A stretch of 64,000 nucleotides of DNA, from contig JALAGF010001625.1 in assembly GCA_030167865.1 (NCBI GenBank), positions 1-64,000 of the forward strand, written 5' to 3'. The DNA is from Craspedostauros australis (lineage: Eukaryota). Of this stretch, positions 1 through 64,000 are shown piece after piece. The position numbers were made by a program, and so were the translations under genes. The notes beneath the pieces were generated by a model. The model was not told the origin of the DNA. It was given only the letters and a program-made list of their open reading frames with translations, and made no database searches. The number at the start of each line of letters is the position of its first letter. Position 1 is the stretch's first letter.

Positions 1-720
1 TGCATGCATCATTCACAGGATTGGCAGCCAAGATGAAGACGATGTCGTGGTGATTGGCGAAGCACTGTCATCTGCGTCGTACAGCTCGTCAATGCGCTTC
101 GTCGTATTCCGAGACGATTGGCTGTTGCTGGTTTCCATTGTGAGACTGGTCAACGTGGAGTGTTGTTGGCTGTCCTGGCCTGGCACATTCTGTTGTTGCC
201 GCACGCAGTCATCATCTTGTCTTGCAGAGGAAGAGTCACACGATGTCTCTTCCTCTGTTGTGACTCGTTTCTCATGACGTGGAATACGTTCCCTGTGACG
301 TAGAAGACGGATCAGCGAGAGCAAACACGAAATAGCTTTAAATATCCAATCGCCGTTTCTCCCAAAAGCAAGCAAACCAGTGACAACAAGGGGCCAAAAC
401 TCCACAACTAGTGTTATCGTGAGTGCATCAACTGCGACCTGGAGGTAGTATCCACGCTGGAGGAATGCGGATACCCTTTCCATCCCATCCACGTTCACAT
501 TCACATTCACATCCATGGCTCGTACTCGTATCTGATTGATGACCCCTGGACATTGAAGAGTGCGGTTGTGCAATCGGTCTCTGCTCATCATTCAACTGAA
601 TTGAACAGCATTCAACTGCATTGAACTGCATTGAACAGCAGTAGGTGAAGGACGCAGGACGCTCCCTCATACAATCAATACTATCTGTGTGCTACTTCTA
701 CCCCTCGAGGAAACGACACG

Positions 721-3616
721 ATGTCCCGCTGGTTGTCATCCGTGAACACGCTGCTGACCCAGCTCGACGGTCAGGCGGAGATCGCCGTGGAGGAGCATCT
801 GCTGCAGACGAACGCCGCGGATGGCGACGGAGACGATGATGATGGTTTGCATTCTGGCGGTGACGCAGCGTTGGACAGCATCCTGGCCAAACGGGGTCTC
901 TCCTTCATGGATGGCGACGAGGATGGCGATGTCGATGCTGCTGATGAGAATGCTGATGTCGATGCTGGCATTAACGCTAACACAGACGATGGGTGGGATG
1001 CCTCCGCCTCCGACTTTGACTTTGACAACGACGACCAAGGCGCCAACGACACAACTGCTGACAAGCCTGTCGATGTCTCGACACAGGACTCCCAAACCCA
1101 AATCCAAGTTGAAGGAATGGCGACTCAGCCCGCGGAGACCGCGGAGGCTGATAAGGAGCTGAATGTAGGCGAGGATCAAGGTGAACTGCAAAGTGAACAA
1201 CAACAAAGTGCAAATGGAACTGCGGAAGCCTCCAACAACAACAGCAACAACAACAGCAACAACAAAGTTTCGGAAGGCGATCAAAGGGATTCAGACCCAT
1301 CGCAGGCAGGCGACGTTGAAAAGGAAGATGGTGCTGGGGACGTAGATGCTTCGACTGGCTTTGACCAGAATCAGAAAGGCGCATCTGCAACAAACACGAG
1401 CAAACCAGTTCCACCAACGCCGCCGCCTGGCCCACCAGCAGCCAGGACGGTCGTGACAGAGACGAAGCAAAAGGCTCAGCCCAAACCATCTTCTCCAGCG
1501 CCGGCATTCTCAACGCCGCCCCCATCCAAGGCGATGCCCAAGAACCCAATGCGTCCGCCTTCGTCGCACAAGCAAACCCCCACAGGAACCGCCAACATGA
1601 TCGCCAAGTCGGACTTTGTGCAAGTGCAGAAGGAGGCCAGGACGCTGCGTCGGCACGTCGTCTCCCTCAACAGCCAGCTCGAGGCTGCGGAATCGGAACT
1701 CAAGGCGCAGCGCGGGGAGCTCGAACAGGCCGCGGACAGGATGGAGAAGGACAGAACGAAGAACAAGAAGCAGCTCGAGGACATGAAGCAGCTGCATGCG
1801 AAGCAAATGGCCGCAAAGCAGAAGCAGCATGAGGACATACTCATGGAACGCCAGGCCAAGCTGGAACAGGAACAGCAGCAGTACCGAATGCACATTGCTG
1901 ATCTGGAATCCAGGCGACAGCAAGAGGGTGGCGATTGGAACAAGGAACTGACATCGGCGGTGGACAAGCACAGGGAATCCGAGGCAAAGATCACATCCCT
2001 GGAAGACGAGAGGTTGATCTTGCTCTCGCAGATATCAACCTTGCAGGCACAGCAGGAGACGCTGGGCTCAAGACTCGAATCTCTCACGCAAACCAGCGAC
2101 AACGCGATGGACCGCGAACGAGAGGCGGAGGAACGGCTCGACGCCATGCTTACGCAGCATGCCCACCAGATCGCACAGCGTCAGGCACGCGAGGCGGAGT
2201 TGGAAAAGACCGTTCATGAGCTGGGTGCTGCGCTGGTGGCAGCCAGGGCATCCACCGGCGGTGCTTCCGCCTCGGCCCTAGCCGATCCTTCCAAAGCCAA
2301 CGGAGTATCCGGTGAGGGTGACACTGCAGCGGGAGATCCCGTTGTAGACAGTTCCATGCTCAAGTCAAAAGTGCAAACGCTCGAGCAGGATTTGTCCAAT
2401 GCCCATTCCCAGCTGGACTTGGAGAGAGAGAGGGTACGCCATCTGTGCTGCGCGTTGCGCTTTTCGAGCAATGTCCCGTCATCTGCCTGTGTTGATCTCG
2501 TCTTGATTTGTATTGGTGTGGTGTGGTGTGGCGTGGTGGCTTTCTTTCGCCAGGTCCGTTTTTGCTCACACCATGATCACTCTCACATTCATACTCATGC
2601 AACTGATCACTGATTTCCATTCGACCGTTTCGATCTCAATACCAACTGCAATTGTAACTGCCAACGTCAACGCCAACATGACTGCGATTATATCCGAACC
2701 GCACATCCAACTATTATTGAACGATCAGAGCCAAGCACTGCACAAGCAACTCAAGGACCTGTCGAAGGAGACGACGCAGGAGGCATCTGCCGTGCATGCG
2801 AGACAAATCCAGAACGACCGACAAATCGCTGATCTCAACCTCACCGTTTCCAGACTCCAAGCCGATCTGCGGCATGCCAGCAACGACGTCGAAGGGCAGG
2901 CCGCGGAAGCCGAAGCATCGACGATGAGCAGGGAGAATGGACTGGCTAAAGAGGTCCAGGTCCTTTCCGAGGAGGTCCTCCGTCTGCGCACGCAAATGGG
3001 CAACCAGAACAGCGAAGTGATCACCTTGAAAAATCGCGTCAAATCCGCCAACGAGCGTGCCAACCAGGCAGAGAATGACCTGGCCATGGCACTTGCCAAC
3101 TCAAAGAACATGTCGGACTCCGCCTACGACACCATGGAGCGGGATTCGGCGCCGATGAGCGGAACGGGCCTCAGCCGACGCCGTCGCAACGCCAACTCGT
3201 CCAGCATCCGATCGGCGATCCAGCTCCATCCTGGGCACGGCGACAGAGCGGAGCAAATCGGAAAGGCGATCGATGTCGTCGATGATTTCGCCGTCTCCAC
3301 AGGAAAGTACCTACGGCGCAATCCATTGGCGCGCGCTGGGTTCCTCATGTACCTCGTCCTGATTCACACGTGGTCATTCGTGCTGCTCTTCTTCCACGCG
3401 CATTCCTTCGAGAACATACACGGAGACTTCGGAGCTGGAGTGGGCGCGGCGCATGGACCCCATGCGCTCATGGAGCACAGCGAGAATGTCGTCAAGCTCC
3501 CACCGGTGACGCCGGAGGCTGAGCCTGCCGCAGCGGCCGACAAGATCAAAGAAGCCAAGCAAGCAGCACCCAAGGTCGATGCGCAAGCAGCTGCTGATGA
3601 TGCGAAGAAGCGTTAA
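721..3616 (+). CDS. Golgin-84 (GOLGA5)-like coiled-coil Golgi tether; exons 721-2433 and 2729-3616
   Basis: N-terminal MSRWLSSVNTLLTQLD resembles the golgin-84 N-terminal motif. A long coiled coil follows. C-terminal GKYLRRNPLARAGFLMYLVLIHTWSFVLL resembles the golgin-84 TM region. Phase-0 intron 2434-2728 (GTACGC...TCAG) joins the two ORFs in frame. Confidence 0.85.
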
Positions 3617-4017
3617 GCACAGCATTGTCATGTTGGCCATGCATGCTCTGAATGAGAAACAAACACAAGACAATGGACCGGTCATACTAGCACTGACGCA
3701 GGCACAGGCACGTTATAGGTGTACGCTTACAGCTTCACATTCTAATAAGAGTACGTTGTACAATATTGTTCATACTTCCCAGTACATTCATCACATTCGA
3801 CAAATCCAATGAGCGCCGCATTACACCCACATGAAAGTCTGGCGTCGTATCACATCGTATCCGTGCATACACAATGGCGACCCGTCGTATCAGTGGCACG
3901 CGTTGCCTTTCGCGTTGCCCGCTCTTCCGTTTGTCCTCCCCCGTCGACCCGTTGGAAACTCTTGGACATGATGCGACACAAGTGGATGAATCCGACGTCG
4001 CATCGCGATGATCGCAC

Positions 4018-7000
4018 CTAGATGATGCTATCTCCCCCAGGCGCAAGGTTTTCCATCTCTGGGTCGGTACCTTCCCGCAGCTGCCGCCGCAGGTACTCCA
4101 GGCTCGGCCGCGTGCTGGAGCTACCGTAGTCGATCTCCGACATCAACCGGACGGATTCGCTGCTCCTGCTCTTGGTCCGGAGGAAGGGCATCAATTTGCC
4201 CTTGCGGCCGTGCGATTGAGAAATCTTATGATCGATGCCCATCCCTTGCGACAGCCGCGTTCCTTTCGTGCCTTTCTTTCTGGTGAGTCCGTCAGACACC
4301 ATCGTGGACGTTCTCCACCTACGCCGATACCACACTATGGCGGCGCAGCAGAGAATCATGATGGAGCTCATTGCAACGATGATCCACATGCCGGACTTGG
4401 CCATGAGCATGCCGAACTTCTGATGTCCTGTCATGGATGGCTTCATTGGTCGACCTGCCTGAGGCGGCAGGACGGTTGAAGCGGGTGCCTGACACGCATC
4501 CAGGTCACCCAGCTTGCCAATCCAAGCGCATTTGATCCCCAACGGTTCGTAGGTCTCTGCCAGCATGAAGAACAGCTGGCGACCGGTTGTGGAAGTGACC
4601 GCGCCGTCCGTTTCGTCGTCGCTAGCAGCATCAATGTTCAGCATGCGATCGATGGTCTGTGCTGTGGACGGCGCGATACTGTGAATGATCGGAACCATCA
4701 TTCTCGAAAAGATGTGGGCCCGGATCATTTCAATTTCCACTGGGATGTTCTTCACGTGAGACGATGAAGATGTTGGAGTGGAAGAGGCGAGCGACACGGC
4801 GACGGTGGACCTCAGCATCCCTTGGATCATGGGGACCATGAGGGTGGAGCTGACTTGCTCCGTCGCACGTTGGAGGCCTTCGCAGTTGCGCGCCTTGGCG
4901 ATGTTCCTTCCCATCTCCAGCAACTTGATGAGCTTGCCATTGAGCTGAGCGTTGCTCTTGTTGGCGACCTGCCCGCATGTGCCAAAGTCTTCGCACAGAT
5001 CCTGAACCAGAGTGTACCACATGTGCCCATCTGATTTGGAACCGCCTTGTTCGGGCCCTTCCAAGTGACCGATCAGAATCGCAGCAGCATGGTCCCATGC
5101 AACCATGGAGTCGTATGACACGCCGTTGCCTTCGCATCGTTCCACGGATTGGTACAGGTTACGCAGCGCATCGAAGAAGACCGTGTATACCTGCAAACTT
5201 CTGGTAATGATCTCTCGTCGTTCTGAATTCTTCCAGGGCGCCGTCGCGTCCAGTGCGGACCTGATCATTTGCCTCATCGGATCTTGGGCCTTGAAGTACT
5301 CGTCGTACTGGACGAAGTGTGGCACGATCCGCAGCCCGTTCGTATTGGCTGTCAAGTGATGCAAACTTCGACTGGCGCCATCAACCTTTCCATTTTCCAA
5401 TGATGACAACAAAGGACCATGATGGCCAACATCGTAGATTTCGCTTGCGGCTCTGTAGGCCTTCATTTCGAGCATGGTGTCCAACTCAGCAGCATCTAGA
5501 TCCAAATGTGAAATCTGGGCCAGAATGACAACGGGGATGGAGAATGCCGTATATCATTCGTAGTGTTTTTTGTTTTTCCAATGCGGGTAAATGACATGAA
5601 ACGAAGTGAAATAGAATGTGATGGAATGAAATGATGGTGAGCAGGGGTTTGAGCTGGCCGTGCACATTGAATGAATGTGATTAGATTTGGCTGATTGCCG
5701 TTCATGATCACTCGCTCTCCCAAAACAAGCAAGGATTGCATTCGCAGCCCGTGTAGTCTTCATCAACAACAGCATGGCGTGGGGAGCGACGCAATAAGGT
5801 GAAAATCAACGCAATTGATGCGCGCAACGTATGCTCGCAACATGCAGCAGAACATCCAGCTCTGTGTTGCACATCACACGCTGCTTACCGTCTGCACGTT
5901 GCTGATCGGGCGATACCCAGCCAAGGAAACCAGCGGGTCTGCGTTGTGGCAGTGCAACCGGTCGGTTCCAACAGGACCAACCAAAAGATGGGCCCCAATC
6001 TGTTTGCAGGCCAACCCTAGGCAAGGCAAGGAGGACTGTATCATGGCAAAGATCTTTCCGAGATCAGACACTTCGTAGTTCCCGCCCAACAGTAGCTCCT
6101 TCAGTTGGCTGAATGTGTCGTCTCCGCATGTCCTGATCAAGGGGACGAACGCATGCGAGTACAGCTGTACTGCGTGACTATTGCCGACTCGAAGGGAATG
6201 GATGAGCCCACGGACGATGGGGACCGTCATGTCGGATGTGATCTTTTGCACAGCGTCATGCAACTCGAGAACACGGGCGTATGACGAAGAGGTGCAGTTC
6301 GCCATTGAGTCCAAGACCAGCCAGGCTTCTCCGACGTGAGCGAGCAATTCTTTGCTGGTGCCAGCGTCCGACTTGCCAATGGTTTCGAAGTGGCGGGCAT
6401 TCGTTTCGGATACGAAGTGCATGGACTCGCCGGTCCTTTTCGAATTTCCCACCACGGCACCACCGAACCACAGATCGATGGCATCAAGCAACACATCAGC
6501 CGGGTTGTCATCGGAATCGGTATTCTGACCGTCCGTTTCAGTGCATGCGTGAAGCACGTTGTGTAGTCGGTGGATGATGTACATCCACATGTTCAAAATG
6601 ATGCTCGCCTCCGAAGTCAAAACAGCAGAATCTCTCGATTTGAACATCTGCTGGATGACTTTGTCGGCATAGTTCCGGCTGGCTGCCATTCCAATCCCTG
6701 TTTTGGTTCCGAAAGTGTCCAAGAACTTCATGAACACAGGCTCGCCGAGCATATTGGATGTTTCGTCCGTCGAAAGCGTTTGCAGAGTTGGGTAATTTTC
6801 CGTGGAATCCGGGATGACGATTCCCAGCTCGTAGATCCTGGCGGCTTCGGGGATGTTGCCATGGTTGAGGCTGACCCTCATCGTCTTGACGTCTCTTGCC
6901 AGCTTCTTCGACTTGGCAGAGTGAGAAACAAGACTACCTCCCAAGTGTTCCATGCTGGATACCAGCTGCAGCTCCGAGAGGCACACCGGACCGAATCGGG

Positions 7001-10000
7001 CATTGCGATATTCGCCGATCTGCTCGCAATCAACTGCAAGGTCGTGGATGCCTTGAGCCATCGCACGGAAGGTGATTTCTGTGTCGACATTGTGCTTCGC
7101 TGCTGTGATGCTTGGAAAAGCCAGTTCGATCAATGCCGCATTCGTGCTGTTGACGATGCTCATCTCCGGTAGGATGGACCGCGACAGAGTGTAACCGGAC
7201 GAAGTAGCCCTTTTCTGTGCCATCGAGTTGAAGTTCGACCCGTGAAGGATAGCAGCATAGTGCCACGTTGCTTGAATCATCGGGACGTACAGCTTGCGCG
7301 GGAGGACGTAGTCGAGCATGTCCTCCAGTGAACCGCATTGCGACTTCTCGATGTATTCCTTGGCGGTTTCGAATGCCTTGAATATCTCGGTGTTCACCAT
7401 GGCATGGCCAGAGGCGTCGCAAGTGCCAAAGCTCTGGCAGTGCTCGTCGCCGAGCGAGTGCATCGAAGAACCTTGCAACGGCATCACGGAGCTCTCCATG
7501 CCGTCGGTTCCTTCCAGTTGCTTCGATCGGATCTCGTTGCCAGATAGTCCCATGTACAGTTCTTCTGCAAAGGCTAGTTTCGTATGAGCCGAATCCTGGA
7601 ATCCATTCCAGCACGAGTGCACCGCTCCCTTGATCAATGCCATCGCTGCCATGGGTGTGATCAGCGATTGGAACGTTCGAGTGGAAACGTCCGACGTTGT
7701 CTGACCTGGGAGGTTGGAATTGCGCCCATCCTGCTCCATCAGATCGAGCATCATTTCGTGAGCGTACATGTCACTTCCGAAATACTGGGAGAATGCATCG
7801 AAGTGGGTGACATTCGCGCGGCCCGGCAACGTGGCCAAATCCTTCAAGGTGACGAAGAATCCATTCGAGAGCAAACCGCCATGGCCGTGCTCGTAGCAAT
7901 CCAGAGCCGCACGAGGTGATTTTGCTCTGAAGAAGACGTCGATTCGTTTGACGTCTAGCTCCATGCGAGCGTACGCGGTTTGGTTGTCGATTGAAGTGCT
8001 AGGCAAGGACTTGATGACCATATGCGGCTCATCGGAGCACAGTTGATCCACAAACATGCGCAGTCCAGCGTTGGCAGAGCTTGAATTGGTCACAGCGATA
8101 TCCTGGCACGTTATCTCCAAGCAATCCAGACAGCTTCGAAGGGCTGACATGACCTTCTTCGATAGCCTTGTGGCGCTGAAGTTGACGAAGAATGTTTGGC
8201 TTAGCTCGTCGAATGCAGCCTTGTTGCATGCGGCGATATACGGGAATATGGCGACTGAATAGAGCTCAACGCGCCATGTGTCATCCAGCGCAACCGCATG
8301 CATCAGATGTTGCATCAATGGGATCGTCAGAGACTTGATGATCTGATTCGTCTTCGCGCGCATACTGGAAGGAGCGAGTGCGTCCACATCGCACGTCTGT
8401 GCCAACGATTTAAGGTCATTGAACTGGAGCGCAACTTCTGAATTCAATGGAGCCTCGTCACCCGTGTGTCCAAACATTGTGGATGCCGTCTCTATCATCG
8501 AGTAGAGCAGCCATCCGTTGGCCAACGCCCCGCTATCGACGCCCTTTCCGATCCACAGTGCGACGGCTGCGTCGATATGATGAAGAGGTTCGTTGCCATC
8601 GATGCATGCACGGACGGCTGCATGGAGCTTGTGCGTGAGCATCATCCACACGTTGAGCGCAACGCTGGCTTCTGCCGCGAATTTCGTGTCATTTCCTGAC
8701 CGGAGTGCTTCGCTAACAATCTCATCTGCGAAGGCGTACGAGCGGTCTGTGGAGAAATCGTCTTCGCTGTACAGACCGAATTTGAAGATGTTGAACACCG
8801 GGTCGTCGCTCATATAGAACTGCGCTCCCACGCTGAGCGATGATAGACTGCGGAAAGTGACCTCGTCGGCAAATCCAGATGCGGTCGCGTGTTTGCCCTC
8901 GCGGTAGATGGAACGAGCTTCGTCGGTGCTGGCTGCATTCGTCATGTCGCGCACATCCAGAGCGAACGATGCGAATCCGTTTGCAATTTGGGCATTTGAA
9001 AACTGAAACCTGCTGTAATACAACGCAGGTTGGCCATCGGTCGTCTCCGATACCTGTGTTAGGGAGACCGGATTATTCGCCGGGTTGGAGAGATCGGCAA
9101 TGGCATCCGTGGTGTTGGCGTTGGCGTTGTTTTCGAGGACCGGTGAGAACGGAGTTGTGAATGCCGTCGTCGGTTCCAGCGTCGATGTATCGATGGACAC
9201 CGTTTGCGTTGGCGTTGCGGTCGGGAGGCGCGTTGGAGAGGGCGTCGGAGAACGTGTCTGAAAACGTGTCGGAGAATTCGTTGGCGATGATGACTTTGTC
9301 ACGGCCGGCTTCAGTGATGCCTTGGAAGTGGAGTGGTGAAACAAAGTCGACGAACGATGCAGCCGCGTCGGAACCTGCGTTGGGACAAGCGATGGTGTAT
9401 CTGATGGGATGAAGGATGGTTGATCTGTTGCGCTGTTGGGCGCTGATGCCTCCGAAGCCGATGCGGATGAGGGTGGTGATAACGTGTCATTCTGTGACTG
9501 CAGGGTGGCGGAACCAGTGGAAACCGCTGCTGATGTTGCATTCGACGGTCCCATGGATGGTCCCATGGATGGTTCCTGGTTTGATGAACTGGCCGTAGTC
9601 ATGGTGGTTGGCGGCGAGGTGTTCACGTTTGCATCAGCCTCGTCTATCCCTGTTCCATCTTCGCCCGCAGCCGAAGTGTTTGGATCCCAGACGCATCCTT
9701 CATTGCAGACCGTGTTTTCCGGATCCAGTTCCCAGTTCCCAATGCCCTTGCAGTCGATCGCAAGCTTCGTCACGGAGGTTTGCAAACTGCTGACGATGGC
9801 TGAAGTTGGTCTGTACGTCGATTGTTGTCCCGCATCCATCATCCAGCTCTTCTGCAGCGTGGCGATCGCGCTGGAATCAACCTGCTTGATGATGGGCTGG
9901 ATGCTCATGGCGAAAGCGTGGGCCGCTCCTTCGACGTGATCCTTCGAATCATTCAGAGGGTTTTCGGACAGGTCGGCAAAGGCAATGTATCCTTGAAACA

Positions 10001-12556
10001 GTGGAATGTGTAGTAGGGGGAGAATATCTCGCAAGGTTGATGCTTGTACCGTTGCGCAGTCCTCTTGGTGGAGACGCTCTCGGTTGCTTTGGAACAGCTC
10101 GATCAGTTGGAGGTTGGAGTTCGACTGCCTGTGCTCAACATCGACCGCGCACGTTCCAAAAGCCTTGCACAGTTCCTTCGATGTTGCGTACAGATTTTGG
10201 CCGAAGCTCGATCCGTTGGTGCTCTCCATGGAACCCACGTAGAATGCCACGGCCTCGTCCCATGCGCGCACGCTGGATTCGACTTCGTTGTTGAGGCACT
10301 TTTCGATGGAGGTCGAAATTGAGGCGGTGATGGACATCTGCAGCAACACAGAGACTGCCAATCCTGTAATAAGTTCGGAGGCGTAAAGGTGGGAGATTTT
10401 GTTGAACGGCGCGTTTCGTTGCAATGCGTTGGTGATGGTGTAGTCCGCATTTAGCAGCATGCTGCTGTCGAACATGGCTTTGTACGGGCCAAGGTGCGAC
10501 TGTCGCGTGGCCAGCTTGCGCGTGGCAAGTTCGTGGAGCGAATGCGGCGCGGTCGCTGTTGTGCCGTACAGGTACACATCCAGCGCAGCGTCCATCGCGT
10601 CTCTGCCAATGAGAATCCCCAGGTGTCTTACATCGCGATCGATTGTCGACGATGAGACGAACGATTGCTCTGGAGATGTGTACCCGCCAAGCGTGATGGA
10701 CGTGGTTGGTTCGTCGTTGCATTGGCCAGCTAGGTCAGACGCGTGTGGGTGTTCGTTGTAGCTTCCAACATCAGCGCATCGGACGTGAAAGCACGTGGCG
10801 TACGTGTTCTGCAGCGCTTGGATGGTATTCTTCTTTTCTTCATCGCCGCTCAGGGTGTTGAGCGCTCCCATGTTGAGATAGTCTTGGAAGGTCTGTGGAT
10901 CGCATGCCATGATCCGTGGGATGATGCTAAGGCCGTAAATGTTGATGAAGTCGGGCATGTTCTCACTCTCCTTGTTGGCGATATGGTGGATCATATTTTG
11001 CAAGAGAGGGACCGACATGAAACCGATCGTCTCGAGAATGGAGTCGCGGAAACTTGATATACTCACAGTAATGGCAGCGGTGACGGTGGTCTCCGTGGTC
11101 GCCAAAATATCATGGTCGCCGTTGCTGCTGCTGCAAACTTGTCCGGCGCTGAGCTGCTGCTGCAGTTGGTTGAATTGCTGGATGATTCGTGTGTTCATCT
11201 TTGCTTCTCCAGAGTTGTCATCATTCGTCGAAACGCTGGCGTCCGAATCGATTTGGTTGAATCGAGCGCCGGCCTCATGCGCCAAGTTGTACAACGAGTA
11301 TCCATCCTGCGGCAGCCCGATCCAGAGTGCGGCTGATCGGTCCAGCGCCTCGGTTGCAGTTTGCGGGTCATGATCCTGCGTGCACGCCGTGTACATTGAC
11401 CAGAGCTCATGCACAGTCGCCATCCACACGTTGAGTATTTGTATCCCTTCGATCACGATGTTGGGGACATCGATGATGAAGAGATCACGGACGATGGCAT
11501 CTGCATATTCCTCGACCGGCTGGCCTGCGAACTGTCCCATTTCTTGTTCCCCATATCGCTGTCCAAGGTCGTTGAAGGCGTACAGGTAGAGATTGTAGAT
11601 GAGATCATCTCGCATCATTTCCCCCGATGCTGTGCTTAGATCTGCATACGACATTGATTCTCTGCGCAATGCATCAGAGAATGCGATTGATCGCGCATTC
11701 GTATTGTGCGAGTCGAATGATTGGTGGCACACATGCGTGAAAGAGAGCACAAAGTCGAGTGTTGTTTTGGATGATGAGTCAGTGCCAGTCAGCATTGACG
11801 ATCAATGGCCAGAACTTTCGAGTGCTCCACTCTTTTCTCTCTACATAGTGGAGGGAGCAAGTAGAGTGGGGCGGAGCAGAATGGGGTGGAGTCGAGCATG
11901 AAAAATAGCTTGCAACAGGAGAGCGGCAGTATAGCGGGGGGCGCCGATCAATTCACAAGCCATCTGAAACACGATAGCCTTACCTTTCCTCTGTTTGTTG
12001 ATTCCGTATTATGTACCCATTACGTCCCTGTTGCGTGTTGCGTGTTGAGAGCGAGGGCGCCGGCATGAGCACGATAATTTGAAAAGTGGAGTGAGAGTGA
12101 GAGTGAGAGTGGGAATTGCGATAAGAGAAGAGTGGAGTGGAGTGCAGTGCAGTGTAGTGTGAGGGCGTTTGTGGTCGAGAGATACGAGAAGAAAGCAATT
12201 GATTGGACGTTGCCAATCAGTCCATTTCCATCCATGCCAGGAGGTATCACCGCGAGGATTTGGCCTCTGTTCTTGGAGCTTACATTGTTATATATCTCCA
12301 TCTGAGCATTCGCGTCGCTGGCTTCGTCTTTTATCTGCCTCCCATCGAGGGAAAGATCGAGAATGCCTTGGACATCGGTGGATGCGACGTAACGCCCACC
12401 GAGCATCGATGTCCCGAATGCAGCCTCTGATTCTGATGCAGTTTGTGGTGCCGCTGCTGTTGTGTTTCCTGATGCAGCTGCTGATACTGACGCCAATGGC
12501 AACAGGATACACGGCGCTAGCATGGCATGCCACAGTGCCATCTTCGACTGCTTCAT
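4018..12556 (-). CDS. Giant multi-domain FEA1/ISIP2a (phytotransferrin)-like type I membrane protein, paralog 1 (about 2528 aa); exons 12556-12284, 12027-11984, 11661-5889, 5514-4018
   Basis: Signal peptide (MALWHAMLAPCILLPLASVSA). Six repeated domains carry motifs such as AWDEAVAFYVGSME, LYxxxxxxCxxFGTC, VPxIQGxL and CxxIG. A long S/T/P linker and a TM helix near 4325-4390 are present. All three GT-AG introns are phase-consistent (7587 nt total). Confidence 0.8.
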
Positions 12557-12829
12557 GCTGTCAGTGCTGGGATGATGAGATGAGCGCGGCGCGTGATTCG
12601 ATGACGACTGTGGATGTCTCTTGCTGATTGCTTTCCAGCGCGGCTTGTTGAAATGGGGATGAGTGTCGTGCTTGCGCTTGAGCTTGTCCTGGTTCTTTCG
12701 CGTATGCACACTCTCTTCCTCGTCTCTCTTGTTGATTCGAAAGATCGAACGATTGAATGCTTCTTGGTCGGTTGATCGATCGTTCGATCGACTCCTTGAT
12801 TGATGATGTGATCACCGGACTGCGTGGTT

Positions 12830-12868
12830 GATGGACGATGGACGATGGACGATGGACGATGGACGATG
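12830..12868. repeat. (GATGGAC)x5 tandem repeat upstream of FEA1-like paralog 1
   Basis: Read directly from the sequence. Confidence 0.9.
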
Positions 12869-14336
12869 AGCTCTTGGAGGTGCTTTCAGTGTGGCCCCCA
12901 CCGTGGCTCCAGCTTTATTGTTGTTGCTGTTGTTGTTCCTGTTGTCGATGTCGAGGCCGACGGTGCTCGTTTTCTGTGGTCTCACAACATTGCTCCATGG
13001 TCAGCCCGTCTTCGTGCCAACGAGCACCTCATTGCAAAGAGCACCGCGGACACATCTCTCCCCGGAGAGAACAGCACGATCAGTCACGTTGCCGTCACAC
13101 ACGTCCACCATGAGAGGATCGTCGCTGTGGAGGACTTGTCTGGGAAGGGTTTTTCGTGATGAAATTGTGGTTACGTGACTTCCACCATGTTTTGTTGTCC
13201 ATGGTGGACACAAATCGACGGATTCTCATGTCGTTCCGACATGACACACACGAATAAAAAAGCACAATCCATCCGTTGTGTTTGCTCTTTGATCCAATTG
13301 GTCAAAGAGAAGTGTGTATTTGTCTGTGTGAAAGGTGTGTGGTGAACTGCTTCCCTGTTGGTCGTATGGGTCAAGTGGATGTTTAGGCAGAAGTTGCTGA
13401 CGTTGCATTGGGGCATGTCAAGGTTGTCATCAGTTGTGACATCTTGATAACTCTCGCTTGTGTCACAGTCATGGTCGTGCCATAACTGTGCCACGCGGGA
13501 AAAGGCTGCGCGCGCATGTCACGACATCATCGCTAAACGGTCGCTTCTGCAGCGGTTTTCCGATTGCGAGGTTCTCATCGTTCATCACATCTCGTGCAGA
13601 AAGTTCTCAATAGCATTCTCGAAGTTGATGCACAAGAACGCTGCCAAACCAACAAGAACATTCGCAACGGTCACATCACTCACAAAAGAGTACGAGTGGA
13701 CCGAACGAGCACAACTACAAGGAGGAGGTCACAAAGAAAAGAAAGAGACAAAAAGTCAGATTCTCATTGATCGGAAGCAACACACACAAGGAGGCAATCG
13801 CGAAAGACCACGAGCTACATCGCGAGCAAGCAGAGAGCGTCTCTGTTGGGAGCACACACGATCACTCCACACAACCACGAATACAAATTCGAGTACCATA
13901 CTATACAAGAGTATTATTGAGTGGGCAGAGCCTTCAGTGCACACTTGCGACAAACCAATCCAGGCAAAGCACCATACTCTACACCAAACCATATAAGTTG
14001 ACAGCCACTACCGAGAACACAACGTGGAAGGTGCCATCATCGTGCTCGTATCTGCATCCAATTCGTTTCGACTCGACTCGACTCGATCCAATCTCCCGAT
14101 CGCATTCTGCTGCATCGCAACCACTGCTCAAGCCGTTGGATTCTTCAATCTGACAGCGAAAAGAATTTCATCACGTCAAGAGCGAGCAGAAGAAAGCCTG
14201 ACAAACGTCGCGTCGTACCCCCAGCTCGTACTCCAACATCCATCAACAAGGACAAGGACATCAACAGGAGGAGGAGGAGGAGGAGGAGCAGTAGCAACAG
14301 GGACATTCGCCCATTCATTCACTTCGTTCGTTGACT

Positions 14337-14789
14337 ATGAACTCTCAAGAGATTGGACCGACAGCGGTCGCTATGGACACGACGGCATCCCGGAGCATCT
14401 TCGTCTTTGGTGAACCGGCTTCCCCTCCCCAACATCAGGCACCATCGTTTTCCCACAACACAATGCCTACACCACCACGGTCTGCGATGAGCTCCATGGC
14501 ATTGCCTGTGCTGTCATCGTTCGCCAACCCCAAGGGCGCGGCAGCAGCGGCCTCATCAAAACGAAAGCGGCATGCAGAGGCGGAAGTGGAGCGCAGTGCT
14601 CCGGAAGCTTCCCAACAGGATCAGCAACCACAGCATGGTTTCTTCACGAGATTGTTGGATTCGGTCACGACTGGTGCAAGCGGTCGGAAACGAACCACCG
14701 CCTCCACGATAAGCAAGTACAGGGACGACCTGGCCATGCTGGATGAGATTCCTGTGACCTTCGATCGCATGGATTGTGCATTCTTGTGA
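14337..14789 (+). CDS. Short hypothetical protein (about 150 aa), low complexity with a basic KRKR patch
   Basis: Open frame with coding-like composition; no family recognised. Confidence 0.4.
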   Translation: MNSQEIGPTAVAMDTTASRSIFVFGEPASPPQHQAPSFSHNTMPTPPRSAMSSMALPVLSSFANPKGAAAAASSKRKRHAEAEVERSAPEASQQDQQPQHGFFTRLLDSVTTGASGRKRTTASTISKYRDDLAMLDEIPVTFDRMDCAFL

Positions 14790-17133
14790 GCAAGCGGATG
14801 CTGAAATTGGATTTCAGATCGAGCAAGCGCACACAAACAGGCAGAAGCACAAACACACAGGAATATTAAAGATATGATGTGGTGTGATTGGCATAGAGAG
14901 ATGGGTGGCATGAGAGTAAGATACAAGCAATAAGAAATAAAACAGGACAGAAACATGGGACACCATAATGCACAGAACAGTGCAGCACAGTGCGACTTTC
15001 TGGAGAGCGGTCGATTGGTAGATTTTGTTCTTGGGATACCCCGATGCTCACCTGTGTTCTCACGAGGACATGCTGAGAGCGCTGATGCGATGGAAGGGAG
15101 AGCAATTCTCCAACAACATCAGTCTACCACACGTTTCAAGTCGTTGCAGCAGATGCTCATTCCACCCGTACTCGTATGTCCAGTACCTCCTTTGATGGTG
15201 CGGAAAGTCTTGGACGGGTCGATGAAGCAAACAGTTAAGAAGGGCGAACTGAAGCTTCCTGTTGTTCTGCAGATGCACTCCGTCATGTCCCAATGGAGCC
15301 TCCACATATTTGTTGCTTCGTGAAGTTACGAGATAGTATAGTAACTGCCACGCAAGGTATGTCAAGCATGCATGATGTACTCGTATGTCCTGTTGAACGC
15401 ATGTCCTCTGGTAGGAGTGTAGACTGAAGTGGAGTATAGTACGTATGATGCGAGCATGTACTATACCCGTGGTGTACCTATGTGATGAATGTTTGTTCTT
15501 TGTTGTGGAGGTGTCAACCCAACTCCCGCAGCAGAACTTTCTCAAATCGTCTCATCGCCAGCTCGCCACCTTGTTTGCTTGCCTTTGTGCATGGTTCCCT
15601 CCACCTCTCGATCGATCGAACGAACGAACTCTGCCCTCGCTTGCATGTGGCGACAGGAGAAGCGAAGGTTGAGGGAGTGACTGGAGACTGCATGGAAACT
15701 TCTTTGTGCTGGTGGGCAAGCGCAATGCAATGCAATGCAACACACAACAGCAAGGAAGAAGAAGAGAGAGACATCAAATTTTGGAGTGGGATTGAAGCAC
15801 ACAAGAAGGAGGAAAACAAGGCACAGGTGGCGAATCTTACGGTAACTCTGCCGTTCGCCACATTTTGTCCTTTGTTGGGCACAGTGTGCGTGCATGTCGG
15901 TGGTTGTTACCGGTGGTGAGATCGTCCTGGGTGCTCAACCGTTACCACATGGCGCAGCTCTTTCGTGGGATGCGCAATCACGCCCGCAACAGACGAAAAT
16001 GATTGGTCGCCAGCACTCCGTTGCGAGCACAGCCCACGGAAAATTAACCGGACCTCACATAATTACCATCATGTGGATGAGCGTACCGGACAAAAAAAGT
16101 TGATGCACATGGTCGTCACAACGAGAGTGTGGATCTGTCAACGCAGAAAAGTTAACGGAGTCTAACGTTCCGCGCATGTATTTTTCTCCGTTCCCACGCG
16201 GTGACAGTCTCCACAGATTTTTGGGCACAAGCAGCAATCTTGTGTGATTGGTTTGTGGCTCCGCCTTTCTTCTTTGTGGCCATGGTGTTTGGCTTCTGTT
16301 TCTGGTGGGAAACGTTGTGATTCGTGGTGGGCATGCGATTGCCGCGGTTGGGAACTGTGCCAACGCGTTGGGATGGGCGGCGATGCGTTTCCTCTTTGTG
16401 CACGAGTTGCGAGCACGAGGAGAGTGCGTCTTGTCCGACCGTTTCGTTGCAGACCGCCATGCGAGGGTTGATGGTTTGATGGTGGTTGGTGGGTGTCTGG
16501 ATGGACAACGCCACCACGATGATTACTGGTATTGCTTGTGTGAACACGAACTGTATTTGTGGGAGTACATGGACGGCGACGGTTACGATACCTCAACAAT
16601 CGGGAACACAAGCGTGTGGTTGTCATCCAAGAAGCCCACACAAGGTGATCTTGCAACGCCGATCCTTTCGGCCACTTCCCCAACCCTGCTGAAACGAGGA
16701 CTGCACAGAGCAGTACACTCTTGTGGCTTCTGATTCCGTCCCCGCGAAGTTGGTGACTTGGACTTGCTGGGTCAGCCGCCTTCTTGTTCATCGCATCATC
16801 CGCTTCCGCCAGAAGTGTACTGGTATCGGCTCTGCACATATCATACTATTGCATGCCAATACAGGCACAGACGCAGACACAGCTACTCCATCGCGCAGAC
16901 TCCAACAAGTATAACATAATAGTTGGAGAGTCGACCGGAGACAACCAGAGCAGACGAAACGAGAGATTGATAGCCGTCAAGGGCAGTACATACGGAGACG
17001 GTGCACAAACTGCAGACCACAGTGAGCTGGAATAGTTCCATATACCTACACTGTCGAGTGCATCCCAGCACGTGCATCCAACCAAGCACCAATACGACCT
17101 GGAGTCCTCTGCGAGTGTTGCAGGTGGCCAAGC

Positions 17134-18984
17134 ATGAAGCTGTTCGGAGGCAAAAAGCCCCACCATGGGCCACACCACATCGCCTTGGTGGAAGCCCGCA
17201 TGGGCATCGAGGAGCAGTTCTCGTCGGACGATAGCAGCGGCATGTACTCGGCGGAGATCATCCATGCTCCCAGCCAGATGGACCAGAAGGTCAGGGACGC
17301 CTTGATCCGCCGTCAGCAGCACATGGGCCGCTTCGACAAGCAGAACCAGAAGCAGCAGAGGCAGCTGTTGCGGGATGAGGAGAACGGCTCTCTCCGCATC
17401 AATGCCCAGGATGAGCATCTCGCTTCGAAGCTCGGCGTTGCTCCCACCAATGCTGCTGCCTCCCAGAGCGACGTCAATGACCGTGCCCATACCAACATCA
17501 AGGGCAAAGCCAATGCTCGGGCTAATGCCAAGGCTAGTGCGAATGCTAACACCGCCATCGTGGCCAACCTGAAGGCGGTCTCGTTCCCAGAGACCATCGA
17601 TCCCCGGTCACGCTCCATCATATCATCCGAGTTCGATGACTCGACTGTGGGTGGGGATGAAGGCTACGAGATCACGGCGTCCAGACCACCTGCCGTCAGA
17701 GGATGGAAGAAGTGCATCAAGCAGCTCAGCTGCTCCGCCTCCAAGAGGGAGCGCAAGCTGGAGCAACAGAGACAGTTCAGCGACACCATGGTGGTGGATC
17801 TCTTCTCCATCGACAATGAATCGCTCAAGCCCACCAACATTCCCGTAGATGAAGAGGACCCACCCACCAGGTCCTGCACTCCGAGGATCAGGCTCGGTCC
17901 TGCTTTCAGCGGAAACAGCAATCACGGCAGAATGAACAAGAACGTCAGCAATCATAGCAGCAGCAATGTTGGCAATGGCAAAACTGCAAGTGGCAGGAGC
18001 AACCAAGCCGCAGGCACGTCATCCGCATCGCCGCCACCGCCCGAGAGCCCATCAAGACAGGTGCTCATCACAGTCAAGGAGGGGAAGAACCTCGTCAGCG
18101 CCTCCCAAGTCACGCCCTCGAGGTCGGACAACAAGGTCTACTCGTCCTCCACGAAGATCTACAGCCTCGACAAGCTGCCCAACTTCAACACCCTGTCAGA
18201 CAAGAACGCCGCGACAGGCAGCAAGCCGGGCGAGAAGAGGCTGCAAGTCAGGGATCTGACAAGCCAGAAGAGGGGCATCAGCTTCCCGTCCATGCGCGTG
18301 CTGTCCATGCGCAAACCAAAGCAGCAGCAAGCGCAACACGATGACAAGCCTTCCGAACAGCAGCAACCGCAGCAGTCGCAACAACAACAGCAGCACCAGC
18401 AGCACCACCCACATGTCACCATCACCACCCAACGCGCTGCACGATGGTTGGCCGGCATCGAGTCCGGCGGGTACCGCAAGGAGGATTACGAGAACAGTGC
18501 GGGACAGCATGGCAAGAACGACGCCGACTTCGACAATGATGATTCCGCCTTCTTCGACAACCGCCATCACAACTCCGAGGAGTACGATGAAGATGACACG
18601 GAGTCTTGGAACTCCTACACCACAGACGGCAAGGATGACGGCACCAGCTACACCTTCTTCACGGACTACACCGGTACGACGGGCAACCAGACGAACGGCA
18701 CCGGTTACTCCACCGACACCACGGACGGCACGGAGGGATCCTCAAGCAGCAGCGGCGCTACCGGCATGGAGAATGGCCAGGAGGATGGCACGTCGCCGCA
18801 CCGCAGCGGCCGATCGCGTTACGACAACGAGCAGCTGTACCTGGAGGAGGAGGAGATACCCATGTTCCAGGCCGTGGCCGCCGATCTGGGCGTCGTGGCG
18901 GGATTCCTGGTGGCGGACGGCACCTCGTGTTTATCGTGCGTTGCGGACACGACACGAGAATCGGTGAACGGCCTGCGTCGATAG
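17134..18984 (+). CDS. Hypothetical 616-aa largely disordered protein (Q-, S- and D/T-rich)
   Basis: Long ORF with strong C/G-ending codon bias; no domain recognised. Confidence 0.75.
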   Translation: MKLFGGKKPHHGPHHIALVEARMGIEEQFSSDDSSGMYSAEIIHAPSQMDQKVRDALIRRQQHMGRFDKQNQKQQRQLLRDEENGSLRINAQDEHLASKLGVAPTNAAASQSDVNDRAHTNIKGKANARANAKASANANTAIVANLKAVSFPETIDPRSRSIISSEFDDSTVGGDEGYEITASRPPAVRGWKKCIKQLSCSASKRERKLEQQRQFSDTMVVDLFSIDNESLKPTNIPVDEEDPPTRSCTPRIRLGPAFSGNSNHGRMNKNVSNHSSSNVGNGKTASGRSNQAAGTSSASPPPPESPSRQVLITVKEGKNLVSASQVTPSRSDNKVYSSSTKIYSLDKLPNFNTLSDKNAATGSKPGEKRLQVRDLTSQKRGISFPSMRVLSMRKPKQQQAQHDDKPSEQQQPQQSQQQQQHQQHHPHVTITTQRAARWLAGIESGGYRKEDYENSAGQHGKNDADFDNDDSAFFDNRHHNSEEYDEDDTESWNSYTTDGKDDGTSYTFFTDYTGTTGNQTNGTGYSTDTTDGTEGSSSSSGATGMENGQEDGTSPHRSGRSRYDNEQLYLEEEEIPMFQAVAADLGVVAGFLVADGTSCLSCVADTTRESVNGLRR

Positions 18985-19998
18985 GGAGGGATGGGACATT
19001 GCATATGCTATGGTACTTGTTTGGGTATATATGTATGGAGGGAGGGAGAGAAGAGAACGACGGGGAGGGAAAGGGAGAAGAGGGAAGGTGTGGGTTCCTG
19101 GTGAGACTTGGTGACGAGCACCTGGTAGGTGTACTCGAAGCTGGCCACCGGAAGAACGAATCGGGCGAAACCCACGCTCTCGCACGACGCCCGCCCGCAA
19201 TGCAGCAGCGTGCGCTAACATGTTAACAGTTGCCAAAGTGCGCAGAGTGAATTAGCAAACCGCGGAATGAAGAAGAAATGGCTGGATGCAAGTATGAATG
19301 TCTGCTTGACTCGATCCTCCATTCTGCTATGCACCCCTCCGCAGCATAGTAGTACCGCTCGTGAATTTGATAGTCGTATCTGATGTGGGTGCCTCGCTTT
19401 TTTGTTTTTCTCCATTCCAATTCAGCTCGAAATTTTGAAAAACACGAAAATTGCAGAAACCTTGACGAAATGAGAAAGGCGTCCATTCAAGTCCCATTAT
19501 TCCGTGACTGAAAAGAGGCGCGCCACAAATTCATCGTAGAACGGCGGTAGGATTGTTGCGTAGAAAATGTTGTTGGTTTGCGCGGCGTTGTGTGTTTCTG
19601 TGTTTGTTTTGTGGTGAGTTTGAGTCATGCGCCGAATTCGTTCCTTCCATGTTTCTTGGATGGACACTTTGTTGGCAGACTTTGTGAGGAGCGACTGCAT
19701 TGGTGGTGGAAGCAGGAGCTGAGCAGAAGCAGGAATAAGAGTGCTGGATCGTCGCTGTCACTGTCGCCATCATCATCATCAGCATCACCAAGTGGGACAA
19801 GCGGAGGCTGCGACGGCGAGAGCGATATCGTTGTGGTCGTTGGAGTTGAGGTGTGATTGCGATCTCATTGCTGCAGAAGTAAACGGAAGCACAACAACGC
19901 AAGCAAACAAGCAGGGAAGCGGGTGAAAGAAGACGCCTGGTCTGAATTGCAACACTCTAATCGCAAATAGAAAGATAGAGAAAGGAAAGAGCACAACG

Positions 19999-22850
19999 AT
20001 GCCGTCCGACGAATGGCATGAGGGCAAGCTGGTGGAGGTCGAGAGTCGAACATGGCCAGGGTGAGTGTCATCACATCAACGCGTGTTTCTTCATGCAGTA
20101 TGGTACTACGGTACTACGGTACTACCATACGCATGCGACTGCCGCCCATAATGACAACAGCTGATGGCAACTGGTGATGGGAGAGTGCGAGGGACCACAT
20201 GTGCAACACATCAGCAACGGCATGGAACAAGAAGAGTGAATGATGGATGGTGAATGCGTTCGTGCGTCTCCGACAGAATTCAATTGAATCAGGATACCCG
20301 CACTCGCAGGTGCAAAAAAATGAGGCTCCTTCAACCATCATATTAATATTATATGATCAATTCGACAACCGCAGACAGGTATCGCGTACCACACTCTGCG
20401 AATCTCAAATACGCATGACAAACATCCTCACACTCTCTATTCCATTGCTGTACATCCTTTCTTCCCAACCACACGACTACTAACTGCCACTTGCCTTCGT
20501 CTGCTCACATTGCAGCATCAACAAACCAGGCGGTTGCGCCCGCATCATCAAGGTCAACTATGCAACGGATGAGGTTGGAAAGCGCTTTGTCAAATCGCTG
20601 GATGTCAAATACGTCGTCAACAATGGATGCGAGAAGAACGTCGACCCTCTCGTCATCCTGCCGTACCAGGAACTTGCACCGCGTGGCAGGAGGAGACGGG
20701 GACGCGATTTCTTTGTGCCCGACAACAAGGCCACAGCAAATGACGATGCCGGAAGCAATACCGCTGACAAGAAAAAGAGCAACACCAATGCTTCTGCTGG
20801 TGCCAATGGTAGATCAAATAGACGGAAAGCTGACAGCGGTGCTGCGAACAGCAGGAGGTCACTCGCAGGCAGAGCGGCCATTGTCGTGCCATTGGACGAC
20901 GCAGATGATATGGAGGAGGAAATGAAAGTGCAGCCCAACAGAACGCGGAGCAACAAATCAACCAGAAACAAGAAGCGAACTTCATCCGAATCACGGCAGA
21001 GGTCGCGATGCACCAAGCGGACCAAATCGACAGCAGCAACGTCGGCTGTGCGCACGATGGACGACTCGGTGAGTCAACCAACCAGGCAATCCTCGAATGA
21101 CGATGGGAACGCGAAAGCTGGGAGGAGCAAGACTGCTCGGTCACGCAGCACGAACATACGGAAAGCGTCCAACAAATCAACCTCTGCTCCCCCAACTACT
21201 TCTGCACTGATTCCTGGTGCGAATCCCGATCAGCTGCATCAAAAGTCACAGGGCATACAGGCGGTGACGCCTGTTCCGTCCATTGTCACGTTGGTGCAAT
21301 CACTCGAGGTCTCTCCATTGGAACCTGCCGAGTACGTGGCTCCTGTGGAAGTCGAACCCAGTGCAAAGCGTGGCCTCTTCGTAGATCCGAACGATGCCAA
21401 AGTTAAGCCTGCGGATCATGATAGCAAGCATGCGGACCGTGGCAACTCAAAGCGGGCAGCATCGAAGGAACGCTCGGCGCAACATCAGCCATCGAAGACA
21501 GCAACGTTGTCACACTCACAAACACAACAATCACATTCGAGTGGCAAGAGACTGTCGCCGTCGCGTTCTCAGGAGGTGGGACGTGCAAGCAAGCATCCAT
21601 CCGCGCTTCCACAGCAGCAGAGTGCACCACAGAACAAAGCCAAGGCGGATCGCAATTCTGGAAAGCCCTGGGCAAATCAATCCGGCGCGAAGTTGCCTGT
21701 TGCCTCCAAGCTTCGGTCGCGACAATCGCACACCATCGCCCACAGGTCAACCGAAATCTTGAATCATGCCCCCTCCCAATCGGCGATCACCTCGCAGTCT
21801 GCCCGTTCGCCGAGGACATCATCGTGCAAGTCTGTCACAGTGCCGTCCTATTCCAACCGTGGCATGAGAAGCGTGAAGCCATCGTCCAACAAGTACGGCA
21901 CCAAGGTGGGATCGCGACGGAGTCAACCTGGCGGCGGTGTCATTCATGTGCCGGGCACCAAGTCGAATGCAAAGTCTAAGGCAAGGTTAGTTGCAAAACC
22001 CAATGCCAAGATGCAAGCCGTCGATCGGACAGGCTCGATTGTCGACGTGGCATCGGCCAAAGCCTCGCGACGGCCCCTCCAGTCCGTGTACGAACAGGAA
22101 CTGCTGAAGGCCCGTAACTTCATGGCCGAAATCAGCGGACCACGTGAGGAAGATCGCATTCATTCTTCCACGTACTCCGCTTGCACACCCGTATCGCAGA
22201 CACCGCGATGGCGTGGCAACGCGCGTCCACAAACGAAGGTCAAGGCAGATCCTGCGGAAAGATCCCCCAATCACAAGTCGCAGGAGGAAGGTGCACAGTT
22301 CGGCAGCCGCGCACATCAGCGGTCGGCAGCACAGAAGGTTCAGAAGTCATTGTGAGTTTGTGGCGTGTACTTTGCATGATCACGTGTGCATGCTGCTTGT
22401 TGACTGTTGACTGTTGACTGTTGTACTCTGTTCGGTTTTGAACTGAACAATGGAACTCACTTGCACCCGAACTGTATGCTCTGCGTTTTGTTTTGTTTTG
22501 TTGATGTCACCTTCATTCAATCCACTATCTTGTGCTTCGCGCCACTCAATTGTCCTGGTGATGGTAATGGTGATGGTGATGGTGACGTTCTGATTTCTTC
22601 ACCCCGCCTCTCTTCCTCGCCTGCGGCATGCGCGTGGAATAGACGGTACGAACAATTCCTGGCGATCTTCCAATCGTTGCGAGAGAGCCGCTTCGAAGAC
22701 GAGATGATGGAGGAGACCGATTTCAAGACGGCGACGAACGAAGTGACGAAAACGACGACGTTTACGGACGGAGAGATCGACGAGCATCTGAAGAGGCTGG
22801 TCAGCGAGGGCAAGATCGTGCAGAGCGATGGTTGCATCTTTCTGGTATAA
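19999..22850 (+). CDS. Hypothetical chromatin/DNA-associated protein (about 701 aa): Tudor/SH3-like N-terminus, basic disordered middle, MCM3-type winged-helix-like C-terminus; exons 19999-20060, 20516-22351, 22643-22850
   Basis: Splicing gives EGKLVEVESRTWPGINKPGGCARIIKV...LDVKYVVNNGCEKNVD. The C-terminus FTDGEIDEHLKRLVSEGKIVQSDGCIFLV resembles the MCM3 C-terminal WH. Both introns are phase 2 with GTGAGT donors. Confidence 0.7.
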
Positions 22851-23102
22851 GCACCGGGTTGTGATAGGGCATTGCGAATTGCATGCCGCCTCTAGACGAT
22901 TGCATCCAAACACAAGGACTCCGTGATATTCTATGTACTTCGCTCTCTCAGTTTGCAGTTGTGCATCGCCTTTTGAGAGGCCCCCAACTGGATAAGGACA
23001 ACAGACACTTGTACTGGGGGAGCACGTCGGTTATGGTTTGATCTAACCTGATTTAGATTGAATAACGTTGGCCTCTTGACACCCAATTGCTCGGCCCTCC
23101 AA

Positions 23103-23795
23103 TTACTTGTCCATATCCAAGTCGAACATGTTTGGATCGAAACCTGGAATGGGCGGCGTCCACTTGGGCATCTTCCTCCACTTGAGCGGGCGGTCCCTCT
23201 GCGTGTCCTGCTCATCATAGTTGTGAACGTGATGGAGAAGGTCTGCGTACTTGCCATCGCCATCATGATCGTTGGCTGCGTTGCTGTGAGGACGCGGCAG
23301 CATGTTGAGGGCGTGAGTCTTGAGCTTGATCTTGCAATTGAGATCGTGATCCAGCTCGTTGTGCTGCTCGAACCTGCCGATGGTGTACGCCTTGCGCACG
23401 GCCTCGCGACGTTGGATCTCCTCTGGGTCCTTGAGGGGAGGCTCCTTGGTCGTGGGAGCGTCCAGAGAGCGCAGGATGATGTCCGTCTCGCGGCTGCGCG
23501 TGGTGTCTCCCTTGGGTTTCTTCTTGCTCTTGACCTTCTTGACCTTTTTGGCCGGTGCCGTGGACTCGCTCATCCAGCGCGCAATCTCTGGTTGCATTGA
23601 TTGCTGCTGGTGTGGGAGCTGCTGCTGTGGGTGGTGTGGTTGAGATCGCCATTGAGACGAAGACAGCGTTGACATGAGCATCTGCGATGATCTGCCTGCA
23701 GCTGCAGCAGGTGCTGCCTCAAGGATTCCTCTGCATGCTGTCACTGCGGCAGAGCCGATTCTGAGGCTCCCAGAAAGGCGTTGGATGGGTGGCAT
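23103..23795 (-). CDS. Probable mitochondrial ribosomal protein mL40 (MRP-L28 family)
   Basis: R/S/A-rich transit-like N-terminus, Lys-rich segment, helical ...KLKTHALNMLP... region and C-terminal MPKWTPPIPGF motif. Start codon uncertain. Confidence 0.6.
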   Translation of the reverse strand: MPPIQRLSGSLRIGSAAVTACRGILEAAPAAAAGRSSQMLMSTLSSSQWRSQPHHPQQQLPHQQQSMQPEIARWMSESTAPAKKVKKVKSKKKPKGDTTRSRETDIILRSLDAPTTKEPPLKDPEEIQRREAVRKAYTIGRFEQHNELDHDLNCKIKLKTHALNMLPRPHSNAANDHDGDGKYADLLHHVHNYDEQDTQRDRPLKWRKMPKWTPPIPGFDPNMFDLDMDK

Positions 23796-24345
23796 GGTTG
23801 GTTGTCTTGGTTGTCTTGATGCCTGATGCCTAATAATGTCGGATGGCTCTTCTGATGCCTGATGATGTGAGATGGCTCCACTGACGGCTGCTTTGATGGC
23901 TGCTCTGTGCGTTGGTTGATTCGTCATGGTGGTGATGTGTTGTTTGGTGCTTGTGTTGGAGTTTTGGCGCTGACGCGGACGACATACAGACTCTGTATCC
24001 AAAGGTACATATATAGGCCTTTATGGATACAGAACCCAAATCTGCCACCAACCACGAAATTGTTCTCCGTCGCCACCGTTGTCGCCATCATCGTGGCGAG
24101 TGCCTCTCCTCCTTGATGTGTGCCGTGTTGCGCTCTCCACGATGCTCTCTGGAGCGTGTCATCTCCGTTCTCTCATTGTCAGACGAACTGTGTATAGTCG
24201 TAGCAGGTATTCTATCATACCATAATATTCTATTCTCTCCACACCACCACCACACGATCACTCTACGTATACTGTGGCATTCCATTCGAATCTAGTCTAT
24301 TTGAATCGACTGCAACACGAGTCTTTCATCATCTACAATCTCACC

Positions 24346-25455
24346 ATGCTCCGAACAACAGCAGCCGCATCAATCTGCCGCCGATTGGCAGGGTGCGGAG
24401 CCATCAGCGCAAACACATGCGCAGGTTCAAGCAGAAGCGCAACCGCTGCATGGCCTTCCCTTCAGCGTTCGCCAGTGGCATCGTCATTGGCATCGTCATT
24501 GGCATCGCCATTGGCCACCTCTTCCTCCATGCTGATAGCCACAGACAACAGCCAGCGTTGCATGGCATCATTCAGCATGGCCCAGCTGAAGGAACTGCGC
24601 GGCCTGTCCGGTGCGCCCATCGTGGAGTGCAAGAAGGCCCTGGGAGAGACAGACGGAGACGTCAAGGGCGCCATGGACTGGCTGCGACAGCACGGTGCCG
24701 CCAAGGCCAGCCAGAAGGTCAGCGGTCGCACTGCGTCGGAGGGTCTCGTCTCCATCCTCGTGGCGGACGATGCCAAATCCGCATCCCTCGTTCATGTGCA
24801 ATCCGAGACCGACTTTGCGAGCCGTTCGGCATCGTTCGTCGACCTAGTGCAGCACGTCGCCAACGCAACCTTGCGCTACGATGCGGCTCATGCAGACGCC
24901 ATCGCGCTCACCGAAGACCAGATCAAGGAGGCTTCCCACAACGACAAGACGGTCCAGACAGCGCTGGAGGAGGCCATCGTGGCCATACGCGAGAATCTCG
25001 GTCTCGCCAACAACACGCAGTGGAACGTCAAGGATGCCAACGCCGTCCTGGTGGGGTACGTGCACGGTCGCGTCGACGGATCGCAGGCTGGATCGGCCGC
25101 GGCCCTCGTGGAGTTGACGACGACGGACGATGCCATGGAACTCAGCGTCAAGCAGGACATCGGGAAGAAGCTCGCCATGCACATTGTCGCGGCCAAGCCG
25201 GAGTACCTGGATGCGGAATCGGTGCCCTCCCATATTGTGGATGGCGAGCGCAACATTCTCAAATCGCAGCTGGAGGATTCCAACAAGCCGCCGCAGGTCA
25301 TGGACAAGATCGTCAACGGCAGGCTGCGCAAGTTCTACGAGAGCGTGTGTCTCATCGAACAGGAGCATCTCGTCGAGGAGGGCAACCCAAAGGTCAAGGC
25401 TGTCGCCAAGGACAACAACGTCCAGATCAACCGATTTGCTCTCATTTCGATATAG
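24346..25455 (+). CDS. tsf: Mitochondrial translation elongation factor Ts
   Basis: Motifs LKELRGLSGAPIVECKKAL, VQSETDFA, AIRENL, LAMHIVAAKP and KIVNGRLRKFYE; mitochondrial-type presequence. Confidence 0.95.
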   Translation: MLRTTAAASICRRLAGCGAISANTCAGSSRSATAAWPSLQRSPVASSLASSLASPLATSSSMLIATDNSQRCMASFSMAQLKELRGLSGAPIVECKKALGETDGDVKGAMDWLRQHGAAKASQKVSGRTASEGLVSILVADDAKSASLVHVQSETDFASRSASFVDLVQHVANATLRYDAAHADAIALTEDQIKEASHNDKTVQTALEEAIVAIRENLGLANNTQWNVKDANAVLVGYVHGRVDGSQAGSAAALVELTTTDDAMELSVKQDIGKKLAMHIVAAKPEYLDAESVPSHIVDGERNILKSQLEDSNKPPQVMDKIVNGRLRKFYESVCLIEQEHLVEEGNPKVKAVAKDNNVQINRFALISI

Positions 25456-25716
25456 GGTACAATGCGAGCAGTAGTAGCAGAGCACTCAAGTGTTGCTTCT
25501 CACAGTTACAAATACTCTGTTATACACAAAGTGGAATTGTCGCTTTCTTCTGTCCTCTGGTGCATCCCGCGTCCCTTGCTCGTACCAGAGTACTTGTACA
25601 GGAACTCCACCAACAGTGTTGGCAACAGTCACAACAGCTGCTGCAACACTGATAACTTCTGTGTAACGTTCTCAATCGTTTAAAATACACATGCTGAGGC
25701 ATCAGCTACGAACACG

Positions 25717-27807
25717 TTAAGCATACTTCAAGTGCCGAGCGCATGATTCCTTCCTCGCCGTCTTGCTGATCTCGTTCAACCCACCGCTGATCACGGTTGC
25801 GAAGAACTCCTCGAAGACTGTCGGGTCTGACATCAGCACCTTCGATCCGAACCTTGCCACCAGCAGTTTCAGACCGTACACCATGCGGCTGCGCTGCGCA
25901 CGCGATTGCGTCTGGAACATCACCTTCGTTCCATCCAGGCCACGCACCATGAAGCACTCATCCTCCTTGCAGAACGGGTACACCTTGCGATCCAACGTGC
26001 GCGATTTCGTCTTGCGCCGGTCAGAGAACGTCAGGATGCGCACGATGTCCAGCAATTCGATGCTTCGGACCTCCAGCTTCGGGATCACGGGTCGCGCCTT
26101 GAGGCTTCTTGGTGCCAGCTCTTGACGGTGGTGCTGCCTCGTGCCCGTGTCATGCCCCTGATCCACCTTCCAGCACAGCTTGGGGGGCACCAGCGAGCGA
26201 TTCAGCCTCTGCCCGCGCTCCACCCACGTCTTCACGGCGACAGGACGGGATCGGTCGGCGTCGTGCCACACCACCGTCATGCCGCAGTTCATCCACTCTT
26301 CCACGTAATCCAGGAAGGCGCCGCGTTCATCACTTCGTGCGCGAATGCGGGAGGGGATGCGCTGTGTGTACGCCTGCGTGTACAGTTGCGCGGACTGACC
26401 CTTCATCACACCAACAGATGACGATGCCCGCACCATGTTCACCCTAGATGGACCGCAATTCTCCTTGTCGAAGGACTCCCGTGATGTCGTCATGAAGCAT
26501 TCGGGGTCGCTGTCGTAGGATGCGTTGTCATCGAAGGAGTTCGTGATCTTCATGGGCCGCTTCACCGGCGACTCCCTCAGCACGGGTTGCGTGCAACCGG
26601 CCAGCAGGAAGGATGCAAAGTCCTGCTCCGGCTGACCATGGATGTCCTTCTTGGATTGGGTCAGGAAACCTTTCGCGTGTTGTGTCAATGAGAACGACAT
26701 CACCCTGCGTGAGTCTTGCTGTGTCCCGTCGGACTGCTGTTGATCGAAAGGGTGTAGCTGTCTGTGAAGTCGCTGCATGCGATGCTTGCGCTGCCTCCAA
26801 CCGGTCCGCTTCTTCAGCAGCTTCTGCAGCTCGATCAGTTCGGCGGGCAGAAGGGCCACCTTCTTGGGGCTCTCCAACGCTTCGTTGCCCAGGAAACACG
26901 ACCAGGACTGCCACTGCGATGTCTCGTTGGATGCGTCTTGGTTCATGGTCGGCATAACGCAAGGTGCACCGCCAATTCGGATGCTGGCATCGAAGTCCAA
27001 GTCCATGGATGCGTCCAGATCCATGTCAGCATCGTTGTCACCATCGAGGCCATCGCCTCCAAGGGAGCTTCGGATGCACTCTTCGATGTTTGAGGATGGA
27101 GTCGCGGGAACTGCGGTGCCTGCGTTGTTTGTGTCAGGCTGGTACGTCAATTGTGTTGGCGGAGGTGACTGTGACGGCGACGATGATGACGATGATGACG
27201 TCGTGCAGCACATGAATGGATGAATTGACAGAGGTGAAACTGTGTGCACGATCTTCTCTTCCGCTTCACTTGTGGGCGTCGATGCGTGATCGACCACAAT
27301 GCCTTTGGCGTGTGTCAGCTCGTAAGGATGAGAGTGGTGATGATCAAGCGTGGTAGTTAGATGAGGCATTTGTCCATCAGATGGTTGCAGTGCCAGCGCT
27401 GGGCTGATGTCCTGATCCGAGCTTGCGATCGTAGCCGTCTCAGCTGTCGTGGGCGTGTTGTCAATATCCAGCAGCGATGTTGTTCCGTTTTGCTTCTCGG
27501 GTGTCACCAAGTTGACGTCCCTGCTCCGACTGTTGTTTCGAATGTTGCCATTGCCATTCCGTCTGTCAATGTTTAGTTGCAGCATGTTGAGGGTGACCTC
27601 GATAGCCTCGTCGTCAACTGCATCCCGTTTCGCGTCGTCGTTCGCCTCGTTAGACGAATAGCGGTTGAAAGACACACGCTTAACGTTTGAATCTGATCGT
27701 CCGTTCATGGTGTTGCGATTGCTCGTACAAGTATTGCGGCGTGGAGCAAGTGTCTTCGTGGCGTGTCCTCTTTGGTCTTTGGTGTGTACCGTCACGATCG
27801 TGTTCAT
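25717..27807 (-). CDS. Hypothetical protein with long disordered N-terminus and C-terminal PH-like domain
   Basis: Long ORF; the C-terminal pattern (SIELLDIVRI...CFMV...VMFQTQSRAQRSRMVYGLKLL) fits beta strands followed by a terminal helix, as in PH folds. Start codon uncertain. Confidence 0.6.
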   Translation of the reverse strand: MNTIVTVHTKDQRGHATKTLAPRRNTCTSNRNTMNGRSDSNVKRVSFNRYSSNEANDDAKRDAVDDEAIEVTLNMLQLNIDRRNGNGNIRNNSRSRDVNLVTPEKQNGTTSLLDIDNTPTTAETATIASSDQDISPALALQPSDGQMPHLTTTLDHHHSHPYELTHAKGIVVDHASTPTSEAEEKIVHTVSPLSIHPFMCCTTSSSSSSSPSQSPPPTQLTYQPDTNNAGTAVPATPSSNIEECIRSSLGGDGLDGDNDADMDLDASMDLDFDASIRIGGAPCVMPTMNQDASNETSQWQSWSCFLGNEALESPKKVALLPAELIELQKLLKKRTGWRQRKHRMQRLHRQLHPFDQQQSDGTQQDSRRVMSFSLTQHAKGFLTQSKKDIHGQPEQDFASFLLAGCTQPVLRESPVKRPMKITNSFDDNASYDSDPECFMTTSRESFDKENCGPSRVNMVRASSSVGVMKGQSAQLYTQAYTQRIPSRIRARSDERGAFLDYVEEWMNCGMTVVWHDADRSRPVAVKTWVERGQRLNRSLVPPKLCWKVDQGHDTGTRQHHRQELAPRSLKARPVIPKLEVRSIELLDIVRILTFSDRRKTKSRTLDRKVYPFCKEDECFMVRGLDGTKVMFQTQSRAQRSRMVYGLKLLVARFGSKVLMSDPTVFEEFFATVISGGLNEISKTARKESCARHLKYA

Positions 27808-28238
27808 GATGGCACAGATTGTGAGCGCGACGAGCTCACTGCGCACCGAAAGATGGGAAGGCAGAGATGCCGCAGTGATGGATTCGGAAGCAAATCTTGA
27901 ATTGCTGTGGCGCAACGTGAGTGTTGGGTTGAGGGTGGTCGGCAGTGGCCGTGGGAAATGACGGAAGCAACGATGAAGCACACCAAAGTGTATGTGCACG
28001 GAGTGATTGCACAGAACCGAGAGATTGCGGTTTGCGATGTCTTGGTTTGCAAAAGAGCGCACGAGTACGAGTATGTGCTAATGCGAGTACGTCTGCTACT
28101 CTGGTGGAGTGCAAGTCTTGCTATCGGCGTGGTTGTGCATGTATGGTACTCGTATGGTACGAACTTGGAGTGGATCGGATGGCCTTCCTCAGGCTGTGTG
28201 TCGACGCTGGGATGTGCTCGGGATGGAGTTGGATTGTG

Positions 28239-28366
28239 TTGACTTGAGTTGGGTTGGGGTTGATCGTTCTTTTGTCCGGTTCCCTGAGTTCAGCTGAGTT
28301 GAGCACAGACAAACTGAACTGACCTCAACTGAGCTGTGCTTAACTGAGTTGAGTTGAATTGAGTTG
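28239..28366. repeat. Degenerate array of CAACTG/GAACTG/GAGTTG-like short motifs in both orientations, intergenic
   Basis: gagttcagctgagttgagc...aactgaactgacctcaactgagc...aactgagttgagttgaattgagttg. Confidence 0.6.
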
Positions 28367-29142
28367 CAAACGGTTACTGGGTTCATTTCAAGTTCATCAA
28401 TTCAAATTGAATGGAGTTGGATCGGAGATGTGGACGAAAAGTGGTTCTGTCGCTTTCCTCCGCAACAAGGAGAAGCGACACGTTGTGTGAGGTCAGCAGC
28501 GCGTGATTGGTCACTGTTCTTTCGCCCCTGTTTTCTGCCTGTCTCATTTGAGCATTGTGAGAATTGTCGGGATGGTCGGCGCCTTGTTCTTGAATTTAAA
28601 TTCGCGTGCACTATTAACGATCTGAACATGTGCCAAAACATCATTGTAACGACTGCGCCTAATCAACCACGAACTAAATGCATCCAACACATGAATTCAA
28701 ACGACTCCGCAAATGTCGCTCTCACTCTTCTGTTTGTCCGTGAATACAAAGGAAAACAACACCGAAGCGAAGGTGAGTACTTCGGAGAGTGTAGGCAGTA
28801 GTTGCAGAAGATGTGAACGAAGCAAGAGACGGAGAGAGAGAGATGTGCGCAATCTCGAACACTCTACTCACACTCTACTATGAATATCTTCAGTAGCGTC
28901 AGCAGCCACCCCAAGTCCCAATGATGATGGTGTGCCTCCTATTGCTCTATTCATCTTGAATTGAGGAACTTGTGAGGTATTATGTCGTAGTGCAGAGAGT
29001 ATATCCATGCTCTTTGAGTCCTGCATTCTCTGTTGCTCTAGTTGTTTGATACTGCTCCACTGCCGTGGCAATAGGGCATATAGTGCACACTCCTACTCCA
29101 CTGCGCTCTGCTATTGTACGTACTGCGCTCTGCCCACCTACT

Positions 29143-32067
29143 CTACTTGACGATGAGAACATCGCGGTTTCGGATCGACCGGACTGTCTTGGATTCGTCG
29201 CCTGCCGCTGCCTCTTCCTTGATCACCGGTACGAACTTGGGGAAGATACGCTTGTATAGAGGCAGGCACACGGTGTCATGCTGCTTGATGGGAGCGTTGA
29301 AGAGGCACTTCATGGTACCGTGCTCACCGACGCTCTGCTCGATGTTGCCCTGGAGACCGTGCTTCGTCACCAACCCTGCTGGCTTGAACCACTTCACATC
29401 GTCCGGGTTGTAGAACATGTACTTGACCGTGGCATGGCGCTTGTGAACGCGGGTTGGGTATCCCGTGAGCACGATGCGTTTGATGATGATGCGATCCGCG
29501 TCCGACCCCAGCATGGAACCGATGGCCACCATCTCCAACGACGATGGCTCACCTTCGATCTTGCGCTGGCGGAACACGAGGATGGGGGACGGCGTGTAGG
29601 TGACGGGACCGAAGACACTGGCCGCAAAGAATCCGCCGGGTGGTGGCATGAAACGCTCCATCTTGTGCTTGTCGCTGTTGAGGTTGTGCTGCGAGAAGAC
29701 GGGGCGTCCCTCCCACGTTCGCCAGCCGCAACGGAAGATGAGAGTGTCCTTGGACTTGATGGGAGGATCCACATCGAGTGTGTCGGAGGGTGTCTTGCTC
29801 AGACCCATGTGCAGGACGGAGACCTTGTTCTCGTGTGGCAGCAACGTCACCAACGAGAGCAGCGAATCAGGACAGACGCCGTTGAAAGCATCCTGCGAAA
29901 CGTTGGCCAAGGTGACCGTGATGTAGGAACCGGAAGGCACGCATCCCTCCAGTATGTCGTCATCGTCTTCTTCGTCTTCGCTGATCATGGCCGCATCCGC
30001 ATCAACTTTGCCGTTCTTCGACTGATCGTCTGCCGACTTGATCACCCCGTTCCAGAAGCTGCCACCGCAGCTCTGGGAGGCTCGCATGAGGTCCTTCATC
30101 TCCAGCATGACGGACCGTTGCGTGGCCTTGAAGTTGGCAAAGTGGTATATCGATGCGTACGTGTCGGGCAGGTTCTCCTTGGGATCCCATTGCGATTTGC
30201 GGAAGCTCTTGAGGGCACGGTATCGCGCGAATCTCTCGCTCGCATTCTCGCCCTCCAAGACTTGCACCTCGTCCGGGAACTCCGCGTGCTCCTGCTCCTC
30301 CTTGCGACGCTGCTCCAGGAGGGCCTTGCGCTCCTCCTCGGAGATCTGGTTGGCATCCTCGAGTTCCATGGCATCAGCTGGTGCGACCGAAGCGCTCGAC
30401 GGCTTCTGATTGAGCTGGCGGGCGAGCTCACCGTAATCCATGTCGTCATTGTTGAGGGAGTCATCGTCCACCGCACCCAGCCAGGCCGACTGGTAATCCG
30501 ACCATCCGGCCGGTCGCGCGAAGTTGTCCTCCTGCTCGTCCTTGCCTTCTCCATTCTGATCGTGCTGGCCATCGGCATCGTCAAAGCCGATGAGATTCTG
30601 CTCTCCCTCCAGGGCATCGGGCGTTGCGAACATCTGCAGGGACTCCTGTATGTCTGGATCGGGATGGATGGCGTGCTCGTCAAAGTCCGCATCCATGCTG
30701 GCGTTTCCACTGCCAGTGCTGCCGCCCTTGTTCTTGTTCGTGTTCTTGTTGCGGTAGTACGGATGCTTGGATCGTTTGAGCGATTTGCATTGGAACGTGC
30801 CAAGATTGGGAACATGCATGAGAGCATTGACATCGAAGGGCACCAAACCCCGAACGTAGCCTGTGATTTGAAACTCCTGCGTTGCTGCATCGTACGTGTG
30901 CCGATCAGACAGGATGTGCGCTCTCGGCAGCTGCGACACCCACTTTGTGGGCGATGCGGAGATCGTGCAGAGCGTCCGAACGAACGATGCTGCCAGCGTG
31001 CGCTTCGTGTGCTCTGCCACATCCACCATGGAATCAGCTGCCTTCGCCATGCCTCCCTCGCTGCTGTTGTCGTCGTTGTCGTCCATGGCAAAGTCCTCGG
31101 CACTGGCCTTCGGGGTGATGTCCACCTCGATCACCTTCTCGTTGTTGACGCCGAACTCCGTGGTCGCGAATCTGCCAATGTACTTCTTGAGATCCACCTT
31201 GCGCTTGATGTTGGATCGTCGGATGCTCTTGGCGCTCTGCGTGGTCATGTGATCCTCCGCGAAGGCGTCCGGGTCATGCCTGGTCTTGGCGAGCAGGGTG
31301 ATGACGCGCGGCAGACCCTGTCCTTTGACGGCCGTGAGGACCTTGTCACCGCGCTGGCTGATGAGATGATCCCAGTCCTGCACCGAGGTGGCGTTGGAGC
31401 GTTTGGTGGAGACGGAGGGGTCTTCGCTCGTGCCGATGCTCATCCCCAGGACGTTGTCATCGGGACGCGCGCCGTTGCCATCCACGGCGAAGAGGATGAT
31501 GTCGCAGACACGGCACATGTCGAGGGCGGAAAGCACGGAGGAGTCGTCCGCGGTGTGACCGTGAGTTGAGTAGTGAGATCGGAAGGAAGTGGAGTTGGTG
31601 AGAATGGTGAGGTTCCCATCCTTCTTGTGCGCCTCGTGCTTGGTGTGGATGGTGGCCTGGCCGTCATCGTTGCTGCTGTCGGCCTCCTTGCCATTGGCAG
31701 TGATTCCAAAGGTCTTGATGACCCTGTCTGCCTGACTGAGGATGAGGGAACGCACGGCCTCCTCCAGATCTCGCTCGTCTTCCGCCAGACTGACGATCCC
31801 CACGATCCTGGCGGGCGACGGTCCACCGTCGATGCCCCTCCTGCGGCGCAGGACCTCCAAGCGCTTGGCCTCGCGACGCTGCTGCTGGATGTGCCTGCGG
31901 TCGTTCTTGGAATGCGCGACGAGAGCCTGCTTGAAGCCGACGCGGCCGTGTCCATCCTGAACCTTTCCTCCGTTGAGACGGGAGAAGCTGCGCTTGGAGG
32001 CCTTGTTGCGCTTGTTCTTCTTGTTCGATTGCCGCAGCGACCCGGATCGGTGGTGGTGGCCTGGCAT
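29143..32067 (-). CDS. TSR1: Pre-rRNA processing protein TSR1 (40S biogenesis)
   Basis: N-terminal HRSGSLRQSNK; motifs EFPDEV, ERFARYRALKSFRKSQWDPKENLP, IIIKRIVLTGYP, VKYMFYNPDDVKWFKP, GEHGTMKC and LYKRIFPK. Confidence 0.95.
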   Translation of the reverse strand: MPGHHHRSGSLRQSNKKNKRNKASKRSFSRLNGGKVQDGHGRVGFKQALVAHSKNDRRHIQQQRREAKRLEVLRRRRGIDGGPSPARIVGIVSLAEDERDLEEAVRSLILSQADRVIKTFGITANGKEADSSNDDGQATIHTKHEAHKKDGNLTILTNSTSFRSHYSTHGHTADDSSVLSALDMCRVCDIILFAVDGNGARPDDNVLGMSIGTSEDPSVSTKRSNATSVQDWDHLISQRGDKVLTAVKGQGLPRVITLLAKTRHDPDAFAEDHMTTQSAKSIRRSNIKRKVDLKKYIGRFATTEFGVNNEKVIEVDITPKASAEDFAMDDNDDNSSEGGMAKAADSMVDVAEHTKRTLAASFVRTLCTISASPTKWVSQLPRAHILSDRHTYDAATQEFQITGYVRGLVPFDVNALMHVPNLGTFQCKSLKRSKHPYYRNKNTNKNKGGSTGSGNASMDADFDEHAIHPDPDIQESLQMFATPDALEGEQNLIGFDDADGQHDQNGEGKDEQEDNFARPAGWSDYQSAWLGAVDDDSLNNDDMDYGELARQLNQKPSSASVAPADAMELEDANQISEEERKALLEQRRKEEQEHAEFPDEVQVLEGENASERFARYRALKSFRKSQWDPKENLPDTYASIYHFANFKATQRSVMLEMKDLMRASQSCGGSFWNGVIKSADDQSKNGKVDADAAMISEDEEDDDDILEGCVPSGSYITVTLANVSQDAFNGVCPDSLLSLVTLLPHENKVSVLHMGLSKTPSDTLDVDPPIKSKDTLIFRCGWRTWEGRPVFSQHNLNSDKHKMERFMPPPGGFFAASVFGPVTYTPSPILVFRQRKIEGEPSSLEMVAIGSMLGSDADRIIIKRIVLTGYPTRVHKRHATVKYMFYNPDDVKWFKPAGLVTKHGLQGNIEQSVGEHGTMKCLFNAPIKQHDTVCLPLYKRIFPKFVPVIKEEAAAGDESKTVRSIRNRDVLIVK

Positions 32068-32806
32068 CGTCCTATATGTTGATTCGTGTGGATAGCTGTG
32101 GATGAGAGATTGGCCCTCTCTCGCTCTCTCTTGACCAGCCTGTCGTCCTGCTATTGTGTTGGCGTCAATGCCAATGGAATCAATCTTGTGGAGTGATGGT
32201 GCAATCATTTTTGTTCTTTCTCGTTGCCGTGAGGAGCGTGGGGGAGGAAGTTGCGGAAACAGAGCTGATGAAGAACGCTCACATTTTGTTGGTGTTCGTC
32301 TTTGGGTTATGGGTTTTTGAGTCTACGCACAAACCTAGACGTGGTGTCGAACTGCGAAAACCAACGAGCACGAGCGTGCATGATACCAGGACAGCACTAC
32401 GATCGGTAACATTTGATTGCCAATGTTCTCACAATACATTAAGTTCACACGCTTTCAAGAGAGAAGACAGCACTGGGGATGAATTGACCGCCCTATGCTG
32501 TGGATTGCGGTTGCATTATGCAAGACCGTGATCTGGCGGCAATTGAAGAAGGTCCTACTTGTGCTCCACAGAGGCATCATGCACTTGACAGCGGCTGTGT
32601 GTGTACAGTGTAGTATTGGTCTGATGTTGCTGCTATGGTACTGGTACTGTGTTGGTTTAAGCATGTTGGGCTGTGTTGTGTTGGTGGAGTAGGAGGTAGA
32701 GCTGAGTGTATGTATAATGCTATATCACACTAGTACCGTGTTCATCCGCTGCTGCTCCATTGGTTTGAAAGACATGCGAGACTCTCTGGCTCTTTTGTGT
32801 TGCTGT

Positions 32807-34493
32807 TTAGACGAGCTCGATGATGGCCATCTTGGCGTTGTCTCCCTGACGGGCGACGGTTCTGAGAACTCGTGTGTATCCTCCGTTGCGGTCGGCGTAA
32901 CGATCGGCGGCGGCATCGAAGAGAGAGTGGACGAGCTGCTTGTCGTAGATCCATGCCATGGCCTGACGGCGGGAGTGCAAGTCTCCGCGCTTTCCGAGCT
33001 CGATCATGTGGTCGACGTGCTTGCGGACGGCACGGGCGCGGATGAGGGTGGTCTTGATGCGTCCGTGTCGGATGGTCTCGGTCGTGAGGGCGCGGAGGAG
33101 GGCCTTGCGCTGGTCGGCAGGCTTTCCGAGCTTCTTGAATCCCTTGCGGTGGGAGATCATTTCCAGGGAGGTGGAGCTTCTGGTCTCAACACGGTCCATG
33201 GCTGTGACTGGCTTACCGACGAAGCTGGTTCCGCCGGTGACTGCAGGTTGGGTTGCGTCAGAATAGGTAGGTTGTGGACGCAGGGGGGGGGAGGGAGGAG
33301 GGAGGCAGACGATGGGAACAAGAGACCACAATGAAAGGGTGAGAGAGAGGGTATGGGGACGTTGACATGGTTCATACAAGGTGTCTGGCAGTGTTCGTCA
33401 GTGTTTGGTGTTGGATGGAGGTGGAGCAGAGGAGATGATGTGGGGGCGAAGTTGGGCCAGATGTGGATGAAGAGAACTGTTTTGGTTGTGCAATGAACTG
33501 GTGTGTGTGTGTGCGTGTTTGCGTGTGCGTGTTGTTGAGCCATCAGCACTTGATGTGTGTCCGTGCACTTCCATGGATGTACATGTGTATGTTCATGTGC
33601 GAATGTGATGGGTGTGGCAGTAGATCGATGCCAATTGAGGTGTTGTGCATGATGTTCTTCTTGATTGGCCGCAGTAGTTTGCTTGTTTGCTTGTTCTTTG
33701 ATCTGCCTCGGACACATCAGCTGATTGGCGTCAGGTTTGATGTGATGGCCGCAAGGAAAGGAGCGGCTTAATGAAGTCACTGTGCCTTGCCATGCCATCA
33801 TCACGAAGCTGTCTCCCATCAGAGTTGGAATTGAGCATGCTGCGATGTTGCACTCCATCCCTGTTGGAAGGACTTGACACCACACTGTGTTGTGGAGTAT
33901 GGTAGTTGCATTGAGTCTTCTTTGTTCTCTTTGCAGTTCTGGAAGCGCGCTGGGTTGAACCCTGTTCACATCGGATGGCCCAACACAACCCATCCTGACT
34001 TGTGGCCTTGCCCTTCGTTTCATTTCGTTTCATTGAGTTGATTGCACTCTGTCTGGCCTGTGCGTCTCAGAAGCATGGTATGGTGTCAGGATGAATGGCG
34101 ACTTCTCATGACTCGACGCCACCCCACATTGTCTGGTATCGTATCGTATCGCATGGTATGGCGAGGTATTCAACACAACTTGATCGTCGGCTGTGATGTG
34201 CCAGGTCCCGAGTATGCCATGGCATGCCCTGACACGGCGTTGCGTTGCAGGTGTTCACCGCTCCCATCACTGCCTCTCTCACTATCTCTATCACTGCCTC
34301 CATCACTATCTCTATCACTGTCTCTACTCTTCCGTAACCCCAACAACCTCCACTCGAGACATCAACAGACGCTATCCATCGGTAACTTGAGACGGCCTCC
34401 AGCAAGCTCCGACAAAACTCCGACAAACAACTCCAACATACCGAAAGCAGAGGCTCCGGCAAGGAGCAAAAGGAAGGAAAGGATGCGCATCAT
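32807..34493 (-). CDS. rpl17: Nuclear-encoded plastid ribosomal protein L17 (bL17); exons 34493-34442 and 33240-32807
   Basis: Motifs [26 protein letters not shown] and GGYTRV...[11 protein letters not shown]. Spliced N-terminus [21 protein letters not shown] is an ASAF bipartite presequence. Phase-1 intron of 1201 nt (GTATGT...GCAG). Confidence 0.93.
34266..34325. repeat. 12-nt minisatellite (about ATCACTRYCTCY) x5 in the rpl17 intron
   Basis: Read directly from the sequence. Confidence 0.8.
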
Positions 34494-35552
34494 CTTGTCT
34501 GTTGATTTGTCTGGTTGCTACTGGAGACGTGTTTGTGGTTGTGTGTTCGCACGGTTGGTTGATGGGACTCTGATGTTCACCTCCTTGATGTCCAAGTGGA
34601 TGTTGCGTCTGGCTGATGATGGTGATGGTGATGGCGATGGCGGTGGTGCTACCAGAACCAACAAGAACGGCAACAGACAACACAGAGAGAGGAGAGAAGG
34701 AAGGCAGAAGGGACAAACAAGACTACGGCGACGGACAGAACGGAACGGGGCAAGAAAGAAAAGGAAAGGAAACACCACAAAACACACAACCACCGCGAAA
34801 CAACCACAAGACAACGTGGAGGCAAGAAAACACGCTGAGCGAGGAACAGTCGCCGATTCACACGAAACAACACTGGCACCGCCTGTTTGGTTGGTTGATG
34901 GCTCGCCAGCTGGCTTCGCACTGGTTTGGAATCCAATTTCTCGCTGGGTGGTTTTGCGTGTTGGCTGTGGTCTGTCGTGTTGTGCGTGTCTTTTTGTGGT
35001 GAGCCAAGTAAGTACGTCAGCTGGTGATGGCAGCTGATTGTCCGACTCATCTGACCTCAACAAGACATTCCATCGACATGGACAAATCACTTGTTGACGC
35101 TGGTGAGAATGGAATCTGGAAAGGTGAGTGGAACACTCGGGAATAGAAGAAGGGTGAAACACGAAAGAAGGGAGGTCTGGCACAGAAGAGCAAAGCCATC
35201 AACACGGAAACAGCCGCGATTTGTCTTCTCCTGTCGTTGTGCGCGCAATTTGTGCGGTGGTGCTGATGTTTCGCACACCGACGCTGGACGAACAGCGAGA
35301 ACACATCAACTTCTGAGCAGATTGGGAAGAGACGAAAATACCCTTTGTTGGTCTCTCCTTGTCTCTCTCTCTCTCTCTCTCTCTTGTGGGTAACCGCTCC
35401 TGTGCCATCATCGGCCAACCATCCAGGACAGGTGGCATCAAGCGTAGCAACAGCACCATCAACAACAACAAGTCCCGCAGGCAGCCATCAACATCAACAT
35501 CGATCCAAGCACCTCCCAACACCCAAACGCTCGACAACCTAAAACCACCAAG

Positions 35553-36790
35553 ATGAAGACTGCCGTTATCCTCTCCACCCTCCTTGCCGGAGCCCAATCC
35601 TTCGGTGAGTCCAGCCTTCCTTCCTTTTGTGCTTGCGCCTGGGCTGAGGCCTCGGGTCTGCGGCTGGTTTTCATCTCCGTCTCTTCCTTCGGTGGTCCGT
35701 GTTCTGTGCAGGAAGGCGGCGCGTGATGCCTTGTTGGCGTGATGCTCAGTTTCTGCATTCGAGGTGTTGTCTTGGACGATGGTTACCGCAGCAGCGATGG
35801 AGAAGGGAATCACAATCGTCACTGAGCAAGTTGGCAGTTGACAGTTAGCAGTTGACAGTTAGCAGTTGACAGTTGACCAAGAACACGATTGAGCCAATCG
35901 TTCTGCGTGTGGCAACACTTAATGGAGTTACCCTTCATCTCTCTTCGATGTTATTTCAAAGGAGCACGCTGATGATTGTATTCCATTTCAAGAGTGCAAT
36001 TCTCATGCACAATTCAATACACGTTACAAGCATCTCACCCATCAACAACCGACAATCTCCGCAACCATCACTGCGGTCACTTCTCTGCTCTTGACGACCT
36101 CCCCACGTATTGCTGCGGACAATGCCCTCACTCAAACTTGATTCCATCCGCAACCAACTCGGTCTCCAATGCACTTCTGCGCCCATCACATCTGCCCACC
36201 GTGGACAAATGGATTAACCGACACGTTCCAAATCAACTCATTTGGTGGTTCCCTTTCGTGGAAACAATTGCGATCACAACGACGACGGTGATGTGCATGG
36301 TCATGGTCATGACAACGATTATGATCATGATGATGATGATGGAAATGATGAACGACGTGCTTCCCCATCACATGAACATCTGAATGAATGAATGAACAAA
36401 CGAACAATTCCACGGAAACTCGAATGAAAACTGAACAACACGCACACAGGCATCACACCAGTCACACAGAATGCCCGCGTCAGCACCCAACTGAAGGCAA
36501 TGATCCCAGAGGAAGAAATGTCCGCCGAGCAGCTCAAGATTTTGGAGATCCAGAAGAAGTGGTCCGAGGCCAGACACCTCACCAGGGAGGAGGCAGAGAA
36601 GACCCTTGACGAGGAGTGGCTCGCCGCCTACAACAGATTCTTCGAGAAGTACGATGATGACATGGTGCGCATGGAGGAGATCGCCGAAAAGGTCCAGGCC
36701 ATGATCGAGCCACCGAAGATGCCCAAGAAGAGCAAGGGACAGAAGAGACGCGATGCCATCGCACGCAAGATCGCACGTGCCCAGGCATAA
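35553..36790 (+). CDS. Small plastid-targeted protein of unknown function (about 130 aa); exons 35553-35604 and 36450-36790
   Basis: Spliced N-terminus MKTAVILSTLLAGAQSF-GITPVTQNARVSTQLKA is a signal plus transit peptide. Phase-1 intron GTGAGT...ACAG; strong codon bias; basic C-terminus KKSKGQKRRDAIARKIARAQA. Confidence 0.8.
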
Positions 36791-37251
36791 ATTCTCCCTC
36801 CCTTGGCATTGGAATACGATCTAGGTACCTACACGATCCATCCACATTCGTCTACCCCATCACATCATACCACACCATCCAACTGTAACACCATCACGGT
36901 ACTCGTAAACTGAGCAGACAGCACTACCACACATACATACGCGCACTTCCAAACCATGGCCTACCATGCCAATATGATGTGCCCAAGTCCTCTCCTTGTA
37001 TTGCATCTCATGAAGTCTTGTGTGTATATCGTGCTACTAGTATTCGTCCGCGCGTTCTTCTGTAGGAGCATCATGGATCGTTGATGACACCAACTGGATT
37101 GAATCGACCACTGGAGAGTACAACAGTCAAAGCAGCAGCGACAACCACAACCACAGATACGAGGAGAATGCTGACATTCATGATGAACCACGTGGAGTAG
37201 AGTAGAGTATAGTGTATCCAAGTGCTGCCTGCAGTCCGGGGCTGCCCTTAT

Positions 37252-37839
37252 TCAATCATCCTTCTTGGCACTTAGAGATTGCTTTCCCAACTGCTCTTCA
37301 CTGCCAGCATCAGCGCCAGCACCTGGTATTCCAAGAAATCCATTCAGCAATCGAGGGAAGGAGGTGTCGTCGCCGCCTGGATGCGGAACTGGTTCAAACT
37401 CTGCGATTCTCCGCCAAGCGCCATTGACGGTGCCATCGTCCAACAGCCGTTCCGGGCACTCCACAACCATCAGGTAGCCCCTTTCTGCCATCGCGTTCGC
37501 CAGCTCCAGCTGGTGATTGTCCATCAGATCGGTGTTGATCGTGACGATCAGCTTCTTCCGATCCGACCGTCCCAGCACCTCCATGATCGTTCCCGCACCC
37601 GCGTGGCTGACGATCAGATCGGCGGAACAAATGTCATCCTCCAGGCTGTCCTTGAAATCGTAAGCGTGGCACTGAAGCTCTGTGCCATCCACGAAGGACG
37701 GCGCTTTCCCCCTCCCGTGCTGGATGGTCAATCGATCGTATCCCTGCGATGCCATCCAATCCATGGCCACGGGACTTGTCATGGCGTTGACGAGCTTGTC
37801 GAATTGGGTCGTGCCGACGGTCACGAACATGGATTTCAT
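37252..37839 (-). CDS. ALG13: UDP-N-acetylglucosamine transferase subunit ALG13 (GT28 C-terminal)
   Basis: Motifs FVTVGTTQFDKL, IQHGRG, ADLIVSHAGAGT and LMDNHQLELA. Confidence 0.95.
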   Translation of the reverse strand: MKSMFVTVGTTQFDKLVNAMTSPVAMDWMASQGYDRLTIQHGRGKAPSFVDGTELQCHAYDFKDSLEDDICSADLIVSHAGAGTIMEVLGRSDRKKLIVTINTDLMDNHQLELANAMAERGYLMVVECPERLLDDGTVNGAWRRIAEFEPVPHPGGDDTSFPRLLNGFLGIPGAGADAGSEEQLGKQSLSAKKDD

Positions 37840-38409
37840 CGCGTGATCGTTGGGGTGGCTCTGTTTGGTTTGAAGGTTGTCTTGGGGGTTGTCGTGGAAC
37901 CTGTTTTGGAGCTTGGGTTATGATGTGTTTCTGTCTCTACTTCGCAATACAGTGCACCATGTATCGTGAAGTGCTTGGGATGACGTTTGTTCTGATGAGG
38001 CGTCAGCAGATGTGAGAGGATGAACTTCGGAGTGCTCCGCAGCAATGCCGAGGATGGAGGGAGATCATGTTCTTTTTTGCCTCAAGTGTCCCAATTTGTG
38101 ATGCCCTGCAAAAGAACTAACAAAGATACGCACTAGTGCATACAAGTGCATACTGCTTCGAATGCAAAAACATCATCCTCCCACCACTAATTGCACATCT
38201 CTATTGGCACCATAACATCACTCCTACTCTCATTATGCCATTACTCTCTCTGTAGAGAGTGCTATGATCGCATGTGCCACTATGTATCAATATGTATGTA
38301 TCTGCCTATTATCTTGATTACGACAATACCAAAACTTGGGCACTCTGATCGACCCAATCCTATCTTTCACACCCTAAGAGTACTAAGCCCTGCTCTTCCA
38401 TCCTGCTTT

Positions 38410-40467
38410 TCACTCTCCTCTCCATTCTGCGGCAGGCCCGAACAAATCATTGGGTTGCCGACGCAGCTGCTGATTGGGATCCAGAACGGACGTGTCCAAT
38501 GGCAATGATTGCATGCCTGGGCCTCCGTCCGCACCGCCTCCCTCCGCTTCTATACCGTCACGGTTGGCGTTGATGAAGACCTCCAGCTGCAGCGTTTGCA
38601 ATCGAATGATCTCCACCAGCAGGTCCGGCTCCGACTTGAGCTCGTCCAGACCGATGTTGATCTTGTTGTCGCCCAGATTCTCAAGGATGAAGTCCAGTGC
38701 GGTGTCCTTCAACCCCGTGGCGGTGTACTGGTGGCTGGTGATGAGGATGCTAATCACATTCTCGGCAGTGATCTCGCGTCGGATGACATCCTCACACAAC
38801 GCCTTGAGACGGTCGAGCAGGAAGTGTTCGCTGGCGACCAGCAGGTGGATGCCGAGGTCGAGGGATACATCCACCACCGTGTCCGTGTAGATGAATTCCA
38901 GCACGCGCAGGAACACTTCGTGCGAGACATCCGGGAGGCTGATGGCACCACTGCCCCTGTCGCCGCCGATGCCTGCCGCGACCGAGGTCTGCGACGACTG
39001 CACGGATTCTCGCATCCCGTTGAAGAGAAGGACGCGGAAGTACTCGGATCGCACCGCCAGAATGGAGCGATGGGCGTGCACCTCTTGCCCATCCACCAGA
39101 AACCTGACGTCTGACATTTCCGGCTGATTGAGTAGCCGACGGAAATCGTTGACGAGGGCAGACGGCGGGATGGCGATCGGCTTCAACCGGAACTTGTAAA
39201 AGTCGTTGAGCACGTTGTTCCCGTTGTAGCCGCCGAAGATGTACATGTCGCTGCCGTAGATCTGCGCCACGAGGGAGGACCGCCCGCTGGGCGCATCCTC
39301 ATGGCGGCAAAAGATCTCCGACCAATGGCTGGTCTCAAAGTCATATGCGTACATGTCGTCCAGCCGCTCACAACCGGAGTAGCCGCCGTAAAGGTACATC
39401 TTGTTGCCGTACAGGCTGCAGGAATGGAAGTACCTGGGAGATGGCACTGTGCCCAAGTTCGGCATCTGCTTCCATGCGTAGGTGCTGAGGTCGCAGGCGA
39501 AGAAGTCATCCTTGCGCTCCACGCCATCGTAGCCTCCCTGAATGTATACGTGCGTGTCGTCCTTGGCCCAGGCAGGGCAGGATCGCACGGAGGGCAGCTC
39601 CCCCTTGGCATCAATCTCACTCCATTGCCTCGTCTCGAAGTCGAACACGTACATGTCGTTGCACCAGCGGTTGCCGTCAAACCCACCGAACAGAACCAGC
39701 TTGTTGTTGTGCACCACGCTCACGTATCCGAAACGTCTGGACGGGACCTTCCCTTGCACGGAGATCGTGGCGGTGACAGCGGAAATGGCAGCGCCGGCAG
39801 CATCGCCGTTGCCATCCCTCGACGCGCTCACCGATCCATCTCCCGGAACCGCCTGAACAGGTGCCGACGGGTTTGACGATGTGGATGTGGAAGTGGAAAC
39901 CGAGATTGAATTCGAGGTCGAAGCCGAAGTCGATGAGGTGGAGGTCGACGAATCCGACGATTCCTGCACGCAAGTCCACTGCTTGCTCTCAATGTCGTAC
40001 TGCCACAGATCGTTGAGCCATGATGTGCCGTCGTAACCACCGAAGAGGTAGATCGATCGGCTAGAATCGGAGATGACGACGCCATTGTTCTCGCGGCATC
40101 CCGGCCTTGGGGTTCCCACGACCTCCACCTCCTCCCACCTCAACGTGTCGAAGTCGAAGGAGTAGAAGTCATCGAGCCGTCCCGTGCCGCCACCGTAGCC
40201 TCCGAACATGTACAGCTTGCCCCGCACGACAACGGACGCCGCGCCTGACCGCGGTGGGGGGATTGTGCTTTGCGGGTGGATGCTGACCTTGGACCACACG
40301 AAGTTCTGCGGTTCACCAAGTTTGTTGGACGTGCCTGGCAGCTGCGATTGCACACGTGCAACAGAAGATGATCTCATCCCGTGGTTGCTGCCATGCCGTC
40401 GATGTTGTCGAGGCTGTCGATGCTGCTGCTGCCTTTGCAGTTGATGGTGCTGTTGGTGTGTTGACAT
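38410..40467 (-). CDS. Kelch-repeat and BTB/POZ domain protein (LZTR1-like Cullin-3 adaptor)
   Basis: Six kelch blades (PxxR...hFGGY/F). BTB domain SDVRFLVDGQEVHAHRSILAVRSEYF...FLRVLEFIYTD followed by BACK-like helices. Confidence 0.9.
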   Translation of the reverse strand: MSTHQQHHQLQRQQQHRQPRQHRRHGSNHGMRSSSVARVQSQLPGTSNKLGEPQNFVWSKVSIHPQSTIPPPRSGAASVVVRGKLYMFGGYGGGTGRLDDFYSFDFDTLRWEEVEVVGTPRPGCRENNGVVISDSSRSIYLFGGYDGTSWLNDLWQYDIESKQWTCVQESSDSSTSTSSTSASTSNSISVSTSTSTSSNPSAPVQAVPGDGSVSASRDGNGDAAGAAISAVTATISVQGKVPSRRFGYVSVVHNNKLVLFGGFDGNRWCNDMYVFDFETRQWSEIDAKGELPSVRSCPAWAKDDTHVYIQGGYDGVERKDDFFACDLSTYAWKQMPNLGTVPSPRYFHSCSLYGNKMYLYGGYSGCERLDDMYAYDFETSHWSEIFCRHEDAPSGRSSLVAQIYGSDMYIFGGYNGNNVLNDFYKFRLKPIAIPPSALVNDFRRLLNQPEMSDVRFLVDGQEVHAHRSILAVRSEYFRVLLFNGMRESVQSSQTSVAAGIGGDRGSGAISLPDVSHEVFLRVLEFIYTDTVVDVSLDLGIHLLVASEHFLLDRLKALCEDVIRREITAENVISILITSHQYTATGLKDTALDFILENLGDNKINIGLDELKSEPDLLVEIIRLQTLQLEVFINANRDGIEAEGGGADGGPGMQSLPLDTSVLDPNQQLRRQPNDLFGPAAEWRGE

Positions 40468-41307
40468 CTTCCAGTCCTTTTTCTAGTCTTGATGCTGATG
40501 TTCACGCTGATGTCTCTTGTCAGCACAATGCTGGAGCTCCTGCTGATGCAAGCACAGTGGGCGGAGCTAGAACGAGAGTAATCGTACTCGTACACGTACT
40601 CGGACCACCAATTGGTTTAGGGCTCTTTCGATAGATGAGATGTCGCTTGAAGTTGAACGGCCGGAGAGAGTCGAATATTGGTGGCTTTGTGTCCAGATCA
40701 ATCAAGCAATCAAGCAATCAATCGGATGCAATCGCTGACTGCAAGTGTCACTGCAGACGGATGATGGATGGTGGATGGTGGATGAATGGGCGCAGGGATG
40801 GGTTGGCATCCGCACCAATGACAGCTCCTCCCTCATTTGTTCCCTCAGCCTTGCGCCTCCATTGACATCCAAACACGCACTGTTTGTGTTGAAATGGTTG
40901 ACACCTCCGACAAAAACGACACAGAAACGTGATGTTTTGTTACGTGGGCGGAATTCTGTCTCTTTGGTGGGAATGCGGCAACCATTTGCACGACTCACTG
41001 GAGCAGGACGATTGCACTGATTGATTACTACGATTAACAGAGTTAGGGTACCGTCCATGCTCTTCATCGTGGCGCTCGTGTCTGATCGTGCTGGGCGTTG
41101 CGATGCATCCAAGCAGAATAACATGGAGTAGAGTACTCTAGAGAGAGAGAGAGCAATAGTACTCGAATTATCTACCACGAACACGGGCATGATGCGAGGA
41201 GAGTAGCTCGCATGCGGAGCAGTCGTCGAGTGTGTTGGTCTGCGCTGCATCATGTTGAATTGCATGCGATACCCTACATATGCCTTGCGTGTGCAAGATG
41301 AGCGAGC

Positions 41308-44300
41308 TTACTGATTCGCCAAGCTGTTGAGATCTTGCAGGAACGACTCCGGGGACAGGAACTCAGTTGACCCGACGATGATCTCCTTCGATTCCTTCTC
41401 CATCACCTCGCGGCACACACGTAGCTCGGAGAAGCTGATCCCGCCCACCATGAACAACATGCTACGCGCACCCGCGAAAGTGGAGCCGAACTTGCTGGCA
41501 CCTTGCTTCGCCGTCGTTCTGCTCCACTTGGATGTCGCGCCACCCTTCTTCCTTGCGCTGCCCTCCGCCTTGCCACGTCTGCGCGCGCTCACTGCGGATC
41601 CTGTGCTTGCTGCCATTTCGGGCATGGGGACGACGCTGGGGTAGTCCTCGATGCTCAGCTGGTTCGTCACCAACTCGTTGCAAATCGACTTTAGGCCAGG
41701 GACGTAACGCATCGAGGTGTACTCGCTGTCGTCGTCAAAGGAACCGGAGCTGACCAACTTGCCCTTCCTGATGTGTGAGATTGTCACAATATAGTTGTTT
41801 TTGTTCACGAGTATGGACAGGGCCGATGGTCATGATCATGAGAGCGTTGTCAACGTCAAGCGGCAACAACCAAGCAACAGCGGCGGTGTTGTGACGATGA
41901 AGAAAATATCCATAATGGAAGAGAGGGGAGTTGGGTGAGAGTATTGGACGTGGCCATTAGTTGGTGACAATGCAGTCAGCGCCAGTTGCTTGCAATGGCA
42001 GTGATCACGCGGGCGTTGCCCTTGGATGGAGTAGCTTTGATTTCATCGCGCATCATCACAGCGGCATGATCATGCAAGTATCATCCTCGAGGCCGAGCAT
42101 TGGGAGTATGCTCCGCACAGCAGAATGCGTAGAGCACTCCATACAGTAGTTGTAGCGCAGGGAAAGACGAGAGGCACGAGACACGAGACGCAATACTGAT
42201 GGAGTATGGCATCGTTCGAACCAGAATCTTTGACGATCACGCAACGCAACATGGCGTAATACAACGGAACTGGTACTCACCCGAAGAAACGTGAGGTTGC
42301 AGTGGTGGGGGCTTCGTTGATGGTGGAGATTCCAAGCTGCTCCAAACTGTTCAGAATGAGCATGCCATCACGGTCGAGCTGCGCAACTCTGAGGACGCGG
42401 TCACGGTCACCGTGCGACAATCCGTTCTGGCTGATGGTGGTCAACAAGACGAGGCGCAGACGTGCGGCCGGGTCTGTCATGCGCACCAAGGTGGCCTCCA
42501 CCTTGCTGATCATCTCTCCCATGTTCGGCGTGTTGCCATCCTCATCCTTGCCGGTGGCCAAGGTTTGCTCGATCTCCGCCAAGTCCAGCAGGCCCTCCGT
42601 TTTGAATTTGCCCATGCATTCGTGCGAGATGTTCATGTGCTGGGACAGCTTGCCCATGACTTCGCGGTACTCTGGAAGCGCCTTGAGCGCGTTGGCCATG
42701 TCGGTGAGGGACATGGAATCGCCGCCGGACTTCTTGGTCAGGCTGGATCCCGTGGACGAGTTCAGCATCTCCTGGATGCGGGAGGAAACGGTCTCGATGA
42801 CCTCGGCGATGTGCTTGCCCCTGAGTTCCACCCACAGCTCGTCCTTTTCGTTGAGGAGGACGTCCTTGTCCTCCTTGACGTTGGGGTCATCGGCGGATTC
42901 CGCCTTGTACGTGATCTTGTCGCCCTCCATGCCCAGGAGGTCGTTGACCATGGCCTGGTAGGTGAAGTCATGCATGAGCGGCGTGAGGCAGTCATCGGAA
43001 CGATCGAGCAGGAGCAGGGTGGAGCGATCACGTTCTGCATGCTTGTTCTCGCTCTTGCCGCTGCCGTGATACCACCAGGTGGGGTTGGCCGCCACAAACT
43101 CGTCCATCTTGAGATGGAACAACGACGCCAGGCTGCTGCAGACGCTGGACGCGTCCTTGTAGCGGATGTAGGGGTACTCGTTCATGGTGGCACACACGGT
43201 GACAAGGCGTTCGGCGATGGCCAGCTCGATGGGGCTGGGTCCCTTTCGCGCGTAGAAGGCGGGGAAGGCCTTGGGCATGTAGAGCTGGAATGCTCTTTCC
43301 TCACGCGAGAGGAAGTTGACATTGACCTCCGTCAGGGCCTTGAGGCGTTTGATGAGCTGCTTGCAGCTCTTGATCTCCGCAAGGACCTGGTCGGGTATCG
43401 TGCCGAGGAAGTAGACGAAGACGCTCTTTCCGTACAGCACCTTCTCCTTGGAGGCGAAGTCCTTGAGGAGCTTGCTGACGCTGTCCTTGTTGGGCTCGAT
43501 GATGTAGATGGCGCTCATGTCGCGGAATGGCGCCCTGGCCTTGTCCAATGACTCCACCAGCGAGATCTTGCGCTCCATGATGTCGTACATTCCCACCGCG
43601 GACGAGATGACACGCATCGATGGTTCATCGACGATCAAAATCTTCCATCCCGAATCCGTCGCTGCGCTCCGTCAAAAACAACGCACGAACAGTACATTGC
43701 GTGCATGCACAGTCGAATCATCGAATGTGTGTACCACACACGAGCAATGAATGATGCGTCGCATGTGGCACGTCGACGTGATGGTTGCGAAGGTAATGCA
43801 CAGTAGTTGATGCGATGACATCGATGTCGATGTTCGTAGCGAATGCATGTGTTTTCCGTTCACGGCGGTGTCGAAGTTTGCATTCACGGATCACCATAGA
43901 GTACGTCGAAGCCCATTGCGCGAGTGCGCATTCATGCATTCATTCGATGGCATCGTTGAATCATTCAGTGCAGCATCATTGAGAGTGAGACCCAATCATG
44001 ATGGCATCATGTCAATAGACAAGTATTATAGAATACGAGCATGGATACGGGCACATCTCAATTGCACACCGAGATCATCAGCCAGAGATTCGAGGCAGCA
44101 TCGTTGCAAAGGTCAAGGAGAAGGAGAAGAACTTGCAAAGTGAGTCATGGAAATGTGAATTGTGCACAACATGGCAAGCTGGAGAATGGCGCGACGAGTT
44201 TCTCTGCACGACTTGGTTGGGGAATGTCACGTCTCCTCTGTGTGTCTGTCTGTGTTTGTGCACATATGGACGTGTGTACGTGTGTGTGGCTGCGGCGAGG

Positions 44301-44667
44301 TAGAGACAGACACAGAGCTGTGATCGTGATCATGGATGGTCATTGTCCCCTTGAATGGTTCATGAAATGGTCATGAAATGCTGATGAAATGCTCACCTGA
44401 TGACGCCTCAAAGACATCCGCCAAGAACCGCTTCTGAACGCTCTGGCGCAATCCCAGCTGTTCCGGAAGCTGACCAGATGCCGTGCCGCTTCCTCGGCTG
44501 CCTCCGGATGCATTGCGGCTTCCCGTCCTTGCTGAGCCGGAGGATGCGGACGATGCCGTTCTCGAGGACTGACGCGCGCCGGAAGACGACGAGGACACTG
44601 AAGGCGAGGGCTTGGACCTGGCGCTGCCGCCGCTCTTCGAAGACCCTTTCTTTCGTGCCGAGGACAT
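41308..44667 (-). CDS. Sec1/Munc18 (SM) family protein; exons 44667-44397, 43661-42281, 41767-41308
   Basis: Motifs WKILIVD, AIYIIEP, VCATMNEYPYIRY, LLLLDRSDDCLTPLMHDFTYQAM and FMVGGISFSELR. Phase-1 and phase-2 GT-AG introns join three ORFs in frame (2112 nt). Confidence 0.93.
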
Positions 44668-46152
44668 GGTGCTGTTGCTGCTGCTGATGCTGCTCCTTCG
44701 CAGATCTCTCTCCTGTATGGCTCTCCGATCGGAGGATTCCCTTTGGTCTATTGGACAATGAGAGGAAGTGGTGCCCCTTGCTTGCCTTTCCTTTCCTTTC
44801 TTGTTCGCCTTCTGCTCCCGATCTTGCTCCTCTCTGATCTCTTGCTTTGGTCTTGTTGTTGGCGTTGTTGTTGGTTTTGGCTTTGCCTCCAACAAGGCGC
44901 ACCAGGATGGCGGGAAGCGAAAGCGGCGAATTGGATTCGTGTTGTTCCCTTGCGTTTCCTTGTTTTGCGGTGTCCTTTTGGCGTTGTGCTGTTACGGTCA
45001 CTTTCCTTTTCGTTGTGCTTCGTGTCGAACGAGTCGTGATGCCCAAAGCGAGCATTTCGATCGTGTTTCCGAAAACAGGAATCAACCTTGTCTTGGTTCG
45101 GCAATACTTTATGAATATATTTTAATCAACCGCAGCTTCCAAATTCCAGTCCCGATTTCATTTGGAGGGTACACAATACTGTTTGAGATATCCCGTTCAA
45201 GGTATCGTGTTTGTGAAACGCACATATCCACGATTTGGGCTCAGAATTCGCCATGGATGAGTCAGATGGGAAGGAACAACAATCAGCCATCACCAAATGC
45301 ACTCACACGCACGAGGACGGATGATGGCCAACAGCGAAGACTGTTGTTGGAACAATGGTGGTGTTGTCATGAAACTGAGAACTTTCGAATGTGTTCTATT
45401 GTCCTTCAGAGTGCACTGTGTGATGTGTCATCGATGCGCAGTTTGATGTGCTGACGCAGTTTGTGGTGTTGTGCACGTCATCGATAGGTGTTGCAAGTGA
45501 GGCCTCATCCATTCCTTCCGCCGCGATTATAGCCTCGCTCGCATCGTAGTGCCGCAGTGTGTGATATCCCTTGCACGACGGCGCTTCGAGATGATGGGGT
45601 GGCCACTGCCCATGCCAGACCAATCAAAACGAGAAAGAAGGGACACGTGATGAGTTTGTTGTGCCTCTCCAGTATGTTCGTATCTCTCTCTCTGTGAACT
45701 CTGACAGGAGATGACCGTTCGTGCGTCTCCGATGACGACACATGCCACGACCGCAACATCAGTGGTGCGCTGTTCACATGATGTGTGCTGTGCAATTGAC
45801 GTCACAGACGACTGTGATGTATGATGGACGAAGCGCGACGCATGATGATGATGATGGATCACTCGTGGGTGGCTATGTTCTCATTCGTATTCGTACTATG
45901 TTGTGGTGGAGTCCACATCATCCATCTTCTGACTCGGTCGTCCATCGCAACCATCGCAGCAGCGTGATGGATTCTCACGAGCTATGATCGAAATCGCAGC
46001 GCAAAGCGTGGTCGTTATCGTGGAAACGAACACATCAATTCATGGTGAGACACAGCATCACACATCGCATAGCCAACACCATCCGCCCCAGCCAGATCCT
46101 TCCTCACTTGCTCTCATAAAACAAACATTGTCTCAACACAAACCACCACCAC

Positions 46153-46153
46153 C

Positions 46154-46185
<32 letters not shown>
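46153..46185. repeat. (CAA)11 microsatellite immediately 5' of the LHC start codon
   Basis: Read directly from the sequence. Confidence 0.95.
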
Positions 46186-46196
46186 ACTATCCCAAA

Positions 46197-46982
46197 ATGA
46201 AGTTCGCCACTGCCACCATCTTTGCCGCCCTCGTTGGTGCCTCTTCCGCATTCGTCACCCCATCCGCCACCCTCCCAGCCTCTGCTCTGCGCATGTCCGA
46301 GACCCCATCCGAGGAGGTCACCGCCCCAGAGCCAGTTGCTGAGGTTGCCACCCCAGTTGCTCCAGCTGCCCCAAAGATGTCCGAGTCCATGCCATTCATG
46401 GAGCTCTCCCCCGCCCTCGACGGATCCCTCGCCGGCGACGTCGGTTTCGACCCACTTGGCTTCGCCAAGTCGCAGGCCGACCTCATGAAGTACCGCGAGG
46501 CCGAGATCAAGCACGCCCGTCTTGCCATGCTCGCCGCCGCTGGATGGCCAATCTCCGAGCTCTTCGACAAGAAGATCGCGGGAGCCCTCAACCTCCAGGC
46601 CGTCGTCGACGCCTCCGACCGTGCCCCATCCGTCCTCAACGGAGGCCTCGGAAAGATCTCCCCAATCTACTGGATCGCCGTCCTCGCCCTCGGAGCCGGA
46701 GTCGAGGTCATCGGACTCAAGAAAGCCAGCAGCACCTACCCAGACTACACCCCAGGTGACTTGGGTTTCGACCCACTCGGTGTCTTCCCAAAGACCGAGG
46801 AGGGCAAGAAGTGGTTCGAGCTCGCCGAGATCAAGAACGGACGTCTCGCGATGATCGCCATCACCGCCTTCGCCTTCCAGGAACTCGTCACTCAGGTCGG
46901 TGTCGTCGATGAGACACCAATCTTCTTCAAGCCACTCGGAACCGCCCTCAGAGAGGCCGCCAACGCTGGATACATCCAGTGA
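46197..46982 (+). CDS. Fucoxanthin-chlorophyll a/c light-harvesting protein, probably Lhcz-type
   Basis: ASSAFV presequence; motifs GDVGFDPLG, REAEIKHARLAM and AEIKNGRLAM. DRAPSVLNGGL suggests the Lhcz clade (subfamily call less certain). Confidence 0.93.
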   Translation: MKFATATIFAALVGASSAFVTPSATLPASALRMSETPSEEVTAPEPVAEVATPVAPAAPKMSESMPFMELSPALDGSLAGDVGFDPLGFAKSQADLMKYREAEIKHARLAMLAAAGWPISELFDKKIAGALNLQAVVDASDRAPSVLNGGLGKISPIYWIAVLALGAGVEVIGLKKASSTYPDYTPGDLGFDPLGVFPKTEEGKKWFELAEIKNGRLAMIAITAFAFQELVTQVGVVDETPIFFKPLGTALREAANAGYIQ

Positions 46983-47941
46983 GCGCATCCCACAATGAGC
47001 GGAATATCCATTGGCACAAGTGAGATCGACACCACATCTCACGGAACATTGAGAGACCAATGGATCGCTCTGCTCGACGGATAGAATAAGCGGGGCAACC
47101 CAAAAGGCCCAGGTCAACATCCACAAGGCAACAACGAGCACTCGAGGCACAGATCAAGTCAAGCCAAGCGACAACAGACAAGACAACGCATGATACCAAT
47201 AGATGAAACCAACAAATACACGCTGTCTTCATTTGTTCTGTGCAATGCTTGAGTACGAATCGTCAACATCTGCATGCCGTGATCTCCCTCGAACATTGCA
47301 GCAGCTTGCTACGGCAGCAGTCAGTGCATTGCTTTTTCTCATCTGCGTGCGAGCTGCGAGTATGGTACGACTATGGTAGGTACATATAATGATAGTCGTG
47401 GCTGGTGGGAAACAATGGAGCAGAGGTGCCGCATCCGCGCCGTACTCAAATGTGTTGCATGTTTCGGTATGACAAGTCTGGCAAGGTATGTAAGTGTAAG
47501 TTCATGTTGCTGGATGGTTGGTGCAATGCTTTGTTGCGGCACGGCATTCACTCGTTGCTCGAGCTTTACACTTGAGGCATAGCAGAGTGATGGAACATGG
47601 CGCGTGCCAGGATCGTGCCCGCGTGGCCATCGCACACACCAATCGACTGCTCGGTAATTCGTACACGACTGAGTGCTGCGTCACAGCAGACGGAGGCGCC
47701 CCGAGACAAAAAATGAGTCGGGCACCGTCTCGTGCAAAAAGAAAAATGGTGGTGGCCGTCTATGTTTGCCCAAATAAAATGAATAGCTACATTACGCATA
47801 GATCATCCGCTCTATGCTCTCGGGCGGAATGTCACCACCGGGCGACGTATCCCAAGGTCAGGAGATCCGGTCGTTTCTGTTTGCGCGCACATGTGTGCGC
47901 ACTAGAAGAGAAGTGTTACTGGATTGCTGGAAGCAAATGGC

Positions 47942-48772
47942 TTACTCCCATCCCTCGTCGGAGGCGGCAAGGACGTAGGCGGCGACATCAGCGATATCAT
48001 CGTCGTCGAGACGTCCTCCGAAGGCTGGCATGGCGTTCTTTCCGTTTGTGACCTGTGTGATGATGGAACCGGCGTTGCGTCCTCCCGTGAGGTACTGCTC
48101 CAGGGCCTCCTTCTCGAGGGTCTTCTCTGGCATGATCACGTTCTGGCCTCCGGCGTGGCAAGCGGCGCAGTTGGCGTTGAAGATGGTCTCACCGTTCTCA
48201 ACGTTGGCGGCCATGGCTGGCTGGGTGGCAACTCCGAAGGCGATGGCTCCGGCGGCGGCGGCCTGTGAATACGATCAGGAGAGTGGTTGCGGTTGTTGTT
48301 ATTGATCATGGGAAACATTGAGAAAGCAACGGACGGATTGTGGTTGGTGAGCGTTGATGCAGGTTGTGGGTGATGACAAAGTGTCGGCTTTCACATCGCC
48401 GTCCAGTTTAGCTCGTTCGGCACGATGTCCTGGAAAGCCATTTGCGTTCCTGCTCCATCCAGAATGCCTCTCGGTTGCAACAATGGGTATGACAAATGCG
48501 CGAACGCAGGTAGGGAGGCGCAGACAGCAAAGCAACCGATGGAGTTGAAAGGACGCCAACGTCGGGAGCTGTTCACCGCCGGATGCGATTGAATTCGCAT
48601 TTGCAGGCAACACGACAGCTCTTTTCGGCAGAGCTTTCGCTGCGCTTGCGACGCCGCTATTGCTATTGCTGTTGGAGCACGGATGGATGGAACGCACCTT
48701 GGCGACATCGGCCTTGTTGATGGAGAAGGCAGAGGCGGAGACGAGGAGGGTGGCGAAAACGGCGAGCTTCAT
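47942..48772 (-). CDS. petJ: Cytochrome c6 with tripartite (signal, transit, lumen) presequence; exons 48772-48698 and 48262-47942
   Basis: CAACH heme motif and [28 protein letters not shown] signal; hydrophobic segment ending AMA before the mature protein. Phase-0 intron. Confidence 0.96.
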
Positions 48773-49591
48773 GGTGGATGTATTGAAAAGGTGGTGTTGG
48801 TGTCGGGTTGGATTGGAGCTGGATTGCTTGATGGAATTGTGACTTCTGTGCGTCAGCTCCCGCAAAAGCCGCGAAACGCGACAAACTGGTGAAGATGTGC
48901 TGGTGGTGATGTCTTCATCGGACTGACACCCCAAGTTGACTTCAAAGATCGCGGCAACTTTCGCCGCACAATTCCGCGCAAAAAAAGCCATGAGAACACG
49001 TCACTGCGCTGTTTGGTGCTTGTGGAACTCCAGCAAACCAATTCGCAAACGCACTTGGGTTGATTGGCCCTGTAGGATCCTACCGACTCCTACACGTCTC
49101 CGCGTGCTTGACAGATGGTCGCTTCTCTCCCTGCTGATTCCATTTCTTCTCCGGTTCACTCTTGCGTCATTGGGGTTTGTCACATTCGAATGAGTCGATT
49201 TTCGAATCTGTTTGGGATTGTTCGATGTGCTGTCAAGGTGAAAAGGTCGTATGGGTCATAACATTCCAAGTTCCTTGTGTGCGCGCGTTGTTTCATCTTC
49301 GTTTCACGACTATTGTGGACGTTATATTGACGTTATCAGGTGTCTCATTTTCGAGTTTGAATTTCTCCACGGATCGTGTATTGTTGGCTTTGCTTTGTTG
49401 AGCGTTTCGTGTTGTGTGTTGTTGTTGTTTTGTGTTGCCGTTGTCTCGGACAACAGCAACGGCAGGTCTCACTGCCGACATCCTTGTTGGTGGTGGCCGA
49501 GAGCGAGAGTTGCAGCCGTTCTTGGGGGATCCTTGGTGGGCATTGAGGCAAGGGCAAAGGGCAAAGAACATCGCACTCGTATCGTGGTACT

Positions 49592-51163
49592 ATGCGAGAG
49601 GCAGAGATGATGATGGTGATGAAGATGGTGGAAGAGGAGCACGCACCACCTTCTTTGTTGGCAGATGCGAGAGTCACACCCGACGACCGAGAAGCGCGGC
49701 CTTCATCGAATCCAAGAAGCATTTTCGACGCGGCAAGGCAGGTCTCCAACGAAGATGGTCCTGGGCATCAACATTGGCATCAGCATGGGCAACAACGGCG
49801 ACGACAAGGCCATGGGCGCATCAGATGTCGGAGACAGCAGCGGGTCAAGCGAACGTGGAAACGTCCGCAGCAACCGACGGATGAAGTGTCGTCGTCGGCA
49901 GAAATGACAACTGTGGCAAAGACAACAAGCGCAATGCAGCGAGAGAGTTGCGTTGACGGATCAGATGAAGTTGATAAAGTCCAAAGCCAAGGCCAAGGCC
50001 AATGCCAAAGCCAAAGCCAAAGCCAATGCCAAAGCGACATTGCGACTCCCATCACCTTCGCCGTGCCACATGCACTGCCTACGATGTGGGTTGCACACAA
50101 TGCTGTCAACAGCCTGTGTCGATACCTCCTGTACACGCATGGCATGATCCCGCTTCCCGCATCCGACATCCTTGCATACGACGGTGTCCAACGGGGCGCG
50201 ACGTCAGCGTATCCGCTTCAGCTGCGACGCAAGATACAGCGCTGCAAACGCGAGCTCATTCGGCTATCGGAACAGTGGGCCCAGCTGTCTCGATGGCTGC
50301 TACTGTCTAGGAATGGCCGTGGAAGCGCGGTTGGGAATGAGGGCGATGCGCAGCACTCATGCCACGCGATGGTGTCGATCGGACCAAGCTGGTCCAAACC
50401 TCACATTGCATACGTTGTCGATCTTGCTGGCCTTGCGCATGTTGGTGAGGTTTCTGCTCCGAGTGAGGTTGATGGGGTGGATGGCGTTGTTGGAACCCAA
50501 GCAATCTCATCAAATGGCGTGCCGCTCACGGTCAAGCACGAGGCCATGCTTGAACGTAAGCTCCTGCGCGCCGTTGTGTTGCATCAGCAGCAGGAAGAGG
50601 CAAGGCTATTGGCGGAAGCATCACGGCATCAGGGGCACCATCAGAGTGAAAATGGGCTTCAACGTCAACACCAACACCTGCGTAGAGCATCCAATCGATC
50701 GCGCGGAACACGAAGAGCACGCCGATCCACCGCGAATCTCAAGCTCTACGTGAGTGCGTGGTTCGACGACTGGAGCAGTTTGGGGTCTGCGGTGATGGGA
50801 CAGGAAGAGGAGGGCGCGGTTGCATCATCAACGTTGGCAGAACATTGCATCGTTCGTCCAGCAACGGCTGAGGTTTCGGCAGGAGGCGGTAAACTCTGGA
50901 ACCCGAAGGCATGCGAGCGAATGCGGTGTCTGCAGGATATCGCGGACAGCTGCAACCTGGTGTCCGTATCTCATGATGGCGTCGCCTCCAATGGTGGTCT
51001 CCAAGACCGCTACAGCTTCTGTGGATTGGACGGTACCAATGAAAGTACTTTGGATGATTCAGAGATGACAGAAAAATACATGGGCACACGGGCGAGCGGA
51101 ATAGCAAGACCCAACGGGGCATGGGTATCCCTGAGGTCCACCATCAAAGGATTTCGAATGTAA
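49592..51163 (+). CDS. Probable p31comet/MAD2L1BP-like HORMA-fold protein (true start may be downstream, e.g. 49904)
   Basis: Colinear motifs LCRYLLYTHGMIPLP, RRKIQR, VSIGPSWSKPHIAYVVDL, ERKLLRAV and terminal WVSLRSTIKGFR parallel recalled p31comet motifs. Confidence 0.6.
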   Translation: MREAEMMMVMKMVEEEHAPPSLLADARVTPDDREARPSSNPRSIFDAARQVSNEDGPGHQHWHQHGQQRRRQGHGRIRCRRQQRVKRTWKRPQQPTDEVSSSAEMTTVAKTTSAMQRESCVDGSDEVDKVQSQGQGQCQSQSQSQCQSDIATPITFAVPHALPTMWVAHNAVNSLCRYLLYTHGMIPLPASDILAYDGVQRGATSAYPLQLRRKIQRCKRELIRLSEQWAQLSRWLLLSRNGRGSAVGNEGDAQHSCHAMVSIGPSWSKPHIAYVVDLAGLAHVGEVSAPSEVDGVDGVVGTQAISSNGVPLTVKHEAMLERKLLRAVVLHQQQEEARLLAEASRHQGHHQSENGLQRQHQHLRRASNRSRGTRRARRSTANLKLYVSAWFDDWSSLGSAVMGQEEEGAVASSTLAEHCIVRPATAEVSAGGGKLWNPKACERMRCLQDIADSCNLVSVSHDGVASNGGLQDRYSFCGLDGTNESTLDDSEMTEKYMGTRASGIARPNGAWVSLRSTIKGFRM

Positions 51164-52377
51164 TCGTGCATGTCAAGGGTAGATGTACAATACGTTGGCT
51201 TGTGTCTCGAGTAGAGTAGAGTACTCGTGTCAATCGGGAGACCGGAAGCAAACATAAAAGTCATCCTCGTAGCCTGATGCCGTCCAAAGAAAGAGCGATG
51301 CTGTTTGCCATAGATGTCACATCGAAGGAAAGACGAGCAGAGAGAGCTGAAACAAATTGTGGAGTGAGCCGTTCATCGAAAAAAGCGTGCACAACGCACT
51401 CCAATAGAGGTGCTCCATGTCGTATCCCTGTCAACTCTCAAGTCGCTTTCGAGAACGACAAACATTGAAAAATATTCAAAGATGAACAAATAGATACCTC
51501 ATAGTGTGAGAGATGCGCGACCGCAACATCGAAGTCATTACGCACGACCAAAAAGACGACGCAACGCAAATCAGTCGTTCCGAACGGCTCTTTTGGTGGT
51601 GGCGGTTAAGTTTCTTGTTGCGCCTTTTCCCTCTGCGTCGTGGGAAAGGAACAAAGACCATGGAGGGAAGAAATCCATCATCGAGAAAAGAGGCACAGGT
51701 GCGGGACGGGATCGCACTCGCATGGCAGCACAAGCACAAGCCTGCACCAATCCTCCACTCCACTCCATTCCACTTGACATCGTCATACCACATTTGTATG
51801 TTATTAGTGCATACCAATATAATACAGCGCTACAGCACTACAGCACTTCATCTTCATGCTCATGGCATCAGCGTACGACCCATCTCAAAGCATCCGTCCA
51901 TTCATTGCAAAGCAAAGCATCCATTGCTAAGCGCAGTCTGTTCCATTCCCATTCCCATTCGCAGTTGAGGAAGACCCAAGCAACAGACCAACAGACCAAC
52001 AGACCAACAATCCACGCCGGTTACCACTTCAGGCCTCTCCTCGTCGGTCATTCATCAATCCGAGCCATCAATCTGAGCCACCGACTGGTCCAATCGATTG
52101 ATCCAATCCATCAATTGACTCACTCAATCAATTGAAGCAGAGTACCCACAGCACCGAAGGCACCGCTGTGACCGATTGATCGACTGATCGACTGACCAAC
52201 TGGCAGGTGCTTCCACTCCATCTGCTATCACAAAAGATCCGAGCAGGGTCCGATCAATCAAGGCAAGCGTCGAGATCAGGTCAGAAACTCCAAGACCAAG
52301 CAAGACGGCACATAGAGCTTCAATTGGACAGCAACAAGGCATCGCTACGGGTCAACAAAATCAAGGGCGAAGGCAAG

Positions 52378-55300
52378 ATGCTGTTCCGAATGACCGCAGC
52401 CTTCGCGCTGCTGGGATTGCCAGCAAATCCGGTGCTTGCGCAGACGCAGTCGCTGCTTGGAGGCCGGTATACGACCACAGCAGATGTGTCTGGAATTCTG
52501 CAGCTGGCGCAGGACACTGTGGACATGAAGGAGACATCAGATACGGAAGAAAAGGCCACCATCTATTCCCAAGGTCGTCATGCCACCAATGGCGGCGCCA
52601 ATGAGTGAGTCATGCAATTGTGCCCAAGATTTGCTTGTGGCCATCACCTAGTCTGCCTTGATCAGCATCTGTGTGTTCATGTTCACGGCATCATCCACGT
52701 CCGTATTCATGAGCAATACGAATGCTTCTGTGGATGCTTCTGTGGGTGCTTCTGTGGGTGCTTTTGTGGATGCTTCTGTGGGTGCTTTTGTGGATGCTTT
52801 TGTGGATGATCACACACCAACATTCAACAACTCCACAACTCCATACACTCACCATGTCTTGAATTCTTTGTCACACAACACGATTGTGCAACCAACCTTT
52901 CCGTGCGACACTTGCACTATGCCAACCCCCCAACGACATGCACAATGCACACTGAACAATGCACTCCCCCACTCATGCTCCATCAAAATATCAACACAAT
53001 ATCAACACAATACTCGCGCTATGCGTTACCTCTGGTCTTCTCTGCAACGATGAAATCACGAACTGGCGATCTGACCGAAACTGACCGAACTGACCGAAAC
53101 TGACGAAATACATATGATCCAATATACTTCATCGGAAACTCGCTTCGCACAACCAACAAAACAACCAAATATTCTACAATACATGACACCATACTCAATA
53201 CCCAATTCTGCAATGCATCGCAGCGAGAGGCTATCGTTGGCAGATCTCAGTCTGGAGGCTGGCAAGGAAATGAGCAAAACACCATATTACAATATCTACC
53301 GCCACGGGTTCCTCGTGCTCGGCGATGTCGACGAGGGGGAACCAAATGGCAACTTCGACGGTCAGCCCGCATCCAATTACGCCGACACCATCGTCAACGA
53401 TCTCTTCGACCTTGATATTCCAAACATCGAGACGGATGCGGCCCTCGTCATGAACGTCTGGATGGCGGCCGTGCACGAACTATTCCTCACCGCAAGAGAA
53501 TGCAAGGCCAACAACCCCGACCGGGCGCTCGAGAATCTGGACCGCTCCATCGCCCTGTGGATCGGTGACGGCGAAGTGCAAGGTCAGAACGACAGGGGGC
53601 ACATGCTCTACAACCTGGCACAGAAGGTGGGCACCAGATTTGGCCAAGACGGACCAGACGGAGAAACCAAGGTCAACACCGACCTCATCAACAAGTTCCT
53701 CATCTTGCAGGCGGACATCAGCCAAAACAACAAGTGCGCCGAACCCGCATACTACCTGACGATCCGCAAGATGGTCAAGGACATGATCTCCATCATGACG
53801 GTGCCTCTGGCGCAAAACCTCATCCATCATCTGTGGAACATCGAGAACGAAGGCAACTCGGATCTCATCGAGCTATACGCCCTCTCCCTCCTTCCGCCTG
53901 TGGCGACGTGCGACCCTGACGTCTACAGATCGGAGCTCAGGCACACGGTCCTCAAGACCACAGCGGTCGCCGACAGGGACGACGCCATCAGCGAGCTGCA
54001 ACGGGCCTTCAGCTGCCTCGGCATCACCTGCGAAGACGTCGGTGCCTACAAGGGCAGCGAAGTGCCACAGTGCACCGACCCCGTCGGCCTCAACCTGGTC
54101 GGCTACTCCTCCGATTCCAGGGACACCGCACGCATTCGCTCCTACGTCGATCGCGACATCTCGCAGATCGGCGTCTTCATCAAGTTCGAAGACATCGGCA
54201 GCGCCATCGACTGGTACGAATTCGGATGGAACTCCAGAACCACGACCCTCCTGGACCTGGCGCAGAATGCGCTCTTCTCCAGTTCCGAAAATTCACTCTT
54301 CACGACGTTCCAATCGTACTACAACGATCCCATGTTCGCTCATGACTTCATCATGTCCGTCCTGCAACGCACGGGCCCCAACTACGTCCTCGCATCCACC
54401 CAGCAGGTGCGCCTGCTCGTCACATCATACCTCCAGTACGTCGTTCTCTTCTTCTCAGCCACGGCCTCTCTCGAGGCAGCCGCCACCAACTGCGGCAGGG
54501 ACCAACCCCTCGCGCTGGAACATCTGGATTCCGCCGTTGCCTACTACGCTGGCAGCATCGAAGGTCCCGAACAGCAGGGCAGCTCCGAGGATGCAGGCAC
54601 CTTGCTCTTCAGCGTTGCCAAGGACTACTGCGCCGAATTCGATACCTGCAACCCTTCCGTCTCGCAAATCCCAATCGCCAAGGCCAACGTACAAATCATC
54701 GAGGGCTTCAAGCTGTCCGCAACCAACATCAAGGCCTCCAACTGCGATGCCTTCGAAAAGTCCATCGAGGACGTCTTCGGCCGCTACATCCCCGTCCCCC
54801 TGTACCAAGGACTTCTGCGATACGCCTCCATCAACGCCAACCTGCCACCGGGAACTTCCGAGAACGAGAGCCTCAGCGTGGGATTCGCCTTCTCCCAGGC
54901 GCTCCTTCCCATCATCAACTACGCCAGCGAGGACTCCGCGGTCATCATCGGCCGCAACATGAACTTCGACACCACCAACCCAGTGCAGGATGGATTCGAC
55001 GCTGTGGCGGATGCTCTGCGTTCTGCGATGGCAGGTCTGGAGACCAAGTGTGGCGACATCGGCGTGTACAAGGATGCGCCCTCATCCGGCGATCTCTGCG
55101 CATCCCGCGTCATGCCCACCGTGGCGCCAGTCTCACCACCCGTCATGATCCAGCCAACCTTCGCGCCTAATCCAGATCCCACCTTCGCACCCATCGGCGA
55201 CGTGCACCCGACCCCGGCCACCATCGACCAACTGGCCTTTGGACGCTATACATTCAAGAGTTTGAATTTTGCCACTGCCGACGCTGCATTCGCTGATGAC

Positions 55301-58300
55301 ATCAAGGCCATGTTCCAAGCGGAGGATGCGTCCGCTGCCCAGGAGATCTACACCAACGGAGGCAACACTTCCTCCGAACCATTGTCGGGGGAGATCGGCG
55401 TGACGACGCTGTCGCAGCTGAGTACCATGGCAGTGGAGTACATGTCCAAAGACCCCATGTTCAACATCTTCAAGTACGCCCTGTACGATGACGTCGATCT
55501 GCCCGACCAAGACGAGACGGATTTCATCTACGCGGACGACATGGTCCAGGAGGCTCTCAGCGTCCCCGAGGATCCGAAGCTCGCAGCGGAGGCCGCTGTC
55601 ATCCTCAATGTCTGGATGGTCATCACGAACCGCCTGTACGGCGCAATTCGTCTCTGCAACAACGATGCGGATGCCAGCACCCTCATCGATTCTGCCGTTG
55701 CGCTCTGGATTGGCAACGAACAGGCAGAGGGCAAGTACGATCATGGATGGATGATGTACTCCATCGCGCAATCTGCAGCGAAGTACTTTGGACTGCCAGA
55801 GGCCGAGGCCAAGGTCAACACGAAGCTCATGGATCTCTTCAACGACGCACAAGGTATTGCCGCAACATGCCAATCTAGCGACACCGCAGTCCAAGAACTA
55901 CGCATCAAGAGCGACGAGATCATCCGGCTGCTCACCATCCCGCTCGTGCAATCCCTCATGTTCCACATGGTTGAGAACAACCGCAACATGGTGGACATGT
56001 ACGCTGTCGCTGTGCTGCCACAGTGCGTGGCATGCGACCCCACGGCTCATGACAACCTCATCGATGTCACGTACGATGACTACGACCGCGCCGACTCCTT
56101 CACGGACGAGATCAAGGACAGTCTTGCCTCGTTCCTGCGGTGCTTGCGCATCACCTGTGACGACCTCGAAGTCACCGACAGTGCGGGACAAGGCCTCAAA
56201 AACTTTGTCGATGACATTTGCGTCCGGTTGGACGATAGCAAACCAACGCCCATCGCTGGCTATGCACCCACCAACAACGTGGTCGAAGAGTCCAGGATGG
56301 ATCTAGATGTGATGCAAGTGCAGATCTTCATGACTACGAAGGCGTATGACGCCGCATACGACGTGTACACGTACGGTCGAAACAGCCTCATGGAAGATGG
56401 CAAATCGCTTCGCACATTGAAGCAGCTCGCCACATCCAGCGATCGTTCTTCGGTGGCCCTCTTCGATGGCTTCAAGACTTACTATGGCAACGACAGGAAC
56501 TTCGCCCACGATCAAATCAAGGCAGCGATGGCGCAGACCGGGATTTATGAAAATGCGGGCCGCAAGCAGCTTCAGCAGATTGTGGAGCGCACGTTGCAGA
56601 CCAGCGTGATGTACCTTGCGGTGTTCTGGAACCTCCAGCACGCACTCGACGCGTGCAACAACGATGATATGGAAACGGCATCGAAGGCGTGGGACAGATC
56701 CGTCGCGTACTACGTGGGCTCCATCGAAGGCCCGATGGCGGGCGGCCAAGAGGATGGCGACGGAGAGATGCTCTTTGCACTCGCGAATGAAATGTGTGAC
56801 GAGTTCGACTACTGCGCAGGCAATGGAGGTTCCAAGCTGAACGAAGACATGCTCAAGCACTTCCGGGACGGACAGGACGCCATCGCCCAAAAGCACTGCG
56901 AGACCCTCGAGCGCACCATGACGTGGGAGGTGCTCCCAACCGCCACCGTGCCACTCATCCAGGGAACGCTCTATTATGCCATCATCAATGACCAGGCAAA
57001 CATCACGGGAGAGGAGGCCAGCGTTGCTGCTGGGTCCGCGATTGCATACGCCGTCGGCCCGCTGGTGAATGCCGCCAACTCGACCAGCGGAGAGACGATC
57101 AAGCGCAACTTCGACTTCTCGCAGCCCGCCATGCAGGACGGTGCAGCGAAGGTCTTCGAAGCAATCACCTACTCGCTGAGGGGCATCGGACTGGACTGCA
57201 ACGACATTGGCAAGCCAAAGAACGGAGACGGCCTCGATCCGTGCACCGTTATGATCGATGACAACCAGGACGGCGTCACCGATGCCACCGTCAAGCCAGT
57301 CGCACCCCACCAGGACACCGAGACCAACCTCGGAGAAGGGCTGTACGTCGCCACAACCTACGTCGAGGATCGTGCGGACATCGCCTTGGACATCAAGGGC
57401 ATGCAGGGTGGATTGAATCAGAAAGAAACCGAACTCGCCAAGGTGATTTACGAATCCGGACAAAACTCCAACATCTACGACGAGAATGGCCAATTCGTGG
57501 CACTCCGGAGCTTCCAGAAGATGTCCACCGAGGAGACTGCCAATATGTCATTCATGCCACTGTTCAATGTCTTCATGTACGCGCTCCAAGACAGTGACGG
57601 AAATTTCGATGGCAAAGACGCTCGTCTTTACGCTGATACGTTGGTGCAGGAAACGTTCACAGTTGCCACCCAGCCAGGCGAAGTGACGTACTTGCCGGCC
57701 GAAGCAGCAACTGTCCTCAATCTTTGGATGTTCATCGTGTATACATTGGAGAAGACGCTCTCGCTTTGCGAGCAGAAGAAGATTCGGGGGGATGATGGCA
57801 TCTCCGCAATGGATGAAGCCGTCGCGTACTGGATCGGAGATGGTCAGATCGCCGGCGATGGAGAACGCGGGCATTTGCTGTACGCCCTCACCGAGAACAT
57901 GGCGGAAATCTTCGACACCGAGGTGGCTGGTCAAGCCAGGGCGAACACCAACCTCCTCAAGCTGTTCAACTCGGCCAAGAACGAGCTCTCCCTTTCCAAC
58001 GCATGCTCCAACAGCCCAGCCACGTACATCCAGCTGCGTGCGCGGGTTTACGACATCATCGGCCAGATGTCAGTGCCGCTCATCCAGGGCCTCATTGACA
58101 GTCTCAGGACAAACGACCGTCCACGAGTCAAGGTTTACGCTCACGCGTTCGTGCCCATGGTGTCGCAGTGCGATCCAGTCATCTTCGGATACCTGAAGGA
58201 CAAGCTCCTTGACATGACGTACAACGTCGTGGATGTGGACACCATCGTTGAAAAGGTTCAGACCGTGTACCCCTGCCTGGGACTGACGTGCTCTGATATC

Positions 58301-59725
58301 GGAGCCCATTCCAGCGCGAGGAATGATCTGGCAGCTGGCAACAAGGCCGAATGCAGAGATCCCAGCGTCCGCACGAAGATGGCAGGGTACGCGCCTACCA
58401 CGGATGTTCGCGAATTCGCATCGCTCGATCTCGACATCCTCCAGCTCGATATCCTCCTTCAAATGAAGGCATACGACGCTGCGAAGGAGGTGTACATGTT
58501 CGGCAAGAACGTCCGGGAGGAGGGAGCGAACGGAGGCAGCCTCAGCCTGTCTCACTTGGCCACCACATCGGAGCGTTCCATCGTCCCCGAATTCGATGCA
58601 TTCAACAGATACTTCAATTCCGGTGATTATGCAGACAAGATAATCTTGGATGCTTTCGATGGAAGCGACATGTCCGACGACGCAAGGCGATTGGTGATCC
58701 TTCGATCCTCGCAGGTCCTCGTCATGTACTTTGCCGTCGCGCAGGCAATCCTTGAGGCTGTCGATGAATGCGAAACCGTGAAGGCAGCAGTGTCCGCGAA
58801 TGCCGTCGGTACTCCAGGAGTCAACGCAGCCTGGGATCGTGCTGCCGCGTTGATGATCGGCAGCCTTGAGGGCAGCGAGAACAATGGCTCCGGCAACGGA
58901 TTCATGTTCTACAACATCGCTCAAGAGCACTGCGTCGAGTTCGGCACGTGCAAGTCTCCGGACGACAACTCCAGAGTGAACGAAGAAATGGTCACCCTCC
59001 TGTTCGCAGGACGCGGCGCTGTTATCTCCAACAGCTGCGACGCGCTGCGCAAGACGGCTGGCGAGCTGAAGGCTCTGACCCTGATCCCAATGATCCAGGC
59101 CACCCTCAGCTCCGCCCTTCGTCTCGGCCGAGACTTTTCCGCGGCCAACCGGGCCGAGGGCGATATCCTCGCGAAGTCATTGGTTCCGCTGGTGCAGAAC
59201 TCCAATCGCGATTCCGCCAAGGTTCTGTCCGACACCATGCTGAATCCAAGCTACGATTCCAGGAAGAAGGCTCGGATCGCCCCAGATGTCTTCAGCGCCT
59301 TGGCCAACGTCTACGGCGACCTGGACGTCGACTGCAACCTCATCGGAGACGCCGGAGGGTACGACGCCTGCAGCGGCGCTGGTGTCAGCTCGGACGGCAA
59401 GAACCCCGGTGTGATCGCTGGAATCGTTCTCGGCGTAGCAGCCGCGGTGCTGATCATCGTCGCTTGCGCATGCCGCTTCTGCAAACGCAAGAAGACTGAG
59501 CAGAAGAGACTGCCCGAGAACAACCCAACCTTCGTCACTGCCAACGGCGAACTGAATCACTCGATGGACCTGCTGACGAAGGCCTTCTCATCGAACTCGC
59601 ATTCGCGCAACCCAGTCGACACCGAGGAGATGAAGGGATTGAACGATGCGTCACCGACAGTCGATGATGACTTCGAAGAGTCGCCGGCACTTCTGTCGAA
59701 GGGCCGTGGCACGGACATCATCTAG
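52378..59725 (+). CDS. Giant multi-domain FEA1/ISIP2a (phytotransferrin)-like type I membrane protein, paralog 2 (about 2242 aa); exons 52378-52604 and 53224-59725
   Basis: Signal peptide MLFRMTAAFALLGLPANPVLA. Six repeats with motifs such as IAGYAPT..DLD, WDRSVAYYVGSIEG, VPLIQGTLYYA and CxDIG. TM VIAGIVLGVAAAVLIIVACAC at about 59411-59473. Phase-2 intron GTGAGT...GCAG. Confidence 0.85.
52723..52806. repeat. 12-nt minisatellite TGCTTYTGTGGR x7 in the paralog 2 intron
   Basis: Seven consecutive units read directly from the sequence. Confidence 0.95.
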
Positions 59726-60307
59726 AGTCGAGCAGAGTGCTTGGGGGTAGGGTGGCGAGGTGACTGGAGCCACCTATTATATGTGGCAGTCTGCTCTGCC
59801 ATACTGTGCTCTGTTCTAATCGAGTGGTGTGTCTGTGGTTGGACTCAAGGGGAAGCTGAACCTACTCGAACGCTAGCACGTGACGATCTGGAGTATGCCA
59901 TGCCATGCCATGCCATACCATGCCATGCGATGGCGTGACTTGTGGAGTAGGTTCGACCATCCTCCTCCCCCCCCCCCATTCTTGCAAAGGGAGCAAGAAA
60001 AGGGCGCCGGAGATGGTTACTCGAGTCAGCGACGTCGCCAACACCAACACCGATCGCAGCAGCATTGTGGCGAGCCTTTTCGTCTCCACAACGCGGCTGT
60101 TTGGAGGTGTCTCAGCCAGCGATGGTTGATAGTAGCAAGGATACCACTGATGAAAACAGCACCCTTGCAACGTATCCGCATTGTATTATTCCTATTGTTT
60201 TAACGCTCATGCGACTGTATTACATAATAGATTACACAGGAGTCCTCAACAACGATGACGCAGCGCGCATGCATTCGTTGGTACAGAGCGCCGATCTAGA
60301 GCCCTCC

Positions 60308-63300
60308 TCATTCCGCTTTTGCCGACGGTTCTTCGCATGATCCATCGCGGATTGATAGCTGCGTCGGCTCCTGCGGCTGCTTCGAGCATGACGGTCCGAA
60401 ATCGCCAACCATCTTTCCTGGACCGTGCTCAATTGTGCTTGGACATGCAGTTTGGGTTGTTGGTACGCTCCGAGTCAATGTAAAGCATCTTTGATGCATG
60501 ATGCCTTCGATGTAGCATTTTCCCAGCGTGATCGTTGAGAATATGCCGTAATGGCCAGAGATGCTCGATTCGTCCACCACGGCCCCATCACCAAAGGTTA
60601 CTAGCGCAGCTTCGTAGATCCGGAAGCCAAAGTACAGCAATCTTCCCTGTACATCTGCACCCTGCATTCGGAGCACTGTATTCATCATTGGTGTGCCCCA
60701 CAAAAGCGACACGAAGGACCAGACTTGGACCGAGTAGCACAAGGCTTGGTAGACCATGTACAATGGGACGCACCATGGTTCGGTGCGGCTGCCACTTCCC
60801 GCAAGCGTGACTAGCTCAACTGCTCGCAACAGGATGAGCCAAACGATGGTCTGGATGATGACGCACGCTACAACAACCGGCACCGCACCCAACGGCGTCT
60901 GTGGCTTGATGACATTCATCCACAGCTCGAATGCTGGAATGAAGCTGGCAGCGACCATGACCAGCATGATGACGTGCAGGATCGTGTTCAGGAGGATGAT
61001 CCGTCCCAACTCCCAACCTGCGACAAGTTCATATCTTGGGTGGTGTCGATCGTGGACCAGGTTGGTGGCGAAGTACGTGGCTGGAGACACCAAGGACCTA
61101 CTGACTGTCACGCCTGGGCCGCAGACCACGTTCAACCCGATGCTGCTGTCTTCAACCTTGATGGCTTTGTATTGACCATCCTGTTTGATGTCGAAGGTAG
61201 ATTTGGACACGAAGGATCGTTTGACTGAGATGAGGTCCAACTGGGATGGAAGGAAGGCATGTGCTGCGACATGCGATCGGAGATCAATGTCCATCCCGAA
61301 TGCCAAGAGGATGACATTCCAAATCGAGGAGTGAAACGTCAATCCATATAGCACGGCGCCTCCGATGCTGTAGTGGAAGTCACATGCCCAACTGGCAAGT
61401 TCCGATGGTACACTCTGACATGCAGGGCCTGGCCGTTGTTTGCCGATTATCACCCACTTGAGCATGATGCTGGAAACGATGAAGAATGTGGAAGTTAGGC
61501 CAATGGAAGTAATCCAATAGAGCAGCCTCGCGTACCTCCAGTCTGGCAACTCATCCCGGACCAGGATGTCGACCACCAGAAAGCAGGTGAAAGCGAAGTA
61601 AAGTTCCGCCAGCAACCACAGCATTTTCATTGCACCCAATATGATCCATCTGCGATTACCCGCGGTGGAATGTGTGGTGGGGAGAGTTTCGCTTGTCGTC
61701 ATCTCCAGACTGTCATTGTTACTGTCAGCTTCTGCGTCTGTGGCTCCATGTGTGCGTGTGGAATGGATGAAACCCGGATTGCCGCGGATGGTAGTGTTGG
61801 GCGGTGCTTGTGCTCCTTCCACCAGCACAGACGTGNGAGAGACTTGGCAGTTGGACCCAACCTTGACTCCAGGACAAAGAATGCCCTTGATGTCTGCACT
61901 TGCTCCAACTTGGATCGTGCGGAATCTCAAGGTGGGGCCTTGGCAGCCGTCTTTGCACGGACCGAACATGCGACACCGGATACCCTCGCTCACCGTAGCA
62001 TCAGGACCGATATCCACGAGATCGAACTCACGGATGAATTCGTCGATGCTCGATGATGCATGCACATTCGCTCCCATCAAGTAATCGAAGAACACCACCA
62101 GTGGGGTGCCCATGATGAAGCGTCCAAGGAAGCTCTCCCAGATGTGCACAAGCCGATCCACAAACCACCATCGAAGAAAGTAAATGTCGGTCTGGCTGAT
62201 GTACCCCTCTCTGTATCTGCCAATGACGATCCACTTTGCGAGAATGACTTCGACGGTGAATGTGATGGCCCAGAACGGGACGACCAGTGGATACCACACC
62301 CACACATACGGAGAGAGGTCAATGAAGAAGAGCTCGTAGGCGCGATCGTCGTTGACCAGCACCTTCCCAATCTCGTAGGCGGGCACGATGGGAAGTGCGA
62401 ACATGAAGAGGATGGCGAGCACACCGACGAACTGAATGGTGGCGGATGTGAGTGGTGCAAGCGGTTTCTCATCTGGAAAGGTGACAAGTCTCTTGAGTTT
62501 TGGAAGGCTGGTTGGCAGCGCCTGCCCAGTAGATGCCTCCAGGAATACTTCCAAGTCTACGACTGTCGGGAACAGCTCGAAGCAATCGGAAGGGAGGGAT
62601 GTGTTGTATCGTTGAGCAAGGGACTGTCGCAGCTCAAGCTCCATCATGGATGATAGCCCAACGTCCTTCCACGTGTCTTTGGCCTTGACGTCTGATCCAA
62701 TGCAGCTCTTCACAAGTTCGTAAAAGTCCATGTCTCTGATGTCGACATCTTCGATGACGGATTTCCTCAACGAGAGGCGCTTGGGTTGGCTTGCAATGTC
62801 GCCATCCTGTGTACTGAAGAAGTGTGACTTTCCAATCACGTCCAGCACCATCTTCTGGTCTCCATCATGCAAGCGCTGTCGGTTACAACGTCTCTGGATC
62901 TTGCTGCTTGTTGTTTTGGAGATGGTGCGTTCTTCCACAGCTGCGATTGTTGCTGGCGTCAATCCAATGTGCTCGATCACGGCCTTTCTGATCTCCTGAC
63001 AGACTGTTGCTGCATCGTCAGCACGATTGGCCCGGATCTCAAAGACGATCTCGAGCTGTCCGTCGTTGCCCGTTTCATCGGACGAAAATGCCGCGACACA
63101 TCCTGGACGGACGGCAGATGAGGCCTCTTCAACGGCGTGCTCGATATCTTGCGGATAGTAGTTGACACCGTTGACGATGATGATGTCCTTCTTGCGGCCG
63201 CAGATGTAGAGATAGTCATCTTGGTAGAATCCGTAGTCTCCTGTCCGCAAGTACATCTTGCCAACGGCATCGGATGATGAATCGCCTTGGAGTGTAGCTT

Positions 63301-64000
63301 GGAAGGTTTCGGCAGTGAGCTGTGGCTGATTGTAGTACCCAGCGGTCACAGAGGCCCCGGCGATCCAGATCTCTCCCGTGACGTTGTCTGGACGTTTTAC
63401 ACGAGTATCCGGGTCCACGATGATGATATCGATGGAGCTGTGCAGATTGCTGCGCTGTGCGATGGCGATGAATGGTTGGAGATCTTCACCTTCGCGGATG
63501 GTGGAAAGATGGGAGCCGTGATTGTAGCTGACACCAACGACGTTCTCTGCCAGTCCGTATGCTGCGAGGAACCAGTCCTTGCGTAGACCATGTGGACCAA
63601 ATGCGTCAGAGAAGTGCTTTTCCGTGTCCAGCCGGATTGGCTCTGCGGCATTCTGGAAATGAAGCACGCTGGAGAGGTCCAGCTTGTGAGTAAGATTTGC
63701 CTTGGCCTCATTGAACTTGCGGGTGACCAACCGATACCCAAAGTCGGGAGCGGCACTGATGTGGCACTTGTGCTGGGACATGAGATCAATCCAGAGCAAC
63801 GGGTTGCGGATGAACGAGACTAGTGATATCATGTGGGAATGGAAGGCGCCTGCCAATGGCGCAATGCCCATCTCGATGAGGCCCATGTCATGGTACTGCG
63901 GCAACCAAGAGCATGTGGCGATGCGTTTTGGGATGGCGCTTGTATCACCCAACTGGTCTTGGAATGAAGCGAACCAGTAGCTCTGTACGAGCTCGATGTT
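60308..64000 (-). CDS. NRPS-like enzyme, 5'-truncated: FAAL-like adenylation domain, carrier (PP-binding) domain and Pls-type membrane terminal module
   Basis: Adenylation motifs SWLPQYHDMGLI, YGLAEN, LRTGDYG, GRKKDIIIVNGVNYYPQDIE and KTTSSKIQR. Carrier motif DVGLSSM. Three repeats of TM helices plus KWxxIG/GTP..hGA motifs and hexapeptide-like beta repeats. The frame is open to the window edge; one N at 61836. Confidence 0.85.
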   Translation of the reverse strand, partial: NIELVQSYWFASFQDQLGDTSAIPKRIATCSWLPQYHDMGLIEMGIAPLAGAFHSHMISLVSFIRNPLLWIDLMSQHKCHISAAPDFGYRLVTRKFNEAKANLTHKLDLSSVLHFQNAAEPIRLDTEKHFSDAFGPHGLRKDWFLAAYGLAENVVGVSYNHGSHLSTIREGEDLQPFIAIAQRSNLHSSIDIIIVDPDTRVKRPDNVTGEIWIAGASVTAGYYNQPQLTAETFQATLQGDSSSDAVGKMYLRTGDYGFYQDDYLYICGRKKDIIIVNGVNYYPQDIEHAVEEASSAVRPGCVAAFSSDETGNDGQLEIVFEIRANRADDAATVCQEIRKAVIEHIGLTPATIAAVEERTISKTTSSKIQRRCNRQRLHDGDQKMVLDVIGKSHFFSTQDGDIASQPKRLSLRKSVIEDVDIRDMDFYELVKSCIGSDVKAKDTWKDVGLSSMMELELRQSLAQRYNTSLPSDCFELFPTVVDLEVFLEASTGQALPTSLPKLKRLVTFPDEKPLAPLTSATIQFVGVLAILFMFALPIVPAYEIGKVLVNDDRAYELFFIDLSPYVWVWYPLVVPFWAITFTVEVILAKWIVIGRYREGYISQTDIYFLRWWFVDRLVHIWESFLGRFIMGTPLVVFFDYLMGANVHASSSIDEFIREFDLVDIGPDATVSEGIRCRMFGPCKDGCQGPTLRFRTIQVGASADIKGILCPGVKVGSNCQVSXTSVLVEGAQAPPNTTIRGNPGFIHSTRTHGATDAEADSNNDSLEMTTSETLPTTHSTAGNRRWIILGAMKMLWLLAELYFAFTCFLVVDILVRDELPDWRYARLLYWITSIGLTSTFFIVSSIMLKWVIIGKQRPGPACQSVPSELASWACDFHYSIGGAVLYGLTFHSSIWNVILLAFGMDIDLRSHVAAHAFLPSQLDLISVKRSFVSKSTFDIKQDGQYKAIKVEDSSIGLNVVCGPGVTVSRSLVSPATYFATNLVHDRHHPRYELVAGWELGRIILLNTILHVIMLVMVAASFIPAFELWMNVIKPQTPLGAVPVVVACVIIQTIVWLILLRAVELVTLAGSGSRTEPWCVPLYMVYQALCYSVQVWSFVSLLWGTPMMNTVLRMQGADVQGRLLYFGFRIYEAALVTFGDGAVVDESSISGHYGIFSTITLGKCYIEGIMHQRCFTLTRSVPTTQTACPSTIEHGPGKMVGDFGPSCSKQPQEPTQLSIRDGSCEEPSAKAE

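Follow-up and report, generated by a model that had tools for sequence, protein, structure and literature searches.

Diatom growth is iron-limited across large areas of the ocean, and proteins of the ISIP2a type serve as field markers of iron stress. According to two reviews and a third paper, ISIP2a of Phaeodactylum tricornutum begins with a signal peptide, contains a Fea1 domain (Pfam PF07692) and ends in a TM helix followed by a short tail; it is a cell-surface protein that is endocytosed (reviews PMC7676907 and PMC7966952; PMC7972479). The proteins considered here share with ISIP2a the Fea1 family and the TM helix, and their N-termini look signal-like to the eye. Binding of Fe-carbonate is described for ISIP2a; in the present proteins metal binding is putative. 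FEA1 and FEA2 of Chlamydomonas, the founders of PF07692, belong to the same domain family and are secreted and tied to low-iron uptake; they are soluble, periplasmic and single-domain and, unlike the proteins below, have no TM helix, tail or repeats.

Fea1 proteins with more than one domain have also been described. In the accessible text of Lelandais et al. (2016, BMC Genomics 17:319, PMC4855317), the Fea1 domain is reported to have multiplied several times independently, in even numbers from 2 to 10. In Ot-Fea1 of Ostreococcus the Fea1 domain is duplicated, with a signal peptide in front and a TM helix at the C-terminal end; this protein was found iron-loaded, and its levels respond to both zinc and iron (PMC4855317). 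It is a two-domain member of a green algal clade, whereas the proteins described here have six domains and come from a diatom. Their six domains agree with the even counts of the 2016 study, which, as far as its accessible text goes, is a phylogeny only and does not cover an alternation of domain types, tail motifs or the function of six-domain diatom proteins.

Architecture of the two giant proteins

The window, that is, the whole 64-kb stretch of DNA that was analysed, contains two genes for giant proteins, here called gene A and gene B, which are the only carriers of the domain within it. The first-pass annotation had placed them at 4018-12556 on the reverse strand and 52378-59725 on the forward strand, and reading of the ORFs shows that start and stop coordinates are exact for both. 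As had also been described, the genes point apart, head to head, across about 40 kb of unrelated genes: 39,821 bases separate the two ATGs (12556 and 52378), and the interval contains Tsr1/Bms1-like, Kelch-BTB, Sec1 and LHC genes. No iron gene was recognisable in these 39.8 kb.

In both proteins a signal-like N-terminus is followed by three A-type/B-type domain pairs, one TM helix and a cytoplasmic tail (Table 1). The (A-B)x3 part of this layout, which was proposed at first reading as signal peptide-(A-B)x3-TM-tail, is borne out by colinear BLASTP matches between the proteins and by an HMM of the B-type domain, which finds six domains in each and agrees with a receptor-like, type I arrangement. 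Hydropathy reveals one strong hydrophobic segment per protein near the C-terminus. The signal peptides were read by eye: both N-termini are hydrophobic with small residues at -3/-1 (VSA followed by A in gene A, VLA followed by Q in gene B). Pairing of A- and B-type domains explains the even domain numbers of the earlier phylogeny.

Table 1. Parts of gene A and gene B, with positions in the window and residues in the protein
Feature	Position	Strand	Residues	Basis or remark
Gene A, whole coding span, ~2546 aa	exons 12556-12186, 11661-5889, 5514-4018	-		ORFs, splice search
Gene A domain 1, A-type	10749-11531	-	168-428 (envelope; N-terminal hairpin further 5')	hmmsearch, E 3.2e-11
Gene A domain 2, B-type	9723-10673	-	454-770	B-type HMM; WDEAVAFYVG and IPLFQ present
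Gene A Ser/Thr/Pro-rich linker	9153-9632	-	~801-960	S+T+P 52-62% per 60-residue window; none in gene B
Gene A domain 3, A-type	8079-8996	-	1013-1318	hmmsearch, E 7.5e-19
Gene A domain 4, B-type; WD to LA (near-invariant Asp lost), nine-residue insertion	6999-8000	-	1345-1678	
Gene A domain 5, A-type; VPLIQ to VPIVR	5985-6929	-	1702-2016	B-type HMM, alignment
Gene A domain 6, B-type, intron 2 inside (5515-5888)	4501-5909	-	2042-2386	B-type HMM, alignment
Gene A TM helix	4324-4395	-	2422-2445	hydropathy peak 2.54
Gene A cytoplasmic tail, basic, without NPxF or GELNHS, DSII at end	4021-4323	-		
Gene B, whole coding span, 2242 aa	exons 52378-52604, 53224-59725	+		ORFs, in-frame splice
Gene B intron 1, 619 nt, contains short tandem repeat	52605-53223	+		splice sites, sequence reading
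Gene B domain 1, A-type, intron inside	52519-54058	+	48-354	hmmsearch with B-type HMM, E 1e-23
Gene B domain 2, B-type	54113-55078	+	373-694	D, E, C..C residues kept
Gene B domain 3, A-type	55271-56185	+	759-1063	hmmsearch, E 4e-25
Gene B domain 4, B-type	56267-57226	+	1091-1410	Pfam Fea1 27.9 bits alone, profile positions 31-338 of 359
Gene B domain 5, A-type	57350-58318	+	1452-1774	hmmsearch, E 8.6e-27; within AlphaFold unit model
Gene B domain 6, B-type	58394-59362	+	1800-2122	Pfam Fea1 29.5 bits alone; AlphaFold pLDDT 91.0
Gene B TM helix	59402-59485	+	2136-2163	Kyte-Doolittle 19-residue window, peak 3.02
Gene B cytoplasmic tail with ENNPTF, GELNHS, C-terminal DII	59486-59722	+		sequence, homolog motif conservation

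The splice of gene B (GTGAGT...CGCAG) is in frame, and its N-terminal exon aligns with uninterrupted ORFs on homologous contigs. In gene A the stop codon lies at 4018-4020. Its second intron has clear boundaries (GTAAGC...CCCAG) in phase 0, and its first is uncertain: GTATCT at 12185, a weak site, offers the sole GT donor in frame, and the stronger GTAAGC at 12283 does not match the phase of the acceptor, which has a context similar to that of the gene B acceptor. These splice sites were placed from the genomic sequence, a point in favour of the alternative that the models are wrong and join several short genes, as raised at first reading, or reflect an assembly artefact. That alternative is close to refuted by the stop-free ORFs of 2216 and 1975 codons, by the presence of six domains in a single ORF at 12 of 35 related loci and by transcriptome-project relatives of 2221-2246 aa (P0011, P0062 and P0112). 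Six homologous contigs of 6.8-7.0 kb likewise have an unbroken ORF that runs from a signal-like N-terminus through the tail.

A single 708-nt contig from run X1, guessed to be RNA, is identical to 59263-59800 and extends beyond it; the contig touches no splice site and is uninformative on expression.

Family membership, conserved residues and predicted fold

Gene B scores 95.4 bits against the Fea1 model (359 positions; gathering cutoff 25), with an E-value of 4.7e-27 over four stretches. The ORFs of gene A have no Pfam match at E<=1, and six gene A pieces have none at E<=10. Gene A is assigned to the family nevertheless, through its homology to gene B, its six matches to the B-type HMM and the PF07692 assignments of its relatives (13 of 13). 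Taken alone, two of the 12 window domain pieces match Fea1, and all A-type pieces fail; at E<=0.01 the model picks up 15 B-type and 2 A-type domain sequences out of 25 each. The A-type and B-type profiles are homologous to each other (hhalign 99.8%, E 6.7e-29, 246 columns). The match of gene B domain 2 to the B-type HMM holds by construction, since this domain is a row in the HMM's own alignment.

The B-type HMM also finds the ISIP2a-like protein P0245 (550 aa) at E 1.7e-61. P0245 has one domain, a Fea1 score of 49 bits and, as read by eye, a hydrophobic N-terminus and a hydrophobic stretch near the C-terminus. The original assignment of the repeats to the Fea1/ISIP2a type is upheld by P0245 and by the score of gene B, but gene A fails the Pfam model. 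ISIP2a-like proteins consist of one domain in about 550 aa, with an insert after the N-terminal hairpin, and are missing the A-type partner domain, whereas the window proteins, at 2242-2546 aa, carry six domains each.

The motifs that first suggested the family, GYxP..DLD, WDxAxAxxxGS and VPLIQG, are found in the window domains and in P0245. Of the 12 window domains, 11 retain the WD Asp. The xEG Glu and the C..C pair occur in all six B-type domains and in P0245, and in none of the six A-type domains. The residues common to P0245 are the WD Asp, the xEG Glu, the C..F.TC pair, an Asn, P..Q and a terminal C...G, and the full set is present in every B-type domain except for the Asp of gene A domain 4. 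Invariant Tyr, Asn and Gln are among the B-type residues held in common with single-domain ISIP2a-like proteins. On the basis of this conservation, the acidic and polar residues of the B-type domains are putative metal sites, and the A-type domains, which have part of the residue set, probably serve as partner lobes. Ftr1-like R/K-E/D-x-x-E motifs are not enriched in either protein (3 in gene A versus 1.6 expected, 1 in gene B versus 2.0), which counts against the iron-receptor reading favoured below.

AlphaFold models the A-B unit as a single body that is almost wholly helical (pLDDT 87.9, pTM 0.90), and domain 6 of gene B as all-helical. The per-domain prediction suggested as a check at first reading yielded helical models (pLDDT 88-91) but no significant PDB match. 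A PDB sequence search with P0001 gave 0 matches at E<=1, a search with the B-type profile gave one chance match, a nanobody (E 0.12), and Foldseek against the PDB, with the A-B unit and with a single domain, gave nothing at E<=0.001. The best Z-scores of a wide VIA-align search, 8.7 for the unit and 7.8 for the domain, are under the tool's meaningful level for helical proteins, and the matches are generic four-helix bundles (talin, catenin and FAT domains). Imelysin chains recur, with one bundle covered and below significance (3n8u, Z 7.9, Foldseek E 0.27; 3pf0, Z 7.1). In the ESM Atlas the nearest named clusters beyond Fea1 are bacterial DUF4856 at 0.86-0.87, which is below 0.9 and a lead only; P0245 gave no usable match there. 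Because no solved structure resembles the domain, no site is transferable from a known one.

Among the structural matches listed for these predicted helical models there are no transferrin or binding-protein chains, and unlisted families are possible. The triplicated transferrin of Dunaliella, reportedly described by Paz et al. in 2007, is a surface protein of an alga and contains three copies of its iron-binding unit. It offers an analogy for multivalent capture, with a true transferrin alpha/beta lobe fold as opposed to the predicted all-helical domains of the window proteins.

Relatives and the history of the pair

The giant family itself is not new; it is common in diatoms and already in databases. 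Of 102 long relatives found, 96 already carry PF07692, and some are auto-annotated 'low iron-inducible periplasmic protein'. The six-domain layout is shared by P0005 and P0015 of Nitzschia inconspicua, P0110 of Seminavis robusta ('expressed unknown protein') and entries from Fistulifera, Mayamaea, Pseudo-nitzschia and Cylindrotheca; these annotated orthologs are 2100-2260 aa long and 36-48% identical to gene B. Since identity to gene B does not exceed 48%, the species of the window is unrepresented among them. The first-pass annotation took the giants to be functionally undescribed, and literature searches found neither an experimental description of the annotated orthologs nor a functional study of giant Fea1 proteins; as a family, however, they are documented by the 102 relatives and by the multi-domain Fea1 proteins of Lelandais et al. 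(2016). A search with one B-type domain as query gave two short matches only; the single-domain protein P0106 shows 30% identity across 76% of the domain length. ISIP2b does not count as a relative, since it is a pTF.CatCh1 paralog rich in cysteine and not a Fea1 protein.

Gene A and gene B are paralogs that align colinearly at 29-31% identity (BLASTP E 5.6e-145 and 1.9e-73); matches out of register have 23-27% identity. In a tree of 29 hand-picked long homologs and the two window proteins, each of the two clusters with proteins from other diatoms. The description of the genes as an inverted paralog pair holds for the paralogy, but at about 30% identity and with this grouping the two copies do not stem from a recent inverted duplication. 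The branch of gene A is 1.20 long, compared with 0.67 for gene B and 0.52 for the nearest neighbour P0034, and gene A appears to be the older paralog, evolving faster than gene B.

This long branch leads to the question of whether gene A is decaying into a pseudogene, or is one already, leaving gene B as the only functional copy. The lack of a canonical strong in-phase donor for intron 1, the loss of the Asp in domain 4, of the Gln in domain 5 and of tail motifs, and the failure of the homolog search to find an ortholog of more than 33% identity all point in that direction. However, ORFs of 1975 and 511 codons are still open, the cysteines and most core positions are intact in all six domains, neither the TM helix nor the terminal II has been lost, and an in-frame GT...AG splice exists. 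We consider decay of gene A quite unlikely.

Ligand, role and cytoplasmic tail

We favour, with a probability of roughly 55%, the reading that both proteins are multivalent Fe(III)-capturing endocytic receptors of the Fea1/ISIP2a family, gene A in modified or reduced form. To an established gene structure, domain homology, repeat layout, conservation pattern and predicted fold, this reading adds iron as the ligand, a surface location and endocytosis, all three of which we infer. The signal peptide would lead the chain into the secretory pathway, giving a type I membrane glycoprotein anchored by its single helix. Outside the cell or in the lumen, three rigid modules would each consist of an A-type domain packed on a B-type domain, with the domains as helical bundles held by conserved cysteines. 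Fe(III) would be captured at several surface sites and carried inside, as with ISIP2a, and the repetition could allow the high-avidity metal capture suggested at first reading. Gene A, with its mucin-like linker, different tail and two degenerate domains, probably has a modified or reduced role.

It is also conceivable, though unlikely, that the same architecture serves a ligand other than iron, such as Zn, Mn, Cu or an anion, for example carbonate, in a sensor or scavenger. The motif CACGTGYC, which we take to be the Fe-responsive promoter motif of Phaeodactylum, has 4 matches in the window compared with 8 expected and none upstream of gene A or gene B, an absence of little weight, given that the motif was taken from a different species. 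The giants form a large group of their own with at most ~30% identity to single-domain proteins, their conserved carboxylates and amides are not iron-specific, and Ot-Fea1 responds to zinc too (PMC4855317). Yet the characterised family members in the accessible literature are all tied to iron uptake, and the B-type domains retain every position shared with the ISIP2a-like protein.

A structural or adhesive role, in which a stable helical domain was recruited into glycoproteins of mucilage, raphe or cell wall with no part in transport, is very unlikely. Raphid pennates, many of them benthic, prevail among the named relatives (Nitzschia, Seminavis, Cylindrotheca, Fistulifera and Mayamaea), the proteins are very large with repeated modules, and gene A has a 160-residue mucin-like Ser/Thr/Pro-rich linker and 17 N-x-S/T sequons. 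Relatives are also found, however, in Thalassiosira, in Paulinella and in planktonic Pseudo-nitzschia, a composition scan finds no mucin-like stretch in gene B, and both the conserved polar residues inside the domains and the conserved trafficking-type tail suit a receptor better than a matrix protein.

Returning to the iron-receptor reading, a broader version can be offered tentatively, and as a whole it is rather unlikely. The unit would be a fixed heterodimer-like pair of a complete B-type and a reduced A-type Fea1 domain, and the giants, as a kind separate from ISIP2a, would act as multivalent iron receptors that are endocytosed. The domain would be a cysteine-stapled helical bundle unlike transferrin and periplasmic binding proteins, making phytotransferrins structural analogues, not relatives, of transferrin, with bacterial DUF4856 or imelysin-type iron proteins as possible distant kin.

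The giants represent a second widespread class, with three to five times as many putative binding domains per chain and a conserved trafficking-type tail of their own. If they do take up iron, the counting of iron-uptake capacity and of marker transcripts in diatoms would change; surveys based on HMMs would count one giant gene as one 'ISIP2a-like' match. The alternating A/B module, as a defined and foldable construct of about 650 aa, lends itself to initial studies of structure and binding in this family.

Tail motifs were counted in 60 homologs with a TM helix and a tail of at least 25 residues, drawn from 101 proteins examined. NPxF is present in 20 of the 60, GE[LMFV][NS] in 48 and two hydrophobic end residues in 46. 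The lineage of gene B keeps NPxF, GELNHS and the terminal II, and gene A keeps the terminal II only. NPxF may be an endocytic signal, a reading borrowed from animal receptors, and in gene B and its orthologs the tail (NPxF, GELNHS and terminal II or VV) could direct ER export and endocytic cycling. The short tail of P0245 contains APVF.

Architecture and gene models

Genes A and B encode proteins with a common layout, in which a signal-like N terminus is followed by three units of an A-type and a B-type domain, one strong hydrophobic helix near the C terminus, and a tail of 101 residues in gene A and 79 residues in gene B. The first-pass annotation was right in this layout and in the gene coordinates; the six-domain pair is a correct observation, beyond chance. 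In BLASTP the two proteins align colinearly with 29–31% identity (E 5.6e-145 and 1.9e-73) and, displaced by one or two units, with 23–27%. These weaker displaced matches indicate that the threefold repetition is older than the split between gene A and gene B.

Features of the two giant genes and of their surroundings
Feature	Position	Strand	Description
Gene B exon 1	ATG at 52378, 227 nt	+	hydrophobic N terminus, then stretch LLGGRYTTTADV...IYSQG
Gene B intron 1	GTGAGT donor at 52605, CGCAG acceptor	+	in-frame junction to exon 2 at 53224
Gene B exon 2	from 53224, stop at 59725	+	ORF; whole product 2242 aa
Gene A exon 1	ATG at 12556	-	same kind of opening exon as gene B
Gene A long ORF	11801-5874	-	1975 codons
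Gene A intron 2	5888-5515	-	clean GTAAGC...CCCAG
Gene A last exon	ends at stop 4018	-	product ~2546 aa
Golgin-like coiled-coil gene	721-3613	+	neighbor in window
Tsr1/Bms1-like gene	29146-32322	-	between genes A and B
Kelch-BTB gene	38413-40482	-	between genes A and B
Sec1-family gene	42280-43671	-	between genes A and B
Light-harvesting (chlorophyll a/b-binding) protein gene	45933-46979	+	between genes A and B
AMP-binding DIP2-like protein gene	60311-63952	-	neighbor in window

The window is eukaryotic, with a G+C content of about 54% and spliced genes. The first-intron acceptor of gene A, at 11661, has the same phase as that of gene B and a similar sequence context, so the intron position predates the duplication. 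Intron 1 is the weak point of the gene A model: the sole in-phase GT donor is GTATCT at 12185, which makes the protein about 17 residues longer there than its relatives, and GTAAGC at 12283, a better donor, does not fit the phase. In four related loci with flanking DNA (L005, L010, L017, and L020), the long ORF does not open until the LNLALD hairpin, a sign that the first intron may lie further 5' in those species. Intron 1 of gene B holds a short imperfect tandem repeat (52700–52810) with units like GATGCTTCTGTGGGTGCTT.

That the giants are products of wrong gene models is highly improbable. Relatives are found at 35 metagenome-contig loci, of which 12 hold six domains in one ORF, and six contigs of 6.8–7.0 kb carry a single unbroken ORF from the signal-like N terminus through the tail. 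Several database relatives of 2221–2246 aa come from transcriptome projects, and these proteins and the unbroken ORFs together indicate that relatives transcribe the giant as one message.

The two genes have their start codons turned toward one another, with 39,821 bases of ordinary eukaryotic genes in between, in agreement with the roughly 40 kb of unrelated genes first described, and no iron gene was recognized in this interval. Several long ORFs without a Pfam family lie at 17026–28077. A 708-nt contig from a small public run, whose kind we can only guess, covers the 3' end of gene B with full identity (59263–59800) and extends past it, so the same organism or strain has also been sequenced elsewhere.

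Family membership and distribution

The assignment to the Fea1/ISIP2a type was right, as the Pfam Fea1 profile (PF07692) matches gene B over four stretches with 95.4 bits (cutoff 25). For gene A, which is without any Pfam match, the profile gives no support, and membership follows from homology to gene B. When the 12 domains of the window are taken as single pieces, two pass, both B-type domains of gene B. Each repeat unit of about 700 residues is made of an A-type and a B-type half, and we aligned 25 sequences of each half (19 taken from related loci, five rows from the window unit alignment, and the sixth window domain of the type in question). At E ≤ 0.01, Fea1 matches 15 of the 25 B-type halves and 2 of the 25 A-type halves. 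The two halves are related to each other: their profiles match with 99.8% probability (E 6.7e-29, 246 columns), and A-type halves, absent from the B-type HMM, score against it at E 1e-11 to 1e-27. This HMM finds six domains in each of the two proteins and no further match elsewhere in the window.

We compared the positions that are invariant in the B-type alignment. The Asp of the WD motif is present in 11 of the 12 window domains; domain 4 of gene A has lost it and carries an insertion of nine residues. Of the same 12 domains, 11 also retain the Gln of VPLIQ, with Arg in domain 5 of gene A (for domain 1 of gene A, a regex match to VPLLQ decides the call, the hmmalign table being out of register there). 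For comparison we used P0245, a transcriptome-derived protein of 550 aa that scores 49 bits with Fea1 and 1.7e-61 with the B-type HMM. Read by eye, its sequence is of ISIP2a-type build: the hydrophobic N terminus leads into a hairpin, an insert and a single domain follow, and the chain closes with a hydrophobic stretch close to the C terminus and a short tail. P0245 and all six B-type domains have the Glu of xEG and the C..F.TC cysteine pair, both of which are missing from all six A-type domains. This marks the B-type domain as ISIP2a-like and its A-type partner as a reduced relative.

The giants are a widespread subfamily, already catalogued and functionally untouched. A search with gene B (7999 candidates scored) returned 102 proteins of 1211–3856 aa at E ≤ 0.001, among them proteins from Nitzschia inconspicua, Pseudo-nitzschia, Fistulifera, Mayamaea, a Bacillariaceae MAG, and Thalassiosira exigua; the top match shares 48% identity with the query, and the window's own protein is not among the matches. 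PF07692 is already annotated on 96 of the 102, and the N. inconspicua relatives carry the name "low iron-inducible periplasmic protein." The first-pass annotation named no functional description of such giants, and no functional work was found in the literature searched, which lay mostly outside subscription journals. The gene A search adds Seminavis and Cylindrotheca as sources. A profile search over 1.84 billion representatives gave 2396 matches at E ≤ 0.001 (929 at E ≤ 1e-30) with 1 to 11 matched stretches each. The longest, P0114 from Paulinella micropora (4250 aa, 11 stretches), has extra sub-threshold-stretch Pfam matches, POTRA among them, and could be the product of a merged gene model. 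Metagenome locus L024 (563–11764) holds ten domains in a 3734-codon ORF still open at the contig end. Lelandais et al. (PMC4855317) describe the Fea1 domain as having multiplied independently in even numbers from 2 to 10, and a review restates this (PMC7676907); A-B pairing accounts for these even numbers.

Tail motifs and a candidate iron receptor

The tail of gene B reads LPENNPTFVTANGELNHSMDLLTKAFS... and ends in DII, whereas that of gene A lacks NPxF and GELNHS and ends in DSII. We surveyed 101 proteins (99 homologs of at least 1500 aa and the two window proteins), and 60 have, by a hydropathy rule, a transmembrane helix followed by 25 or more tail residues. Among these 60 tails, NPxF occurs in 20, [NADS]PxF in 30, GE[LMFV][NS] in 48, and two hydrophobic residues at the C-terminal end in 46. 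The other 41 proteins, with no helix or a short tail by this rule, are for the most part around 1700 aa long, and their gene calls may be truncated. Proteins of about 1650–1800 aa (such as P0016, P0017, P0036, and P0053) have five domains, cover 78% of gene B, and show no transmembrane helix by the hydropathy rule; either their gene calls are truncated or they represent a soluble form with five domains. Animal receptors draw in endocytic adaptors through NPxY/F motifs, and a hydrophobic pair at the terminus helps their ER export; by analogy the diatom tail motifs may act likewise. ISIP2a has been reported to have an endocytosis motif in its C terminus and is described as having "carboxylate iron-binding domains."

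We propose that both proteins are secreted as type I membrane proteins whose ectodomain would consist of three rigid A-B modules. In each protein, three B-type domains retain the full carboxylate-rich, ISIP2a-like residue set and would be the Fe(III) sites, and the tail would drive receptor cycling from the cell surface to endosomes and back. On the evidence of sequence, homology, and predicted fold, we give this reading as a whole a probability of about 0.55. It is one of four mutually alternative readings, together with wrong gene models, a similar receptor for a ligand other than iron, which is unlikely, and a structural role at the cell surface, which is more doubtful still. Four features deserve to be retained: the modular A/B build, the motifs in the tail, the predicted helical fold, and how far gene A has diverged.

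Divergence of gene A and predicted fold

In a FastTree phylogeny of 31 sequences (the two window proteins and 29 hand-picked homologs; 2100 columns kept), gene B groups with Nitzschia and Pseudo-nitzschia proteins (support 0.999) and gene A with database relative P0034 and two Cylindrotheca-type proteins (0.992), the two clades being sisters. The gene A search returned 13 relatives, none above 33% identity and all common to the gene B relatives. Given these separate groupings and low identities, the pair stems from an old duplication and not from a recent inverted one; the paralogy first described is borne out by the colinear BLASTP matches. Branch lengths are 1.20 for gene A, 0.67 for gene B, and 0.52 for P0034, and the grouping of gene A with the Cylindrotheca pair could reflect long-branch attraction. 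Of the two copies, gene A is the one that evolves fast. It has two degenerate domains, a tail unlike that of gene B, and an S/T/P-rich stretch of about 160 residues separating units 1 and 2, and its N-glycosylation sequons outnumber those of gene B by 17 to 7. Decay of gene A, a separate matter compatible with any of the four readings, is quite unlikely.

AlphaFold2 predicts nearly all helix both for unit 3 of gene B (57311–59398, model m98c996d49480, 24-row alignment; pLDDT 87.9, pTM 0.90) and for its last B-type domain alone (58394–59362, model maef40d592658; pLDDT 91.0). The models thus give the Fea1-like domain, at high confidence, as an all-helical bundle. Sequence searches, Foldseek, and a wide VIA-align search gave no convincing solved relative; the best VIA-align hits (Z 8.7 and 7.8) are generic four-helix bundles under the tool's meaningful level for helical proteins, and the fold matches listed include neither a transferrin nor a periplasmic binding protein. 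According to the same review, ISIP2a and transferrin have been traced back to phosphonate-binding periplasmic proteins (PMC7676907). Those proteins have alpha/beta folds, and the helical models do not look like that, so the predicted fold sits badly with the reported descent. The closest named clusters to 58394–59362 outside Fea1 are bacterial DUF4856 (PF16148; 0.86–0.87 by language-model features, below significance), and imelysin chains recur as weak fold matches, also below significance. Together these signals are a lead to possible kinship with bacterial iron proteins.
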